Shown one piece after another: positions 1 through 64,000 of a stretch of DNA of 64,000 nucleotides. Location: positions 120,454 to 184,453 of the forward strand of contig CAWHCW010000018.1 of the NCBI GenBank assembly GCA_963827965.1, read 5' to 3'. Under the pieces are notes generated by a model, which searched no databases, was not told where the DNA came from, and was given only the letters and a program-made list of their open reading frames with translations. This stretch comes from an uncultured Chloroflexia bacterium (GTDB lineage: Bacteria; Chloroflexota; Limnocylindria; Limnocylindrales; CSP1-4). Made by a program: the position numbers and the translations under genes. Position 1 is the first letter of the stretch. The number at the start of each line of letters is the position of its first letter.

Positions 1-2796
1 AGCCGCTCGAGGTCGAGCCGCCCGGGGCCGTCCGGGGGCGAGCCGCGAAGCGCGCGCAGCCGCCCCAGCGCCTCCACCTGCAGCTCACCGAGAGGATCCA
101 GGTAGGGCGCGCGGAGCTCGATGGAGCGCTGCAGGGCAGGAACGCCATCGAGCAGCGCCGCCTGGCCGGTGATCTGGAGGACCGCCCGCACCGATCGAGC
201 GTGCTCGTCCGCGATCCTCGCCGCGAGCCGGGCCCCGGCCGGGCCGGCCAGCCCCAGGTGTCGAGCGGTGATCCGGGGATCCGTGCGGGCCAGGGCGACC
301 TCCGCGTTCTGGACGAGGAGGCGCATGAACGGCCAGGTGCGGTGCAGCCGCTGCAGGCGGGCCATCCCGGCGGTTCCGTGACGACGCCCGAAGGCCTCGA
401 CCGCCGCGCCCAGGCCGTACCAGGCGGGCACGTTCGCCCGGATCTGCGTCCAGGCGAAGACCCACGGGATCGCCCGCAGCGACGCCAGCGTCGGCACTGC
501 CTCCGGCGCCGACCCGCCGCTCCCGCGGGCCGCCGGCCGCGAGCCGAGCCGGAGCCCGGCGATCTGCTCGATGGGCGTGGCGGCGAGGAAGACGGCCTCG
601 AGGTCCGGGTCGTCCCGCGCGAACGCCCGATAGGCGTCCCGGGCGTCGGCGGCCAGCTCGTCCATCAGGTCCGCGCCTTCGCCCGCCGCGGCGGCCACCG
701 ACCGGTCGTGCTCGGGCGTGGAGGCGAGCAGGGTCGCCGAGACGGTCTGCTCCAGCGCCCGCAGCGCCAGCTGCGGGTTCGCGTAGCGGGTGGCGATCAC
801 CTCGCCCTGCTCGGTCAGCTTCAGCCGCCCGGCCACGGAACCCGCCGGCGACGCCAGCACGGCCCGGTGCGTCGGCCCGCCGCCGCGCCCCAGCGCACCC
901 CCGCGGCCGTGGAAGATCGTCAGCTCCACGCCGGCCTCGCTGGCCGCCTCGACCAGCTGCTCCTGGGCCCGGTAGAGGAGCCAGTGCGCCGCGACGATAG
1001 CCCGACTCCTTGTTCGAGTCCGAGTAGCCGAGCATCACCTCCTGGCGATCGCCGCGCGTTCGCAGGTGGGCACGGTAGCCCGGCTCCCGGAAGAGGTCGG
1101 CCAGGATCGCCCGGGCGCCGGCGAGCGCGTCCGCCGACTCGAAGAGGGGCACGACGTCGAGGGCGGGCGTGCCGGGGGCGATCCCCGACGTCCGGGGCGC
1201 GGGGATCGAGCCGTCGGCGGCCCGCCGCGCCAGCTCCAGGACGTCGGCCACGTCCGCGGCGCGCTCCGTGAAGCTGATCACGTAGCGCCGGCAGGCGGCC
1301 TCGCCGAAGCGCCGCTGGGCGACCGCCATGGCTCGGAAGGTGGCCAGGACCTCGCCCGCCGTCACTCCCGGCGCGACCTCGCCATCGATGGCGGGCAGCG
1401 GACCGGCCAGGGCGGCGAGGGCGGCCCGGTGGACGGCGCTGTGCTGGCGGACTTCGAGCGAGGCAAGGTGGAAGCCGAACGTCTCCACCTGCCAGCGCAG
1501 GTCCTGCAGGGCCCCGTGCGCCACGCGGCCCAGGCCGTCCGCCGCGAGCGCCTCGCCCAGCTCGGCCAGCTCGGCGATCAGCGCTTCCGGCCGTTCGTAG
1601 CGGCCGCCCTGGGGACCCGGCAGGCCGGCCAGGTGGGCCCGGGTCCGGACGAGCCGCTCGGCGACGGCCCCCAGGCGGCGACGGTACGGCTCCCGCGGGA
1701 AGCGCTGCTCGAGCTCGCGCATCGTCTCCGACAGGTCGTCCGCGTCGTCGAGCAGGCGACGCGCGATCGAGCCGGGCGTCGACCCCCCGCGGGGCCGCGC
1801 CGCGACGTCGACCATGAGCCTCGCGGCGGCAGCGGCATAGCCGTGCAGGACGTGGTCGGCCTGGATCCGGAGCGCCTCCAGCGTGGTCTCCGCGGTGACG
1901 AACGGATGGCCGTCGCGGTCGCCGCCGATCCACGAGCCCCAGCGCAGGAAGGCCGGCACCCGCGGGGGCCGGGTCCCGGTGCGCCCCGCGTCGGGTGCGG
2001 CGGCCCCCGCCGGGAGGCCCGGCGAGATTCGGTCGAGGGCCGCGTCAAGCGCGCGGTAGAGGCGCGGCGTGGTGGTGAACAGGGTCGCGTCGAAGAAGAC
2101 CATCGCCGAGCGGACCTCGTCGAGCGGGCTGGGCCGCTCCCCGCGAAGGTCGGCCGTGCGCCACAGGACGGTGATCTCCTCGCGCAGGCGGCGGCGCAGG
2201 TCGGCGTCCCCGGCCGGGGTGAGGCGCGCGTCGTCGAGGTCGTCCAGGAGCCCGTAGACGCGGCGCAGGGCGAGGAGGACCGTCCGTCGGCGGGCCTCGG
2301 TGGGATGGGCGGTCAGGACCGGGGATACCCGCAGTGCCGCCAGCCTCGCCACGACGGCGTCGAGGTCATCGCCGGCGGCGGCAAGGCGCACGACGGCCGC
2401 CGCCACGGATCCCCGGGTCGGCGCCCCGGCCGCGGCGCGATCGCGACGCCCCAGGGCCCGCACGCGCTCCTTCTCCTCGGCCAGGTTGGCGAGCTGGAAG
2501 AAGGTGCTGAAGGCCCGGGCGAGCATCGCCAGGTCCGCCACGTCAAGCGCGGCGAGCGCCTCGTGGAGGTCGGACGCGCCGGGGGGTGCGTCGGGCCGGC
2601 GAAGGGCGATGGCGCGGCCCCGCACGCGCTCCACCAGGTCGAGCGCCGCGGGACCCTCCTGCTCGGCGATGACCTGGCCCAGGAGCGCTCCCAGCAGGCG
2701 CACCTCGCGGGCGAGCGGGTCCCGGGCACGGGCCGTCCCCACCGAGCGCGGCTCGGCGCGGATGGCCCGGTTCTCGGTGGCGCGGGGTCGCGTCAC
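1..2796 (-). pseudogene. ppc: phosphoenolpyruvate carboxylase; 3' end lies beyond the window start; one frame break near 1000
   Basis: The minus-strand translation has the PEPC signatures VLTAHPTE and MLGYSDSNKESGY (ORF 85..3096). One frame over it reads FHGRGGALGRGGGP (about 870-915) and continues to base 1. One extra base around 997-1003 separates the two frames. The GTG at 2796 overlaps the mutY stop (GTGA). Confidence 0.9.
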
Positions 2797-3740
2797 GCCG
2801 ACTCGGCGGAGCCCGCCAGGCGAGCCCGTCCCGCCGCGTCGAGCTCCACGATGCCATCGCGGGCGAGCCCCGCCAGGGCCCGGGCGACGGCCTCCTCCGA
2901 GTGGGCGCCGAGCGGCCCATCGACGGCGAGGGCGACCCCGGGCGCGGCGTCCCGCAGCCGGTCGACGAGCCGGCCGCGGAGCCAGCGCGTCGTCCGCTCG
3001 AAGGGGAGGATGGCTGCCCGGGCGGACGCTCTCCGGGGGGCCGCGGCGAGCGACGTCGCGGCCGGTGTCCTTGCCGGCGTCCGCGCCGTCCGGCACCAGG
3101 GCCGGGCCGGGCAGGATGGGCAGGACGGCCGAACCGGCCGGCAGATCGTGGCGCCGATGTCCATCAGGGCGTGCGTCCAGGTTCCCGGCCGACGGGCGTC
3201 AACCAGCGCGTCGGCGGCCGCCTGCACGGTCGCCGGCGCGACCGCGGACGGATCGGCCGCCAGGATCCGGCCGACGACGCGGCGGACGTTGACGTCGACC
3301 GCGCCGACCGGCAGCCCGAAGGCGATCGCCGCGACGGCGCGGGCGGTGTAGGGCCCCACTCCCGGGCAACGCCATGAGCGCCTCGACGTCGCCCGGAACG
3401 GCGCCGCCCGCCGCCGCGATCGCCACCGCGGTGCGATGGAGGCCCAGCGCGCGGCGGTTGTAGCCCAGGCCGCGCCAGGCGCGGATCGCATCCGCCGGGC
3501 TGGCAGCGGCCATCGCGGCCGGCGTGGGGAAGGCGGCCATGAAGGCCGGCCAGCGCTCCTCGACCCGGCTGACCTGGGTCTGCTGGGCCATCACCTCGGA
3601 GACGAGGACGCCCCACGGGTCCAGGTGGCCGTCCACCCGGAACTCGAGCTCGCGACCATGCTCCCCGAACCAGGCGAGGACGGCCCGGCGCAGGGCCCCC
3701 CGCCGGGCGGGGGCCGGCAGGACGGCAGGCGGCGGGGAGG
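2793..3740 (-). pseudogene. mutY: A/G-specific adenine DNA glycosylase; one frame break near 3365; start codon unresolved
   Basis: ORF 2793..3491 has the HhH-GPD motif LPGVGPYTARAVAAIAFG and the Fe-S loop C-x6-C-x2-C-x5-C (CRPVRPSCPSCPARPWC). The N-terminal half (VLVSEVMAQQTQV, WRGLGYNRRA) is in the frame of ORF 3199..4212. The junction reads cccggg-a-gtgggg, which is one extra base. Confidence 0.85.
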
Positions 3741-3844
3741 GCGGGGAGGGCTGCGGGGCGGGGCGACGCGACGCGTCGTGGCTGACCGGGCGGCACGCGG
3801 TGCCGAGGCGGGCGGGGCGGCCTGCGGCACCGGCGGTGACGGCA

Positions 3845-4186
3845 CTACTGCCCGGGAATGACCAGGACGGTCCCGATCCGCATCGTCCGCGGGTCGACGT
3901 CGGGATTGGCGGCCCGCAGGTCGGCCAGGCTGATCCCATACGCCACGGCGATCTCCCACATCGTGTCGCCCTTCTTGACGGTGTAGCGCTCGCCGGAGAG
4001 CGGCGTGGCGGCGGGCTCCTCGGTGGCGGCGGGCGTCTCGCCAGCCGTCGGCTCCTCCGTGGCCGCGTAGATGTCCGTCGGGGCCGGCGTCTGGGACCCG
4101 GTCGGGGCAGGGGTCGGCGTGGCACCGCCGCCACAGGCGGCGACGAGACCGAGGATGACCACCAGGATCGCGAACCGCCGGCGCAT
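3845..4186 (-). CDS. LysM-domain lipoprotein
   Basis: This is the C-terminal 113 codons of ORF 3845..4708. It starts MRRRFAILVVILGLVAACGGG (lipobox LVAAC), continues with a T/P/E-rich linker, and ends in a LysM motif (YTVKKGDTMWEIAVAYGISLADLRAANP). The ATG at 4184-4186 is in frame. Confidence 0.8.
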   Translation of the reverse strand: MRRRFAILVVILGLVAACGGGATPTPAPTGSQTPAPTDIYAATEEPTAGETPAATEEPAATPLSGERYTVKKGDTMWEIAVAYGISLADLRAANPDVDPRTMRIGTVLVIPGQ

Positions 4187-4326
4187 CTCCACTCCTCCAG
4201 CTCGCCCACCATGGACGGCGCGCCGGATCCGGCGCACCGCCGACCTCGGCGCCCGTGTGCAGCCTACGACGAACCGGCCGCCGCCGGCGTGACCGTCCGG
4301 CGGCGACGCTGCGCCGCGCGAGCGGG

Positions 4327-5073
4327 TCAGCCGTCGAGGCCGAGGAGGCGCGGCACGCTCGTTCCGGCCGGCCCCCCGACGACGTGGTCGAAGGCCCCCG
4401 CGTTGGCGGCGGGGTCGAGGTTCGCCAGCCACGTCTGCGCACCGTGGTGGCGGGCCAGCTGCACGTACCCCGCGGCGGGGTAGACGGTGCCGGACGTCCC
4501 GACGGCAAGGAAGACGAACGGGGCACCGGCCGCGTCGCGCATGAAGCGATCGACACGCTGCGTGGTGGCCGGGTCCAGCATCTCCCCGAACCAGACGATG
4601 TCCGGTCGCAGGAGCGCGCCACACGCGCAGCGCGGGAGCGGTGGCGCCACGGGGAAGGTGTCGTCGACAGAGGGCGGGCGCATGCAGCGGCTGCAACGCG
4701 TCCGCCACAGGGTCCCGTGGATCTCCACCAGGCGGACGCTCCCGGCCCGCGCGTGCAGCCCGTCGACGTTCTGGGTCGCCAGCAGGAAGCGGTCGCCGAG
4801 CCGCGCCTCCAGGGCCACCAGGGCCCGGTGGGCGTCATTCGGCTCCGCCGCCGCGGCGTCCCGGCGCCGGGCGGAGTAGAAGCGCCAGACCAGCTCGGGG
4901 TCGGCGGCGAAGCCCTCCGGCGAGGCGACCTGCTCCACGGGGTGTCCGTCCCACAGCCCGCCGGCGCCGCGGAACGTCGCCAGGCCGCTCTCCGCCGAGA
5001 TCCCGGCCCCGGTCAGGACCAGGACCCGCGTGCGCTCGTCGATGGGGATCCGGGCGTCCCGCGCCTCGCTCAT
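4327..5073 (-). CDS. cobB: NAD-dependent protein deacylase, Sir2 family
   Basis: The ORF is an intact 248 aa. It has GAGISAESGLATFRG, QNVDGLH and a Cys-x2-Cys...Cys-x-Cys zinc module (CSRC...CAC). Confidence 0.9.
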   Translation of the reverse strand: MSEARDARIPIDERTRVLVLTGAGISAESGLATFRGAGGLWDGHPVEQVASPEGFAADPELVWRFYSARRRDAAAAEPNDAHRALVALEARLGDRFLLATQNVDGLHARAGSVRLVEIHGTLWRTRCSRCMRPPSVDDTFPVAPPLPRCACGALLRPDIVWFGEMLDPATTQRVDRFMRDAAGAPFVFLAVGTSGTVYPAAGYVQLARHHGAQTWLANLDPAANAGAFDHVVGGPAGTSVPRLLGLDG

Positions 5074-5100
5074 GCCCCGGATCCCCGTCGCCCGCCTCCC

Positions 5101-6560
5101 TCAGACGCCCGTGTTGATCATCACGTGCTTGACGAACGTGTAGTCCTCGAGCGCGTACATGGAGCCGTCCTTGCCCCAGCCGGACTCCTTGACGCCGCCG
5201 TGCGGCGTCTCGGACGTCAGGGTGAAGTGCTCGTTGATCCAGACGGTGCCCGAACTCGAGCGCCTTGCGCGACCCGCATCGCCCGGCCGATGTCGCCGGT
5301 GAAGATCGACGAGGCGAGGCCGTACTTGCACGTCGTTCGCCCAGGCGACCGCCTGCTCCTCGTCGCTGAAGCGCTGGACGGTGACGACCGGGACCGAAGA
5401 CCTCGTCCTGGACGATCTCGCTCCTCTGGTCCGGGCCGGCGATGAGCGTCGGCTCGAAGTAGGCGCCGGCCCGGGCCGGGCGCGTCGCCGCCGACGACGA
5501 GCTCGCGCCCGGCGCCTCGAGGGCGCGGTCGACCATCCCCTCGACCTTGTCGGCCTGGGCCTGGGCGATGAGCGAGCCCATGTCGATGTCGTCGCCCTCG
5601 GCCGGATCGCCCCACTTGATCGTGCGGACCTGGTCGGCCAGCCTGGCCAGGAAGTTGTCGTAGACCTTCGGGCCCGGCGATGACGCGGCAGGCGGCGGTG
5701 CAGTCCTGGCCGGCGTTCCAGTAGCCGGCGGACTTGAGCGTCTCGGCCGCGAGGTCCAGGTCGGCGTCGTCGAAGACGATGACCGGGCGCCTTGCCGCCG
5801 AGCTCGAGGTGGAGCCGCTTGACCGTGTCCGGCCGCGATGCGGGCGATCTGCTTGCCGGTCACCGTGTCGCCGGTGATCGAGATCATCCGGACCTTCGGG
5901 TGGCCGACCAGCGAGGTCGCCCATCTCGCCGCCGGTGCCGGTGATGACGTTGAGGACGCCCGGCCGGCAGGATGCTCGGCGACGAGTCTCGGCGAAGGCG
6001 AGGGCCGTCAGCGGCGTGCGGGCGGACGGCTTGAGGACGACCGTGTTGCCGGTCGCGAGCGCCGGGCCCAGCTTCCAGGCGGCCATGTACAGCGGGTAGT
6101 TCCAGGGCGCGATGCGAGGCCACGACGCCGACCGGGTCCCGCCGGATGATCGAGGTGTGGCCGGCCGAGGTACTCGGTGACCGCCAGGCCCTCCATCACG
6201 CGGCAGGCGCCGGCGAAGAAGCGGAAGAGGTCGACGCAGACGGCCATCTCGTCGATGGCGGCGCCGAGCGGCTTGCCGGCGTTGCGCGCTCTCGAGGCGG
6301 CCGAGCTCGTCGGCGCGCGCCTCGAGGGCGTCGGCGATCTTGAGCAGGAGCGAGGCTGCGCGTCCTGCGGGGTCGTGTGCGCCCAGCTCGCGAAGGCGGT
6401 CGCGGCAGCGTCGACGGCGCGGTCCACGTCCTCCTGGCCGCTGGCGGGCACGCGTGGCGATCGACCTCGTCGCGTGGCCGGGTTCTCGACGTCGAGCGTC
6501 TCGCCGCTCGGCGGCGTCGACCCACGCGCCGCCGATGAACTGCTGGTACGTCTCGATCAT
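5101..6560 (-). pseudogene. NAD(P)-dependent aldehyde dehydrogenase with at least six frame breaks
   Basis: The N-terminus MIETYQQFIGGAWVDA starts at 6560. Conserved blocks are spread over all three minus frames: ARNAGKPLGAAIDEM, IAPWNYPLYMAAWKLGPALATGNTVVLKPS, VIVFDDADLD, YFEPTLI...EVFGP and the C-terminal ESGWGKDGSMYALEDYTFVKHVMINTGV ending at 5101. Confidence 0.85.
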
Positions 6561-6756
6561 GTGCGGGTTCCTCTCGCGCTGGCTGCTGCGTGCGATGGCT
6601 GCGATTGTGCGCCCGGGTCGCGGGAGAGGGGAACCCCGGGCGCGCCCGGTGCGACACCGTCCCTGCGGTGCCGCCCGTCACACGGACCGGAACCCTGCGT
6701 ACAATCGGGAGGTCCCGGCCGCGGGGCGCCGGCAGCGCAGTTGAGGGAGGCCGCCC

Positions 6757-7161
6757 GTGGCCAACCAGTTCGTCGTCCAGTTCCCGAACGTCCCGGGCTC
6801 CCTCGCCGACCTGTCCGAGCGCCTGGCCGAGGCGGGCGTCGACCTGCGCGCGATCGGGGGCGGCGGCATCGGCGACCGCGGTCACGTGATCTTCAAGACC
6901 GCCGACGACGACGCGACGAGGGCGATCCTGGAGCGCGGCGGCTACGAGTACATCGAGGGCGAATCCCTCCTCGTCGAGGTCGACGACCAGCCGGGCAGCA
7001 TGGCCCGCGTCGCCCGCCGGCTGGCCGACGCCGGCGTCAACATCTACGGCCACCTGTTCATCGGGCGCTGGGGGGACCAGGCCCAGTTCAGCTTCGTCGT
7101 CAGCGACATCGAGGCGGCCCGGGCGGCGCTCGAGGGCCTGAGCTCCATCCACGCGGGCTGA
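6757..7161 (+). CDS. ACT-domain protein (two ACT-like halves)
   Basis: The ORF is an intact 134 aa. Two repeats of the motif type PGSLADLSERLAEAGVDL / PGSMARVARRLADAGVNI are typical of ACT ligand-binding domains. Confidence 0.7.
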   Translation: MANQFVVQFPNVPGSLADLSERLAEAGVDLRAIGGGGIGDRGHVIFKTADDDATRAILERGGYEYIEGESLLVEVDDQPGSMARVARRLADAGVNIYGHLFIGRWGDQAQFSFVVSDIEAARAALEGLSSIHAG

Positions 7162-7176
7162 CGCGGGCGGGGCTCG

Positions 7177-8019
7177 ATGCACCCCTGGCGCGAGGTCGGA
7201 TCCGGCGTCTACGTCCGCCGCTACCCGTTCCTGGACCAGACGATCGGGGCGATCCTGGGGCGTGAGCGGGTGCTCGTGATCGACGCGCGGGCGACGACCC
7301 TCCAGGCCCGCGAGCTGATCGAGGACCTGCGCCAGCTGACGCGGCTTCCCTGGGTCGTCGCCAACACCCACGTCCACTTCGACCACGCCTTCGGCAACGC
7401 GGCCTTCCGGCCGTGCGAGATCTGGTCCCATGCCGGCTGTGCCGAGGCGCTGCGCCTCCACGGGCCCGCCCAGCGCGAGAACGTCGTGCGCTGGGTCCCC
7501 GACCTCGCCGAGGAGCTGCGCTCGACGCCGCTCGACCCGCCCGACCGGACCTTCGAGGACGGCGTGGACCTCGACCTCGGCGGCCGCGTCGTGGAGCTCC
7601 GCCACCTGGGGCGCGGTCATACCGACCACGACGTCGTCGTCCGCTCGCCGGACACCGGCATCCTCTTCGCCGGCGACCTCGTGGAGCAGGGGGCGCCGCC
7701 GGGCTTCGAGGACTCGTTCCCGCTCGACTGGCCGGCGACGCTGGGCATGCTCCTCGACCTTGCCGACGACGTGGTGGTGCCCGGCCACGGCGAGCCCGTC
7801 TCGCGCGACTTCGTCGAGAACCAGCTGACCGAGGTTGCCTTCCTGGCGGAGACCGCCCGCCGGGCCTGGCCCGAGCTGCGCGACTCCGGGCACGACCCCC
7901 GGGGCCACGCCCCGCATCCCCTCGTGGACGAGGCCGCGCGCTACCTCGGCTGGCCGTCGGAGCCGGTCCACGCGGCCCTGGGGCGCGCCCTCGCCCAGGC
8001 GGCCGGACGCCTCCCGTAG
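7177..8019 (+). CDS. MBL-fold metallo-hydrolase
   Basis: The ORF is an intact 280 aa with the THVHFDHAFGN (HxHxDH) motif and a later GHTDHD / PGHG histidine set. Confidence 0.85.
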   Translation: MHPWREVGSGVYVRRYPFLDQTIGAILGRERVLVIDARATTLQARELIEDLRQLTRLPWVVANTHVHFDHAFGNAAFRPCEIWSHAGCAEALRLHGPAQRENVVRWVPDLAEELRSTPLDPPDRTFEDGVDLDLGGRVVELRHLGRGHTDHDVVVRSPDTGILFAGDLVEQGAPPGFEDSFPLDWPATLGMLLDLADDVVVPGHGEPVSRDFVENQLTEVAFLAETARRAWPELRDSGHDPRGHAPHPLVDEAARYLGWPSEPVHAALGRALAQAAGRLP

Positions 8020-8098
8020 GCGGCGGACAATCGCCCGGCGTCGCTCGCCGGACGCAGCGTCGAGGCGCAGCGGGCCGGGCGCGTCGGCCTCGCCCCGG

Positions 8099-9402
8099 TC
8101 AGTCGAGCGAGGACTCGACCAGGTCGTGCTCGCGCCGTGCCGCTCGCCCGGCCAGCTCGGCCAGCGTCGCGAGGAGCCGGTCGACCTCGTCGAACGTCGT
8201 GTAGTGGACCATGCCGAGCCGGACGACGCCGCCGGTCGCGGCCAGTCCCAGGTCCTCGATGAGCGTCGTGGCGTAGAAGTCGCCGTCCCAGGCGTAGATC
8301 CCCGCCGCCGCGAGCGCCTCCGCCAGGCCGCGCGGCGTCCAGCCGGCCAGCGTCACCGCGAACGTCGGCGTCCGCTCGCGCGACGCGGGCCGGGTCCGCC
8401 AGGCCGTGGACCGCCAGGCCGGGGATGGCGGCGAGCCCCGCCAGCACGCGGGCGGACAGGCGGCGCTCGTGGGCCTCGATCGCCCGCATGCCGGCGACCA
8501 GCCGGCCGCGTCGCGGCGTGCCCGCCGCGGCGCCGGCCTCGACGGCCCCGAACCGCTCGCCGACGTCGGCGAGGTACTCCACCGCGGCGAGCGTCCCGGC
8601 GATCCCCTCGTGGTTCTGGGTGCCGGTCTCCCAGCGGTCGGCGGCCGGCCGGACCTTGTAGGCCGGCAGGGACGTCGAGCAGCTCCCCCCGCCCCCACAG
8701 GATCCCGACGTGCGGCCCGAAGAACTTGTAGGCCGAGCAGGCCAGGAAGTCCGTCCCCAGGCTCGCCACGTCGAGCGGCCCGTGCGGCGCGTAGTGGACG
8801 GCGTCGACGAACGTCCAGGCCCCGACGGCGTGCGCCCGGCGCACGATCTCCGCGACCGGGTTGACCGTGCCCACCGCGTTGGAGGCGCAGCCGACGGCGA
8901 CCAGCCGCGTGCGCTCGGAGAGGGCGGCGTCCAGGGAGTCCAGGTCGAGCGTGCAGGCGGCCGGGTCGACCGCGATCTCGCGGACCGTCGCCCCCGCGTC
9001 GGCCGCGGCCGCGATCCACGGCGCCCGGTTCGCCTCGTGGTCGAGGCGCGAGATCACGACCTCGTCGCCGGGGCGCAGGACGCGGGCGATGGAGCGCGAG
9101 AGGGCGAAGGTGAGCGACGTCATGTTCTGGCCGAACTTCACCTCCGCCGGCGATGCGGCGCCCAGGAGGTCGGCCACGGCGGCGTGCGCCTCCTCGAGCG
9201 ATCGCGTCGCTGCGGACGCTCGTGGCGAAGGCGCCGTCGTGTTGGCGTTCGATTCGCGGTAGTAGTCGGCCACCGCGTCGATGACACGCTGCGGCACCTG
9301 CGTCCCGCCGGGCCCGTCGAGGAAGACCACCGGGCGGCCGTCCTGGCGGGCAGCCAGCGCGGGGAACTGCGGGCGAAGGAGGACGGGGTCGAAGCTTGGC
9401 AT
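8099..9402 (-). pseudogene. class-V aminotransferase / cysteine desulfurase-like protein with at least two frame breaks
   Basis: MPSFDPVLLRPQFPAL starts at 9402 in the frame of ORF 8353..10326. It runs through SNAVGTVNPV and FLACSAYKFFGPHVGILWGR (PLP-Lys region). It then continues in the frames of ORFs 7941..8582 and 8099..10198, ending ...VRLGMVHYTTFDEVDRLL. Confidence 0.75.
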
Positions 9403-9822
9403 CGGGCTCCTCGGGATCGGGCGGGCGGCGAGACCATTGTGGCCCGGCGCGCCGCAGGCCGCGAGGCGTCGCGGGTTGCGGGTCGCCGCGGGCCGCCGGC
9501 GCGTCGCGGGCCATGGTCGTCGGCTCACCGGGACCATGGTCCCCCGGACGCACGGGCCATAGCGCGAGGGCAACGGCAGCGGCGACCATGCGAGCGTGAC
9601 GCATCGAGCCAACCGCCAGCCCGCCACCCTCCCCCGACGCCGCGGCATGCGCGCGTCCTGGTTCCGCGGTCGCGCGCCCGAGCTCGACGCGGCGCACGAT
9701 CTCGAGGTCCCGGCCCAGGACGGCGGGACGACGCCAACGAACGCCGGCGCCGCCGGTCCGTCCGCGGGGTCCGTGGTGCCACCCGTGCGCCCGGCCTCCG
9801 GCAACCAGACCTTCTGAGCGAC

Positions 9823-10341
9823 ATGGCGGTCGCCCACCTCCCCGTCTGCCTGGAGTGCGGAACCCTCGCTCGGCGGCCCGGCATCGCGGTCTGCGGTCGC
9901 TGCGGGCTCGCCTTCGGCGAACGGCCCCGCGACGATGCGGCGCTGCCGGCCTGCCCCGTCTGCTATCGCGAGGTCGACGACGACGGCCTCCTGCCGTCGC
10001 CCCAGGCGGCGGGGCGCCGCGTCGCTCTGCCGCAGCACGTCGACGACCACGACCGGGCACCCGTCGGCGACGACGACTGGCTCGAGACGCTCCGGGAGGG
10101 CGATCGCGTCCGCATCGGCCGCTGGAGGGCTCCCTTCGATCTCGTCCGCCGCTACCTCGTGACCGGGGTCGTCGACGCGGGCCGGTCGCGCGCTGCACGC
10201 CACGACGCCATCGTCACGGCCATGACCCAGCTCGCGCGGTGGGGCCGCGACGTCGCCGTCTTCGGCGACCAGCCGGAGTGGTCGGAGGCTCGGGCGGCCG
10301 TCGGCGACCTCATCGAGCGCTACCACCGGGGACGCCGGTAG
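9823..10341 (+). CDS. hypothetical Cys-rich (three CxxC) protein
   Basis: An in-frame ATG at 9823 lies within ORF 8710..10341. The product starts MAVAHLPVCLECG...VCGRCG...ACPVCYRE, followed by about 120 aa with no motif I recognise. Confidence 0.5.
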   Translation: MAVAHLPVCLECGTLARRPGIAVCGRCGLAFGERPRDDAALPACPVCYREVDDDGLLPSPQAAGRRVALPQHVDDHDRAPVGDDDWLETLREGDRVRIGRWRAPFDLVRRYLVTGVVDAGRSRAARHDAIVTAMTQLARWGRDVAVFGDQPEWSEARAAVGDLIERYHRGRR

Positions 10342-10383
10342 GAGGCCTCCCCTCCATCGGGCGCTGCCCGCGTCCCTGACGAG

Positions 10384-10405
10384 CGTCTCGACTCGTCGCG
10401 AGACG
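10384..10405. terminator. GC hairpin between convergent genes (possible bidirectional terminator)
   Basis: cgtctcg-actcgtcg-cgagacg forms a 7-bp stem with an 8-nt loop, followed by a second cgagacg copy. There is no U-tract. Confidence 0.25.
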
Positions 10406-10479
10406 CGAGACGCGCGACGCGAGATGCCGGCCTCGATCGCGCGGTCCTCAAGCGTCCCGTCGCGCCGGGAGCGGAACCG

Positions 10480-11910
10480 TCAGGCCGGGATGGCGGGCAG
10501 GCTCGCTGCGGCTACCGCCTGGCCGTGCCGCTTCTCGCGTTCAGGGACGCTGTGGAAGGTCATCGACGCGGCAGCCGCCGGGTCCTCGGCCCGCATCACC
10601 TCTCGCGCACGGTTCGCGATCACGTCACCACCCCTGCCGGTGGTCACCCGCCCCAGCAGCAGGAGGTGGCCGAACTCGTAGAGCTGGCGATACTCGAGGA
10701 GGGCGTAGCCAAGGTAGGTTCCGATCGTCTCGTAGACCCGCTCCGCACGGGCGTCCCCCTCGGCCATCAGCTCCTGCAGGAGCACCAGGCGCTCCGGCAG
10801 CGAGATCCCGGGCTCGGTGTCGATCCCGGCCGGCGCCAGCAGTCGACCGGCGCCCTGCTGCGAGAGGTACTGGACGCCGCAGCCTCGATCGCCCGACCAC
10901 TCATCGACGGGCGCGTCTGGCGCGAAGTCGATCGGGGCGAACGCCAGCTCGTTGAGTCGCGATGTCAACCCGCCGGCGGGCGTCACGTACCCGGCCGCCT
11001 CGCTCGAGCCCATCGCCACGCCGAGCATCCCTCCGACACCCGCCAGCATCGCGCCGGCGAGGGCCGTCACCTCGCCGTCGTTGATGACCACGAACGGGAT
11101 CCCGTTCCAGGCCCGCTGGAGCTCGCCGAAGAGGCCCCGGACGCGCCGGTCGAACAGCTCGCGGGGGACAGAACGGAAGAGCGAGGCCACCCGGATCTCG
11201 CCGCCGATGTAGACGCCCGCCGCGCTCCCGCCGATCGCGTCGACTCGCGGCAGGTGGGCCGCTGCCTGTTTCAGCGAGTCGTTGATCTGGTCGAAATGCC
11301 ATTGCGGATCGGCGTGGCTGGCCGGATCCCAGGCCGTCTCGTCGCTGAACACCACCTCGCCATCAATCACGGCGGCGGTCTTCCGGTCGCTCGCCCCCAG
11401 GTCGAAGCCGATGCGACATCCCTCGAGATGCCGTCCGAGCAGCGAGATCTCGTCCGTGGAGGAGGGGAAGTCGGGTCGGGGGGCGGCCACGACCTCGAAT
11501 TGGGCGCGATAGACCTCGCCACCGAGGAGCCGCGCGTCGAACTGCCCGGTCGGATCCAGCCGGTAGTGGTGTCGCAGGTATCGCGCCAGCCGGGGAGGCC
11601 CATCCACCCAGATGCGGCTGCCACCGCACGACCAGAGCATGGACTTGAGGAGCCGCTCGCAGAACGCGTAGCTCGCGCCGACGTCGGGATGGCCTTCGTC
11701 GAAGACCATCGTCTCGCGGGCGCAGGCCGAGCCGCCCGGCTGCTCGACGGCGAGCGCGACGGGCCGGCCGGCCCCGGATTCGCGGACCGCTGCCTGCAGC
11801 GCGCGCCTCGCCAGCACTGCCGGCCGAAACCCGGCGTCGAGTGGCGGCACGACCCGCGGCGCCACCAGGTAGCGGGTCGCGTTCCTCGTGCTCTTCGCCC
11901 CCAGGACCAT
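10480..11910 (-). CDS. ROK-family sugar kinase (GlcNAc kinase-like) with an N-terminal extension of about 160 aa
   Basis: The ORF is intact from the ATG at 11910 (477 codons). ROK core motifs are GFDLGASDRK, VVINDGEVTALAG and GVAMGSSEAAG. It is the last gene of the GlcNAc operon. Confidence 0.8.
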   Translation of the reverse strand: MVLGAKSTRNATRYLVAPRVVPPLDAGFRPAVLARRALQAAVRESGAGRPVALAVEQPGGSACARETMVFDEGHPDVGASYAFCERLLKSMLWSCGGSRIWVDGPPRLARYLRHHYRLDPTGQFDARLLGGEVYRAQFEVVAAPRPDFPSSTDEISLLGRHLEGCRIGFDLGASDRKTAAVIDGEVVFSDETAWDPASHADPQWHFDQINDSLKQAAAHLPRVDAIGGSAAGVYIGGEIRVASLFRSVPRELFDRRVRGLFGELQRAWNGIPFVVINDGEVTALAGAMLAGVGGMLGVAMGSSEAAGYVTPAGGLTSRLNELAFAPIDFAPDAPVDEWSGDRGCGVQYLSQQGAGRLLAPAGIDTEPGISLPERLVLLQELMAEGDARAERVYETIGTYLGYALLEYRQLYEFGHLLLLGRVTTGRGGDVIANRAREVMRAEDPAAAASMTFHSVPEREKRHGQAVAAASLPAIPA

Positions 11911-11968
11911 GAATGAGCTCCCGTCCGCTGCCGCCGGGCCGTCTGCCCGGCACGATGCCCGTCGTGCG

Positions 11969-12670
11969 CTATGGGACCCGCTGCAGCCGACCCCGATACC
12001 GATCGAGGAGCTCGGCGTTGTGGTCGCGACCTCCGGCGTCGGCATGGGCTCGCAGGACCGGCGGCTCGACACCGCGACTCACGAGCCTCGCGACCGCGCT
12101 CACGACGACCTCGTGAAGGAGCGCAGCCGCGACGACGGTCGACGTCGGGCCGAGGGCCAGGTCCAGGTCGCCCAGGCGGACTGCAGCGTCGCCGCCGGCG
12201 GCCCCATTGTCGAGCACGACGTCCGCCACCTGGTAGAGCTTCAGGCCCGAGGAGTGGCGCGAGCGGGCAGCCCGCGACATGTCGAGCGATGTCACCGCGA
12301 TGACGGGAAGCCCGCGGGCGCGCCCCCGGCGGGCGACCTCGACAGGCGCTGCCGTCGCTCCGGAATGGCTGACGACGACCAGGCAGTCGGCATCGCCGAA
12401 CCTGGTGTCGGCCACGAGCGTCTCGCCGTAGCCCTCGAGCTGCTCGGCCGCACCCCAGGTCGGGTCGAAGATCACCTGGAGCGGGGCCAGGCCCCCGGCA
12501 CGGCGGCTGAGCTCCAGCGCGGCGAGCTGGGAATGGCCGCTCCCGAACGCGTAGACGATGCCGTCGCGGGCGACCGTCTCCTCGACCAGCCGGGCGGCGA
12601 CCACCAGCGACTCCGCGTTCGCCGCCCGCGCCCGTGCGAGGACGGCCGCGAGGGCATCCAGGTAGGGCAT
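11969..12670 (-). CDS. SIS-domain sugar-phosphate isomerase/deaminase-like protein (UPF0309-type)
   Basis: The ORF is intact. It has GIVYAFGSGHSQLAALE and VVSHSGATAAPVEVA motifs. The ATG at 12670 gives a family-typical N-terminus, and an alternative GTG lies at 12706. Confidence 0.75.
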   Translation of the reverse strand: MPYLDALAAVLARARAANAESLVVAARLVEETVARDGIVYAFGSGHSQLAALELSRRAGGLAPLQVIFDPTWGAAEQLEGYGETLVADTRFGDADCLVVVSHSGATAAPVEVARRGRARGLPVIAVTSLDMSRAARSRHSSGLKLYQVADVVLDNGAAGGDAAVRLGDLDLALGPTSTVVAAALLHEVVVSAVARLVSRGVEPPVLRAHADAGGRDHNAELLDRYRGRLQRVP

Positions 12671-12726
12671 GGCCGGTGGATGCTGGCTGCCCCGGTCAGG
12701 TCGCACGGGACCGGCGGCCTGCGCGC

Positions 12727-13914
12727 TCAGCGTCCCACCGCCCCGGCCGTCGATGGAACGGGGAGACCGGCTGCAGCGAGAGTCGCCATCAGCTCCGATC
12801 GGTAGGCGAGCTGGCCGCCGATGATCGTCGCCTGCACTTCCCAGCCATCGTCAAGCAGGACCAGGTCGGCGCCGCGGCCGACCTCGATCCGCCCCAGCGA
12901 CCCGTCGAGCCCCAGCGCGCGCGCCGGATTGAGCGTGGCCAGGCGGACAGCCTCCGCTGGCTCCAGGCCGACCCGGTCGACGAGATTCCGGAGCGCCCGG
13001 TTCAGCGGCAGGAGCGAGCCGGAGAGCGTGCCGTCGGGGAGCCGGCCACAGGTCCCGTCAGAGATGTACTCCCGGCCGGCGAGCCGATATTTGCCGGACG
13101 GCAGGCCCAGGCCCGAGAGCGCATCCGTCACGAGGTATGCCTCGTCGGGTCCCTTGACGCGGGCCACCAGGCGGAGCGTCTCGAAGGCCACGTGATGCCC
13201 GTCCGCGATGAAGCCCGCCGTCACATGGGTCGCGAGCACGAATCCGGCGATGCCGGGGTCGCGATGCCGGAGGGGGCGCATGGCGTTGAACAGGTGTGTC
13301 GCCTGCCCTGCGCCAGCCGCGACAGCCGCCTCGGCCTCGGCCCAGGTGGCGTCGGTGTGGCCCATCGCGACGCGAACGCCGCGACTCGCGAGGAACGAGA
13401 TGAGCGGCAACGCGCCCGGCAGCTCCGGCGCGAGGGTCACGTAACGAATGTCGCCGCCGTCGAGCCAGGCCCGGGCTTCGGCGATGTCGGGCGCTCGGAG
13501 CAGGGCTGGATCGTGCGTTCCAGGGTGCTGCGGGCTGATGAACGGCCCCTCGATGTGCACGCCCAGCGGGCGGGCCTCGCGGGCCGCGGGAGCCCGGCGC
13601 AGGTTCGCCAGCGCGGGAGCGTACGCGGCCACTGGCGACGTCACGATGGTCGGGACGAATCCGGTCACGCCGAATTGCGGCAGGCCGCGGCCGATGCGCT
13701 CCATGTCCGCGGCCGGGTCGGCGAAGTCGTCGCCGAACGCCCCGTTCAGCTGGATGTCCAGGAGTCCGGGCACGATCCGGGACGTGGGACCGCCCAGGCA
13801 GCCCTGGGTCGGGACCGTTGCCGGTTCGATGGCAGTGATCTTCTCGCTCTCCACGGTCACCAGGCAGAGCCCGCGGTCATCGGGCGCGTAGAGCCGACCG
13901 AACAGCATCGTCAT
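12727..13914 (-). CDS. nagA: N-acetylglucosamine-6-phosphate deacetylase
   Basis: The ORF is an intact 395 aa from the ATG at 13914. Motifs include PGLLDIQLNG, GVHIEGPFIS, AMGHTDAT, THLFNAM and FIADGHHV. Confidence 0.9.
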   Translation of the reverse strand: MTMLFGRLYAPDDRGLCLVTVESEKITAIEPATVPTQGCLGGPTSRIVPGLLDIQLNGAFGDDFADPAADMERIGRGLPQFGVTGFVPTIVTSPVAAYAPALANLRRAPAAREARPLGVHIEGPFISPQHPGTHDPALLRAPDIAEARAWLDGGDIRYVTLAPELPGALPLISFLASRGVRVAMGHTDATWAEAEAAVAAGAGQATHLFNAMRPLRHRDPGIAGFVLATHVTAGFIADGHHVAFETLRLVARVKGPDEAYLVTDALSGLGLPSGKYRLAGREYISDGTCGRLPDGTLSGSLLPLNRALRNLVDRVGLEPAEAVRLATLNPARALGLDGSLGRIEVGRGADLVLLDDGWEVQATIIGGQLAYRSELMATLAAAGLPVPSTAGAVGR

Positions 13915-15560
13915 TGCGTCACCTCGAGGCGGCGGTGAAGGCGGCGGCCGGGGCGCCGAGGCAGCTCGACGGGAAGCCTCCCCGCAAACGGAATCCGCCC
14001 GAGGAGGGCGTCGGCAAGCGCCTCCATCTGCGGGGCCTGGATGCCGTAGGTACAGACCGCGGCGACACCCCGACGACCGAGGGCCGCGTCGTATGGCGTG
14101 CGAAGCGCCACCGCGACGCACGGCCGACCCGGACCGGCGGCAGCCACCACCTCTTCGACGAGCGTCGCCTGGCCGGGGAAGCTGACGGCATCGAACATCC
14201 CGACGATCGCAAGGTCATGCGTCGCGACCGCGGCCGCCAGCGCTCTCGCCTGGGCGGGGGTCGGGTCGAGTGGCGTGACCAGCTCGTCGACCCGGATGCC
14301 TCTCTCGCGGAGGGCCTGCGCCAGCCCGAGCCGCAGGTACGACGAAGTCTCGGCCGGGGTGAGGTCGACGGGCACCGGCGCGACGAGCGCGACGCGGGAG
14401 TCAGCGCCGAGTCGGAGCGGCAGGCACCCCCCGGGATCGCGAACCAGCGTGACCGACGCCTCGGCGATCTCCCGCGCGAGGGCACGGTGGTCGGCGCAAC
14501 CCACGACCTCGATCGGTGGCTGGCTGCCATCCGGGGCCCGCAGCGCCCGGCGGGCCGCCAGGATTCGTTCCCTGGCGAGCACCAATCGTGCGCGGTCGAG
14601 CCGGCCCGCGCCAACCGCCGCGACGAACGCGACGAACGCCGCCTCCTCCACCTCCTGCGCGTGCGCCATCACGAACAGGTCCATGCCCGCCTCGGCCGCG
14701 GCGACAAGGGTCTCGGACAGGCGCTCGGCTCCTCCCGCCCCGCCCATGTCCATCGCGTCGCTCACGGTGATGCCCGTGAAGCCGAGCTCGCCGCGAAGGA
14801 CGTCCTCGAGGATCGCCCGCGAGATGGTCGCCGGGATCGGGCTGCCGCCCGCCAGGGCGGGCACGGCGAGATGGCCGGGCAGGACCGCGGCAGCCTGGGC
14901 CGCGATGCCGGCCATGAATGGGCGCAGGTCCCGTGCTCGGAGCTCGGCGCCCGTCCGGCGCACGATCGGCGTGGCGAGATGCGAATCCCCCTCCGCCGCA
15001 CCGTGGCCCGGGAAATGCTTGAGCACCGCCGCGACGCCGGCCTCCTGGAGCCCCCGTGTCATCGCGCCCACGAGCCGGCCGACGAGGGCGGCGTCCGACC
15101 CGAACGAGCGCGTGCCGAGCGGCGTTGCCGACACCGGGTAGAGGAGATCGCAGACCGGAGCGAACACGAGCGTCGCGCCCATCGCCGCGGCCTCGGCGCC
15201 GATCGCCCGGCCAGCCCGTGCAGCCAGGTCGGGCGAACGCGTCGCGCCAAGCGCGAGGTTCCCCGGCCAGGCGGTCGCTCCATCGCCGACGGCCTGCAGC
15301 TGCCCGCCTTCCTGGTCAAGCCCGATCACGAGCGGCGGGTCTCCGGCCGGCCGCGCGGCCTGGAGCCGGGCACAGAGCTCGCGCACCTGGGCCGGCGAGC
15401 CGACGTTCCGCGCCCGGAACAGGGTGACCCCCGAGGCACGGCCCTCTGCGATCGCCGCCAGGATGCCCGGCGACGGCTCCGTCCCGTCGAAGGTGCGCAG
15501 GAAGCGGACCCCGGCCAGGTCGAGCGCCGGATCGCGACCGGGGCGGGCGTGCGTCGTCAT
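13911..15560 (-). CDS. glycoside hydrolase family 3 beta-N-acetylhexosaminidase
   Basis: The ORF is an intact 549 aa from the ATG at 15560, with an ATGA overlap onto the permease stop. GH3 motifs are GLDQEGGQLQ and KHFPGHGAAEGDSH. Its stop overlaps the nagA start. Confidence 0.85.
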   Translation of the reverse strand: MTTHARPGRDPALDLAGVRFLRTFDGTEPSPGILAAIAEGRASGVTLFRARNVGSPAQVRELCARLQAARPAGDPPLVIGLDQEGGQLQAVGDGATAWPGNLALGATRSPDLAARAGRAIGAEAAAMGATLVFAPVCDLLYPVSATPLGTRSFGSDAALVGRLVGAMTRGLQEAGVAAVLKHFPGHGAAEGDSHLATPIVRRTGAELRARDLRPFMAGIAAQAAAVLPGHLAVPALAGGSPIPATISRAILEDVLRGELGFTGITVSDAMDMGGAGGAERLSETLVAAAEAGMDLFVMAHAQEVEEAAFVAFVAAVGAGRLDRARLVLARERILAARRALRAPDGSQPPIEVVGCADHRALAREIAEASVTLVRDPGGCLPLRLGADSRVALVAPVPVDLTPAETSSYLRLGLAQALRERGIRVDELVTPLDPTPAQARALAAAVATHDLAIVGMFDAVSFPGQATLVEEVVAAAGPGRPCVAVALRTPYDAALGRRGVAAVCTYGIQAPQMEALADALLGRIPFAGRLPVELPRRPGRRLHRRLEVTQ

Positions 15561-16381
15561 CCCTTCACCGACCCGGCGGTGAGGCCGCCCACCATCCGCT
15601 TCTGGACGACGAGGAAGAAGAGGAGGACGGGCAGCGTGAAGAGGGTCGACGCCGCCATCGTGGCCCCCCAATCGGTGCCGAAGCTCGTCCGGAAGGACCC
15701 GAGCCAGACTGGCAGCGTGTAGTTCTGGACGTCGGTCATGAAGACGAAGGCGTAGAAGTACTCGTTCCACGCGGTGATGAAGCAGAACAGCGAGGTCGCG
15801 ACGAGCCCCGGGGCCAGGAGGGGCACCGTGACGCGCACAAAGGCACCCAGGCGCGTCGCTCCGTCCACCATCGCCGCCTCCTCGAGATCGACCGGGATCC
15901 CGGCGATGAAGCCGCGCAGCGACCAGATCGTGAAGGGCAGCGTGAAGATGAAGTAGATGATCACGAGCGACGGGAGCTGGTTGTACAGGCCGACGTCGCG
16001 GATGACCAGGAAGAACGGGATGAGGAGCGCCTCGAACGGCGCCATCTGGGCGACCGCCACGAGAACGAGGAAGCCCGCCCGACCCCGGAACCGCAGCCGG
16101 GCGACCGTTGCCGCAGCGAGGAAGCCCACGACGAGCGCCAGGCCGACCGTGGTGAACGTGATGAGCAGGCTGTTGCGCAGGAAGTCAGGGAAGTGCGGCT
16201 GGCTGACGGCCTTGGCGAAGTTGTCGAGGGTTGGCGTGGGGAGGAAGACCGGCACGTAGGTCTGGATCTCGTCGGGTCGCTTGAAGGCGGTGTTGACCAT
16301 CCAGTAGACGGGGAATGCGAACAGGACCATCGCCACCAGGCCGACCGCGTTCAGGGTCGCCCTGCTGGCCCGCCGGCTCAC
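15557..16381 (-). CDS. carbohydrate ABC transporter permease
   Basis: The ORF is an intact 274 aa with six hydrophobic segments and an EAA-like loop (DLEEAAMVDGATRLGAF). Confidence 0.9.
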   Translation of the reverse strand: MSRRASRATLNAVGLVAMVLFAFPVYWMVNTAFKRPDEIQTYVPVFLPTPTLDNFAKAVSQPHFPDFLRNSLLITFTTVGLALVVGFLAAATVARLRFRGRAGFLVLVAVAQMAPFEALLIPFFLVIRDVGLYNQLPSLVIIYFIFTLPFTIWSLRGFIAGIPVDLEEAAMVDGATRLGAFVRVTVPLLAPGLVATSLFCFITAWNEYFYAFVFMTDVQNYTLPVWLGSFRTSFGTDWGATMAASTLFTLPVLLFFLVVQKRMVGGLTAGSVKG

Positions 16382-17352
16382 AGGTCCTCCTGGGACCGGA
16401 ACATCCGGTGGATGTACGGAATGAGCACGAGGAGGAGCAGCATCACCATGACGACCGACACGGCAGCGGCGATCCCGAACTGACTTCGGCTGACGCCGGT
16501 GATGTAGGCGTAGATGGAGAGCGTGACCGTCGCCCCGTCGGGGCCGCCCTGGGCCATGGTCCAGACCTGCGTGAAGACCTTGAAGTCCCAGATGATCGAC
16601 AGGAACGTCAGCACCAGGAGGAGCGGGCGGATCGCCGGCAGGGTGACGTACCGGAAGATCTGGCGCTCGCTTGCGCCGTCCACCCGGGCCGCCTCGGGCA
16701 GCTCAGCGGAGATGGACAGGATCCCCGCGTAGAGGCTGAACGCAACGAACGGGATGGCCTGCCACACGACGAGCAGGGTGATGATGGCGAAGGTCGAGAA
16801 GCCCGTGTCGAACCAGGAGTGGTTCAGCCAGTCGCCGAAGAACCCGAGGCTGCTGATGGCCCAGTTGACGACCCCGAGCTTGCTGTCGAAGAGCCACTGG
16901 AAGACCACGCTGCCGGTGAGGGCGGGCGTCGCCCAGGCCAGGATCATCGCTCCCGAGAGGAGCAGGCGGACCCGCCGGTCGAGGCGCTCGAGGAGCAGCG
17001 CGGCCAGCGTCCCGAGGACGATCGTGAGGGCGACGTTCGCGGCCATGAAGAGGAAGGTCCGGATCACGACGGAGGCGAACTCGGGATCCCGGGCGATCGC
17101 CAGGAAGTTCTGCAGCCCAACCCACGTGGTGCCGCCGTTGATCAGCTCGCGGAGCCCCATGTGCTGGAGGCTGGTCTCGACGACCAGCAGGACCGGGTAG
17201 CCGAGCAGGAGGACGAACGCGACGAGCGCGGGCGCGATGGCGAGGTAGGGCAGGGTCCCGCGGATCCTGCCCCGGGCCGAACGTCGAGAGGGAGCCACGG
17301 CCGGGCCGGGCGCCGGGCGACGGGCGTCTGCCATCGCGTGCGTCTGGGCCAC
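16378..17352 (-). CDS. carbohydrate ABC transporter permease
   Basis: The ORF is an intact 324 aa with an EAA loop (ELPEAARVDGASERQIF). It has a 4-nt overlap with the next permease. Confidence 0.9.
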   Translation of the reverse strand: MAQTHAMADARRPAPGPAVAPSRRSARGRIRGTLPYLAIAPALVAFVLLLGYPVLLVVETSLQHMGLRELINGGTTWVGLQNFLAIARDPEFASVVIRTFLFMAANVALTIVLGTLAALLLERLDRRVRLLLSGAMILAWATPALTGSVVFQWLFDSKLGVVNWAISSLGFFGDWLNHSWFDTGFSTFAIITLLVVWQAIPFVAFSLYAGILSISAELPEAARVDGASERQIFRYVTLPAIRPLLLVLTFLSIIWDFKVFTQVWTMAQGGPDGATVTLSIYAYITGVSRSQFGIAAAVSVVMVMLLLLVLIPYIHRMFRSQEDL

Positions 17353-17399
17353 GTCCGTTCTCCCTCTCGAGCGCTCTCAGCTGTGGCGGGGGACGCCGG

Positions 17400-18805
17400 T
17401 CACTGCGCCGCGTTCAGGACGGCGTCAATCTTCTGATCGGCTTCCTTGGCCGCGTCGGCGATGCTCGCGGTCCCGTTGAGGATCTTGGTGAGCATGGCCT
17501 TGATCGGGTTGTTCGCCTCGACGCCCGCCCAGCGCGGATCGTTCGGGGTGAACCCGCTGCCGGCGGCCGCTTCGGCAGCCTGGATCTTGAGGATCTGGGT
17601 CTCGGCAGTATCGGGGATCGCCGCCGCTGCCGACTTGAGCGAGGGGATCCATCCGTTGGCGATGAGGATCTGCTGGCCGCTCTCCGAGGTCAGCTGCTTG
17701 AGCCAATCGATGGCCTGGGCCTGGTTGGGGCTCTTGGCGGCGACGCCCAGGACGGACCCGCCGAGGAAGACCGGGACCGTCTTGCCGTCGGTCGCGCTCG
17801 GGATGGCCATCACGCCGACCTGGTCGGCCGTCAAGCGTGCCGTCCGTGCCGATCGCGCTTCCGATCTCCCAGCCGTTGCCGACGAACATGCCGACCTTGC
17901 CCTGGTGGAAGAGGTCGTACTCGGGCGGGTTCATCTCGTCGTTGTTCTTGGGACCCGTCGAGCCGGCGTTGTAGTAGTCCACGTAGTCCTGGATGCCCTG
18001 CATGGACGCGGTCGACTCCAGGGTCGCCTGCCAGGTGCCGTTCGAGCTCGTGGCCAGGGCGCCGCCCCGGTCCCAGATCATCTGGAGGAGCGAGTACCAG
18101 TTCTGGCCTGCGACGTAGAGACCGGAGAAGTCCTTGACGTCGGCGTTCTTCGCCTGGAGCGCCTTTGCGGCGGCGATGAGCTTGTCCTTGCTCGTGATCG
18201 TGGTGGGATCGATCCCGGCCGCTGCCAGGAGGTCCTTGCGATAGATGAGCACGCGGTCCCCGGCGTAGAACGGCATGGCGAAGAGCTTGTCGTCGTAGAC
18301 GCACGCGCTGTTGAGCGACGCCACGAAGAGCTGGTCGGCGCTGGCGCTGTCGTTGGAGGTCCCGCCGCCGAGGGCTGCGCGACTGCCGGTCAGGTCCGCG
18401 AGCGCGCCGGCCGCCTCGAACGTGATCGCCTGCGTGTTGCCCAACTCGATGATGTCCGGCGGCGTGTTGCTGGCGAGCGCGGTGGTGAGCTTGTCGGCGA
18501 TCCCGTCCCATTGCTGGACCTGGTAGTTGACCTTCCAGCCGGGGTGCGCCATCTGGAAGTCGGTGTCCAGCTGGACGACGGAGTTGTCGTTCAGGGACCC
18601 GTTCATCAGCCAGACAGTCAGGGTTCCGCCTTCCGGCGCGACCGAAGCAGGCGCGACCGAGGCGGGGCGCCGCCGAGGCGGGGGCCTGCGATTGCCCGGA
18701 GGTCGGCGACGGGCTCGCCGACGGCGATCCGGAGCTGCAGCCTGCGAAGGCGGTCGCAGCGATCAACGCGCCCAGCGCGACGGGGATGAACCTGGTACCT
18801 CTCAC
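17400..18805 (-). pseudogene. ABC sugar-binding lipoprotein with two +1 frame breaks
   Basis: The GTG at 18805 is preceded by AGGAGG. The signal and lipobox read MRGTRFIPVALGALIAATAFAGC. The body lies in ORF 17425..18606 and the tail in ORF 17400..17834. The length is 1406 = 3x468+2. The second break is near 17835 (acgctt-g-acggcc). Confidence 0.85.
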
Positions 18806-18872
18806 GACATGTCCTCCTGGTGTGCACGATGCCTACGGTTTGCGGAACGGCCCATATCGGGGCTCCTGGTCT

Positions 18873-20150
18873 TCAGCTTGGGATTCCTCCTCCCTGGGCA
18901 GGCACCTCCGCCGGGCCAGCTCCCACGAGAACCCGGGGTGGTGCAGGCGGTTCGCCGTGGGGTGCGTCTGATGATCTCGGGCGTCGCGGCCGGATTGGCC
19001 GGAGGCTGACTCCGAGCTCACGCGTCATCAGGAGCGCCGACGCCCCGAGGACGATGATGTCGTCGATGGGGCCGAGCTCGAAGGTCGTGTCGTCGGCGAG
19101 GGCGGCCAGCGAGCGGCTGGCGGCCGCCTCGTGGACCGCCTCGAGCCAGCGCTCGCCGAAGGCGGCCATCGTGCCGGCCAGGATGATCCTGCGGACGTGG
19201 AGTGCCCCGACGAGCCCGGCGAGCGCGAAGCCGAGCCGTCGTCCGGCCTCCAGCACCACGGCACCGACCTGGTCGTTGCCCGCCTCGAACGCGGCCACCG
19301 CCTCCTCGAGCGAGAGGCGGCCGCCAAGCACCGCCTCGAGCCTGGCGAACACCGCCCGGGCGCTCGCGACCGTCTCCAGGCAACCGCGCCGCTCGCAGCG
19401 ACAGACGTCACCGTCGGGTTCGACCACCGTGTGCCCGATCTCGCCGGCGCCGAAACCGTCGCCCTCGAACAGCGCGCCGTTGAGGACCAGCCCGGCGCCG
19501 ATCCCCTCGCCCACCTTGACCGTGATCAGGTTGCGCCCGCGGACGGCCCCGAAGACGTACTCCGCGAGCGCAGCCGCCTGGCTGTCGTTGGCGACGTGGA
19601 CCGGGAGGGAGAACCGCTCCGCCACCAGCGCGCCGAGTGGGAGCTGCCGCCAATCGCGCTGGACGGCCCGGATGATCGTCCCGTCGGAGGTGTCGACGAG
19701 GCCCGGCGCCCCGATGCCGATCCCCAGGATCGTGCCGTCGGTCGCCGCCAGGATCCGCTCGATCAGCTCGAGGGCCAGGTCCACCGCGCGGTCGCCGTCC
19801 GCGTTCGCCGACGGAACCTCCGCCCGCTGCAGGATCTCGCCTCGGAGGTTCACGGTGGCCGCGCTGAAGACCCGGTCGCCCAGGTCCACGCCGATGAGGA
19901 CCCGGGCCGTGTCCGGAACCTCGAGCAGGATGGGCGCCTTGCCCCCGGTGGATGGGCCCCGACCGATCTCCCGGGCGAGCCCGCTGCCAAGCAGCCCTTC
20001 GACCACGTCGGAGACGGTCGTGCGCGTCAGGCCGGTCAGGCGGGCGACTTCGGCCCGACTGACGGGTCCGTCGTCGTAGATCGTGGCGAGCACGAGCCGC
20101 TCGTTGTGTTCGCGCGTCTCGCGAAGCGTTGCCTTGCCGAGGGGTTCCAC
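18873..20150 (-). CDS. ROK-family transcriptional regulator (NagC/Mlc-like)
   Basis: The GTG at 20150 is in frame. An N-terminal wHTH (GPVSRAEVARLTGLTRTTVSDVVEGLL) precedes the ROK core (GVDLG, GIGIGAPG, HTVVEPDGDVCRCERRGCLET). The last ~45 codons are low complexity, so the true stop may be earlier. Confidence 0.8.
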   Translation of the reverse strand: MEPLGKATLRETREHNERLVLATIYDDGPVSRAEVARLTGLTRTTVSDVVEGLLGSGLAREIGRGPSTGGKAPILLEVPDTARVLIGVDLGDRVFSAATVNLRGEILQRAEVPSANADGDRAVDLALELIERILAATDGTILGIGIGAPGLVDTSDGTIIRAVQRDWRQLPLGALVAERFSLPVHVANDSQAAALAEYVFGAVRGRNLITVKVGEGIGAGLVLNGALFEGDGFGAGEIGHTVVEPDGDVCRCERRGCLETVASARAVFARLEAVLGGRLSLEEAVAAFEAGNDQVGAVVLEAGRRLGFALAGLVGALHVRRIILAGTMAAFGERWLEAVHEAAASRSLAALADDTTFELGPIDDIIVLGASALLMTRELGVSLRPIRPRRPRSSDAPHGEPPAPPRVLVGAGPAEVPAQGGGIPS

Positions 20151-20186
20151 GTGCTGCGCCTGTCGTTCGCCGCCGGGCCGGCGGAA

Positions 20187-20209
20187 CTTTGTCCATTGGT
20201 TGGACAAAG
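20187..20209. promoter_or_regulatory. 23-bp perfect inverted repeat; candidate ROK-repressor operator
   Basis: CTTTGTCCA-ttggt-TGGACAAAG lies 37 nt upstream of the ROK regulator GTG, in the divergent region shared with glnS. It is unusually AT-rich for this sequence. Confidence 0.5.
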
Positions 20210-20415
20210 CGAGGATACGACCTTTGTCAAGAGTCTTTCCTAAGTTCCGACATCGGTTCCCTCCCGGGGCTCCATGACCGCACCGGCCGGCCGGACGTCC
20301 GTGCCGTATCCTTCGGGCGCCATCGATGCGTGTGCGGTGAACCGGGGAGCCGCGGTCGAGCTGTTCGTCGCGCGAGCCGCGTCCCGATGAGCGACGAGCC
20401 GGGAGTCGCCGCCAC

Positions 20416-22126
<1,711 letters not shown>

Positions 22127-22206
22127 GCCGGCGGCATCCCCCGGCGGGTCCCACGGTTGAGGCGACGGCGCCGCGCGGTAGACTCTGGGCGCCCCCCGGG
22201 CATCGC

Positions 22207-22281
22207 TGGCGCGTGGCCTAACGGTATGGCACCTGACTCTGGATCAGGGGGTTCCAGGTTCGAATCCTGGCGCGCCAGCCA
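22207..22281 (+). tRNA. tRNA-Gln (anticodon CUG), CCA encoded
   Basis: I folded the cloverleaf by hand. The acceptor stem is TGGCGCG/CGCGCCA. The anticodon stem is CCTGA/TCAGG with loop CTCTGGA. The T arm is CCAGG-TTCGAAT-CCTGG. The discriminator is G, followed by CCA. Confidence 0.9.
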
Positions 22282-22306
22282 AACCACCCTTCATAGACTG
22301 CCTGTT

Positions 22307-22675
22307 TCACCCGGGCGGTCGGCGGCCGCCTGCCGGTTCCCCGTCGAGCGACCCGACCCAGTCGAGGCAGGCCAGGGCGATCTCCTCCCAGCCGTCCTGG
22401 GCGATCAGCCAATGGGTCCGGCCAGGGAACGAGCGGAAGTCCGTGCGGGCGGGCGACGCCTTGTGGGCGCGGTACTGCCGCCGGATGACGGCGGGCGGCA
22501 TCGCGCGGTCCGCATCCCCGGAGATGAAGAGAAGGGGCGCTCGATCCGGGTTCGCGAAGTTGACCTTGGCCGGGCTGCGGCGATCGAACATGGCGAACCC
22601 GCTCTGGAAGAAGGGTCGGCCCGAGTCGGGAACGATCTGCGCCTCCCAGATGGCCCGCTGCTCGTCGGGCGGCAT
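22307..22675 (-). pseudogene. alpha/beta-hydrolase, C-terminal fragment only
   Basis: The 122-aa ORF has the acid and His regions (LLFISGDADRAMP, FPGRTHWL). There is no upstream nucleophile-elbow half in any frame. The region where it should lie is occupied by a plus-strand membrane ORF. Confidence 0.5.
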
Positions 22676-22716
22676 GGTGTGGACGAAGGCGTAGCGATAC
22701 TCGGCGTACCGGGCTG

Positions 22717-22947
22717 GTGATCGCCGCGCTGATCGTCGCCGGCGGCATGATCGCCGCCCTCGCGGCCTGGATCGGCGCCCTCCTCAACACGGCTCGGCTC
22801 GACGACAAGACCTGGTTCGTCCTGCTGCTCGTGCTCGGGCTGTTCAGCTTCGGCTGGGTCGCGCTGGTCGCCTACGTCATCGCCGGCCGCGACGGCATGG
22901 CTGAGGGCGTGGTGCGTCCCAGCGTCGCAACGGCTGACCGCAGCTGA
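22717..22947 (+). CDS. small two-TM membrane protein, unknown function
   Basis: The 76-aa ORF has two hydrophobic helices (IAALIVAGGMIAALAAWIGALL and WFVLLLVLGLFSFGWVALVAYVIAG). It is followed by a GC hairpin. Confidence 0.35.
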   Translation: MIAALIVAGGMIAALAAWIGALLNTARLDDKTWFVLLLVLGLFSFGWVALVAYVIAGRDGMAEGVVRPSVATADRS

Positions 22948-22982
22948 CGCGCGAGCAGGACCACCACCGCCGCACGCACCAA

Positions 22983-23008
22983 GCCCGGGGCCGGCCCTGA
23001 CCCCGGGC
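22983..23008 (+). terminator. GC-rich hairpin downstream of the small membrane ORF
   Basis: gcccgggg-ccggccctga-ccccgggc forms an 8-bp perfect stem with a 10-nt loop, followed by tcgatcgtttcc (a weak T run). Confidence 0.35.
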
Positions 23009-23199
23009 TCGATCGTTTCCTGCGCCAGCACACCCGCAGAGGAAGCGCGTGCATGCGGCGGCACCGGCGCCGGCCGCGTGACGGCGCCCGACGGCGATCG
23101 CCGGTACCATGGCGCTCCCCAGCAGCCATCGCCCCGCAGGGCGAAGAGACCGGCCGGGGCTCCACCCGGGGCGCCCGGCCCGCAGTGGAGGGTCGCGCA

Positions 23200-24147
23200 A
23201 TGAAGCGACGACTCGGGGCACTCGGTGCCCTGTTCCTGGCGCTGACGGTCGCGGCGGGTGCCGCGCCGGTGGCGGCGCACGACGAGGGTGACAGCGCCGC
23301 GAGGTTCCCCGCCCGGATCGACCTGCCGAACGGGTGGGCACCCGAGGGCATCACGGCCGGGCGCGGCACGACCGTGTTCGTGGGCTCGCTGGTCGACGGC
23401 GCCATCTGGAAGGGCAACGTCCGAACCGGCCAGGGTCGGGTGCTCGTTCCGGGCGTGGCCGGCAACGTCGCCGTGGGCGTCGAGTACGAGGCCCGGGCCA
23501 ACCGGCTCTGGGTCGCCGGCGGCGCGACCGGCGCCGTGCGCGTCTACAACGCCACGTCGGGCACGCTCCTGCAGACCTACACCTTCTCGCCGGCCGGCTT
23601 CCTCAACGACCTGGTCGTCACCCGGGGTGCCGTCTACGTCACCGATTCCGGTATCCAGCAGCTCGACGTGATCCCGCTCGGGCGACACGGCCGCCTCCCC
23701 GACCCGTCGGCGACGAGGACCCTCCCGCTGAGCGGCGACATCTCGTTCGTCGCCGGGGAGTTCAACGCCAACGGCATCGTCGCGTCGGCCGGCTGGCTGA
23801 TCCTCGTCCAGTCGAACGCGGGCAAGCTGTTCCGGGTGAACCCGCGGTCCGGCGTGACGAAGGAGATCGACCTCGGAGGGGCAAGCGTCACCTTCGGGGA
23901 CGGGCTCGAGCTCCGCGGCCACACGCTCTACGTGGTGCGGAACCAGCTGAACCAGGTCGCCATGTTCCGGCTCGGCCCGCGCCTGGCCAGGGCTCGCCTG
24001 AAGGGCACGATCACCTCGCCGGACCTCGCCGTTCCGACGACGATCGCCTTCCAGGCCGGTCGCCTGTGGGCCGTCAACGCGCGCTTCGGCACGCCCGTCA
24101 CGCCGACGACGGAGTACTGGATCACCCGCCTTCCCGCCCGCCCCTGA
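23200..24147 (+). CDS. secreted beta-propeller protein (SMP-30/NHL-like)
   Basis: An in-frame ATG at 23200 gives a 315-aa product. The signal is MKRRLGALGALFLALTVAAGAAPVAA. Repeated blades of about 45 aa follow (LWVAGG, VYVTDS, LYVVRN, LWAVNA). Confidence 0.65.
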   Translation: MKRRLGALGALFLALTVAAGAAPVAAHDEGDSAARFPARIDLPNGWAPEGITAGRGTTVFVGSLVDGAIWKGNVRTGQGRVLVPGVAGNVAVGVEYEARANRLWVAGGATGAVRVYNATSGTLLQTYTFSPAGFLNDLVVTRGAVYVTDSGIQQLDVIPLGRHGRLPDPSATRTLPLSGDISFVAGEFNANGIVASAGWLILVQSNAGKLFRVNPRSGVTKEIDLGGASVTFGDGLELRGHTLYVVRNQLNQVAMFRLGPRLARARLKGTITSPDLAVPTTIAFQAGRLWAVNARFGTPVTPTTEYWITRLPARP

Positions 24148-24173
24148 GGCAGGCCCGGAGGACCTCGGTGACC

Positions 24174-24203
24174 GGCCGCGGGGGCCAGCCGGCTCCCGCG
24201 GCC
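24174..24203 (+). terminator. GC hairpin after the beta-propeller gene
   Basis: ggccgcggg-(12 nt)-cccgcggcc forms a 9-bp perfect stem 27 nt after the stop. The T tract is poor (gcttgct). Confidence 0.35.
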
Positions 24204-24702
24204 GCTTGCTGCGCCTGGGAGCCGACGTTCGGTGACCACCTGGCGGTGGGGGAACTGGCACGAGGGGGCACGCCCGGGATTGGGGCGGCGACCGGACCAC
24301 TCGGCCGTTCGGGGAGGGACGGCCGCCCATGGCCCGGTCGCCGCGGGCACCCCGGAGGGGCCAACACGGAGGCTCCGACATGGAGGGGAATCCCTGCCAG
24401 GGCCGCCGCCCGGGATCGGCGCGGAGCCGATCGATGCCGGGTCCGTACGCGGGACAGGAGGCACGATGTCCCCCCGGTGGTGACGAGAGCCACCGTCCCA
24501 GCCCGCACCCGACAGCCTCAAGGATCCCGGTTACACGCGACTCCGACCATCGGGCCGTCCCACGAAGTTCCCGGAGGCGTGACCCGCGATCGGACGGGAG
24601 CCGCACCTGAGGGCCGGGTCGGGCGCCCAGGTCGCGCGGCTGACACGCTGTCACCAAACGACCCTGGACCCGCGGTCGGACGCGGCCATTGCCGCATCGC
24701 TG

Positions 24703-27196
<2,494 letters not shown>

Positions 27197-27209
27197 CGGA
27201 AATCTCCAG

Positions 27210-27789
27210 TCAGCTCTGGGCGTCGATGGGTGCCGAGGCGGATCCCGTCGATCACGACCGAGACGCCGGTGCCGCGCTGGATCGACCCCGCCCGAGTTCG
27301 GGTAGAGGAGGAAGTAGGTCGCGCCGTCGAGGAGCGTCAGTCTTGTGGGCCATCGGCTTGCGGGTCGCTGAGGACGGCGCCGGTGGTCTCGACGAACAGC
27401 TCCGGCATGGACGCCGAGTCGTGGAGGACGTGGCCCGCCTTGTCCTTGTCGACGACGGTGAAGCGAAGGTCGACCAGACCGCCCGTCGGCGGTCACCGCG
27501 ACGAGGTTGACCCGGATGCCGTACTCCTGCTCCATGTCGGCGGCGGACACGACGCGCGCCGCCGTTGCGTTGCGAGGCCGGCCGTTCGACCTCGCCAGCG
27601 GTGTAGGAGAGGGTCGCCGCCACGATGAGCGGCAGGACCAGTACGGCCGGCGATGGCCGCGATCCACGTGCGTCGGATGGAGAGGCGGCCGCGCCGGCCG
27701 CCCTCCACGTCGGCCGGGGCGTCGTCCCCGGCTTCCGGGACCGCAGCCGCGAGGCTGCGGTCCCGCTCGGTTCGATCGATGCTCGTCAT
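27210..27789 (-). pseudogene. small N-terminally anchored extracytoplasmic protein, unknown function; seven +1 frame breaks
   Basis: The ATG is at 27789 (MTSIDRTERDRS...). A TM helix (IAAIAGVLVLPLIVAA) is followed by GIRVNLVAVTADGGLVDLRFTVVDKDKAGHVLHDSASMPELFVETTGAVL, LTLLDGATYFLLYPNSGG and VSVVIDGIRLG. The frames step 0,2,1,0,2,1,0,2. The length is 580 = 3x191+7. Confidence 0.55.
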
Positions 27790-27836
27790 GGCGTCACGTT
27801 CCATTCCAGCGAAGGCCCGAGATACACATCTGTCGA

Positions 27837-30800
27837 CTACGGAAGGTCGAAGGCGTCGATGTCCAGGTTGGCGGCGGTCAGGCCCTTGGACGTGCCGTCG
27901 AAGTACACGGACCAGGTACCGCCGTTGCGGTAGACGACGTCCTCGTCCTGGACGGTGCCGAAGCCCGTCAGCGTGGTGTCGCCGCTGAACGAGAGGTAGA
28001 AGTGGGTGGCATCGACAAACACGACGCCGTCCACGTTGGCGTTGCCGCCACCCGTGCTCGGGATGCCGATGGTGGACGCGTCGACCACCCGGGTGTACGA
28101 GCTGCCGCCGTTCCATCGGTAGATGTCGGCGTCATCCGCCGTCCCGCCCGCGCCGGGCGGGAGCGTGTTGCTGTCGGTCGAGAAGTAGAGGAATCCACCG
28201 ACGACGCTGATCGCGTCGAGGTCGGTCCCGCCCACGCCGTTGACGCTGCCGTCGAAGAACAGTGACCAGGTGCCGGCGTTGTACAAGACGACGTCCTCGT
28301 CCTGGACGGTCCCGAGGACCGGCAGGGTGACGGCGCCGCTGAACGACATGTAGAAGTGGGTGGCATTGACCCGGTCGAAGCCGTCGACGTTCGCGCCGGC
28401 GGGAACCGGGTTGGCGATGGCCGTGACGTCGATCGACCTGCTGAAGGCCGATCCGCTCCAGAAGTAGATGTCGGCGTCGTCGGCCGTCCCGCCGACGCCC
28501 GGCGGGTTCGTGCTGCCGGCGGTCGAGAAGTAGAGCGGGTGTCACCGTGTAGACCTGGCCGACGAACGGCAGGCCTGTGGTCGGCAGGGCGTTGCCGGCG
28601 ATGTCCCGGATCCCCGTCGCGGAGGTGAGGTTGAGGCCCAGGGTGCCTCCGACCGGAGCCGGTCGTGGCCGTCACGGTCCGGGTGGCGCCGGTGCCCGTG
28701 ACGGAGGTGATCGATCGCCCCGGTCAGACCGCCACCGCTCACGAGGGTGAAGTTGGCGCTCGTCCCGCCGACGACGCTCTCGGAGAACGTGACGGGCAAC
28801 GAGACGCTGGCAGCGGTCGTCGGTGTGGGATCCACGCGGTTGACGCTGATGATCGCCGGGGGCGTCCTCTCGATGACGAGGGTGGTCGAGGCCGTGGTCG
28901 CCCCAGTTGCCCGCGGCGTCCTTGCCGTGGACGTAGATGGTGTGGTTGCCCATGGTGAGCAGGTTGATCGTCGTGAGCGGGATGTCGGCGTAGCCGGTCT
29001 CGGTGACGGCGTTGAAGACGCCGTCGGTGGCGACGAACGGGAAGCCCGTGCCGTCGGCGCCGACGGTGTCGATGAAGCCCTCGCCCGCGGCGATGTTGCT
29101 GCCGCCCGAGGCGGTGTCGTCGAACGGTGGCGCTGACCCGCACCGACGGGTTGCTGCTGCTCTGGCCGAGCTGCCGTTGTTGGGGTTCGGGTTGGCGGTG
29201 ACGCCCGTGGTCGCCGGGCCCGGCCTGTCGATCGTGAGGGTGATCGTGGCGGGGGAGCCCCAGTTGCCCGGCGGCGTCCTGGCTGCGGACGGAGATCGTG
29301 TGCGGCCCGCTGCCGAGCGGCGTTGACGGTGGCCGGGCGATCGTCGCGGTCAGGCTGACCGTTGGCGCGATCTGGTTGAGGGTCATGGCCGTGCCGGTGC
29401 CGTTGGCACGGCCCGCCGTCGATCAAGTACTCGGCGGCCATGACGTTGCTGTTGCCGGTCGCCGCGTCGCTGGCCGGTCGCCGGTGAGGGCGACGGCGAC
29501 GGTGCCGTTCGGCCGGGCTCGGGGTCAGGACGAGCGCGCTCGTCGTCGGGCGCCGGTCCGTGTCGATGGCGTGAAGGTCGATGGAGCGAAGGCGCCCCAG
29601 TTGCCGGTGCGCGTCGTCCTGGCCGCGGACGTAGATCGTGTGCGTGCCGCGTCCACGAGGTGCGTGTCGATCGCGCCGGCGGCGATCGTGACGCGCTTCC
29701 GAGACCTCGTCGTCGAATGCCGAGGTCGACGGCCGTCATCGCGGTCGGCGTCGCCGACGTGGAGTCGATCCGGTACTCGGCCGCGGCGATGTCGACCCGC
29801 CGGTGGCGCTGTCGTCCACCGTGGCCGTGAGCGTGTACGATCCCGGGGGTGGTCTCGGTCAGCGTGACGCCGCTCGTGATCGGTCCGACGGTGTCGCGCC
29901 GGCGGCGGTGCCCGGGCCGCGTCGATGAACGCGAGCATGCCGCCGATGCCGCTGATGCGCTGCTGTTGTTGAGCAGCCATGGCGGCGTCGTAGAGCGGCG
30001 TACTTCGTGGAGGTCGCGGTCGTCGCCGGCATCGTCACGAGGACGTCGGCCGACTGGCCCGGGGCGACGGTCTCGGCGACCATCGTCCGCGGGTACGGCA
30101 GCTCGCTGCCGTCCGCGGCGAGCACCGCCTGGTGCAGGCCCAGGACGCCGATGCGAGTGGTGCTGGATGCCGGCGTTCACGTACCGGAGGAGCAGCGTGT
30201 TCCCGGACGGTCGTCGTGATCGCCGGGGCCGCGCTCGTGTACGCCGCGCCGTTGACGAGGAAGCACTTCGGGGCGAAGGCGCGCAGGTCGAACGTCCACG
30301 GGCGTCGCGCTGGCGTTCAGCGCCGGGTCGATCTCGCTCGAGGACGACGAGCGCCTCGTCGTCGAAGGCGGTGGCCGGGTCGGCGTAGGCCTGGCCGGGC
30401 AGCCCGGCGGGCCGCACGACGAGGGCGCCGTAGAGGCCCATGGCGACCTGGTACTGCGAGCCCGGGATGATCCCGGCCTCGTAGAGGTAGGTCCCGGGGC
30501 CGCTGGCCGTGAACGTGTAGGCGTCGTGCCGCCGCCGGCGGCGACGCCGGTCAGGTCCGGGACCATCGCCTGGCCGCCGAACAGGATCGACGTCGGCTGG
30601 GGAGGTTGTTGGTCAGGTTGACGGTGACCTCGTCGCCCTGGTCGACCACGAGGACCGGGCCGGGCAGCGTCGGGCTGCCGCCCGCCGAGTCGGCGAAGCC
30701 CCACCAGGTCGTGACCGTGCGTGCCGGGCAGCGCGGGGCCGCCCGTCCGGTCTTGGCCCACAGGTTGCAGGTGACCGTGCGTGCCCGCCGTCCGACGCAG

Positions 30801-30926
30801 GCCGGACGAGGTGATCGGCCCGGCGGCCGCGGCGATCCCGGGGACGAGCAGCGCCGCGAGGAGCAGCGCCGGCCCGAGGACCAGGGAGGAGAGGAAGGTT
30901 CGCTTCATCGTACGTTCCAGTCGCAT
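27837..30926 (-). pseudogene. secreted cupredoxin (MCO-like, no copper ligands seen) fused to three Ig-like modules and a tandem-repeat C-terminus; many frame breaks
   Basis: The signal is M(RLERTM)KRTFLSSLVLGPALLLAALLVPGIAAAAG. Cupredoxin blocks are DEVTVNLTNNLPQPTSILFGG, GTYLYEAG and QVAMGLYGALVVRP. Three modules end in ...AGNWG (about 28870-29790). Two repeats of about 115 aa follow (LYFST...GGTADDADIY...VQDEDVV, 27837-28540). Confidence 0.7.
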
Positions 30927-30946
30927 CGTCGTTCCCCTACCTCTCG

Positions 30947-32333
30947 TCACGGACAGCTGTTGGGCAGGGGCGGATCGACCCGCGTGTAGGTGATCGGCCC
31001 GGTCATGTTCACGCCCCAGGACGTGAGCTGGTGGAGCGCGTGGTTGTGGGCGATGATGTAGAACTCGCCGCACTCGTTGAGGGTCTGGACGCCCGGCGGC
31101 ATCGGCTCCTGGCACGCCCAGGTACGGGCTGCCGCTGTAGAACATGCCGATGGTGAGGTTCTGCAGGTCGGGCTCGCTGGCCGGGACCGGGTTGGCGGGC
31201 GAGTAGTCCTCGTTGTCCTTCCAGTCGAACAGCACGTCCCAGGTCTGGCCCGGGCCGATGTTGACGGCGAACTTGTCGAACGACATGTCCTCGCCGCCGC
31301 CGGCCGCGAGCGGCGCGCCGTCGCGCCCGATGACCTTGCCGTTGTTGCCGTGCGGGTGGAACGGGTAGTCCACGGTCCCCACGCTCAGGTAGCGGTCGAC
31401 GGCCGGCAACGGGTTGGTCGGTCGCGTCGTACGGGTGGATCGTCGCGAGGGACCCGTACGGCTGGCTCGGGCAGCCAGCTGGCGAAGTTGTCGGCGATGC
31501 TGTCGGGGAACTGGCGGCCGTTGATCAGCCAGTAGCGCGGGTGGTAGGTGTTCATGTTGAAGGCGGCCGTCCCCTTGAGGACCTTCGCGTTCAGGTACGG
31601 GTCGATCTCCGACAGCAGGAGCATGAACTCGGTGGCCGGGTTGAACTGCGAGTCGGCCCGGTCGTAGACGTAGTCGGCGCCCATCGTCGGCCGCACGATC
31701 AGGGCGCCGAAGAGGCCCATCCGGACCTGGACCTGGGGGCTCGAGTAGAGGCTCGGCGTGCCGCTCGCCACGCTGGCCGCCGCCGCTCTCGTAGAGGTAG
31801 GTGCCGGGCTTCGAGGCGACGAAGCTGTAGGTGACGGTGCCGCCGTTCGGCTGGGCCGGCTTGGCGAGCGAGGTCAGCGTCCCGGTCCCGTCGAAGACGC
31901 GGCTGCGACGGGAGCGCCGTCCGCGAGTGACGTTCTCCTGGCCCGGGAAGATCGATCGACACGGCCGGGGCGCTCTTGGGCGACGTCGTCGTGAACGCGT
32001 TGTGGAGGATCACGGTGACCGTGTCACCCTCGTTGACGCAGAGCACGGGCCCGGGGTGCTGGAAGGGCTTGCTGCCCTCCGAGAAGCCCCACATGTAGGC
32101 GGTGGTGCCGTCGGCCAGGTTGATGTACCCGGCGCGGGTGGTCAGGTTGAAGGTCGGGTTGGTGCCGCCGGCGCCGTCCGTCGTGCAGACGACGCCGCTG
32201 CGTGTTGGAGCCCTCGGTGGCTGCCGCGGTCGGCCGGACGGCGCCGGCGGACAGCAGCACGCCGGCGGCCAGCACCGACGACACCCGCGAGCGCCAGCCC
32301 GGAGCGGGCCCGCGAGTGCGTGAATGGTCTCAT
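30947..32333 (-). pseudogene. secreted multicopper-oxidase-like protein B (His ligands only in the C-terminal domain, Cys replaced by Asn); frame breaks
   Basis: The signal is MRPFTHSRARSGLALAGVVSSVLAAGVLLSAGA. The N-terminal domain reads SIIFPG and GTYLYES where HWHG and WYHSH are expected. The C-terminal domain has YPFHPHG (31347-31361) and AHNHALHQLT (31022-31051). The stop is at 30947. Confidence 0.75.
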
Positions 32334-32359
32334 CGTCGTCACTCCACTCATCGCCGGTC

Positions 32360-33770
32360 TCACGCCGGGTCGTCCGGGTGCTGGTTGGGGTAGGCCTGGG
32401 CCGGCAGGGCGCCGGCCGGGTACACGTGCACCTCCGTCCGCTGGCCGCCGCCGTCCGGCGCCGAGCCGAGGTTGTCGCCGCGGGTGTAGGCGCGGTTGTA
32501 GAGCACGTACACGTCGGGGCCGCTGATCCGCCCGCGCTGAAGGCGGGGCGGTGAAGATGGCGTCGAAGCTCTCGCCGGCGCCGAAGGAGAGGGTGTTGGT
32601 CTCGTAGCTGGTGTCGAAGCCGGTCCCCGCCCGCGCATGTGCGTGGCGTCCCGGCCGACGACCTGCATCTTGATGCCGGTCAGGGTCATCGCCGCCTCGA
32701 TGAAGCCGAGGTTCGCGAAGCGCAGCAGGACCCGCTCGCCGGCGTTGCAGGTGACGAGCGCCGAGTTCGGCTGGTTGCCGAGGTCCGGGTCGGCCCGGCC
32801 GGAGCGACGGCAGGTCCCAGTTCGCGTCCCGGGCCGGGTAACGTTGAAGTTGCGGTCGAGGGACCGGGTCGTCGCCGTGCGGGCGATCGAGCCGTTCGGG
32901 CAGCAGCGTGTCCGGGTAGACCCGGCCGTTGAGGAGGCTGAAGTCCGCCCGGTAGTCGCTCCACTCCGGGCAGCTGGATGTGGGCGTCCGCCCAGTGGGA
33001 GTCGCCCCAGACCTCGCTGAGGAACATCGCGTACTCGCGGTCGAAGCCGGTCGAGCCGTCGCCGTCGTTGTAGGCGTACTTGCCGCTCGGGTAGAGGGCC
33101 GTGTTGCCGTCCTGGGCCGGCCGGACGAACACGAGGCCGGTCATCCCCATCTGCACGTGCTCCGTGTCCTCCACGTGGCAGTGGAACATGTAGGTGCCCG
33201 GGTCGTGCGAGATGTAGACGTAGGTGAACGTCTGGCCCTGCGGGATCGAGATCGACCCCGTCGGCTCGCCGTCGAAGAACGGGATGACGTTCTTGAAGCC
33301 GTGCCAGTGGAGCGGTGTGCTCGTCGAACAGGTCGGGCCGCTGGGCCAGGCCGACGTTGGTCAGCTGGACCCGGAAGTCCTCGCCCTCCTCTCGGCCCAG
33401 AACAGCGGGCGCCGAGTGCTGGGCCTTGTTCTTCAGGTTGAACTGGACGTCGTCGGCCAGGCCGCTCGCGTTCGCGAAGCCGAAGATGTAGGTCGTACGC
33501 GGCCGTCCGGCGCGTAGCGTGTCCGGGTGGGTCCGTCACGCCCGAGCGAGCGAGGAGAAGATCGACGGGGTCGCGCGGCAGGGAGATCCAGCCGTCCGTC
33601 CCGACGAGCTTGAGGTCCGGCGGCCGGTCGACCGCGAGGGCGCGGCCCGGCTGGAGGATCGTTCCCACCAGCCGGGGCCCGAGGCCCGCCGCGGCCGCTG
33701 CGGCCGCGGTGAGCCCTCCGTACTTGAGCAGCTGGCGCCGGCTCAGCAGCAACCTTCCGCGGTTGCTCAT
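32360..33770 (-). pseudogene. Tat-exported multicopper-oxidase-like protein A (HWHG and HCH..H..M in the first cupredoxin domain); frame breaks
   Basis: The ATG at 33770 follows GAGGGGGA. The twin-arginine signal is MSNRGRLLLSRRQLLKYGGLTAAAAAAAG. LHWHG is at 33298-33312 and MFHCHVEDTEHVQMGM at 33142-33189. The downstream domain shows MTLTG in place of an HxHxHG motif. Confidence 0.75.
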
Positions 33771-33820
33771 CTCGTTGTCCCCCTCGACGACGGTGGAGCG
33801 GGTGGCGCGCGCGCGCCGGT

Positions 33821-36800
33821 TCATCGGAACTCGTCCGCGCCCATGTCGAAGGCACCGGACGCAGGGCGGGCGGCCGGTGGGGTCGGTGGGCCTGCTGGGG
33901 AGTCGATGTCGGCAGTCGGCGCCGACAGGGTTGCCGGAGGCTGCTGGTACAGGGGCACGGCCTTGCTGACCGCCCCGGTGTTGTACGCCGGCGACGAGAT
34001 GCCGGAGAGGTGGTAGTCACCGAGGACCCTCGGCGGGAGGTCGGCCGCGACCAGGATCGCGCCGACGAAGTTCGGGTTGGTCCGCCACGGGGCGAACGTC
34101 AGCGCCGTGTCGTAGGCGACGACGACGAGCGGGTCGGCGGCGGAGTTGGTGGCCGGGCTGGTCGTGTACGGGATGCGTCCCGGCGTTCTGCTGGACGATG
34201 GAGTTCGTCGGGGCCAGCAGGATCCGGAGCCGTCGGCGACGCCGAGGTCCCAGTGGTTGATCGGCGTGGCGTCACCCGGCCGCGCCGATGCCCGATCACG
34301 GTGCCGCAGGACGCGGGTGCCGGCCCGGTTGTCCCAGAAGATGTTGTTGAACAGCAGCGGGTTGCTGAAGCAGGCGGCGACGCCCGCACGCGGCAGCGTC
34401 GCCTGGAGCAGCGCGCTGTTCGCGCCGGTCGAGAGGCCGGCCGGGGCGGGCTGGCCGTTGCTCGTCACGGCCGTGGCGGTCGTGACGTTCTTCATGATCG
34501 TGTTGTTGTAGACCCGGACGTTGGGCGCGTCGTCGAGCGCGATGCCGCCGCCCTCGTGGGTCGACACGTTGTTCACGATCATGTTGTTGTAGACGTTCAT
34601 CGGGAAGTTGCCGGCCATCAGGAACCGGATCCCGCCGCCGTCGTCGTTGGCCATGTTGGCCTGGATCAGGTTGTCGTGGATGGACGACGGCGCCCGAGCC
34701 CGGCGAGAGGATCGACGGATCGGCCGGCAGCTCGCCGGCGATCATGATCCCGCCGCCCTCGTCGTAGCGACTGGTTGTAGTAGATCCGGTTGTGGTCGAT
34801 CGAGCCGTTCGGGCTGAGGCCGTAGCTGGCTGACGCCGCCGCCGTACTCGGCCGAGAAGTTGCCGCAGATGTCGTTGCCGGTGACGACGTAGCCGTCGCT
34901 GCCGGCGAAGAGGCCGATGCCGCCGGCCAGGTTCGTGCCGCCGTTGGCGATGATCCGGTTGTTGGCGATGCGGACGTCGTCGTTCTGGTTGTCGGTGTCG
35001 GGCGCGGGCAGGTCCGGCGTGCCGATGCGGATGGTCCCGTACGCGCCGCCGTTGTTCTGGATCGACGTTGTTCGTGATCTGCAGGTTGCGGGCGTAGGCG
35101 TTGGCGAAGATCGCGCCGCCCTGGGTGATCAGGCCGGCCGGGCAGGCCGGTCGGCACGCCGCCGATCTCGTTGATGTTGCCGGGGAAGCCCATCTGGTCG
35201 CCGCCGCGGAGGTCGAAGCCGTCGATCGAGGCGCGGTCGTCGGCGTTGAACGTCGTCGGGAACGGCCGTCGCCGCTCGGCGGTGCGAAGGCGTGGTGTCG
35301 TCGGCACGTAGATCGAGATGACCGCGCCGTCGTAGATCGTCTGGTTGCCGGCCCAGTTCAGGGTCGCCGATCCTGCGCGTACCAGTCGGTCGCCACCGGG
35401 CTGTCGCCGCCGAAGGCGCCGCCGTCGATGATCGAGCCCGCGCACGGAGCCGTCGGGGCTGCCCGGGCCGACGCCCTGCAGCTTCACCTGCTGGAGATGA
35501 TCAGGTTCTCGTAGTAGGCGCCGCGCGGGTTTGACGCGGGTCGCCGGTCGGGGTTGTTCGGGTAGACCACCACCAGGGCGCCCCTGCTGGAGTTGCCGCT
35601 GGACGCCGAGACGAAGCTGGCCGCTGCGTCGAGCGCCCGCTGGATCGCGTGGTCGGCCGTCACGGGCAGCGTGTTGGCCGGGGCGAACAGCGTCCTGCCC
35701 GGGCCCGACCTCGAAGATCGGCGGGTTGTAGCGCTGCCGCCCGATCCTGTGGAAGGTGAGGCCGTTGATCGTGGTCCTGCCGTTGCCGGCCGTGACCCGG
35801 AGCTGGTGCGCCCACGAAGCCGCGCGGGCACCGTGAAGTTGGTGGTCGTGATCTGGGTGTCGGTCCACCCGCCGGTCGCGATCGGCAGGTTGGTGAGCTC
35901 CCGTTCGAGGCGGTCGAGCGTGAGGTTCCCGGTGCCCTCGCAGTGCGCCGAATCCCGTAGCCCTTGACGCACCGGGTGATCGCCGGCCCCGGTCGCGTAC
36001 GGCCGCGACACCGCGTACAGCTCCGGGCGTCCGGGTCGCCGGTGCGGCGGCCGGGTCGTTGACCGGGCACGACGACCGCGATCTGGGTCTGGCGCGCCCG
36101 GCAGCTGGATCGATGACGCCGACCTGGGTCGGGGCCGTGTCGGCCGGGACGATGAGGCCCGGGAAGGCCTCGAACTCGGCCGCGATCGTCCGGTACTGCG
36201 GGTTGTAGTTCGGGTTGAGCCGGCCCGGGACGCCCGGGTCGTTGCCGACGAACCGGTAGAGGTTGGCGCAGACGCCGGACGGCGTCGGGCAGTTGATCCG
36301 GTTCGTCGACGGCAGGAGCACGTCGAAGAGGCCGTTGTAGTCGGTCTCGACGGTCGTGACCAGGCGGTTGGCGAAGTCGTAGATGCCGACCGGGGCGAAC
36401 GGCATGCCGGCCTTCTCGCCGAAGAGCAGGGACTTCGGGTCGGTCGAGAAGTTGAGGTCGTCGACGTTGTAGGCGAAGAAGCGGCCCGGGCAGCGGCACG
36501 TCGGTGAAGACGTTGAACATCGGGACGATCGACTTGCCGTTCTGGAGCGTCGACGAGCTTCGTGTCGCAGAGCGGCCGCGGCCGGCCCTCGTAGGGCGAG
36601 CCGCCGATGTCGACGAAGGTCGGGTTCTCGGTCGGCGTGGAGGCCGGGACGGTGAGGTCCGGCCGCCGTTGCCGGACGGGTCGGCGACGGTCGCGCGTAG
36701 CCGTCGTGCCGACGTCGGCGACGTCCACCGTGTGGAGCGGACCGGCGCAGGCGGGCGGCGGGACCTGCGGCACGAACTGTCGCCGTTCCCGATGTTGATG

Positions 36801-39397
36801 TCCTCTTCGCGGGTGACCTTGTAGATCGGCTGGCCCGACGTGTCCACCTTGCCGGCGAGGTCGATGTGGACGAGGTAGTCGTCCGCCGGGCAGGCGCGCG
36901 TCGAAGCGTGCCGCCGACGCAGACTCGGGCGCGGACGGGTCGGTGGCGTCGAGGGTGCCGTCGAAGCAGCGCGTCGCCGAAGCCGTAGTTGCCGTCGACG
37001 GCGGCGCCGAAGTTGGCGTCCGGGGTCGCCCTGGTCGGTCGGCGTACGGCCCGAACTGGACGCCCATCAGCGGGCCTTCGAGGCAGCCCTTGCCCGCGCC
37101 CGACCGGCAGGACCTGCTGGTCGGCGGGGTTGACGAGCGGGTTGCCGTCGACGTCGCGGGCGACGCAGTCCGTGCGGGCCGCTCCCACGTCTCGGAGACG
37201 TAGGTGTTGAGGAGCTTGCCCTGCGCGTAGGACCCGTCGGGTGCCAGCTCGTAGTCGCCGCGCGCGTCGCACGGCGTCGCCGGCGTTCGTGCCGCAGGGG
37301 ACCGGCGCGTAGAGCTCGACGGTGAGCCCGGAGACGCCCGGCTGCCAGTCCTCGGCGGCCGCGTACTGCGGGTCGAGCTCGTTGCGGGTCGTGTCGTAGC
37401 TGATCGAGCCGACGATGCCGCCGTTCTGCGGGTCGACCCCGTTGGTGCCGGTCGCGTCGTAGGCGTGGACGCCCCAGTCGAGCGTGCCCGACGAGGCCGA
37501 TGATCGGCAGGACGCTGACGTCGACGCCGGCGCCGATGACCGTCGTCGGCGTCGGCTGGTTGTCGGCCTGGTAGGTGATGCCGGTCGTGTAGTAGCGGTC
37601 GTCGTACGCCTCGAGGACGAGCCACTCCGTGAGCGGGTAGGCGTTCTCCATCGACGTAGTAGCCGGACTGGTCGGTGCTGACCGCGGTCGCGCCGCGGTC
37701 CATCAGCGAGTTCTCGCGCTTGCGCAGGGTGAGGCCGAAGTTCGGGCACGCCCGGCTCGCCGGCGTCCCGCTTGCCGTTGCGGTTCGTGTCGTTGAAGAC
37801 GTAGCCGTCGATCTTGGTGAACCAGCCGGCGAGCGGCAGGACGCCCATGTCGACGGTCTCGCCGTTGGCGACGGTGACCTGGAGGAGGTCGAGGATGTAG
37901 TTCTGCGGCGTCGTCCCAGTAGGTCAGCGTGTAGGTGCCGTCGGGGACGTTGGGGATCGTCGAAGGTGCCGTCCGCGTCGCCGCGGCCGAACTAGACGGC
38001 CGTGTCGCCGCGGTCGAGGTCGGAGAGCGCGATCCACGGCTTGTCGATCGGATGGTCGATCTTGGCGCCGCAGAGGCCGCCCCAGATGGTGCCGGGCAGG
38101 CAGGCCGCCCTTCTGGCGGGACGTAGATGTCCATGGCGTCGACGACGCCCTTGATCGTGCCGGTCCCGCCGGCCGCGAACGCTGGTGGCGTCGGGCGGTC
38201 GTTCCAGTAGGCTGGTCGTCGGGCCCGGGACGTAGCCGAAGATCGTGGCCGGGAACGGCTCGCCGGCGACCACGAACTCGGTGTCGAGGCCGGTCGCGCC
38301 CTCCATCACCCAGGCGTCCCAGTCGTGGTTGCCCTCGAGGGTGGTCGTCTGGACCCAGCTCTGGCCGGTCGGCGGGACCATCGACAGGGCGTAGCGGTTC
38401 GGGCCGAGGTTCGGGATCGTGAGGACGCCGCGGGCCAGCGCCGGGTCGAGCGGCGCCTACAGCATGACGTACAGTGCATCGTCGTCGCCGGCCCGTTGAC
38501 GACGCCGTCCATGTTGACGTCGCCGGTCAGGCACTTGCCGCCCAGGTGGGTGACGATCGGCTCGCCTGGTCGGCGATCGAGCGACCGGTCGTCGTCGCCC
38601 GCGATCCTGGACGCCGTCGTCGTTCGCGTCGTCGAACTCGTACTTCGTGCACAGCGGGTTGCCGAAGACGTCGGTGTTGACCTGGCCGAGGTAGTCGGTG
38701 ATCTTGCCGGACAAGCCGGGAGGCCGTCCTCGCCGGGGTCGTACTGGCCGTTGGCCGCGGTGACGTCGGCGAAGACCTGCGGCCTTGATCGTGGCCGTCG
38801 GCAGCGGGAGCGGCTGCAGCGGCACCGTCGACCAGGCCGGGGTCCGCGCGGGACGCGTGAACGGGGTGCCGTCGAGCTTGAAGCCGTCGGCGAGCACGGA
38901 GATCGAGGTAGCGGCCGGTCCGGGCAGGGTGATGCCGGTCGTGCCGTTGAGGTCCGTCTCGTCGCCCTGGGCGACGACCGGGGCGGAGCTCCGCAGGCCC
39001 GGCGATCGAGGTCCACGTGCAGGAATCCGGGTAGCGCCGGGTTCGGCGTGGTGTGGGCCGCGTCCAGCCACGGCGAGCAGTCCGACCCCGGGTTCGCGTT
39101 GCGCGTGACGTGGTCGCCGGTGTTGTCCTCGTTGATCATCCACTTGTAGGTGGTGACGGCGTCGCCCATCGTCACCGGCCCGATGTCGGCGTCGGCTCGG
39201 TGCGGGCCGCGATGACGCGGAGCGTGATCGTGTTCGTCGGCGCCGCCGGGGCGGCCTGCGGCGCCGCGGGCGGCGGGCGCCACGGGGGCGGCCGCGACGG
39301 GCAGGGCCAGCTGGGTGCTGACCAGGAGCGCGCTGGCGACCCACATCCCAAGGAAGCGGAGGGTCCTGCGCGAGCGACCGGATCGCGAGTGTTCCAT
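33821..39397 (-). pseudogene. giant (~1850 aa) secreted protein: SdrD B-like/Cna-B-type region plus C-terminal right-handed parallel beta-helix repeats; many frame breaks
   Basis: The ATG at 39397 follows AGGAG. The signal is MEHSRSGRSRRTLRFLGMWVASALLVSTQLALPVAAA. GYVFNDTNRNGKRDAGEPG lies at about 37770-37830. Beta-helix repeats occur from about 33900-35600 (NNMIVNNVSTHEGGGIALDDAPNVRVYNNTIMKN, NNRIIANGGTNLAGGIG). The C-terminus is FDMGADEFR. Conserved-looking sequence can be followed across frames with no gap. Confidence 0.7.
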
Positions 39398-39465
39398 CAC
39401 CTGGTGCTCCTCACTCCTTTTCGAACGTCGATTGCCGGCCGCGGAGGCGCGGTTGTCCTGGGTGC

Positions 39466-40105
39466 TCATCGATCGCCTCCGGCGTGCGTGGATCCCGCGG
39501 TCGCGGGGGATGCGGAAGGCCCGGCCGGCGCGGCGTGCGTCGACCCGGGCGCCTGGACTGGTACCTGGTCTTCCTGCGCCGCCCGCCAGGCGCCGCGCCA
39601 CGGCACCCCCGCGAGCAGCGAGAGAGGGGCGAGGACGAGGAGCGCCGCCTCCAGCGCGTAGACGGCGTCAATGGCGAGGTCCTCGAGGAGGCTGACGCCC
39701 GCCTCCTCCTCGGCGCCGAAGAGGAACCCGTGGAGCTGGTTGCCGGGGATGCTGAGGGCGGCGAACAGGACCGCGGCAAGGAACGCCCCAGAGCGCCACG
39801 GTGGTCAGCGATGCACGTCCCCCCGGCTGGGCGGGACGGAGCCTGGCGACGAGGAGCGCGGCGACGACGATCGCGATGGCGGCGAACGGCACGGCCAGGG
39901 AGGCGTCGCGCAGCCAGTGGATGACCGGCGGCGGCTCGTTGTGCTCGTGGAGGTCCGCATGGACGAGCTGCAACACGGCGGTGGGAACCGCCGCGAGCAG
40001 CCAGGCGTATACGACCACCCGGCCCGCCAGGAGGCGGAATGCGGCGCCGGCCGCGCCGTCCCCCGGTTCCGGCGCGCGGGCGCGGGCATCGACCTGGTCC
40101 ATCAT
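39466..40105 (-). pseudogene. His-rich polytopic membrane protein, unknown function; one +1 frame break
   Basis: The product starts MMDQVD... TM segments are VVVYAWLLAAVPTAVLQLV, LAVPFAAIAIVVAALLVA, LAAVLFAALSI and VYALEAALLVLAPLSLLAG. The loop between TM1 and TM2 is HADLHEHNEPPPVIHW. The length is 640 = 3x213+1, and the break is at ggcgtt-c-cttgcc (about 39783). Confidence 0.6.
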
Positions 40106-40113
40106 CGTCGCGG

Positions 40114-42103
40114 TCACTTGCCACCTCCCTGCCCGGCCCGGGGCGGGCCGCTGGCATCGGGTCCTGGGGTTGGATTGGCCTGGGTCGGCGGCCCGCCCAT
40201 GCCGGTCGGCGCGATCGTCGGCGCCGCGCCGGTCGGCGTCGGGACCAGTGGAGCGGCGGCCACGACGACCGTGACCGTGGTCGGGCGGCCAAGCACCGCC
40301 GGCTGGCCGGCGCCCGTGGCGCGCTCGAGGCTGAGCAGGAGGAGGTAGGTCCCGGGTTCCGTGGGGACCGGTCCGGAGAGCCAGGTCGTCTGCGCGGCCG
40401 CGGCCGGAACGGAGAGCTCGCGGGTCATCGGCGCGGCCGGGCCGGTGCCCGCGAGGGCGACCCAGCGACCCGTCAGCCGGACGGTCGAACAGGCGGCGGC
40501 GCCGTCCGGGCCGTCGGTTCGCGTTTCCGACGCGCAGATGCCCCAGGCGGTCGGCTCTCCGTTCGTGACCACGACCTGGACCGCTGCCAGCGTCCCGGCC
40601 GTGACCGACATGGCTGGCGGCGCCTCCAGCCACGCGGCGCCCGGGCCGCCGACGTGGACGACGACACCCGGGATGGAGGCCTGGACCGCGTACGGGAGAG
40701 CGACGCCGTCACGGTCGTGGAGCGTGACCTCGAGGCGGTACCGGCCGCTCGTCGCCGGCAGGGTCACGGCTCCCGCGATGCTGCCATCGGCGACCGTCGC
40801 GGGGACGACGTCGACGAGCGACGCGGCCGACTCGCGGGCAACAAGGGTCGGATCGTCCGCGCCCGGCGCGGGGCTGGCGGCGGGACCGGGGCTGGCCGCG
40901 GGATCCCGGCCGGCCGCAACGTCGGGGCTGGCCGCGGGATCCTGGCCGGTCGCGGGGTCTGCGCCCTGCGTCGGACCGGCCGGGGGGCTCGCCTCGTCGA
41001 GCGGGATCCAGCGGGTGCCCAGTCGGTATGCAACCCCGAGCTGGACCCCGGCAGGCACCTCCACGGGCACCCGCAGCGGGACCGTGGAGGCGGCCAGCAG
41101 CATCCCCGCGAGCGCCGGCGTGCCCGGTCGCGACCCGAGATCGAACGGGTCGGGCGCGGCGGACGGCTGTGGCGGCAGGACGATCTCCCAGCCGCCCGGC
41201 GGTGTGACCGCCACGGGCGGCGGGCCGGCCGGGTCGGCCGCGCGTGCCGCCGCTCCGCGGGCGACCTCGTCGGCGCGCAGATCCGCCCGCGCCACGAGCG
41301 ACCGGTAGAAGCCGCCCTGGCGGTCGGTCGGATCCAGCAGCGCGGTGAGCCCCGCGGTTCGCACGCTCGGGAACGCCAGCACGTGATCGTGGAAGCTGGG
41401 GGCCGCCCGCCAGATCTGCTCGAGGGTGCCCCTGCCCGCGAGGATCGCCCGCACGTAGTGCGCCGGCCCCAGGAACGCATCGGCCAGGACGGCCGCGGCA
41501 CCCGCCGCCAGCCACCCGGCGGCGAAGTTGTCGACGCGCTGCGTCGCGACGTCCAGCGTCCCCTCGGGCAATCCTGGCTCGGAATTGCCGGACGCGTAGC
41601 AGAGATGACTCAGGACCACGATGGCGTTCGGGGCCAGGCGCACCGCGCGGGCGAGGTAGGACTCGCCGAAGTACTGGTGGGCCACGTTGTCCACGCCGGC
41701 GACCGGGTTCAGGCCCAGGCCGTTCTGCGTCCTCGGGTTCAGCGCCCGGCTGTACCGGCTGGGCCAGCCGTTGCCGTGGCCCAGGTAGACGACGATGGAC
41801 GCCCCACGCAGGGCATCCTCCGTCGCGGCCCACGTGGCGTTCGGCGAGTAGACCGTGACGACGTCGTCGGTGAACCGGCGCGCCTCGGCGGCGGCCTTCT
41901 CGGCGTCGGCGCGGTAGCTCGACGTCAGCCTTCCGACCGGGCCGACGATGATGGCGACGCGCGGCGCGGCGGCCTCGGCGCCCGCAGCGCCGAAGCGGCG
42001 CCGCGGCCACGACGAGGATCGGGGCCATGAGCGCGACCGAAAGCAGCCGGAGGCCCAGGCGCAGGAGCGCGCCGGTCACCCCCGGTCGGGCGGCGCCATG
42101 CAC
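40114..42103 (-). pseudogene. secreted protein of unknown function with GHG...C motif pair and Ala/Pro-rich linker; at least one frame break; start tentative
   Basis: ORF 40114..41694 is extended upstream in the same frame (VVYLGHGNGWPS...VVLSHLCYASGNSEPG). A signal-like N-terminus (GALLRLGLRLLSVALMAPILVVAAAP) lies one frame over, from the GTG at 42103. The linker contains DPAASP repeats at about 40850-40960. Confidence 0.55.
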
Positions 42104-42420
42104 GCCACGCGCCCGGGCCAGCTCCAGGGTGACCTGGGCGGCCTCGCCCGCGCCGTGCCTGCCAGTGCCGGACCCACCCACGCGCAATCACCCCCCAGCG
42201 GCGCCGCGGCTCACCCGACCGGTGGCAACCCCCGCCCCCGTTCGAATTGGGAGACATCTGCGGCGTCTCGCAGGTCGGAATGCTGCGAGGGTCGAGGCGC
42301 GCCGACCATCGGGGCGCATACGCGTTCGTCCCCGGGGGTGCCATGGGAATGTCGCCCGTCCACGACCCGGGTCCGGCCCGGGTGTGGACCTGACCCGCGG
42401 GCCAGGACTCCGCGGAGGCC

Positions 42421-43086
42421 CTAGCGGTCGGCCGGGATGAGACCCGAGCGGACCGCGTAGCGCACGAGGCCGGCGACATCGTGGATGTCGAGCCGGCCCA
42501 TCAGCTGGGCGCGATGGGTCTCGATCGTCTTGATGCTCAGGTTCAGGCTGGCCGCCATCGCCTGGTTCGATTGTCCCTCGGCGATCAGCTGGAGGACCTC
42601 GCGCTGCCGAGGCGTCAGGCCGTCCGACGTGTCGTCGCCGTCCGCGGCCCGGCGGAGGTAGTCCGACACGACGTAGCGCGACACGGCCGGGCTGAGATAG
42701 GAGCCGCCCTGGGCCACCGCCCTGACGGCAAGCTCGAGCTCCAGCGGGCTCGAATCCTTGAGCAGGTAGCCGACCGCGCCCGCCCGGAGCGCCTGCCGCA
42801 CGTACTCCTCGTTGTCGTGCATGGACAGGACGATGACGCGGACGAGCGGGTGCTCGACGCGGAGCTGGGCGATGACCTGGATCCCGTTGAGGCCGGGCAT
42901 CGTGATGTCCAGGACAGCCACGTCGGGGACGTGCTCCGCGATCACCCTGAGCGCCTCGCGACCGTCGGCGGCCTCCGCGACGACCTGGACGCCCGGGATC
43001 GCCGCCAGGAGCGCGCGGAAGCCCGCCCGCACCAGCGCGTGATCCTCGGCGAGGACGACGCGGATCGTCGGCGGCGGGTAGGTCAC
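42421..43086 (-). CDS. NarL/LuxR-family response regulator
   Basis: The GTG at 43086 is in frame, giving 221 aa. The receiver has DVAVLDITMPGLNG. The HTH reads LTPRQREVLQLIAEGQSNQAMAASLNLSIKTIETHR. Confidence 0.9.
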   Translation of the reverse strand: MTYPPPTIRVVLAEDHALVRAGFRALLAAIPGVQVVAEAADGREALRVIAEHVPDVAVLDITMPGLNGIQVIAQLRVEHPLVRVIVLSMHDNEEYVRQALRAGAVGYLLKDSSPLELELAVRAVAQGGSYLSPAVSRYVVSDYLRRAADGDDTSDGLTPRQREVLQLIAEGQSNQAMAASLNLSIKTIETHRAQLMGRLDIHDVAGLVRYAVRSGLIPADR

Positions 43087-44028
43087 CGGACGACGTGCCG
43101 TGGCCGGCCGATCGCGAAGCGGGCGATCACCTTCGTCCCCTCGCCGTTGCCCGAACGCACCGCGACGTCTCCGCCCACCAGCGACGCGCGCTCGGCCATC
43201 CCGGCAATCCCGATGCAGGTGGTCGAGCTGCAGGCCGTCGGATCGAAGCCTGCGCCGTCGTCGCGAAACGTCGAGGACGAGCTCGCCCGACCGCGGTCGG
43301 AACCGCACGTCGACCGATACCCGGCGGGCCCCGGCATGGCGGACGACGTTCGTGATCGCCTCCTGGGCAATGCGGAAGCAGGTCGTCTCGATCTCGGCCG
43401 GGAGCCGGGCCTTGCCGAGCGCGACCCGGCAGGAGATGACCATGTCGGAACGGAGGTCGACCCGGCGGCAGAGCGCCCGCAGGGCGGCGCCGAGCCCGAG
43501 GTCGTCGAGCACGGCCGGCCGCAGGTCGAAGGCCGCGGTTCGCACCTGGTGGATCGCGGCGTCGACCGCGGCGATGCTGTCGTTGATGTCGGCCCCGCTC
43601 GCCCCGGTCCGTGCGTCCACGCGATCGAGCCACAGGAGGTTGAGCCGAACGGCCGTCAGGGCCTGGCCGACGACGTCGTGGAGATCTCGCGAGATCCGTG
43701 CCCGCTCCGCCTCCTGGGCAGCGACGAGGCGCGCCCGGATGGCGCGATCGATTGCTGGGACGTGCGTCGATCCCGGGGCCGACCGAGCCGTCGTCCGCCG
43801 GCCACGGGACGCCGTCGGGCGGTCTCGAGACGATCTCGACCGGGACGAACGAAGCCGCCCCAGGCTGGGGCACGCGTGCCGCCATCTGTCCACCCCCCAC
43901 CCCGCTTGTGAAGGGAGCATCCCGGGGCCACCCGGCCTGTCGACCCGCCACGGGTGCGGGGCGACCTCCCCTCTGTCGGCGATCCCCATCCCCGACACGT
44001 CGGCGCAAGAATGAGGCGGGCTGGACAT
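43083..44028 (-). pseudogene. NarL-partner (HisKA_3-type) histidine kinase without evident TM sensor; one frame break; start tentative
   Basis: The H-box is ERARISRDLHDVVGQALTAV and the N-box is EAITNVVRHAGA. After a break near 43280 the sequence reads RDDGAGFDP and GIAGMAERASLVGG (ORF 43083..43370). No hydrophobic helices appear upstream of the H-box. Confidence 0.75.
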
Positions 44029-44136
44029 CGCATCTATAGTCGTCTTCGACCATTCGGATGGTCCGTTGCCGGTCACGACGTGGTGGCGTTGATGGCTGGT
44101 GCCGATTCGCGAGCAGGAACGGGCAAGGGGGGCAGC

Positions 44137-45268
44137 ATGTCCCGGATGGGGGAGCTCGACGCCGGGGACGCGCCGCGGGGCGGCTGGCTGATCGCGCGCC
44201 CGCTGCCCCTCCTGATTGCGCTCGATGCGACGGGCATCGCGCTCGCCGCCGCCTCGCTTGCCCAGCTGGGCGATCCGGACGTCCTGCTCCACGTGGTCTG
44301 GATCGTCCTCGCGGTCGAGGCGTTCGCGTTCGGCCTGCGGATCGCGGCCCTGCGGATCCGTCGCCGCGTCCGTCTTCGTGGTCCTCTACGCCGTTGCCGC
44401 CAACGGGGACGCGAGCCCCGCCGCCGCCGCCCTGACCGACCTGGACCTCGAGGAATGGCCGCTCATGGCCGTGATCGCCGTCCTCGTCGCGATCATGGCC
44501 GACCGCGTGATGCTCACGGGACGCCGCTACGCGGCGCTCTACCGGGCAGCCAGCGATCGACTGCTGACGGCCCAGGAGGACGAGCGGAAGCGCCTGGCCG
44601 CAGACCTGCACGACGGCGTCGGGCAGACGATGACCGCCCTCGCGCTCACTCTCGACGCGGCCGAGGCCGCCCTGGCGAACCCCGACGCGCCCGACGCGGC
44701 CGGCCGCGATGCCGTCCGCCGGGCGCGCGAGATGGCGGGCCTGGCCCTCGAGGACGTCCGTGGCGTCGCGTTCCGGCTGCGCCCCGCCCGACTGCGGGAG
44801 ACCGGACTGGTGGCCGCCCTCCGCGAGCTCGCCGCCTCGGCCGGCATGGCCGTGGAGTTCTCGGCCGACGCCTCCCTCCTGCGGCCGGATCTGCTGGACC
44901 CCGCCAGCGAGGTGGACACCTACCGGATCGTCCAGGAGGCGCTCGGCAACGCCACGCGCCACGGGCAGCCGCACCTGGTCCAGATCTCGGTCCGGCGGCT
45001 CGATCGGCAGCTGCGAATCGAGGTCGTCGACGATGGGGTGGGATTCGACGCACGCGGCGTCGACGGACGCGGGCTCGGGCTCGCGAGCATGCGCGATCGC
45101 GCCCTGGTCGTCCGTGGAGCGCTCCACGTCCGCTCGCGACCCGGGACGGGGACCGTCGTGCGCCTGGACGTGCCGTTGGCGGACGACGCCCTGCGGAGCC
45201 TGACGGACGGAGCCGCCGGCCGCGCCGCGAGCGCAGCGCCTGCCCAGGCTGAAGCGCCGGTCCGCTGA
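44137..45268 (+). pseudogene. membrane-bound HisKA_3-type histidine kinase; one +1 frame break near 44360
   Basis: The product starts MSRMGELD... with TM helices (LIARPLPLLIALDATGIALAAASL, VVWIVLAVEAFAFGL, VFVVLYAVAA, LMAVIAVLVAIMA). The H-box is ERKRLAADLHDGVGQ, followed by EALGNATRHG, DDGVGF and GLASMRDRA. The length is 1132 = 3x377+1. Confidence 0.8.
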
Positions 45269-45975
45269 TGGAGGACCGCCACGGGCCCCGCTCGCCGGGA
45301 GCGCTTCGGGAGCACGCCGGGGCGGCGACCCAGCTCCATCCGCCGCTGCGCGTTGCCCTCGTGGACGACCACAACCTGGTCAGGGAGGGGCTGCGCCACG
45401 TCCTCGAGCTCCAGCCCGGGATCCTGGTGGTCGGCGAGGCGGCCGATCGCGCCGAGGCATTCGACCTGCTCACCAGCGGCACCCCGGACATCGTGCTCCT
45501 GGACGTCACCTACCCCGACGATGACGGCCTCGTCCTGCTTCGCGAGCTCACGGCCAGGCGGCCCGGCATCCGCGTGCTGGTGCTGACCATGCACCGCGAC
45601 GCCGAGACCGTGCGCCAGGCCCTCCGCGCCGGGGCTGCCGGCTACGTGGTGAAGGGCGCCCACACGAGCGAGCTCGTGGAGGCCGTCTGGGCCGTCGCCC
45701 GCGGCGAGCGGTATCTCCACAGCAGCGTCGCCGGGGCGATCATCGACGATTCGTTGCGCTGGATGGACGTCGCGAGCCCGCTCAGCCCGCGAGAGCGCGA
45801 GATCCTGGGCCATATCGCGGCGGGCGCATCGGCCGCCGACGTCGGGCGCGCGCTCGGGATCAGCCCCCACACCGTCCGGCGCCATGTCGCGAACCTCTCG
45901 GGGAAGCTCGGCCTTCGCGGACCGAAGGCCCTGACCCGGTACGCCGTCGAGCAGGGCCTGGTCCGCGGAGGCTGA
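45268..45975 (+). CDS. NarL/LuxR-family response regulator
   Basis: The ORF is an intact 235 aa and its start overlaps the kinase stop (TGATG). The receiver has DIVLLDVTYPDDDG. The HTH reads LSPREREILGHIAAGASAADVGRALGISPHTVRRH. Confidence 0.9.
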   Translation: MEDRHGPRSPGALREHAGAATQLHPPLRVALVDDHNLVREGLRHVLELQPGILVVGEAADRAEAFDLLTSGTPDIVLLDVTYPDDDGLVLLRELTARRPGIRVLVLTMHRDAETVRQALRAGAAGYVVKGAHTSELVEAVWAVARGERYLHSSVAGAIIDDSLRWMDVASPLSPREREILGHIAAGASAADVGRALGISPHTVRRHVANLSGKLGLRGPKALTRYAVEQGLVRGG

Positions 45976-46039
45976 GCCCAGGCTCTCTTGCCGACCCCGC
46001 CGTGGCCCGAAGGGCGCGGATGCGGCGCTGGCCGGCGAT

Positions 46040-46387
46040 TCAGCCCTTGGCGGCGGTGGCGCGACGGGCGCGCGCTGCCGAGAGCGGCACGCCGAGGCGG
46101 GCAAGGGCTTCCATGGCGTGGCGACGAGTGTCGTCCTGCGCGCTCGTCGCAAGCGTGCGGAGGGCAGCGACCACGGGGCCGTGGGCCTCCTCGTCTCGCT
46201 TGCCCAGCACCTCGAGCCACGCCGTGACCGACGGTCCGAGCTCTGGGTCGGCCGCGACAAGGTCGGCCAGCGGGGCAACGACGGCGGCGCCGTGGGCGAG
46301 GAGTGGCTCGCGCAGCTCGATTCGCTGCGCCGGGGCCGACCGCGCCAGCTGGTCGAGCTGCGCCTGCATCGATTTCACGGGAACCAC
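46040..46387 (-). CDS. hypothetical helical protein
   Basis: This is a 115-aa ORF with helical, HEAT-like composition and no motif I can name. Confidence 0.35.
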   Translation of the reverse strand: MVPVKSMQAQLDQLARSAPAQRIELREPLLAHGAAVVAPLADLVAADPELGPSVTAWLEVLGKRDEEAHGPVVAALRTLATSAQDDTRRHAMEALARLGVPLSAARARRATAAKG

Positions 46388-46504
46388 CTCTGCGAGGGCT
46401 GCATGTCGTTCAGCGGCCCGATCGATTGGCCGGGAGGCCGGGCGGGACCCGTCCCCGCTGCGAAGCCGGCCCGCCGTCGCCTTGCGGCGGTGCTGCTTCG
46501 GAGG

Positions 46505-46828
46505 TCAGAACCCGGGCTTCGCGGAGGCGGTGTCCGGTCCCCGCGGTGCCATCGTGCGGGCCTGGAGGCGGATGCCGAAGCGGAACGCGTAGGTGCCCCA
46601 CTCGGCCTCCTCGGGTCCCCAGGACTGCGCGACCGTTCCATCGGCCGCGAGGAGCTCGATCGTGCCGTCCGTCCGGAGGACAAGCCTGCCCCCGTCGGCG
46701 GTGGCCAGCTCGCGGCGCTTGTAGTGGCGCACGGACGGCCGCGTCAGCGCCTCGCGACCAGGGCCGGTTCCGTCAGCCACGTCATTCCCTGCCATTCGGC
46801 GAGCCGGGTGAGAGCGACGAGGCCGCAC
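46505..46828 (-). CDS. hypothetical protein
   Basis: This is a 107-aa ORF with plausible coding composition in its second half (LVLRTDGTIELLAADGTVAQSWGPEEAEWGTYAFRFG). The start is uncertain. Confidence 0.3.
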   Translation of the reverse strand: MRPRRSHPARRMAGNDVADGTGPGREALTRPSVRHYKRRELATADGGRLVLRTDGTIELLAADGTVAQSWGPEEAEWGTYAFRFGIRLQARTMAPRGPDTASAKPGF

Positions 46829-46861
46829 GCCATGAGAGCGAACGGCCTCGCCAGACGACGG

Positions 46862-47065
46862 TCAGGCGGCGCGCACCCGGACGGCGCGCGGCCCCTTGGG
46901 GCTCTGCTCGATCTCGAACTCGACGCGCTCGCCGCCGACCAGGCGGTCGAAGTCGAGCGTGGCCTCGAGCCCGCCGCGATGGAAGAAGTACTCCTTCGCA
47001 TCCTCGGCGACGATGAAGCCGAAACCGCGGTCAGCGATGACCTTCTTGACGGTGCCGGTGGTCAC
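46862..47065 (-). CDS. cold-shock domain protein
   Basis: The GTG at 47065 lies 6 nt after GGAGG and gives 67 aa. The RNP1-like motif is RGFGFIV and the RNP2-like motif is EYFFH. Confidence 0.85.
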   Translation of the reverse strand: MTTGTVKKVIADRGFGFIVAEDAKEYFFHRGGLEATLDFDRLVGGERVEFEIEQSPKGPRAVRVRAA

Positions 47066-47415
47066 GTGGGACCTCCACATCCTTCCCGAACTGGGAGGCA
47101 GAACGCACGGTCTGTTCGAGAAGGGGGGTCGACCACGCGAAGCTTGCCGCACAGTGCGGCCCGGCCAATCGTAGCACACGGGTTCGGCCGCCCCGCGACG
47201 CGGCCAGGGACTCCGGCGGCCGCGTTGGTCCAACGGCCCCCCCACGACAGGCCAAACGGCCCTACGTTGGCACCTGTCCCAGCGGCGATCCTTTCGGCAA
47301 GGCGCATCGGTCGATCCCCCCTCCCCGGTGTGCCATCTTGCAGCGCCCTCGGCCTCCCCCACCCTGGCCGGGGGCGTTGCGATTGCCCGGCGGGTCGAGC
47401 CGGAGCCCAGGTCGC

Positions 47416-48648
47416 TCAGCGGTCCTCGCCCAGAACCTCTGCCAGGAAGGCGGCCGCCGCCACGCCGGCCCGGAACCGGCCGTGGGCGCCGTGCTGGAAG
47501 AGACGAAGATCCAGCACCCGCGACCAGCCTGCATCCGGCGCGGCGACGGCGGCCCGGAGCACGGTCTGGCTGCCGTCGCCGTGGGCCACCAGGGCGAGGC
47601 CGATCTCCACCTCGGCATCGCGGGCGATCGCCACGGCCTCGTCCTCGACTGGCCACGCCGCGACGTCGCGCGCCACCGCCGGCCCGTGGGATACCTCCCG
47701 CTCCAGCGTCGGGACGTCGGCGAGCAGCGCTCCCAACGCGCCGTGCGTCCCCGCCTCCACGATCGCAAAGCGGACGCCGGCCCGCGCGGTCGCCTCGGCG
47801 ACGAGGTCGGCCCAGGTTGTCTCGCCCTCGGCCCGGACATGACCGGCAAGCGCCGCCCGGACCGTCGCCTCGGCCGCCTCCAGCACGGTCGCCGCCGGCC
47901 GCAGGACCCGCCCGTCGGCGGCGGTCTCGTCGACCGCCGAGACCCGCACGTCGAGCCAGTCGGCCCGGGCATAGGTCGCCACGACGGGGTTGGCGGCCCG
48001 CAGCATGGGCTCACCCAGGAGCTCTGCGACGTGCGATTCGCCGATCCCGTAGGTCCGCAGCGTCCGGACGAGGCGCCCGTCGCCGAGGCCGCGCTCGCGG
48101 AGTCGCGGCAGGACCCAGGCGCCCCACATCGGGCGGAGCTCGCGCGGCGGACCCGGCAGCAGGACGGCGACGCGCCCGTCCGGCCGGTCGACCCACCACC
48201 CCGGCGCCGTGCCGTTCGGGTTGGGGATGGCCGTCGCGGACGGGATGAGCCAGGCCTGCTTCAGGTTCACGCCCGCCATCGCCATCCCGCGTCGCTCGAA
48301 GAGGCCCCGGAGCCACGCCTCCTGGCCGGGATCGATCGCCGCCACCTCGCCGACGGCCGCCGCGACCGCCTCGCGAGTCAGGTCGTCCGGGGTCGGGCCG
48401 AGGCCTCCCGTCGCCACGACCAGGTCGACGGTCTCGAGCGCCTCGGCGAACGCGGCGGTGACGAGCGCCAGGTCGTCGGGCAGGGCCACGATCCGCCGCA
48501 CGCCCACGCCCTGGAGCGAGAGCGAGCGGGCCAGCTCGCCGCCGTTCGTGTCGCGCGTCTCCCCCGTCGTCAGCTCGCTCCCGACGGCCAGGAGCTCGGC
48601 GGTCCGAATGGGGCGGGACGGGGACGGCGCGGGGTCGGGATTCGTCAT
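47416..48648 (-). CDS. cinA: competence/damage-inducible protein CinA (MoCF-biosynthesis-like domain plus PncC-type deamidase domain)
   Basis: The ATG at 48648 is in frame, giving 410 aa. Motifs are AELLAVGSELTTGETRDTN, VVATGGLGPTPDDLTREA and NPNGTAPG, plus a C-terminal CinA domain. Confidence 0.85.
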   Translation of the reverse strand: MTNPDPAPSPSRPIRTAELLAVGSELTTGETRDTNGGELARSLSLQGVGVRRIVALPDDLALVTAAFAEALETVDLVVATGGLGPTPDDLTREAVAAAVGEVAAIDPGQEAWLRGLFERRGMAMAGVNLKQAWLIPSATAIPNPNGTAPGWWVDRPDGRVAVLLPGPPRELRPMWGAWVLPRLRERGLGDGRLVRTLRTYGIGESHVAELLGEPMLRAANPVVATYARADWLDVRVSAVDETAADGRVLRPAATVLEAAEATVRAALAGHVRAEGETTWADLVAEATARAGVRFAIVEAGTHGALGALLADVPTLEREVSHGPAVARDVAAWPVEDEAVAIARDAEVEIGLALVAHGDGSQTVLRAAVAAPDAGWSRVLDLRLFQHGAHGRFRAGVAAAAFLAEVLGEDR

Positions 48649-48796
48649 GGCCGGAGGGTACGACGTCGATCGCGCATCGTGCACCCGCCGTTGACCGCGG
48701 CACGATGAAGGCGTATCCTCGATAATCGATGATACGTCGGAGAAGCATGGACGAGACGACGGCCGCCGGGCTACGCCCGGACCGGGAGGGAGCACG

Positions 48797-49582
48797 ATGA
48801 GCCAGCTTGACCTCTTCCGCCTCGACGGGCGGGTGGCCCTGGTCCCGGGTGGCGGCGGCGCGATCGGGTCGGCGATGGCCGCGGCGTTCGCCGGCGCCGG
48901 GGCCCACGTCGCGATCGTCGACCAGACCGAGGAGCGCGCCGAGGCGGCCGCCGGGCCCATCCGGGCCGCGGGAGCGCAGGTCCTGGCCCTCGGCGCGGAC
49001 GTCACGAACGAGGCCGAGTGCGAGCGGATCGTGGCCGCGACGGTCGAGCGGTTCGGGCGGCTCGACATCATCATCAACGCCGTCGGCGGCGGAGCCGGCA
49101 AGGTCCTCTTCGACGCCGAGGTCTACCCGCGCGACGCATGGGACTGGATCTACGAGATCAACGTCCGCAGCACCCTCTGCGCGACCCAGGCCGCGGTCAA
49201 GGCGATGATCGCCGGCGGCCGCGGCGGGCGTGTCCTCAACATCTCGTCGGTCCGCGCCTCGCTCGGCATCAACGCCGGGTACTCGGCCTACGTCGCGGCG
49301 AAGGGCGCCGTCAGCTCCCTCACCCGCCAGTGGGCCACCGAGTGGGCCAAGCACGGGATCACCGTCAACGCGATCGCCCCGACGTTCGTCGACACGCCGC
49401 AGGTCGCGATGCTCCTCGACGATCCGGCCTTCAAGGCCGGCATCGTCAGCCGGATCCCGCTCGGCCGCGTCGGCGGAACAGGCGATCTCGCCGGCGCCGC
49501 GCTCTTCTTCTGCTCGGACGCCTCGTCGTTCGTCACCGGCCAGATCCTCGGGATCGACGGCGGCCTGACCGCCACCCAGTAG
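48797..49582 (+). CDS. SDR-family oxidoreductase
   Basis: The ORF is an intact 261 aa with GGGGAIG, NAVG, a YVAAKGAV (YxxxK) motif and the C-terminal IDGGLTA. Confidence 0.9.
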   Translation: MSQLDLFRLDGRVALVPGGGGAIGSAMAAAFAGAGAHVAIVDQTEERAEAAAGPIRAAGAQVLALGADVTNEAECERIVAATVERFGRLDIIINAVGGGAGKVLFDAEVYPRDAWDWIYEINVRSTLCATQAAVKAMIAGGRGGRVLNISSVRASLGINAGYSAYVAAKGAVSSLTRQWATEWAKHGITVNAIAPTFVDTPQVAMLLDDPAFKAGIVSRIPLGRVGGTGDLAGAALFFCSDASSFVTGQILGIDGGLTATQ

Positions 49583-49603
49583 CCATCCGATGGAGCCCTC
49601 CCC

Positions 49604-50497
49604 ATGGAGAACGTCACACCCAACGTCTTCACGAAGACGAAGCTGCGGGGCTGCAACCCGAGCTTCGTCACGACGTCCGACGGCGTGGTGGTCATCGATA
49701 CGCCGCAGCTCCCGACGAAGGCCGTCGCGATGCGGAAGCAGGCCGAGTCGCACGGCCCGATCCGCTACCTCATCAACACCGAGCACCACGTCGACCACAT
49801 CTTCGGCAACTACTACTTCAAGGGCGCCGGGACCGTCGTCAACCACCGGGCCTGTACGACCGGTTCATGGTCGTCTACCCCGAGCTCGACCCGTTCGCCT
49901 ACGCCTACGAGTCGATCCCCGGCGCGGCCGCCAAGGGCACCGACCTCGACGACCCCGAGGGCGTCGCCCTCTGGCCCGACCGCGACGAGTACTACCGCGA
50001 CCCGAACAAGGGCACGATCGTCTTCACCGGCGACCTGACGCTCCGCGTCGGCGACCACACCTTCAACCTGCTCCACACGCCCGGCCACACGCCGGGCCAG
50101 CTCGCCGTCCACGTGCCGGAGGAGCGCGTCGTCTTCACCGGCGACACGATCTTCTCCGGCTGCCAGACCTGGCTGATGACCTCGAACGTGCAGCAGTGGC
50201 TCGCTGCCCTCGAGCGGATCCGGGACCCTCGACGTCGACTGGATCGTCCCCGGCCACGGCCCGGTCGTCACGAAGCAGTACCTCGACGTCCAGCGCTCCA
50301 TCCTGATGGAGTGGAAGACGGCCGTCGCCGCGGCGATCGCAAAGGGCTGGACGCGCGAGGAGACCGTCGCGCGGGTCAACTTCAAGGACCGCTTCGGGCC
50401 GGTCGACATCGGCCAGGGCTACATGATGGAGTACATCCAGAACCTGAACGCCGGGTCGCTCTACGACAAGCTGACCGGGGCCATCCCCGGCAGCTGA
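49604..50497 (+). pseudogene. MBL-fold hydrolase; one -1 and one +1 frame break
   Basis: NTEHHVDHIFGN is in ORF 49604..50038. HTPGHTPGQLAV and VFTGDTIF are in the next frame, and PGHGPVV is in ORF 50306..50497. The first junction at about 49851 looks like CCC shortened to CC. Confidence 0.8.
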
Positions 50498-50631
50498 TCG
50501 CGCCGCACCCGGCAGCGCCCGCGGGCGGTTGCGGCGCGCCCGCGCTGCGCCGAGAGCCCGCGCTGCGCCGGGTGCCCGCCCGGGTCGCGGCGCTCCATCC
50601 GTCGTCCCGACCGCGCCAGGGAGGCCGCACC

Positions 50632-51688
50632 GTGTCCGAGACCATGCAGGCGCTCGTCGTCCTCGAGCCGGGCCGCCTCGAGATCCGCGAGGTTCCGGTC
50701 CCGGAGCCCGGGCCCAACGAGGTCCTGGCCCGGGTGCGGGCCGTCTCGATCTGCGGCACGGATGCCCACCTGATCCGCGGCGACTACCCGGGCTTCTGGC
50801 CGCCGGCCTTCCCCTTCACCCCGGGCCACGAGTGGGCCGGCGAGATCGCCGCCCTGGGTCCCGGCGCGGAGCTGTACGGCTGGCAGGTCGGCGACCGCGT
50901 GGCGGGCACCTCCCACGACGCCTGCGGCGTCTGCCGCGAGTGCGTCGAGGGCCGCTACAACCTCTGCGAGAACTACGGGAAGGAGGGGCTCCACCGCCAG
51001 TACGGGCACAACGTCCAGGGCGCCGACGCGACCTACGTCGTCCACGGCGTGAAGTGCATCTTCCGCCTCCCGGACGCCCTGACCTTCGAGGACGGGGCCC
51101 TCATCGACCCGGCCTCGATCGCCCTCCACGTGGCGAACCGCGGTGGCGTGACGCCGGGCGACACGGTGGTCATCACCGGCGCCGGCGCGATCGGCCTCCT
51201 CGCCGGCGACGCGGCCCGGATCCGGGGCGCCGGCCGGGTCATCGTCGTCGGCCGTGGTGCGCGCCTGGCGAAGGCGGCCGCGCTGGGCTTCGAGACGGTG
51301 AACACGGCGGCCGGCGATCCCGGTCGGGGCGGTCCGGGCGATGACCGGCGGCCTCGGCGCCGACGTGGCCCTCGAGTGCGCCGGCGTCCCGGAGGCGGTC
51401 GAGTGGGCCCTCGAGATGCTCCGCCGCGGCGGCCGCTGCGCCGCGGTGGGGATCCCGACGGTCGGGGTGGAGATCGCCATGCAGCGGCTCGTCCTCGACG
51501 AGCTGGAGCTCGTCGGCTCGCGGGCGTCGGCGGGCGAGATGCGGCGCGTGATGCCGCACGTCGAGCAGGGCCGGATGCGGGTCCGCGAGATGGTCACCCA
51601 CCGCTTCGCCCTGGCCGACTACGCCGAGGCGCTGGCCACCTTCAACGACCGCAGCAGCGGGGCGATCAAGATCCTCGTCGCGCCCTGA
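50632..51688 (+). pseudogene. zinc-dependent alcohol/polyol dehydrogenase (MDR family), copy 1; one +1 break near 51321
   Basis: The product starts with a GTG at 50632 (VSETMQALVV). Motifs are GHEWAGEI, CGVCRECVEGRYNLC and GAGAIGLL. The C-terminal third is in ORF 51341..51688. The length is 1057 = 3x352+1. Confidence 0.85.
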
Positions 51689-52499
51689 CGGGCCGCCCCG
51701 CGGCGGCCGGCGGCCGGCCGGCGCGGTCAGGGAGGATGTCGGCCGCTCCGAGGACGTAGCCGCCGTCGACGTCGATGACGGCGCCGGTGACGAAGCGGCC
51801 GCCGGGGCCCGCGAGCCAGGCGATCGCCTCGGCGATGTCGCGCGGATCGCCGACGGCCGAGAGGGCCTGCTTGCCGAAGGCGATCCCGGTCGCGAACTTC
51901 GCCCGCTCCTCCTCCTCGGTCAGGCCGCGCAGCTCGGACGGGATGATCCCCGGCCGGAGGACGTTGACCCGGATGCCGTCGCGGCCGAGGTCGAGGGCGA
52001 GGGCCCGGCTCATCGCCTCGACGGCGCCCTTGCTGGCCACGTAGCCGAAGCGGCCCCGCGGCGGGCGGGCCACGACCGTCGAGCCCAGGTTGATGACGGC
52101 GCCGCGGCTCTTCCGCAGCTCCGGGAGGGCCGCCCGGGTGCAGAGGAAGACGCTGACGACGTTGGCCCGGAGCATCCCCTCGAAGTCGGCGTCGGCGAGG
52201 ACGTCGATGGGGCCCTGGACCTCGCTCCCGGCGTTGTTGACGAGGACGTCGATGCCGCCGAAGGCCTCGACGGCGGCGGCGACCATCGCCCGCGCGTCGG
52301 CGTCGACGGTGACGTCCGCCCGGTGCACGACGATCCGGCCCGGGGCGCCGGCCAGGTCGGCCGCGAGGCGCTCGAGGCGGTCGACCCGACGGGCGGCCGC
52401 GAGGACGTGGGCGCCCAGCCCGACGAGGTGGCGCACGGTGTGGGCGCCGAGCCCGCTCGACGCCCCGGTGACGACGATCCGGCGACCCGCGAGCGACAT
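51666..52499 (-). CDS. SDR-family oxidoreductase
   Basis: The ATG at 52499 is in frame, giving 277 aa. Motifs are VTGASSGLG, NNAG and YVASKGAVEA. The 3' end overlaps the convergent ADH by 23 nt. Confidence 0.85.
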   Translation of the reverse strand: MSLAGRRIVVTGASSGLGAHTVRHLVGLGAHVLAAARRVDRLERLAADLAGAPGRIVVHRADVTVDADARAMVAAAVEAFGGIDVLVNNAGSEVQGPIDVLADADFEGMLRANVVSVFLCTRAALPELRKSRGAVINLGSTVVARPPRGRFGYVASKGAVEAMSRALALDLGRDGIRVNVLRPGIIPSELRGLTEEEERAKFATGIAFGKQALSAVGDPRDIAEAIAWLAGPGGRFVTGAVIDVDGGYVLGAADILPDRAGRPPAAAGRPVRARRGS

Positions 52500-52534
52500 G
52501 CGCTGCTCCTCCCGGCCGGCCGATCCGGCCTCGC

Positions 52535-54704
52535 TCAGGCTCGCCCGGCGGCGACCTCGTCGGCCCGGTTGCGGCCGGCGAGGAGGATCAGGTCCTCGTG
52601 CAGCTCGAACCAGACGCCGTGGTAGCTGTCGACGCGCGGCGAGGCGACGTAGCGGTTGTCGCCGCCCCGGGCCGCGGCGGCCGCGCGCTCGAGGCGCTCG
52701 CGGTAGGCGGCCAGGCGCGGCAGGCCCGCCACGAGCGGCGCGCAGCCAGGCGGAGGCGTCGGCGTGGAGGGCCGCCGAGGTCGGCCAGGACGCCGCGCGT
52801 CGTACGCCGCGTCGGAGTGGTCGTTGAAGGTCTGGGCGCCGTCGACCTCGCGCATCTGCCAGGCGGTGACGGTCTCCTTCATCCGGTGGTCGAGGGCCAG
52901 GAAGGCGTCGAGCGCGGCGGCGGCGTTGGCCGGCGCCCCAGCGCTCGGCGTCGGCGGCGATCTTCTCCCGCCCGACGGCCTTGCCGTCGGCGGTGAGGCG
53001 GAACGAGCCGGCGGCCATCTCGGCCAGGCCGTCGGCGACGAGCCGGTCCAGGATCTCGCTCATCTCGTCGGGCGTCGGCGAGGAGGGCGTCGCCGCGCCC
53101 TCCGGGGTGGCGTAGCCCTTCACGACCAGCGCCCGCAGGACGTCGTCGGCCGTGGCGACCGCCGGCTCGCACGGCGCCGGCGGTCGACGTCGCGCCGGCC
53201 GGCCCGGCGTCGCGCCGGCGCCGTCGGCGTCGCCGCCGTCGCCGAGCTCCAGGCCGAGCTCGCGGGCCCAGCCGAGGAGCGTCGCCGCCTCGGGGACGAC
53301 CGTCGCCGCGCCGGCGACCGCGCCGGCGAAGACCTCGCCGGTGGCGCCGTCGATCGTGATGACGTCCGCCACGGCCAGCGTCCGGCCGCCGATCGACGAC
53401 CGCGCCCGTCGGCGACCTCGACGCCGGCCGCCCCGACGACGGCCGGGATCCCCCAGCCGCGGGCGACGACGGCGGCGTGGCTGGCGAGGCCGCCCGTCGC
53501 GGTGAGGATCCCGGCCGCCCGGGCCATCCCGTGGACGTCGTCGGGCGACGTCTCGGCGCGGACGAGGATGACGGTCCGGCCGGCCTCGGCCGCCTCGACG
53601 GCGGCCTCCGGGGAGGTGACGATCTCGCCGCGCCGACGCCGGGCGAGGCCGGCAGGCCCGTGGCCAGGGCCGGGCCGACGTCGCCGCGCTCTGTCAGCGT
53701 CCGGGGCGGGTCGGCGAGGAGGCCGGCGACCCGCCGGACCGCGTCCTCCCGGGAGAGCGGGAAGTCCGGGTCCTCGGCCATGTCGACCGCGATCCGGAGC
53801 GCCGCCTGCGGGCTCCGCTTCCCGATCCGGCACTGGAGCATCCAGAGCCTCCCGTGCTCGATCGTGAACTCGATGTCGCAGAGGTCCCGGTGGTGGCGCT
53901 CCAGCCGCGTGGCGTACGCGCGGAGCTCGGCAGCCGATCTCCGGCATCCGCTCGTCGAGGACGGCGATCGGCTCGGTCTGGTGGGTGCCGGCCACGACGT
54001 CCTCGCCCTGGGCGTTGAACATGACGTCGCCGTACAGGACCGGCTCGCCGGTCGCCGGGTTGCGGGTGAACAGGACGCCCGTGCCGGAGTCGACGCTGCG
54101 GTTGCCGAAGACCATGGCCTGGACGGTGACCGCCGTCCCGAGGTCGTCGGGGATCCCCTCGTGCTGCCGGTAGGTGCGCGCCCGATCGCTGTTCCAGGAG
54201 CGGAAGACCGCCTCGACGGCTGCCCGCAGCTGCGCCCAGGGGTCCTCGGGAACCTCGTCGACGCCGACGACGTCGCGGAACATCGCCACGAACCGCCGGC
54301 GGCAGTTGGCGGCGAACTTCTCGCTCCCCGAGGACGCCGCGAGGCCGTCCGTCGTCGCCGTCGTTGAGCCCCAGGTTGAGGATCGTGTCCATCATCCCGG
54401 GCATCGAGACCGGGGCGCCGGACCGGACGCTGACGAGGAGCGGATTCGCCGGGTCGCCGAAGCCCTGGCCCACGAGGCGCTCGATCCGGGCCATGTGCTC
54501 CCGCAGCTCCGCGTCGAGGCCGTCCGGCCAGCCGTGGGCGAGGTACTCGCTGCAGGCGGCGGTCGTGATCGTGAAGGCGGGCGGCACGGGCAGGCCGAGC
54601 TCGACGGCCATGACGGCGAGGTTGGCGGCCTTGCCGCCCACGAGCCGCTTGACCTCCGCGAAGGGCAGGTCGTGGCGGTGGTCGCAGTCGTAGACGTAGG
54701 TCAC
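52535..54704 (-). pseudogene. PPDK-N-terminal-type phosphotransferase (ATP-grasp plus swivel-His domain) with an unrelated C-terminal region instead of the PEP/pyruvate TIM barrel; many frame breaks
   Basis: The product starts MTYVYD...VGGKAANLAVM. It continues with SVRSGAPVSMPGMMDTILNLGLND, VQAMVFGN and VLFTRNPATGE, then the swivel motif TATGGLASHAAVVARGWGIPAVVG. The last ~250 aa (ALVVKGYATPEG...YHGVWFELHEDLILLAG) have no PPDK-like motifs. Confidence 0.75.
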
Positions 54705-54759
54705 GTGCGGCTCCCTTGGGCGCCCGCGCCGGTCGCGCCGCGCGGGCGCGGCCCCTGGC

Positions 54760-55818
54760 TCAGGGCGCGACGATGATCTTGATCGCCCCGCTCGCGGGGT
54801 CGTTGAACGTGGCGATCGCCTGCTCGTAGTCGGCCAGCGCGAAGCGATGGGTCATGACCTCGCGGACGCGCATCCGGCCCTGCTCGACGAGCGGCATGAC
54901 GCGGCGCATCTCGCCCGCCGTCGCGCGGGAGCCGACCAGCTCGAGCTCGTCGAGGACGAGCCGCTGCATCGCGATCTCGACGCCCAGGGTCGGGATCCCG
55001 ACGGCGGCGCAGCGGCCGCCGCGGCGGAGCATGCCGAGCGCCCACTGGACGGTGACCGGGACGCCGGCGCACTCGAGGACGACGTCGGCGCCGAAGCCGC
55101 CGGTCATCGTCGCGCACGGTGGCGACCGGGTCGCCGTCGCCCGCGTCGACCGTCTCGAAGCCCATCGCGGCGGCCTTCGCCAGGCGGCCCGGGTTGCGCT
55201 CGACGAGGATCACGCGCGCCGCGCCCCGGATCCGGGCCGCGTCGCCGCCGAGGAGGCCGATCGCGCCGGCGCCGGTGATCGCGACCGTGTCGCCCGGGGC
55301 GACCTTGCCGCGGTTGGCGACGTGGAGGGCGATCGAGGCCGGGTCGATGACCGCGCCCTCGTCGAAGGAGAGGCCGTCGGGCAGCGGGAAGATCGTCTTG
55401 ACGCCCTGCACGACGTACGTCGCGTCGGCGCCCTGGACGTTGTGGCCGTACTGCTTGTGGAGGCCCGGCTTGCCGTAGTTCTCGCACAGGTTGTAGCGGC
55501 CCTCGACGCACTTCTGGCAGACGCCGCAGGCGTCGTGCGAGGTGCCGGCCACCCGGTCGCCGACCTTCCAGCCGTAGCGCTCGGCGCCCGGCCCGAGCGC
55601 CACGATCTCGCCGGCCCACTCGTGGCCCGGGATGAACGGGAAGGCCGGCGGCCAGAAGCCCGGGTAGTCGCCGCGGATCAGGTGGGCGTCCGTGCCGCAG
55701 ATCGAGACCGCGCGAACCCGCGCCAGCACCTCGTTCGGGCCCGGCACCGGGACCGGGACCTCCGGATCTCGATCCGGTTCGGCTCGAGGACGACGAGCGC
55801 CTGCATGGTCTCGGACAC
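54760..55818 (-). pseudogene. zinc-dependent alcohol/polyol dehydrogenase, copy 2 (inverted paralogue of 50632-51688); two frame breaks
   Basis: The GTG at 55818 follows GGAGG. The first 39 nt are identical to copy 1. Motifs are GHEWAGEI and CGVCQKCVEGRYNLC. Breaks lie near 55760-55765 (looks like GGG shortened to GG) and near 55108-55112 (extra base). Confidence 0.85.
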
Positions 55819-55839
55819 GGGACGGCCTCCTTCGGGGGA

Positions 55840-56732
55840 TCAGATGACGGCGACGGGGTCGACCATCGACCCGGTGGCGCCGCGGATCTTCACGGGCAGG
55901 GCGACGAAGAGGAACTCGTAGATGCGCTGGCGCGCCAGCTCCTCGAGGTCGAGGCTCTCCATGATGTAGACGCCGTTCTCGATGAGGAGCGGCGGTGTGG
56001 ACGGGCTGCGGGTTGCCGGTCGGCCCCGGGTCGGGGGCCGGCTGGACCTCGTAGGTCTCGGTGTCGGTGCCGGTCGCGACGACGCCGCGCTCCAGGAGCC
56101 AGCGGGCCGCGGAGATGTCGGGTCCCGGCGTCTTGTGGGCCGCCATCCTCTCGGCGTCGGGCCAGAGGCCCATGTAGCCGGTCCGGATGACGACCACGTC
56201 CCAGGGCTGGACCGTGACGCCCTGGGCGGCGCAGATCGCGTCCATCTCGGCGGCGTCGATCGGCGAGCCCTTGGGCAGGCAGTCCACGCCGCGGAAGGCC
56301 GGGGACGTCGAGGAGCACGCCGCGGGTGAAGAACGGCGGCATCTTGGAGGCGTCGCCGTGGATCGGGCCGAAGTCGGTCAGGTGCTCGTCGGCGTTGCCG
56401 CCGCCGTACCAGTGCATGTCGTCGTCGACGGTCATGTGGGCGAGGGCGTCCATGTGGGCGCCGGAGTGCGAGGTCGCCATGACGTACTCGGCCATGTAGC
56501 CGAGGCCGGCGTCGTTGATCGGGCCCCACGGCTGGGCGCCGGTCACCCGGATGCCGCGCGGCGTGCGGTAGTTGAGGACCTGGAACGGCGGGTGGCCGGG
56601 GAAGAGCGGCATGCCCGGGAAGCGGACGGCCGCCAGCGAGACCATCCGGCCCTCGCGGACGAGGCCGGCGGCCCTCACGACCTGCTCCGGCGGCAGCCCG
56701 CCGATCGGGCCGATGTCGGACGGAATCGTCAT
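55840..56732 (-). pseudogene. cyclase-family protein (arylformamidase-like); two frame breaks
   Basis: The product starts MTIPSD... with SHSGAHMDALAH (HxGxHxDxxxH type). It continues in ORF 54701..56287 (WDVVVIRTGY) and ORF 55840..56529 (LLIENGVYIMESLDLEEL). Confidence 0.75.
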
Positions 56733-56751
56733 CCCGCGGCCTCCTGGCGGC

Positions 56752-59003
56752 TCATGGCGTCGGCCGCTCCCGGAGCGCGCGCCAGACCCGCTCCGGCGTG
56801 AGCGGCAGGTCGCGGATCGCGACGCCGGTCGCGTCGCGGACGGCGGCGGCGACGGCCGGCGCGACGCACAGCAGCGCGCCCTCGCTCATCCCCTTCGAGC
56901 CGTACGGGCCCGGCCCGTCCTCGTTCTCGACGATGGCGCTGTGCAGCTCGAGCGGGAGGTCCATGCTCGTCGGGATCCGGTAGTCGATCGCGCCGAGGTT
57001 CCGGATCCGGCCCCTCTCGTCGTAGATGTAGTGCTCCATGAGCGTGTGGCCGAGGCCCTGGATCGCGGCGCCCTCGTCCTGCATCGCGGACCTGGAGCGG
57101 GTTGAGGGCCTTCCCGACGTCGGACACGGTCACGTGGCGGACGATCGTGATGTCGCCGGTCTCCTCGTCGACCGTCGGCCTCGATGGCCGTGCAGTTGAA
57201 CTCGAAGAAGGCCGGCGCTGCCGCCGAGCGGGTGGTCGGGCTCGGCGTCCTTGCGGACCTCGCCGTTGCCGATCAGCTCGCCGCCCAGCCGGCCGAGGCC
57301 GGGCTTCAGCACGTCGAGGACGGACAGCTCGCGGTCGGGCAGGCGGACGACGCCGCCGTCGACGCTGATCTGCGCCTCGTCGAGCGCCGTGGAGCCGGGC
57401 GGCCATCGCCCGCAGCTGCGCCTGGATCGCGCGGCACGCCGCAGCACCGCGTTGCCCATCAGGACGGTCGAGCGGCTGGCCGACGTCTGCTGGTCGTACG
57501 GGACGATCGCCGTGTCGCCCATGACGACCGTGACCCAGTCGAGCGGCGCGCCGAGCTCCTGCGCCGCGATCTGGGCGAAGACCGTCCGGGCGCCCTGGCC
57601 CATGTCCGACGTGCCGGCGAAGACGATGACGCTGCCGTCGGCGAGGAGCCGGACGGTCGAGTAGGACAGGCCGGTCGTCGGGCCGGACTTGATGCCGAGG
57701 GCGATCCCGCGGCCGTGGCCCGGCGGCAGCGGCGTGCCCCACCCGATCAGCTCGGCCGCCCGGCGGACGGTCTGCTCCCAGTCGCCGTCGGCAGGCGTGT
57801 CGAACGGGATGAAGGCCTCGCCCTTCCGGGCCAGGTTGCGCAGCCGGATCTCGAGGCGGTCGATCCCGAGCGCCCGGGCGGCCTCGTCGAGGTTCGACTC
57901 CACCGCCCAGTTGACCTGCGGGTTGCCGAAGCCGCGGAACGCCGTGGACGGCACCGTGTGGGACAGGACGCTCCGGGCGAGGATCCGGACGGCCGGCACG
58001 TCGGTACGGGCCCGGCGGCCGGGTAGCTGCCCTTGCCGACGACGCGGTCGGCGATGTCGGCGTAGGCCCCGATGAGGTAGTCGGCCGCGATGTCCTCGAA
58101 GGCGAGCGTGCCGTCGCGGTTGACGCCGGTCCGGACGCGGACCTCGCACGACGCGCGGCGGACCGCCTGGAACGTCTCCTCGAGGGTCAGGACGAGGCGC
58201 ACCGGCCGCCCGGCCCGCAGGGCCATGAACGCGACGAGCGGCTCGTACTTGGTGTGCTGCTTGCCGCCGAACCCGCCGCCCGGATCCGGGGCGAAGACGC
58301 GCACCTTCGAGAGCGGCAGGCCGAGGACCTTCGCGATCATCTTCTGGAGCCAGTTGGGGTGCTGGATCGTGCTCCAGACGGCGATCCCGTCGCCGTCCGG
58401 CGCGGCCATGAACGCGTGCGGCTCGATGGCGAAGTGGGTGACCATCGGGAAGGTGTAGCGTGTTCTCGACGACGAGGTCGGCCGTCGCGGCGTCGACGTC
58501 GCCCCAGCCGAAGCGGTGCTCGCGGAGGACGTTGGTCGTCGCGAGCGGATCGTTCGGGCGGAGCGCCGGATCCTGGACGAGCGGCGACGCCGGGTCGAGG
58601 GCCGCCGCCAGGGTGAAGACGGCGGGCAGCTCCTCGTACTCGACCCGGACGAGGCGGGCGGCCTCCTCGGCCGCGTCCTTCGTCTCGGCGGCGACGATCG
58701 CGACGGGCTCGCCGTGGTACTTCGTCTCGCCGACGGCGAGGACCGGCCGGTCCGCGAACTGCGGACCGAAGCGCGGGACCGGCTGCGGCAGGTCGGCCGC
58801 GGTCATGACGAGGCGGACGCCGGGGAGCGCGAGCGCCGCGCTCGCGTCGATCGCGATGATCCGGGCCCGCGCGCAGTCGAGCGTGACGAGCTTGGCCTCG
58901 AGGACGTCCGGCAGCTGGATGTCGGCCACGTACTCGGTGAGGCCGGTGACCCGGCCGACGCCGCCGACGCGGTTGGGCGAGCCGCCGATTCGCTCCGCTC
59001 TCA
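56752..59003 (-). pseudogene. molybdopterin-dependent hydroxylase large subunit (xanthine dehydrogenase/CoxL family); several frame breaks
   Basis: The ATG at 59003 overlaps the small-subunit stop. Motifs are GRVTGLTEYVADI, YHGEPVAIVAAET, DPGGGFGGKQH (ORF 57747..58445) and FRGFGNPQ. The C-terminus is GSKGMSEGALL (ORF 56752..57084). Confidence 0.85.
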
Positions 59004-59476
59004 TCGCTCGGCCCCCTCGGCGGCCGCGAGGACCGCCTCGGTGATCTGCTCGTAGCAGCCGCAGCGGCAGAGGTTGCCGGCCAGGCCCTCCTGGATCTCG
59101 GGCGACGGTGGGATGCGGGTTCCCGGCCAGGAGGGCGTGAGCCGCCACGAGCTGGCCGGGGATGCAGAAGCCGCACTGGACGGCGCCCTTGTCGAGGAAC
59201 GCCTGCTGGAGCGGGCTGAGGCGTCCCGTCGACGGCCAGCCCCTCGACCGTCGTGATGTCGGCGCCGTCGGCCTCGACCGCGAGCACCAGGCAGGAGTCG
59301 ACGGTCCGCCCGTCGACGATGACGGTGCAGGCGCCGCACTCGCCGACGAGGCAGCACTCCTTCGTGCCGGTGAGCCCGAGGTCGTCGCGCAGGACGTCGA
59401 GCAGGGTGTGGTGGGGGGCCACCTCGAGGGCGCGCCGGCGCCCGTTGACGGTGAGCTCGATCGGAATCGCGTTCAT
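59001..59476 (-). pseudogene. [2Fe-2S]-binding small subunit (CoxS family); frame breaks
   Basis: The product starts MNAIPIELTVNG. Motifs are GTKECCLVGECGACTV, CGFCIPG and NLCRCGCYEQI, spread across two or three frames. Confidence 0.85.
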
Positions 59477-59480
59477 CTCG

Positions 59481-60349
59481 TCACTCCCCCGCTGCCAGCC
59501 GCTCGATCGCGATCCGCAGCGCGCGCGGCGCCGAGGACGCGGCAGCATCGCCAGGCGGTACTCGGGGCTCGCCCGCATCGAGCGCGGCGACGGGCTGGCG
59601 TCCGCGAACATCTGCTCGAGGATCGCGGCCTTCGCGTCGTCCGGGGCGGCGGGATCGGCGAGGACGCCGCTCTCGTCGACGACGAGGACGGGCCGCGGGC
59701 CGACGCTGCCGTAGGCCAGCCGCGTCACCCCGGCCTCGTCCACGCCGCAGCACAGGGTGACCGACGCGAGGTCGTGGCCGCGGCGCCGCGTGCGGCGCAC
59801 GTGGACCGCGCCCATCCGCCGCGCCGGCACGGGCAGCTCGATCGCGCGTGACGAGCTCGCCGGGCGCCAGGGTCGTGACGCCGGAGCGGACGAAGAAGTC
59901 GTCGACCGGGATGCGCCGGAGCCCGGCGGGCCCCGCGGCCACGACCTCCGCCCCGTACACGAGGAGCGGCGGGGCGGTGTCGGCGGCCGGCGACGCGTTG
60001 CAGACGTTGCCGGCGAGCGTCGCCCGGTTCCGGATCTGGACCGAGCCGACGACCGCCGCGGCCTCGACGAGGGCCGGGAAGTAGCGCGCCACGAGCGGGT
60101 TCGACGGCGACGTCGGTCATGACCGTTCGCGGCGCCGATCGTGACCATCCCGCCGTCCTCGCGGATCGCGGGCCGCAGCTCGGCGATCCGCTTGAGGTCG
60201 ACCACGACGGCCGGGGTGAGCGTCCCGTCGCGGAGCCGGATGATCAGGTCGGTGCCGCCGGCCAGGACGCGCGCGTCCGGTCCGTGCGCCTCGAGCAGGG
60301 CGACGGCCTCGGCCAGCGTCGCCGGCCGCGCGTAGGCGAAGGTGTGCAT
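59481..60349 (-). pseudogene. FAD-binding medium subunit (CoxM family); frame breaks
   Basis: The product starts MHTFAYARPATLAEAVALL with VLAGGTDLIIRL. It continues with IRNRATLAGNVCNASPAADT (ORF 59481..60092). The CO dehydrogenase flavoprotein-type C-terminus is in a third frame. Confidence 0.8.
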
Positions 60350-60364
60350 CGCTCCTGCCCCGGG

Positions 60365-61256
60365 TCAGAGGATCTTGTCCACCTCGTCCAGGAGGACCTG
60401 GGGGGTGGCCGCGCGGATGAAGTAGAAGGGACGCTCGCAGAAGCGGGCCACGAAGGCGGCGCGCTTCCCGCGGAGCTCGTCGTTGTCGACGCATCGGCAT
60501 CGACGTGGCCGGGCGCGAGGAGCTCGTTGGAGCAGGAAGTAGTTCTGGAGCGAGTGGAGGAACTGGAACTGGCGCTCGAACGGGATCATCTCGTCCGTCG
60601 CAGGGTCGAAGTTGCCGTCGATCGCCGGGACGATGACGAGTCGATGTTCGGCGTGCCCTCGTACATGCCCCAGGTCGGCATCTCGCCGAAGAACTTCTCG
60701 ACGCCCCGCTCGGGCGCGGCCTTGTCGGCCCGCTCGGTGCCCTCGGTGCGCTTCTTGAGGAACGGTCGACTCGAGCCCATGACCGCCCGGCCGTCCTCGT
60801 CGATGACGGTCGTCTCGGTCGAGACCAGCAGGGCGCCGCGCCGGCAGGCCTCGATCTGGCCCATCGACTTGCCGTGGTTGGACTCGCCGCCGAGGAAGAG
60901 GATGGTCCGGCCGCGGTAGCGGACGGCGAGCGCGTGGAACGGATGCAGCCCGACGGCCTCCATCCGCAGCGCGAGCATCGGCGACGATCACCTTCTGGAT
61001 CGGGCCGGCCGGCCAGTCGCCGGTGAACGTGACGACCCGTCCGTCGTAGGAGACCGCACTTCTCGCCGTCCTGGCTCCAGACGATGTCGGGCTCGGCCAG
61101 CGTCACCTCGGGCGAGATGCGGACGTCGGCGAGCCGGTAGTTGAGGAAGCTCAGGTCGTCGAGGACGTGCTCGCGCGGCTCGCTGCCGTAGACGTCCACC
61201 CGCAGGCGGGCGGTCCCGGCCGACATCTCCTCGGACAGTTGCAGCTGGTCGTTCAT
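60365..61256 (-). pseudogene. P-loop (GGESNHGKS) protein of unknown function; several frame breaks
   Basis: The product starts MNDQLQLSEEMSAG at 61256. It continues with MLALRMEAVGLHPFHALAVRYRGRTILFLGGESNHGKSMGQIE (ORF 60586..60978) and a C-terminus ...FYFIRAATPQVLLDEVDKIL (ORF 60365..60991). Confidence 0.55.
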
Positions 61257-62058
61257 CGTGTCCTTTCGCGGGCTCGGCGGTGGTCGGTCAGGCGGTGCGC
61301 TCCGCCAGGGCCGACGGCAGGCCCGCCTCGCGGCGAGCCCGGCTGCTGACCCCAGGGCGGGAGGCGCCGGCGACGGCGCGTCGTCGACCGCCGGCGAGCC
61401 GGGCGCAGCCCAGAGGCTGGCCAGCATCGCCGCGGCGTCGGCGAAGTGGTCATGGAGGACCGCGGCCGCCACCTCCGGGTCGCGCCGCCGGAGGGCGGCG
61501 AGGATCGGGGCGTGCAGGTCGGCGATCCGACGCCGGTCGACGCCCGGCACGACGATCGTGATGTAGGTCCGCGAGAAGGGCTCGAGCGTCCGCCAGACCC
61601 GCTCCAGGGTGGCGTTGCCGGCGAGCTCGACGATCCGGCCGTGGAAGGCGGCGTCCGCCGTCGCCTCGGCGTAGTAGTCGCCGTCCTCGGCGGCCCGCTG
61701 CATCTCGTCCACGTAGCCGGCGAGCTCCGCGAGGTCCGTCGTCGGTCAGGCGGGGGATGGCCAGGCGGGCGCCGAGCGACTCCAGCTCGGCCCGGATCGC
61801 GAAGGCCTCCAGGAGCTCGTCCGCCGACGGGCGGCGGACGCGCGCTCCCCGGAAGGCGGCGGTCTCCACGACCCCGAGGGCCTCGAGGTCGCGCAGCGCC
61901 TCCCGGACCGGTGCCTGGCTCGTCCCGAGCTCCCGGGCGACCCGGGTCTCGACGATCCTGGCGCCCGGCGGGTAGCGACCGTCAAGGATCGCCTGGAGCA
62001 GGCGATCCTTGACCTGGTCGCTCAGGACGCTGCGCGAGATCGCGGCATCGCGAGTCAT
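61253..62058 (-). pseudogene. GntR-family (FadR/FCD-type) transcriptional regulator; at least one frame break; 3' end tentative
   Basis: The ATG is at 62058. The wHTH reads ETRVARELGTSQAPVREALRDLEALGVV. The FCD-like helices (FHGRIVELAGNATLERVWRTLEPF) are one frame over, in ORF 60117..61712. A stop at 61253 would give an ATGA overlap with the next gene. Confidence 0.7.
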
Positions 62059-62069
62059 GGAGGCCTCGG

Positions 62070-63854
62070 TCAGTCCTTCATCCCGACCGGGGCAGCACTC
62101 GGCGCGGCGGCGAGGATCTCGACCTCGCCGGTCGTGCCGTTGATGCGGATCCGATCGCCGTTCTTGATCTGCTCGGTCGCCACGGACGTCCCGACGACGG
62201 CCGGGATGCCGAACTCGCGGGAGAGGACGGCCGGGTGCGACACCGTGCCGCCGGCGTCGGTCACGAGACCGACGATCTTGGTGAAGAGGACGACCCAGGC
62301 CGGGTTCGTCATCTGGCAGACGAGGATGTCGCCGGCGCGGACGTCGTCGAACTGGTCCTCGCGGAGGACGACCCGGGCGATGCCCTCGACGACGCCCGGC
62401 GAGGCGCCGATGCCCGTTGATCTGGCCGGCGACGCGCGACTCCTTGCGGTAGAACTTGTCGGGGAAGCCCCACAGGTTCAGGTACGGGAAGGCGAGCTGG
62501 GTGGCCGTGCACGGTCCCGACCCACTCCTTCGGCCGGAACGTGTAGGCCTTCTCGCGCGCGGCCTTGCGCCTTCGCCACGATGCGCGCGGCCGTCCATCG
62601 CCGGCCGGGTTGCCCATGAAGACGCGCAGCTCGTTGTAGCGGAAGAAGACGACGTCGTCCGGGGCGTCGAGGGCGCCCGCCGCGACGAGCTTGCGGCCGA
62701 TCGCGAGGAGCACCAGGCGGACGTGGGCGTTGGCGCCCTGGTCGATGTAGAAGTGGTGGTCCGGGGTGAGCGGGGCCATCCGGAGGTTGATCTCGTTGGC
62801 CGCCCGCATCTCCTCGAGCGCCTCGCCCTCGAGGCCCTCGAGGATCTCCTTCGCCGCGGCGTCGATGTCGGCGGCCAGCGCGCCGATCGTCTTCGGGTAG
62901 TCGTAGTTGGTCTCGATGTAGCCGCGGACGAGCTCGATGACCGGCTCCATCTCCTCGACGCACGTTCGGGAAGATGAACTCGTGGCTCCAGACCGCGTGC
63001 CAGCCGTACTCCTTCTGGTACGGCACGACCCGCTCGTCGATGAAGCGCCGGCCGCGCTCGCTCGCCTTGAGGGCGCCGATGATCTCGTCGGCCGTGTCGG
63101 CCCGGAAGATCGGCGGCCAGCTCGGGGTCGGCCTTCGCCTCCTCCTTCATCTTCCAGAGGGCCTCGATCGAGTCCCAGTTGCGGTCCCTGGCCGAGTTCT
63201 GGAGGCGGCCGAGGAGCTCCTCGTCGATCTTGCCGTGGGTCTTCTCCATGACCGCCCGCAGGTTGAGCGTCGCGGACAGCTGGGCGAAGTTGAGCATCCA
63301 GTGGATCTTCCAGTGGCGATCGTGGATGTCGATCGCGTCCTCGAGCAGGCAGGCCAGCTCCATCAGGTTGAGCTCGTCCTGCTTGTCGAGCATCCCCTCG
63401 AGGTAGGCGAAGTTGCGGTCCATCTCGGGGACGAGGCGATCGCGCCACCAGTTCACGAACTGGAGCCCGTAGGTCGGCAGGACGGCGCCGAGGTACGGTG
63501 CCGATCTTGGCCGCGTACTCGGGGTCCTCGCGGCACGACCGGGCTGGTCGCGAAGCTGTACTCCTGCGCGTCGACCTTGAGGCCCGGCCTCGGCCGGGAT
63601 CGCCGCCGTGTAGAGGTAGCCGTTGACGTTCTTGGCGATCCAGTCGGTCGCGAACGGCGTGCCGAAGCGCCGGAACATGTGGTCGCAGCTCAGCCACCAG
63701 CCGCCGATGTCCTCGTACATCGGGCTCAGCGGGTGCGGGCAATGCAGGTCGTCGTAGACCCAGAAGAGGCAGCTTCTCGGTCTCCGACGTCCAGCTGATC
63801 GGGAACTTCTCGTCCCCGAGGAACTGGCCCGAGGACTTCTTCCTTGAGAGCCAC
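62070..63854 (-). pseudogene. PEP-utilising-enzyme family protein with C-terminal swivel-His domain (phenylphosphate-synthase PpsA-like architecture); many frame breaks
   Basis: The GTG at 63854 lies 6 nt after GGAGG. The N-terminal region is FPISWTSETEKL..FWVYDDLHCPHPLSPMYEDIGGWW. The C-terminal mobile domain is TDAGGTVSHPAVLSREFGIPAVVGT (ORF 62070..62312). Confidence 0.7.
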
Positions 63855-63904
63855 CGTGTGCCTCCAGCGTGCGTGCGTGGGGTCGCCCGGAGCGACCGTT
63901 TCCT

Positions 63905-64000
63905 AGCTCGCGGCCGCCGCGCGGGCGATCCGCTTGAAGCGCCGCATGTTCTCCGTGATCGCGACCTCCGTCGGGAGGCGCTCCATGCTCGAAGCGCCGA
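63905..64000 (-). CDS. 3' end of an unidentified CDS (partial, continues beyond the window)
   Basis: The minus-strand reading ...SMERLPTEVAITENMRRFKRIARAAAAS ends at the TAG at 63905-63907. The fragment is too short to name. Confidence 0.3.

Follow-up and report, generated by a model that had tools for sequence, protein, structure and literature searches.

Clustered single-base insertions in a Limnocylindrales MAG: probable consensus errors rather than gene decay

Many genes in the 64,000-nucleotide stretch of DNA analyzed here (the window) are interrupted by single extra bases, raising the question of whether these were acquired by the organism or introduced during the determination of its sequence. 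An earlier note on this DNA had favored a technical insertion-biased process, or a non-natural edit, over real pseudogenes. The genome that contains the window is a MAG from an uncultured member of the Limnocylindrales (Chloroflexota); it comprises 3.0 Mb on 19 contigs and has a completeness of 60.4%. The genome size is normal for the genus.

Frame breaks were scored with a reference-free coding-frame HMM in the whole 3.0-Mb genome, in the window, and in 80 kb of each relative. For 33.3 kb of the coding DNA of the window, an orthologue-guided count was obtained by frameshift-aware protein-to-DNA alignment. The references were protein pieces from frame-consistent stretches of congeners G001, G004, and G007, and all orthologue-guided events are relative to these. 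Raw nucleotide gap counts against relatives (78 to 86% identity) were noisy and were replaced by net-offset events and then by the frameshift-aware alignment.

Frame breaks in glnS and in the window

Aligned pairwise at the DNA level with its orthologues in G001 and G007, glnS has single-base insertions at positions 20715, 20751, 21174, 21402, 21452, 21563, 21583, 21824, 21922, and 22042. Frameshift-aware alignment to an intact 566-residue orthologue (P0001) revealed ten +1 events and no other event. This confirms that all ten breaks of the gene are single extra bases, as first read from the sequence, at positions within a few bases of those listed then. Comparison of orthologous DNA showed that none of the ten insertions is present in any of nine congeners and that the relatives are broken at other places, as expected of an artefact. 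At 566 residues, the read-through GlnRS equals in length over 100 intact orthologues (90 to 94% identity) and displays no mismatch at the 336 columns on which 31 orthologues all agree, the other members having 0 to 5. A dN/dS ratio well below 1 is already indicated for glnS. The closest GlnRS among 5.8 billion proteins was 94% identical, so the search brought up no second assembly of this species for comparison. Real massive pseudogenization, in which reductive decay would have fixed the insertions as mutations in the population, accounts for the presence of the breaks in the deposited sequence but not for ten frameshifts in a gene that retains every one of its 336 invariant residues.

The orthologue-guided count gave 134 frame breaks in the window (106 +1, 12 +2, and 16 -1), and the reference-free HMM gave 91 +1 and 21 -1 events. 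Thus, the insertion bias reported earlier holds, with about 88% of the breaks being extra bases in the orthologue-guided count and the HMM pointing in the same direction. The earlier total of about 40 junctions was a roughly three-fold undercount, and the two -1 cases regarded as clear were too few, since 16 and 21 were detected by the two methods. Both of these cases were recovered, the one near 49851 being placed at 49848 and the one near 55760 being placed at 55762 by DNA alignment. The absence of nonsense codons was nearly but not strictly correct. At most 4 stops were present in approximately 18,000 frame-restored codons, versus 134 frame breaks, and all 4 are located in the two most broken genes, in which break placement is uncertain by a few bases.

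Bacterial gene decay is usually deletion-biased. Mass pseudogenization, as in Mycobacterium leprae and recently host-restricted symbionts, is accompanied by stops, deletions, relaxed selection, and the loss of conserved residues. The source genome resembles this type of decay in the large share of interrupted genes but differs from it in every other respect: stop codons are nearly absent, no large deletion was seen, product lengths equal those of intact orthologues, conserved residues are kept, and the bias is toward insertions. Nonsense codons, deletions, and relaxed constraint, which decay should have left beside the frameshifts, were therefore not found. Purifying selection was undiminished once the frame had been restored, as an artefact would predict.

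Table 1. Features of the window, with the position and sign of frame breaks
Feature	Coordinates	Strand	Breaks and evidence
ppc (PEP carboxylase)	1..2801	-	One +1 at ~996; HMM and G007-guided alignment
MutY-like HhH-GPD glycosylase	2802..3724	-	~3042 (+1), ~3079 (+2), ~3366 (+1)
cobB (Sir2 deacetylase)	4333..5092	-	0 breaks; G001- and G007-guided alignments; Pfam SIR2
Aldehyde dehydrogenase	5104..6348	-	11 +1 within 5248-6287; HMM; exact insertions versus G001 and G007; stitched product matches Pfam Aldedh 57-461 in a single stretch (E 2e-126)
Aminotransferase-like gene	8102..9402	-	+1 at 8378 and 8673; compensating +1/-1 pair at 9199/9242; G001- and G007-guided alignments agree
Clean block	9820..17263	.	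0 breaks; GlcNAc-utilisation-type genes and two ABC permeases; HMM
Sugar-binding protein (SBP_bac_1)	17400..18805	-	+1 at 17838; probable second +1 near 18606, from ORF frame arithmetic
glnS (glutaminyl-tRNA synthetase)	20416..22126	+	10 single-base insertions; Pfam pieces in three frames
tRNA-Gln(CTG)	22207..22281	+	Intact, 3' of glnS; ARAGORN; stretch kept in all relatives
Dirty patch, ~11 kb	28541..39785	-	At least 70 breaks; HMM and G004-guided alignment; cupredoxin/multicopper-oxidase-like genes and giant surface-protein gene (33825-39412, ~50 breaks)
Clean stretch, 5.5 kb	44358..49844	.	HMM; 0 events in G001-guided alignments
MBL-fold gene	49619..50492	+	-1 at 49848, +1 at 50224
Zn-ADH copy 1	50493..51677	+	One +1 at 51319
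SDR	51732..52542	-	0 breaks; G001-guided alignment, 271/273 aa; Pfam adh_short
Dirty patch, ~11 kb	52543..63842	-	~50 breaks; PPDK-like gene (10 breaks), cyclase-like gene, Mo-hydroxylase subunits, GntR/FCD regulator (+1 at 61737), PEP-utilising enzyme (9 x +1)

Distribution of the breaks along the genome and among congeners

The HMM detected 2,556 breaks in the genome (2,072 +1 and 484 -1, roughly 4:1), corresponding to 0.85 per kb, on all 19 contigs. Of 2,442 gene-like runs, 1,105 (45%) were broken, a proportion that is near the 40% of markers missing and fits the ~60% completeness of a full-sized genome in 19 contigs. Breaks throughout the genome combined with depressed completeness are expected of an artefact, whereas decay would imply that 45% of the genes are dead in a genome that has kept the normal size for its genus.

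Break density was low in most of the congeners analyzed with the HMM: 0.03 per kb in G005, 0.05 in G008, 0.12 in G007, 0.16 in G001 (13 +1 and no -1), 0.16 in G010, and 0.24 in G004. G002, which belongs to a different species of the same genus, had 0.94 breaks per kb (61 +1 and 14 -1) and a completeness of 62%. Breaks are thus 4 to 30 times less frequent in the cleaner congeners than in the source genome or G002. Break density tracks the assembly rather than the lineage, and decay offers no ready reason for a different species to match the source genome in both density and bias when its sister species do not. Completeness and break density are imperfectly coupled, since G008 and G010 are 75 to 76% complete despite few breaks. 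No break site of the window was common to G001, G004, G007, G008, or other congeners. The relatives have private breaks of their own elsewhere, including one in glnS of G001 and several in an ABC permease of G008 that is clean in the source genome.

The earlier note had described break density as very uneven, which it is, and as clustered gene by gene, which it is not, the clusters being regional. In 2-kb bins across the genome, the variance-to-mean ratio was 2.8, with 458 empty bins versus 218 expected from a Poisson distribution, and the coefficient of variation (CV) of the gaps between breaks was 1.71. The break densities of adjacent genes were correlated (Spearman 0.30). Autocorrelation of the breaks was 0.34 at 0.5 kb, extended to ~5 kb, and had faded by 7.5 to 10 kb. 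A two-state model (log-likelihood gain of 589) assigned 22% of the genome to a dirty state, with 2.6 breaks per kb in patches of ~2.9 kb, and 78% to a clean state, with 0.35 breaks per kb in stretches of ~10 kb. Within the window, the segment from 9823 to 17352, initially reported as free of breaks, was also free of them according to the HMM and the G008 and G004 orthologues; the alignments guided by these two genomes showed a single event between 10486 and 17253, where a G008 piece that is itself broken comes to its edge. Orthologue-guided alignment likewise bore out the observation that cobB and the SDR gene are intact beside riddled neighbors. The G004 orthologues spanning 30986-40087, mostly within the first dirty patch, are uninterrupted (452, 463, 2,352, and 185 residues).

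Two candidate causes of the patches were considered. GC content, which the earlier note had proposed to compare with break density, showed a Spearman correlation of 0.08 with it in 2-kb bins, which is too weak to account for the patches. Contig ends were unconvincing, with 1.21 breaks per kb in the terminal 1 kb versus 0.85 overall.

The rpoB and rpoC genes are intact and located inside a 17-kb clean stretch, which on its own could suggest that essential genes are spared, as decay would have it. However, the longest clean stretch (26.8 kb) contains ordinary accessory genes and an integrase, and single-copy glnS is broken ten times. Gene function explains little of the break pattern. Together with the preserved residues of GlnRS and the scarcity of stops, these observations make real pseudogenization very improbable. 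The patches disregard gene borders and function, as would result from locally poor consensus due to low depth or to heterogeneity that could not be polished.

A non-natural edit made to the record once assembled, whether deliberate or accidental, would suit a set of events that are almost all of one type. The suggestion is unsupported, since the pattern fills the 3-Mb genome, with ~2,550 events over all 19 contigs, and the same bias recurs in publicly available genomes of congeners; the patch structure at the kilobase scale and the non-uniform sequence context described below also argue against it. We consider such editing to have almost no likelihood.

Sequence context of the inserted bases

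The position of 44 insertions could be determined exactly. The inserted base can be G, C, A, or T but is mostly G or C. A new net CpG was created at 18 of the 44 sites (null expectation, 14%; P = 1.5e-5) and a new GpC at 15 (null, 17%; P = 0.007). Homopolymers were extended at just 15 sites (null, 52.5%; P = 0.016). Insertions that favor CpG and GpC and avoid homopolymers therefore indicate a systematic error of consensus building or base calling.

Programmed recoding was considered as an alternative, with genuine extra bases skipped by +1 ribosomal frameshifting or four-base decoding. Each break does require only a small frame correction, and the protein sequence resumes perfectly past every shift. 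In glass-sponge mitochondria, +1 frameshifting or four-base decoding occurs at specific rare codons, in a single codon context that is conserved across relatives and independent assemblies. The source genome is similar in having single extra bases in otherwise intact genes but differs in that the sites have neither a common context nor conservation. No position within 10 nucleotides of the 44 insertions exceeded 0.15 bit, C followed by GG on the coding strand was present at just 7 of the 44 sites, and the inserted base can be any of the four. Sites conserved in relatives or independent assemblies, which recoding would predict, were not found, none being shared with any congener. In addition, -1 and +2 events are also present, and break density is patchy and not linked to particular codons. 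Recoding is accordingly given a negligible probability.

A further reading, judged unlikely, takes the insertions as technical but non-random. Their sequence context and their patchiness at the kilobase scale may then both mirror a genuine feature of the DNA, for instance cytosine modification that is dense or heterogeneous in some portions of Limnocylindrales genomes and leads the base-caller or polisher astray. If so, the distribution of errors would indirectly chart an epigenetic or strain-heterogeneity landscape.

Probable origin of the errors and consequences for use of the genome

We conclude with high confidence that the extra bases arose as consensus errors when a metagenome was assembled from long reads only, and are not mutations in the organism. 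The preference for a technical insertion-biased process over pseudogenes is supported by the private character of the breaks, their spread over the genome, their presence in single-copy housekeeping genes, the absence of relaxed selection, the few stops, the likeness to G002, and the context signature. Where consensus is locally poor, single spurious bases would survive, mostly G or C and tending to make CpG or GpC, with deletions approximately seven times rarer than insertions and substitutions barely detectable. Consensus quality would fluctuate along contigs at the scale of long reads (1 to 10 kb), thereby producing kilobase-sized error patches irrespective of gene borders. Short patches could coincide with a single gene, such as glnS, and long ones could riddle about a dozen adjacent genes. 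The platform was probably Nanopore or PacBio, and the patches may be caused by low local depth, by strain heterogeneity defeating polishing, or by DNA modification.

Indels in long-read metagenome data of low coverage or local heterogeneity have been described as a source of frameshifts (proovframe preprint, 10.1101/2021.08.23.457338). In long-read-only bacterial and metagenome assemblies, indel errors break up gene calls and depress estimates of completeness (10.1101/2021.08.23.457338; Sereika et al. 2022, PMC9262707). The source genome conforms to these known errors, which worsen at low coverage or in heterogeneous populations, in that its single-base indels break conserved genes, occur throughout the genome, and are confined to this assembly, and in that its marker completeness is low despite long contigs. 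Unlike in the classical homopolymer-length problem of Nanopore sequencing, the errors are insertion-biased (~7:1), avoid homopolymers, and favor CpG and GpC. The dominance of insertions resembles the raw PacBio CLR spectrum of 8% insertions, 3% deletions, and 2% substitutions (10.1101/2021.08.23.457338).

These results serve as a warning, since this genome represents its species in the searched genome set and yet contains ~2,500 spurious frame breaks. In the dirty patches, gene calls, claims of split genes or pseudogenes, completeness estimates, and protein-database entries are unreliable, and the same caution extends to at least one further genome of the genus, G002. Frameshift-aware translation is advised for reading the genes of the source genome. 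The context signature may be of use in developing base-callers and polishers suited to very GC-rich genomes. The clean stretches seem to be reliable, and other observations on this genome are best compared with the patch map. The rRNA operon, located on contig C19 and examined for errors in non-coding genes, is essentially clean, with three private inserted columns, none of them in the 16S gene.

Read-through of glnS

Pieces of the tRNA-synt_1c and anticodon-binding domains (Pfam) are spread over the three plus-strand frames of glnS, the glutaminyl-tRNA synthetase gene. When the gene was compared at the DNA level, one pair at a time, with its counterparts in two congeners, G001 (91% identity) and G007 (88% identity), ten one-base insertions came to light in it (see the table). 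We also wrote a frameshift-aware protein-to-DNA dynamic-programming aligner, which, guided by an intact 566-residue orthologue, aligned all 566 of its residues (94% identity) by means of exactly ten +1 events (one extra base) and no event of any other kind. Both analyses agree with an earlier note on this DNA, which had counted ten of ten single-base breaks in glnS at positions right to within a few bases. Skipping the ten bases led to a product of 566 residues, the length of more than 100 intact orthologues at 90 to 94% identity. The read-through enzyme matched every one of the 336 columns that do not vary among 31 orthologues, the other members having 0 to 5 mismatches there. A gene dead for long enough to acquire ten frameshifts should have lost many invariant residues; thus, this result speaks against decay. 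The glnS locus of G001 (L012/L013) contains a private +1 at a different site. As judged from GlnRS homologues, the collections searched do not include this species in an independent assembly. The source names of the closest homologues put the genome in Limnocylindrales (Chloroflexota). A tRNA-Gln(CTG) gene is located ~80 nt 3' of glnS. This pairing with the cognate tRNA is conserved across the genus, and the tRNA stretch is 87% identical to genomes of another family of the same order.

Features discussed in the text (window positions unless a contig is named)
Feature	Position	Strand	Remark
Whole window	G000:C18:120454-184453
Dirty patch	5.2-6.3 kb
Clean block	10486-17253
glnS	20416-22126	+
One-base insertions in glnS	20715, 20751, 21174, 21402, 21452, 21563, 21583, 21824, 21922, 22042
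Dirty patch	20.7-22.0 kb
tRNA-Gln(CTG)	22207-22281
Accessory region	28000-40000	-	Every gene on the minus strand
Dirty patch	28.5-39.8 kb		About a dozen genes
Run of insertions	31899-31953		Three or four +1 inside ~55 nt
Giant gene	33825-39412	-
Zn-dependent alcohol dehydrogenase	50493-51677	+
Run of insertions	52739-52792		Three or four +1 inside ~55 nt
Dirty patch	52.7-63.8 kb		About a dozen genes
Zn-dependent alcohol dehydrogenase	54769-55763	-
rRNA operon	G000:C19:1-3927	-

Number and signature of the frame breaks

A reference-free coding-frame model (seven-state dicodon HMM), trained on the long ORFs of the genome under study (G000), correctly located nine of the ten glnS events, two events 20 nt apart being merged. 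Over the whole window, its calls amounted to 112 frame breaks (91 +1 and 21 -1). In the part alignable to G001, 56 of 57 HMM switches (54 frame breaks and three gene boundaries) coincided with a net indel whose length in the DNA alignment is not divisible by three. In parallel, orthologous protein pieces of G001, G007, G004, and G008 were passed through the frameshift-aware aligner. Those of G001, G007, and G004 covered 33.3 kb of coding DNA in the window, whereas G008 and further G004 pieces were used to check the clean block. The 33.3 kb contained 134 events (106 +1, 12 +2, and 16 -1), or 72 +1, 6 +2, and 6 -1 without one giant, more divergent gene. The bias toward extra bases reported previously was therefore recovered (~88% of the orthologue-guided events, with the HMM pointing in the same direction). 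The previous total of about 40 breaks was a roughly threefold undercount, and both methods found more -1 cases than the two recognized then, one of which, given at 49851, was located at 49848.

Stitching across the breaks led to ordinary proteins (HhH-GPD, SIR2, SDR, PPDK_N plus PEP-utilizers, GntR/FCD, Zn-ADH, HisKA_3, and SBP_bac_1), and the stitched aldehyde dehydrogenase matched Aldedh in a single stretch (E 2e-126). All orthologue-guided alignments together left four in-frame stops in ~18,000 codons, all within the two most broken genes, where the placement of breaks is uncertain. At the two runs of insertions, the sum restores or nearly restores the frame, and the runs would be translated as short scrambled peptide segments. 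The two alcohol dehydrogenase paralogues are inverted, flank the SDR and PPDK-like genes, and are similar enough for G001 pieces to cross-match both.

To look for signs of recoding, the surroundings of 44 exactly placed insertions were compared; no conserved position was found within 10 nt on either side (≤0.15 bit). The inserted base, scored at 42 of these sites, was G (19), C (15), A (5), or T (3). Relative to bases drawn from the genomic composition and inserted at random, net CpG was created by 18/44 insertions (41% versus 14%, p 1.5e-5) and destroyed by none, GpC was created by 15/44 (34% versus 17%, p 0.007), and a homopolymer was extended by only 15/44 (34% versus 52.5%, p 0.016). Such a context signature, being systematic, favors base calling or consensus building over mutation as the source. 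The proovframe preprint (10.1101/2021.08.23.457338) quotes error rates of ~8% for insertions, 3% for deletions, and 2% for substitutions in raw PacBio CLR reads, and it names low coverage and localized population heterogeneity as reasons why some regions cannot be polished. Nanopore and PacBio are both compatible with the observed pattern.

Regional clustering

Genome-wide (2.99 Mb, 19 contigs, 73% GC), the HMM detected 2,556 breaks (2,072 +1 and 484 -1) at a density of 0.85/kb, and every contig was affected. Two +1 events merged into one, or a misclassified gene overlap of 4 nt, underlie many of the -1 calls, so that the true +1 bias is probably stronger than these counts. Breaks affected 1,105 of 2,442 gene-like runs (45%), which accounts for the ~40% of markers missing from G000 (completeness, 60.4%), although its size is normal for the genus and its contigs are long.

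Per 2-kb coding bin, the variance/mean ratio of breaks was 2.8, with 458 empty bins versus 218 expected. The gaps between breaks had a CV of 1.71, with clean stretches of up to 26.8 kb versus ~9 kb expected. Autocorrelation decreased from 0.34 at 0.5 kb to 0.15 at 2 kb and 0.05 at 5 kb and was nil by 10 kb. A two-state Poisson model (22% of the genome at 2.6 breaks/kb in patches of ~2.9 kb and 78% at 0.35/kb in stretches of ~10 kb) gained 589 log-likelihood units over one rate, and the break densities of neighboring genes were correlated (Spearman 0.30, p 7e-53). The clustering is therefore regional: the uneven density described earlier holds, but not its gene-by-gene character, and the gene-specific look of glnS comes only from a short patch that happens to coincide with the gene. 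Patch sizes are comparable to those of long reads, and the clustering, which the earlier note had left unexplained, is probably a kilobase-scale patchiness of consensus quality. GC content, proposed as a possible correlate, explained almost nothing (rho 0.08, 2-kb bins), and contig ends were not clearly worse than the rest.

Genes scored as intact in the earlier note remained so when further breaks were sought there. Zero events were found in cobB, in the SDR gene, and, against G008 and G004 orthologues, in the clean block, except for one at the margin of a G008 piece with breaks of its own. In the genome as a whole, the longest clean stretch (26.8 kb) contains ordinary accessory genes and an integrase, indicating that the pattern is not explained by what the genes do; another clean stretch, of 17 kb, happens to include rpoB and rpoC.

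Comparison with congeners

Seven congeners, sampled at 80 kb each, were run through the same HMM as controls. Densities were 0.03 breaks/kb in G005, 0.05 in G008, 0.12 in G007, 0.16 in both G001 (13 +1 and 0 -1) and G010, 0.24 in G004, and 0.94 in G002 (61 +1 and 14 -1; completeness, 62%). The lowest values set a false-positive floor of ≤0.05/kb. Break density tracks individual assemblies rather than lineage. None of the compared congeners shared an insertion site with the window. G008 (L057, 5357-11275) has several private breaks in an ABC permease gene, which is clean in the window, and in neighboring genes. Conversely, G004 orthologues over 30986-40087, most of the worst patch of the window, are uninterrupted ORFs (452, 463, 2352, and 185 residues). 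Private breaks in other public genomes of the genus are mostly +1.

Together, the private breaks, the conserved GlnRS columns, the scarcity of stops, the congener controls, and the context signature make it very likely that the frame breaks are an assembly artifact resulting from technical error, as the earlier note had favored. The non-natural edit that it had considered besides is not supported. The biological interest of the breaks is low, and their practical import is a warning for users of the G000 and G002 genomes.

The giant gene contains ~50 frame breaks, yet a 1060-residue false ORF persists in one frame. Its orthologue on contig C3 of G004 (L045) is a single 2352-residue ORF, whose giant product, a secreted or surface protein, contains beta-helix-like repeats and numerous segments rich in Asp/Gly/Thr. 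The surrounding accessory region, present in 1 of 12 relatives searched (G004), has a GC skew that is strongly positive (0.10-0.13) and an AT skew that is negative. The rRNA operon is essentially devoid of private indels. It is the sole one found in G000 and is located at a contig start, with the order 16S, tRNA, tRNA, 23S and the contig ending within 23S.

Follow-up and report, generated by a model that had tools for sequence, protein, structure and literature searches.

Copper ligands divided between two adjacent cupredoxin paralogues: a candidate heterotrimeric multicopper oxidase from an uncultured Chloroflexia bacterium

Two neighbouring genes of an uncultured Chloroflexia bacterium raise the question of whether the trinuclear copper cluster of a multicopper oxidase can be shared out between two gene products, neither of which holds the ligands for it alone. 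The genes, here called A and B, lie within a window of 64,000 nucleotides (the whole stretch of DNA that was analysed) and encode exported cupredoxin proteins with complementary halves of the ligand set, from which a preliminary description proposed an obligate A-B oxidase. A third gene, C, lies directly downstream of B. The evolution of multicopper oxidases is usually told as a progression from a single cupredoxin domain to a two-domain homotrimer and on to three- and six-domain single chains.

Reading frames were repaired by frameshift-aware alignment to an intact orthologous locus (L001). The need for such repair had been anticipated, and it amounted to 26 frame corrections across the two genes: 16 in A, where one stop (at 33536) was also crossed, and 10 in B, every one of them a +1 insertion. 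The repaired proteins are identical to those of L001 at 418 of 518 positions (A) and 419 of 459 positions (B). All four motifs first quoted for A and B re-translate in place from the window (LHWHG at 33298–33312; the others in Table 1), and the first histidine of HWH in A does precede the first histidine of HCH by 126 nt, or 42 residues. The label YPFHPHG given to one of the motifs in B takes in two residues beyond 31347–31361, which hold FHPHG. Neither A nor B regained four HxH pairs on its own after L001-guided correction. A may start at 33824 (MNRRARATRS..., as in L001) instead of 33770; the Tat motif SRRQLLK is downstream of both candidate starts.

Table 1. Positions in the window of the cluster genes and of the ligand motifs in A and B.
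Feature	Position	Strand	Basis
Small His-rich membrane protein upstream of the cluster; its L001 orthologue has 215 aa	39469..40117	-	tblastn, 73–74% identity in two frames
Giant secreted protein, its L001 form 1851 aa long; contains right-handed beta-helix, TIG and SdrD_B-like regions	33821..39397	-	tblastn pieces in three frames, 39397–33824
Protein A: Tat signal, two-cupredoxin-domain subunit; type-1 site and half of the putative trinuclear-cluster His in domain 1	32360..33824	-	alignment to L001, profiles, AlphaFold2 model
A domain 1, H-T-L-H-W-H-G: type-1 His and first HxH pair	33298..33322	-	translation; 1-nt insertion at 33313 splits the frame
A domain 1, MFHCHVEDTEHVQMGM: H-C-H pair, type-1 Cys and His, axial Met	33142..33189	-	translation
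Protein B: Sec-type signal, two-cupredoxin-domain subunit; domain 1 ligands lost, both HxH pairs in domain 2, no Cys	30947..32333	-	alignment to L001
B domain 2, FHPHG: first HxH pair	31347..31361	-	translation; PFHPHGNN spans 31341–31364
B domain 2, HNH: second HxH pair, Asn at the type-1 Cys position	31040..31048	-	translation; IAHNHALH spans 31031–31054
Protein C: signal peptide, two ligand-free cupredoxin domains, Ig-like repeats, C-terminal repeat module; 1034 aa in L001	27837..30926	-	tblastn, Pfam, hhalign
Small membrane-anchored protein (191 aa in L001), core cluster member	27235..27789	-	tblastn
Subtilisin-like serine protease (Peptidase_S8, I9 propeptide); span given is a minimum	25644..27196	-	tblastn

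Complementary ligand sets in three paralogues

Superfamily profiles recognise cupredoxin domains in all three proteins, each above gathering scores of about 21: Cu-oxidase_3 (42 bits) and Cu-oxidase_2 (40 bits) in A, Cu-oxidase_3 (27 bits) in B, and Cu-oxidase_3 (53 bits) and Cu-oxidase (25 bits) in C. In hhalign comparisons, paralogy is supported at 99.8% for A and B, 99.7% for C and A, and 100% for C and B, and the colinearity of the three covers both cupredoxin domains, which in C make up the N-terminal 345 residues. By these alignments, A, B, and C are three two-domain cupredoxin paralogues, encoded by three separate genes, each with its own signal peptide.

Ligand positions are kept or lost in the three proteins at identical alignment columns. 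Domain 1 of repaired A contains HTLHWHG and HCHVEDTEHVQMGM, while domain 2 is free of ligands and reads AAMTLTGIKMQVVGRD and YVLYNRAYTRG at the would-be His-pair positions; the first reading of this downstream domain as lacking His pairs is thus borne out, with MTLTG and LYNRAY standing there after repair. Domain 1 of repaired B reads SIIFPGQ and TYLYESG, so that both N-terminal His pairs are indeed replaced, and C has no conserved copper ligand in its orthologue ligand columns. The eight histidines in four HxH motifs are therefore distributed two motifs to A, two to B, and none to C, complete only as A + B, and the type-1 ligands (H174, C220, H227, and M232) are present in A only, not in B or C.

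The AlphaFold2 model of A (pLDDT 76.6, pTM 0.79) fits whole chains of the trimeric two-domain enzymes 3G5W (TM 0.64) and 2ZWN (TM 0.64–0.66), both target-normalised, and matches Geobacillus NirK at TM 0.65–0.70. Structure prediction for B is weaker (TM 0.54–0.55), with domain 2 mostly below a pLDDT of 50, and thus its fold matches say little beyond domain 1; a PDB sequence search with the B profile likewise recognised domain 1 only. This low-confidence domain is the part meant to hold half of the cluster, which counts against a shared site.

Relation to known copper enzymes

By sequence and fold, the closest relatives of A, B, and C are the trimeric type-C two-domain multicopper oxidases, among them the blue copper oxidase of Nitrosomonas europaea (3G5W) and the metagenomic mgLAC (2ZWN), which give the best PDB sequence match and rank among the best fold matches. 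Type-C enzymes place their trinuclear cluster across a subunit interface, and a 2026 paper that sets out the class definitions describes two-domain enzymes as trimers in which each cluster draws on residues of two protomers, the classes being told apart only by the location of the type-1 site in the protomer (PMC13151041). Two points of the preliminary description change in this light. Its three-domain comparators do not suit A and B, both of which are two-domain proteins by fold matches and hhalign colinearity, and the type-1 site has not been "relocated": type-1 copper in domain 1 defines the known type-C class, and domain 1 of 3G5W itself reads HTIHWHG...HCHVNVNEHVTMRGM.

The correspondence extends to both halves of the ligand set. 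Like A, type-C enzymes carry type-1 copper in the N-terminal domain together with the domain-1 motifs HTxHWHG and HCH(x5)H(x4-5)M, and domain 1 of A aligns to that of 3G5W through HTIHWHG and HCH...H...M; like B, they have domain-2 HxH pairs without Cys. The aligned positions in domain 2 of 3G5W read HAIHTHG and HDHV, whose histidines are lost in A and which, by A-B column correspondence, are the positions of FHPHG and HNH in B. The difference is one of distribution. Every type-C chain has both half-sites, giving three clusters per homotrimer, whereas here no chain has both: A is without the domain-2 pairs, B without the domain-1 pairs, and C without all of them. With half-sites on two gene products and the third paralogue empty, a six-domain ring could hold at most one cluster. 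A and B are also longer than type-C enzymes by about 100–150 residues, with insertions.

NirK is likewise trimeric and two-domain, with type-1 copper in domain 1 and catalytic copper at the interface, and is among the best fold matches of A; its mononuclear type-2 site, however, uses three His, two from domain 1 and one from domain 2 of the adjacent subunit, whereas A + B give eight in four HxH motifs, as is typical of a trinuclear cluster. Identity with NirK was rejected: the equivalog model TIGR02376 (cut-off 296 bits) gives A only 24.5 and B only 23.7 bits, and the combination of HxH and HCH is not the NirK pattern.

In open-access papers and bioRxiv, no description of a heteromeric, heterotrimeric, or split multicopper oxidase or laccase was found (an absence that is no proof), and nothing relevant to the gene content of the cluster or to its Methylobacter copy. 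The one two-domain oxidase "heterotrimer" found in that literature is Nmar_1354 (PDB 9CCK), an ααα' assembly with non-identical chains in the crystal (PMC11761707). Its chains come from one gene, two of the three protomers have an extra C-terminal cupredoxin domain, and, unlike A and B, each chain has both half-sites.

Ceruloplasmin, hephaestin, and bacterial MnxG offer a second comparison: were a heterotrimer of A, B, and C correct, it would likewise have six domains in a pseudo-threefold ring and only one trinuclear cluster. In the ceruloplasmin structure, one trinuclear cluster sits at one domain interface and the other interfaces are degenerate. The six-domain oxidases are nevertheless single polypeptides with extra type-1 sites, and their cluster-adjacent type-1 copper belongs to the final, even-numbered domain; the present case has three polypeptides, no six-domain single chain, and a type-1 site in a first (odd-numbered) domain. 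Factor VIIIa (A1, A2, A3-C1-C2) is a heterotrimer of two-cupredoxin-domain paralogues in a ceruloplasmin-like arrangement and, like the proposed A·B·C, has one unit with extra C-terminal surface-binding domains; it differs in arising by proteolysis of one chain, in having no trinuclear cluster or oxidase activity, and in being eukaryotic.

The candidate A·B·C complex and its alternatives

Conservation was examined at 80 genome loci, out of 288 matches in a one-genome-per-species collection, which span Chloroflexota, Actinomycetota, Myxococcota, Pseudomonadota, and Acidobacteriota. In A, H174, H177, and H179 are invariant (80/80 orthologues), as are H219, C220, H221, H227, and M232 (80/80). The first pair of B is kept at H323 in 76 and at H325 in 77 of 78 orthologues and the second at H426 in 73 and at H428 in 74; missing B histidines are mostly truncated tblastn matches, with one true variant, L018, in which Pro replaces the first His of FHPHG and which counts against an obligate complex. 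Ligand columns are thus invariant in 80/80 A orthologues and kept in 73–77 of 78 for B, with none conserved in C, which argues that the split is not due to chance. The same complementary split recurs in three remoter clades (L082, L164, and L165/L166) at about 30–40% identity. Further invariant histidines in A (H98, H136, H293, and H298) are left unexplained by a heterotrimer and count against it.

Gene linkage is equally strict. B follows A at all 78 informative genome loci, and C lies downstream of B at 73/73; among metagenome loci found via B, A is upstream at 58/58 and C downstream at 52/52. Homologues of A or B without the partner, an observation that would have told against the first proposal, were therefore absent from the informative loci of both sets. 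The family exceeds 3400 sequence clusters for A and 2600 for B, presently annotated only as "multicopper oxidase domain-containing protein", with members in cultured Cellulomonas, Cryobacterium, Nocardioides, Intrasporangium, Xylanimonas, and Methylobacter tundripaludum. Natural B-C fusions (P0286 and P0287) occur in one distant clade only and have no second signal peptide, so that B and C are physically linked there (a Rosetta-stone argument).

On this basis, the complementary split on which the A-B proposal was founded stands, with the complex itself reached by reasoning from sequence, while its unit requires amendment: C is linked as tightly as B and fused to B in one clade, and the likely unit is A·B·C, not A·B. 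We put the probability at roughly 0.6 that A, B, and C form an obligate hetero-oligomer that holds a single type-1 copper and, where A domain 1 meets B domain 2, a single trinuclear cluster. The ancestor of all three would have been a type-C two-domain multicopper oxidase, normally a homotrimer with three interface clusters, and duplication would have been followed by reciprocal loss of copper sites among the paralogues. A would have retained the domain-1 set only, namely two HxH pairs plus the His, Cys, His, and Met of the type-1 site; B would have kept only the two HxH pairs of domain 2, and C nothing.

The motifs, the paralogy of the three proteins, the two-domain fold of A, the sequence conservation, and the linkage of the genes are observed; from these we infer physical assembly, its stoichiometry and ring order, activity as an oxidase, and what the accessory genes do. 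One copy of each subunit, brought together beyond the cytoplasmic membrane, would make up a ring of six domains in the cyclic order B-A-C. Its only trinuclear cluster, at the B-domain-2/A-domain-1 interface, would be connected through Cys-His to the one type-1 copper, that of A, and neither the A/C nor the C/B interface would hold copper. A would oxidise the substrate at its type-1 site, reduction of O2 to water would take place where A meets B, and C would be the third subunit, closing and anchoring the ring. Partners inherited alongside, namely the giant beta-helix protein, the subtilase, and the small membrane protein, together with the long Ig-like tail of C, would serve as anchor or scaffold and in maturation. 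Domain pairs that would meet in this ring are all-or-none—A1/B2 both intact, A2/C1 and C2/B1 both degenerate—a pattern that a fixed heterotrimer predicts and that homotrimers could not use. The fusion order, B then C, sits awkwardly with a ring that places A between domain 2 of B and domain 1 of C, and counts against it; only the length of the fusion linkers (about 170 and about 600 residues) makes the two compatible.

No natural A-B fusion was found with concatenated A+B as the query. Candidate P0241 proved to be a run-through caused by frameshift or deletion and is without B domain 2, P0243 is a run-through that has lost both a portion of domain 2 in A and the end of B that carries HNH, and P0318 and P0413 are likewise artefacts.

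An improbable but best-placed alternative would confine the catalytic unit to A + B, as a heterodimer or A_nB_n, and make C an independent surface protein that merely shares the operon and uses its cupredoxin pair for binding or scaffolding elsewhere. Such a view suits the presence of ligands in A and B alone, the very long unrelated tail of C, and the lower conservation of the C cupredoxin pair (45–55% identity to L001 across phyla vs 55–65% for A and B). Four domains would not close a ring, however, whereas two-domain relatives form closed six-domain rings (PMC13151041), and C aligns colinearly with A and B through both its domains, is never absent at the loci counted above, and is fused to B in one clade without a signal peptide of its own.

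Slightly less probable still is the absence of any shared cluster, with A a stand-alone blue-copper electron-transfer or partial-site protein, the histidines of B binding metal alone (for instance, in sequestration or delivery), and their complementarity a relic of common descent. The poor prediction for B domain 2 is in keeping with this, as is the division of export signals (Tat for A, Sec-type for B and C), which under the A·B·C reading requires assembly and copper loading after export by two routes and so counts against that reading. CopC or CopCD genes in sister clusters, which count in favour of A·B·C, would also suit copper handling. The half-sites are nevertheless invariant over five phyla and persist in clades that share as little as about 30% identity, the losses mirror one another exactly at homologous columns, and the H-C-H triad of A provides the route by which electrons pass from type-1 copper to a trinuclear cluster, purposeless if there is no cluster. 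We know of no function for surface-facing four-His half-sites alone.

A broader interpretation, which we regard as evenly balanced, sees in A·B·C a natural heterotrimeric oxidase whose partners became obligate through reciprocal site loss: a living intermediate between homotrimeric two-domain enzymes and single-chain enzymes of six domains, ceruloplasmin among them, working within a cell-surface machine that five or more bacterial phyla conserve. The machine so envisaged comprises the giant beta-helix protein, the membrane protein, and a dedicated subtilase, with CopCD in sister clades. If true, an obligate heterotrimer in which one interface is active and two are dead would amount to a new quaternary arrangement, would clearly illustrate how subunits specialise by losing sites reciprocally, and would mark a plausible step on the way to enzymes of the ceruloplasmin type. 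A or B expressed singly as a "laccase" would probably yield inactive protein, and the conserved partners point towards an unexplored extracellular copper-dependent process.

Neighbouring genes and the state of the window copy

The cluster runs in the order giant surface protein, A, B, C, small membrane protein, and subtilase at every informative locus. Packing is tight, which favours the A·B·C reading, with an ATGA overlap between the stop of the giant gene and the ATG of A and gaps of about 20–26 nt between A, B, and C. The giant gene lies upstream of A at 69/69 informative loci, the 191-aa protein is present at 63/63, and the protease at 61/63. Pfam finds Beta_helix, TIG, and SdrD_B in the giant L001 orthologue and Peptidase_S8 (1.4e-42) in that of the protease; it finds nothing in the 191-aa protein, a homologue of which also occurs in the distant B-C-fusion clade, beside CopCD. 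The 215-aa protein has no significant Pfam or NCBIfam match, and NCBIfam holds no specific model for any cluster gene.

Relative to L001, the window shows 246 gaps across 14.9 kb, and the giant gene is heavily frameshifted; the breakage of this copy by indels counts against the A·B·C reading. Most of these indels are single-base insertions, and those inspected in A and B lie outside homopolymers; their density is alike in all cluster genes, and long-ORF coverage is patchy over the whole window, as expected of uncorrected long-read errors, which is what the indels look like. That the window genes are decaying pseudogenes, with the ligand pattern part of the decay, is suggested by these gaps and by the frame disruptions and in-frame stop in A and B, but is very unlikely given intact orthologues with the identical ligand pattern, the read-error character of the indels, and purifying selection in comparison with L001 (dN/dS 0.30 for A and 0.23 for B), which also speaks for the A·B·C reading. 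For the family as a whole, the pseudogene reading is rejected on the intact orthologues and the dN/dS values. Scans of the window for tRNA and Rfam families returned a tRNA-Gln only, with nothing relevant to the cluster.

Frame repair and copper-ligand motifs

The genes for A, B and C, three neighbouring two-cupredoxin-domain proteins, lie in DNA of ~72% G+C, and between ~25.6 and 40.2 kb of the minus strand, third-position G+C indicates a change of coding frame every 100-300 nt. Searching with a hand-stitched protein A retrieved a sizeable family of intact proteins, 440-520 residues in length. One of these, P0005, comes from an uncultured Chloroflexia genome, where its gene sits on a contig of 2.08 Mb; the surrounding region (locus L001) is colinear with the window. 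Their alignment covers 14.9 kb, with 83.8% identity and 246 gaps. Single-base gaps account for 165 of these, and in 123 of the 165 the window has the extra base; across window positions 25600-40300 the indel density against L001 is roughly one per 60-100 nt. The gaps inspected in A and B fall outside homopolymer runs. Substitutions between the window and L001 reflect purifying selection (dN/dS of 0.30 for A and 0.23 for B), and the frameshifts are read as uncorrected long-read-type errors rather than as gene decay. Coverage by long, high-GC3 open reading frames is patchy across the entire window and low in many 4-kb bins (0.0 at 60-64 kb, 0.21 at 12-16 kb), and the window looks like an unpolished long-read assembly. 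For the same comparison, dS is 0.27 in A and 0.20 in B, much below that of the subtilase in the same cluster (0.63).

Proteins A and B were rebuilt by frameshift-aware alignment to the L001 proteins, with identities to these orthologues of 418/518 and 419/459, respectively. Repaired A possesses H-T-L-H-W-H-G and H-C-H-(x5)-H-(x4)-M in domain 1 and no ligands in domain 2, while repaired B has none in domain 1 and retains F-H-P-H-G and H-N-H in domain 2. The motifs quoted in the preliminary description lie where it placed them, and in A the leading histidines of HWH and HCH are 42 residues apart. Frame repair adds no histidine pairs, and neither protein alone contains four HxH pairs. This confirms that A and B hold complementary halves of a multicopper-oxidase ligand set; the proposal that they form one oxidase is supported by every test run and is here extended to a third subunit, C.

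All three proteins belong to multicopper-oxidase cupredoxin families in Pfam, and profile-profile alignment identifies A, B and residues 1-345 of C as colinear paralogues across two domains (probabilities of 99.8% for A-B, 99.7% for C-A and 100% for C-B). The nearest solved structure by sequence is 3G5W, a type-C two-domain oxidase from Nitrosomonas europaea; its domain 1 reads HTIHWHG...HCHVNVNEHVTMRGM, and its domain 2 reads HAIHTHG...HDHV where B, via the A-B column correspondence, keeps FHPHG...HNH. An AlphaFold2 model of an A orthologue (pLDDT 76.6, pTM 0.79) matches the complete chains of trimeric two-domain enzymes with TM scores of 0.64 (3G5W), 0.64-0.66 (2ZWN) and 0.65-0.70 (Geobacillus nitrite reductase). 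In the B model, domain 1 is good and domain 2 poor, which is a weak point, and little weight is given to its matches with the same enzymes (TM 0.53-0.63).

Ligand-motif columns in the profile-profile alignment
Protein	Domain 1, first	Domain 1, second	Domain 2, first	Domain 2, second
A	HTLHWHG	HCH..H..M	AAMTLAG	LYNRTY
B	VSLIFPG	YESG..QVRMG	PFHPHGN	ISHNHAL
C	TSILFGG	YEAG..QVSMG	HSLGVLG	LYDAAL

Coordinates of the cluster, its neighbours and related loci
Feature	Location	Strand	Remarks
Giant secreted protein	window 33821-39397; L001 4449-10004	minus (window)	1851 aa in L001; SdrD_B-like, TIG, right-handed beta-helix
Protein A, rebuilt	window 33824-32363	minus	16 corrections, one stop passed
Protein B, rebuilt	window 32333-30950	minus	10 corrections
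Small membrane-anchored protein (g191)	window 27235-27789; L001 16130-16705; L165 4622-5116	minus (window)	~165-190 residues
B-C fusion P0287	L165 1961-4615		A-like gene before; g191-like gene and CopCD after
B-C fusion P0286	L166 5246-8716		A-like gene before; g191-like gene and CopCD after
A-B join P0243 (rejected as a fusion)	L083 10001-12103		700 residues; A domain 1 and part of domain 2, then B domain 1
Extra repeat modules (examples)	L029 8535-9998; L031 8505-9968; L060 8374-9813		between giant gene and A
Two-component genes	window 42424-45972		HisKA_3-type histidine kinases; GerE/LuxR-type response regulators
tRNA-Gln (CTG)	window 22207-22281	plus	only RNA gene detected in window

Linkage and distant relatives

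Scanning a one-genome-per-species collection with the A profile yielded 288 relatives, and 80 loci were fetched. These span Chloroflexota, Actinomycetota (Cryobacterium, Cellulomonas, Nocardioides, Intrasporangium, Xylanimonas and Actinotalea), Myxococcota, Pseudomonadota (Methylobacter tundripaludum SV96, Chromatiaceae, Ideonella and Burkholderiales) and Acidobacteriota. The order giant protein, A, B, C, small protein, subtilase is the same in every locus with enough flank: A is accompanied by B in 78/78, by C in 73/73, by the preceding giant gene in 69/69, by the small protein in 63/63 and by the protease in 61/63. In the reverse test, with B as bait on metagenome contigs, the gene immediately upstream is A in 58/58 loci, and C lies downstream in 52/52; no lone homologue of A or B occurs in the informative loci.

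None of the 80 A orthologues lacks any of the eight copper ligands, and the four B histidines occur in 73-77 of 78, the misses being mostly partial matches from frameshifted assemblies, together with one His-to-Pro change. C orthologues have no conserved ligand set. The His-to-Pro change, in a Chromatiaceae MAG (L018), gives FPFPPHG in place of FPFHPHG in the only full-length B orthologue seen without a cluster histidine; it could be genuine variation or an error of sequencing.

The division of ligands recurs in distant clades. In a sister cluster (L082, ~40% identity), A' carries the domain-1 set, B' has FHPH and HSH, C' has no ligands, and a CopC-domain gene lies nearby. At ~30% identity (L164), A'' has HTVHFHG and HCH, B'' has FHEHG and HSH, and the C'' pair forms the N terminus of a 3238-residue protein. 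In a further clade (L165/L166), the gene after A encodes B and C as one fused protein. Its C portion lacks a signal peptide of its own, and a small conserved Arg/Lys-rich domain lies within the linkers, which are ~170 and ~600 residues long. This architecture is common to two independent representatives and appears genuine; following Rosetta-stone reasoning, such a natural fusion assigns B and C to the same complex. An apparent A-B join (P0243) ends in frameshifted sequence and is probably an assembly deletion.

Proposed assembly

In two-domain oxidases, the trinuclear cluster is formed by four histidines from domain 1 of one protomer and four from domain 2 of its neighbour (PMC13151041). No homotrimer of A, B or C could build a cluster, and eight histidines come together only if A domain 1 is paired with B domain 2. 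In that pairing, A's H-C-H triad would link the A/B cluster to the type-1 copper of A, as in known enzymes. A2 would then pair with C1, and C2 with B1, four domains that have all lost their ligands. Each putative interface thus either retains its whole ligand set or has none of it, the hallmark of a fixed cyclic heterotrimer in the order B-A-C. Such a pattern is what duplication with subsequent reciprocal loss classically produces. A hetero-oligomeric oxidase whose cluster lies at the A/B interface is favoured, with a probability of around 60%; for the specific 1:1:1 ring including C, the odds are about even.

Several weak points bear on these proposals. Export would follow two routes, with an invariant twin-arginine signal in A and Sec-type signals in B and C, and the B-to-C fusion order is compatible with the ring only through long linkers. 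In addition, A has four further histidines (H98, H136, H293 and H298) that lie outside the compared copper-ligand motif positions and are not accounted for by the model; they may have a second-sphere role or form another metal site. In L001 numbering they are nearly or fully invariant in the A family, and the extra histidines sit in HPD, AQHSAP and SHWADAHIQLPEW, the last at the start of domain 2. B contains four invariant cysteines.

The A/B/C system would work similarly to type-C two-domain multicopper oxidases, whose defining feature, however, is the presence of both half-sites on each protomer; none of A, B and C carries both. Ceruloplasmin-type six-domain oxidases have one cluster per ring, as would be the case here if the ring model holds, whereas the proposed ring consists of three chains. 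Factor VIIIa, a heterotrimer of two-cupredoxin units, one with a surface-binding tail, also resembles the proposed arrangement. In the open-access literature, no heterotrimer of two-domain oxidases was found other than the ααα' form of Nmar_1354, all chains of which come from one gene (PMC11761707), and nothing was found on heteromeric, heterotrimeric or split multicopper oxidases. The split-oxidase proposal is directly testable and relevant to specialists in metalloenzymes and microbial physiology.

Accessory and neighbouring genes

The stop codon of the giant gene overlaps the A start codon (ATGA), which suggests translational coupling. The giant protein may be a scaffold or substrate, the Ig-like tail of C may serve as an anchor, the subtilase may act in maturation, and CopC/CopCD of the sister clusters may supply copper. 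The small membrane protein has no Pfam or NCBIfam match; it is also encoded in the distant B-C-fusion clade, directly before the CopC-CopD gene, and may be a copper-handling or assembly factor.

In the gene calls P0263 and P0265, the giant C terminus is merged with an A-like protein, and P0250 is probably the same merger, judged from its Pfam listing alone. In many Actinomycetota loci, the repeat module at the C terminus of protein C (tail-query residues ~455-689, i.e., ~800-1034 of the L001 C protein) recurs in one to three additional copies ahead of A, apparently as separate genes or giant-protein extensions, and another often follows the subtilase. Two-component genes, possibly dedicated regulators, adjoin the cluster in both the window and L001, and OmpR-type two-component genes lie directly upstream in L082 and L164.
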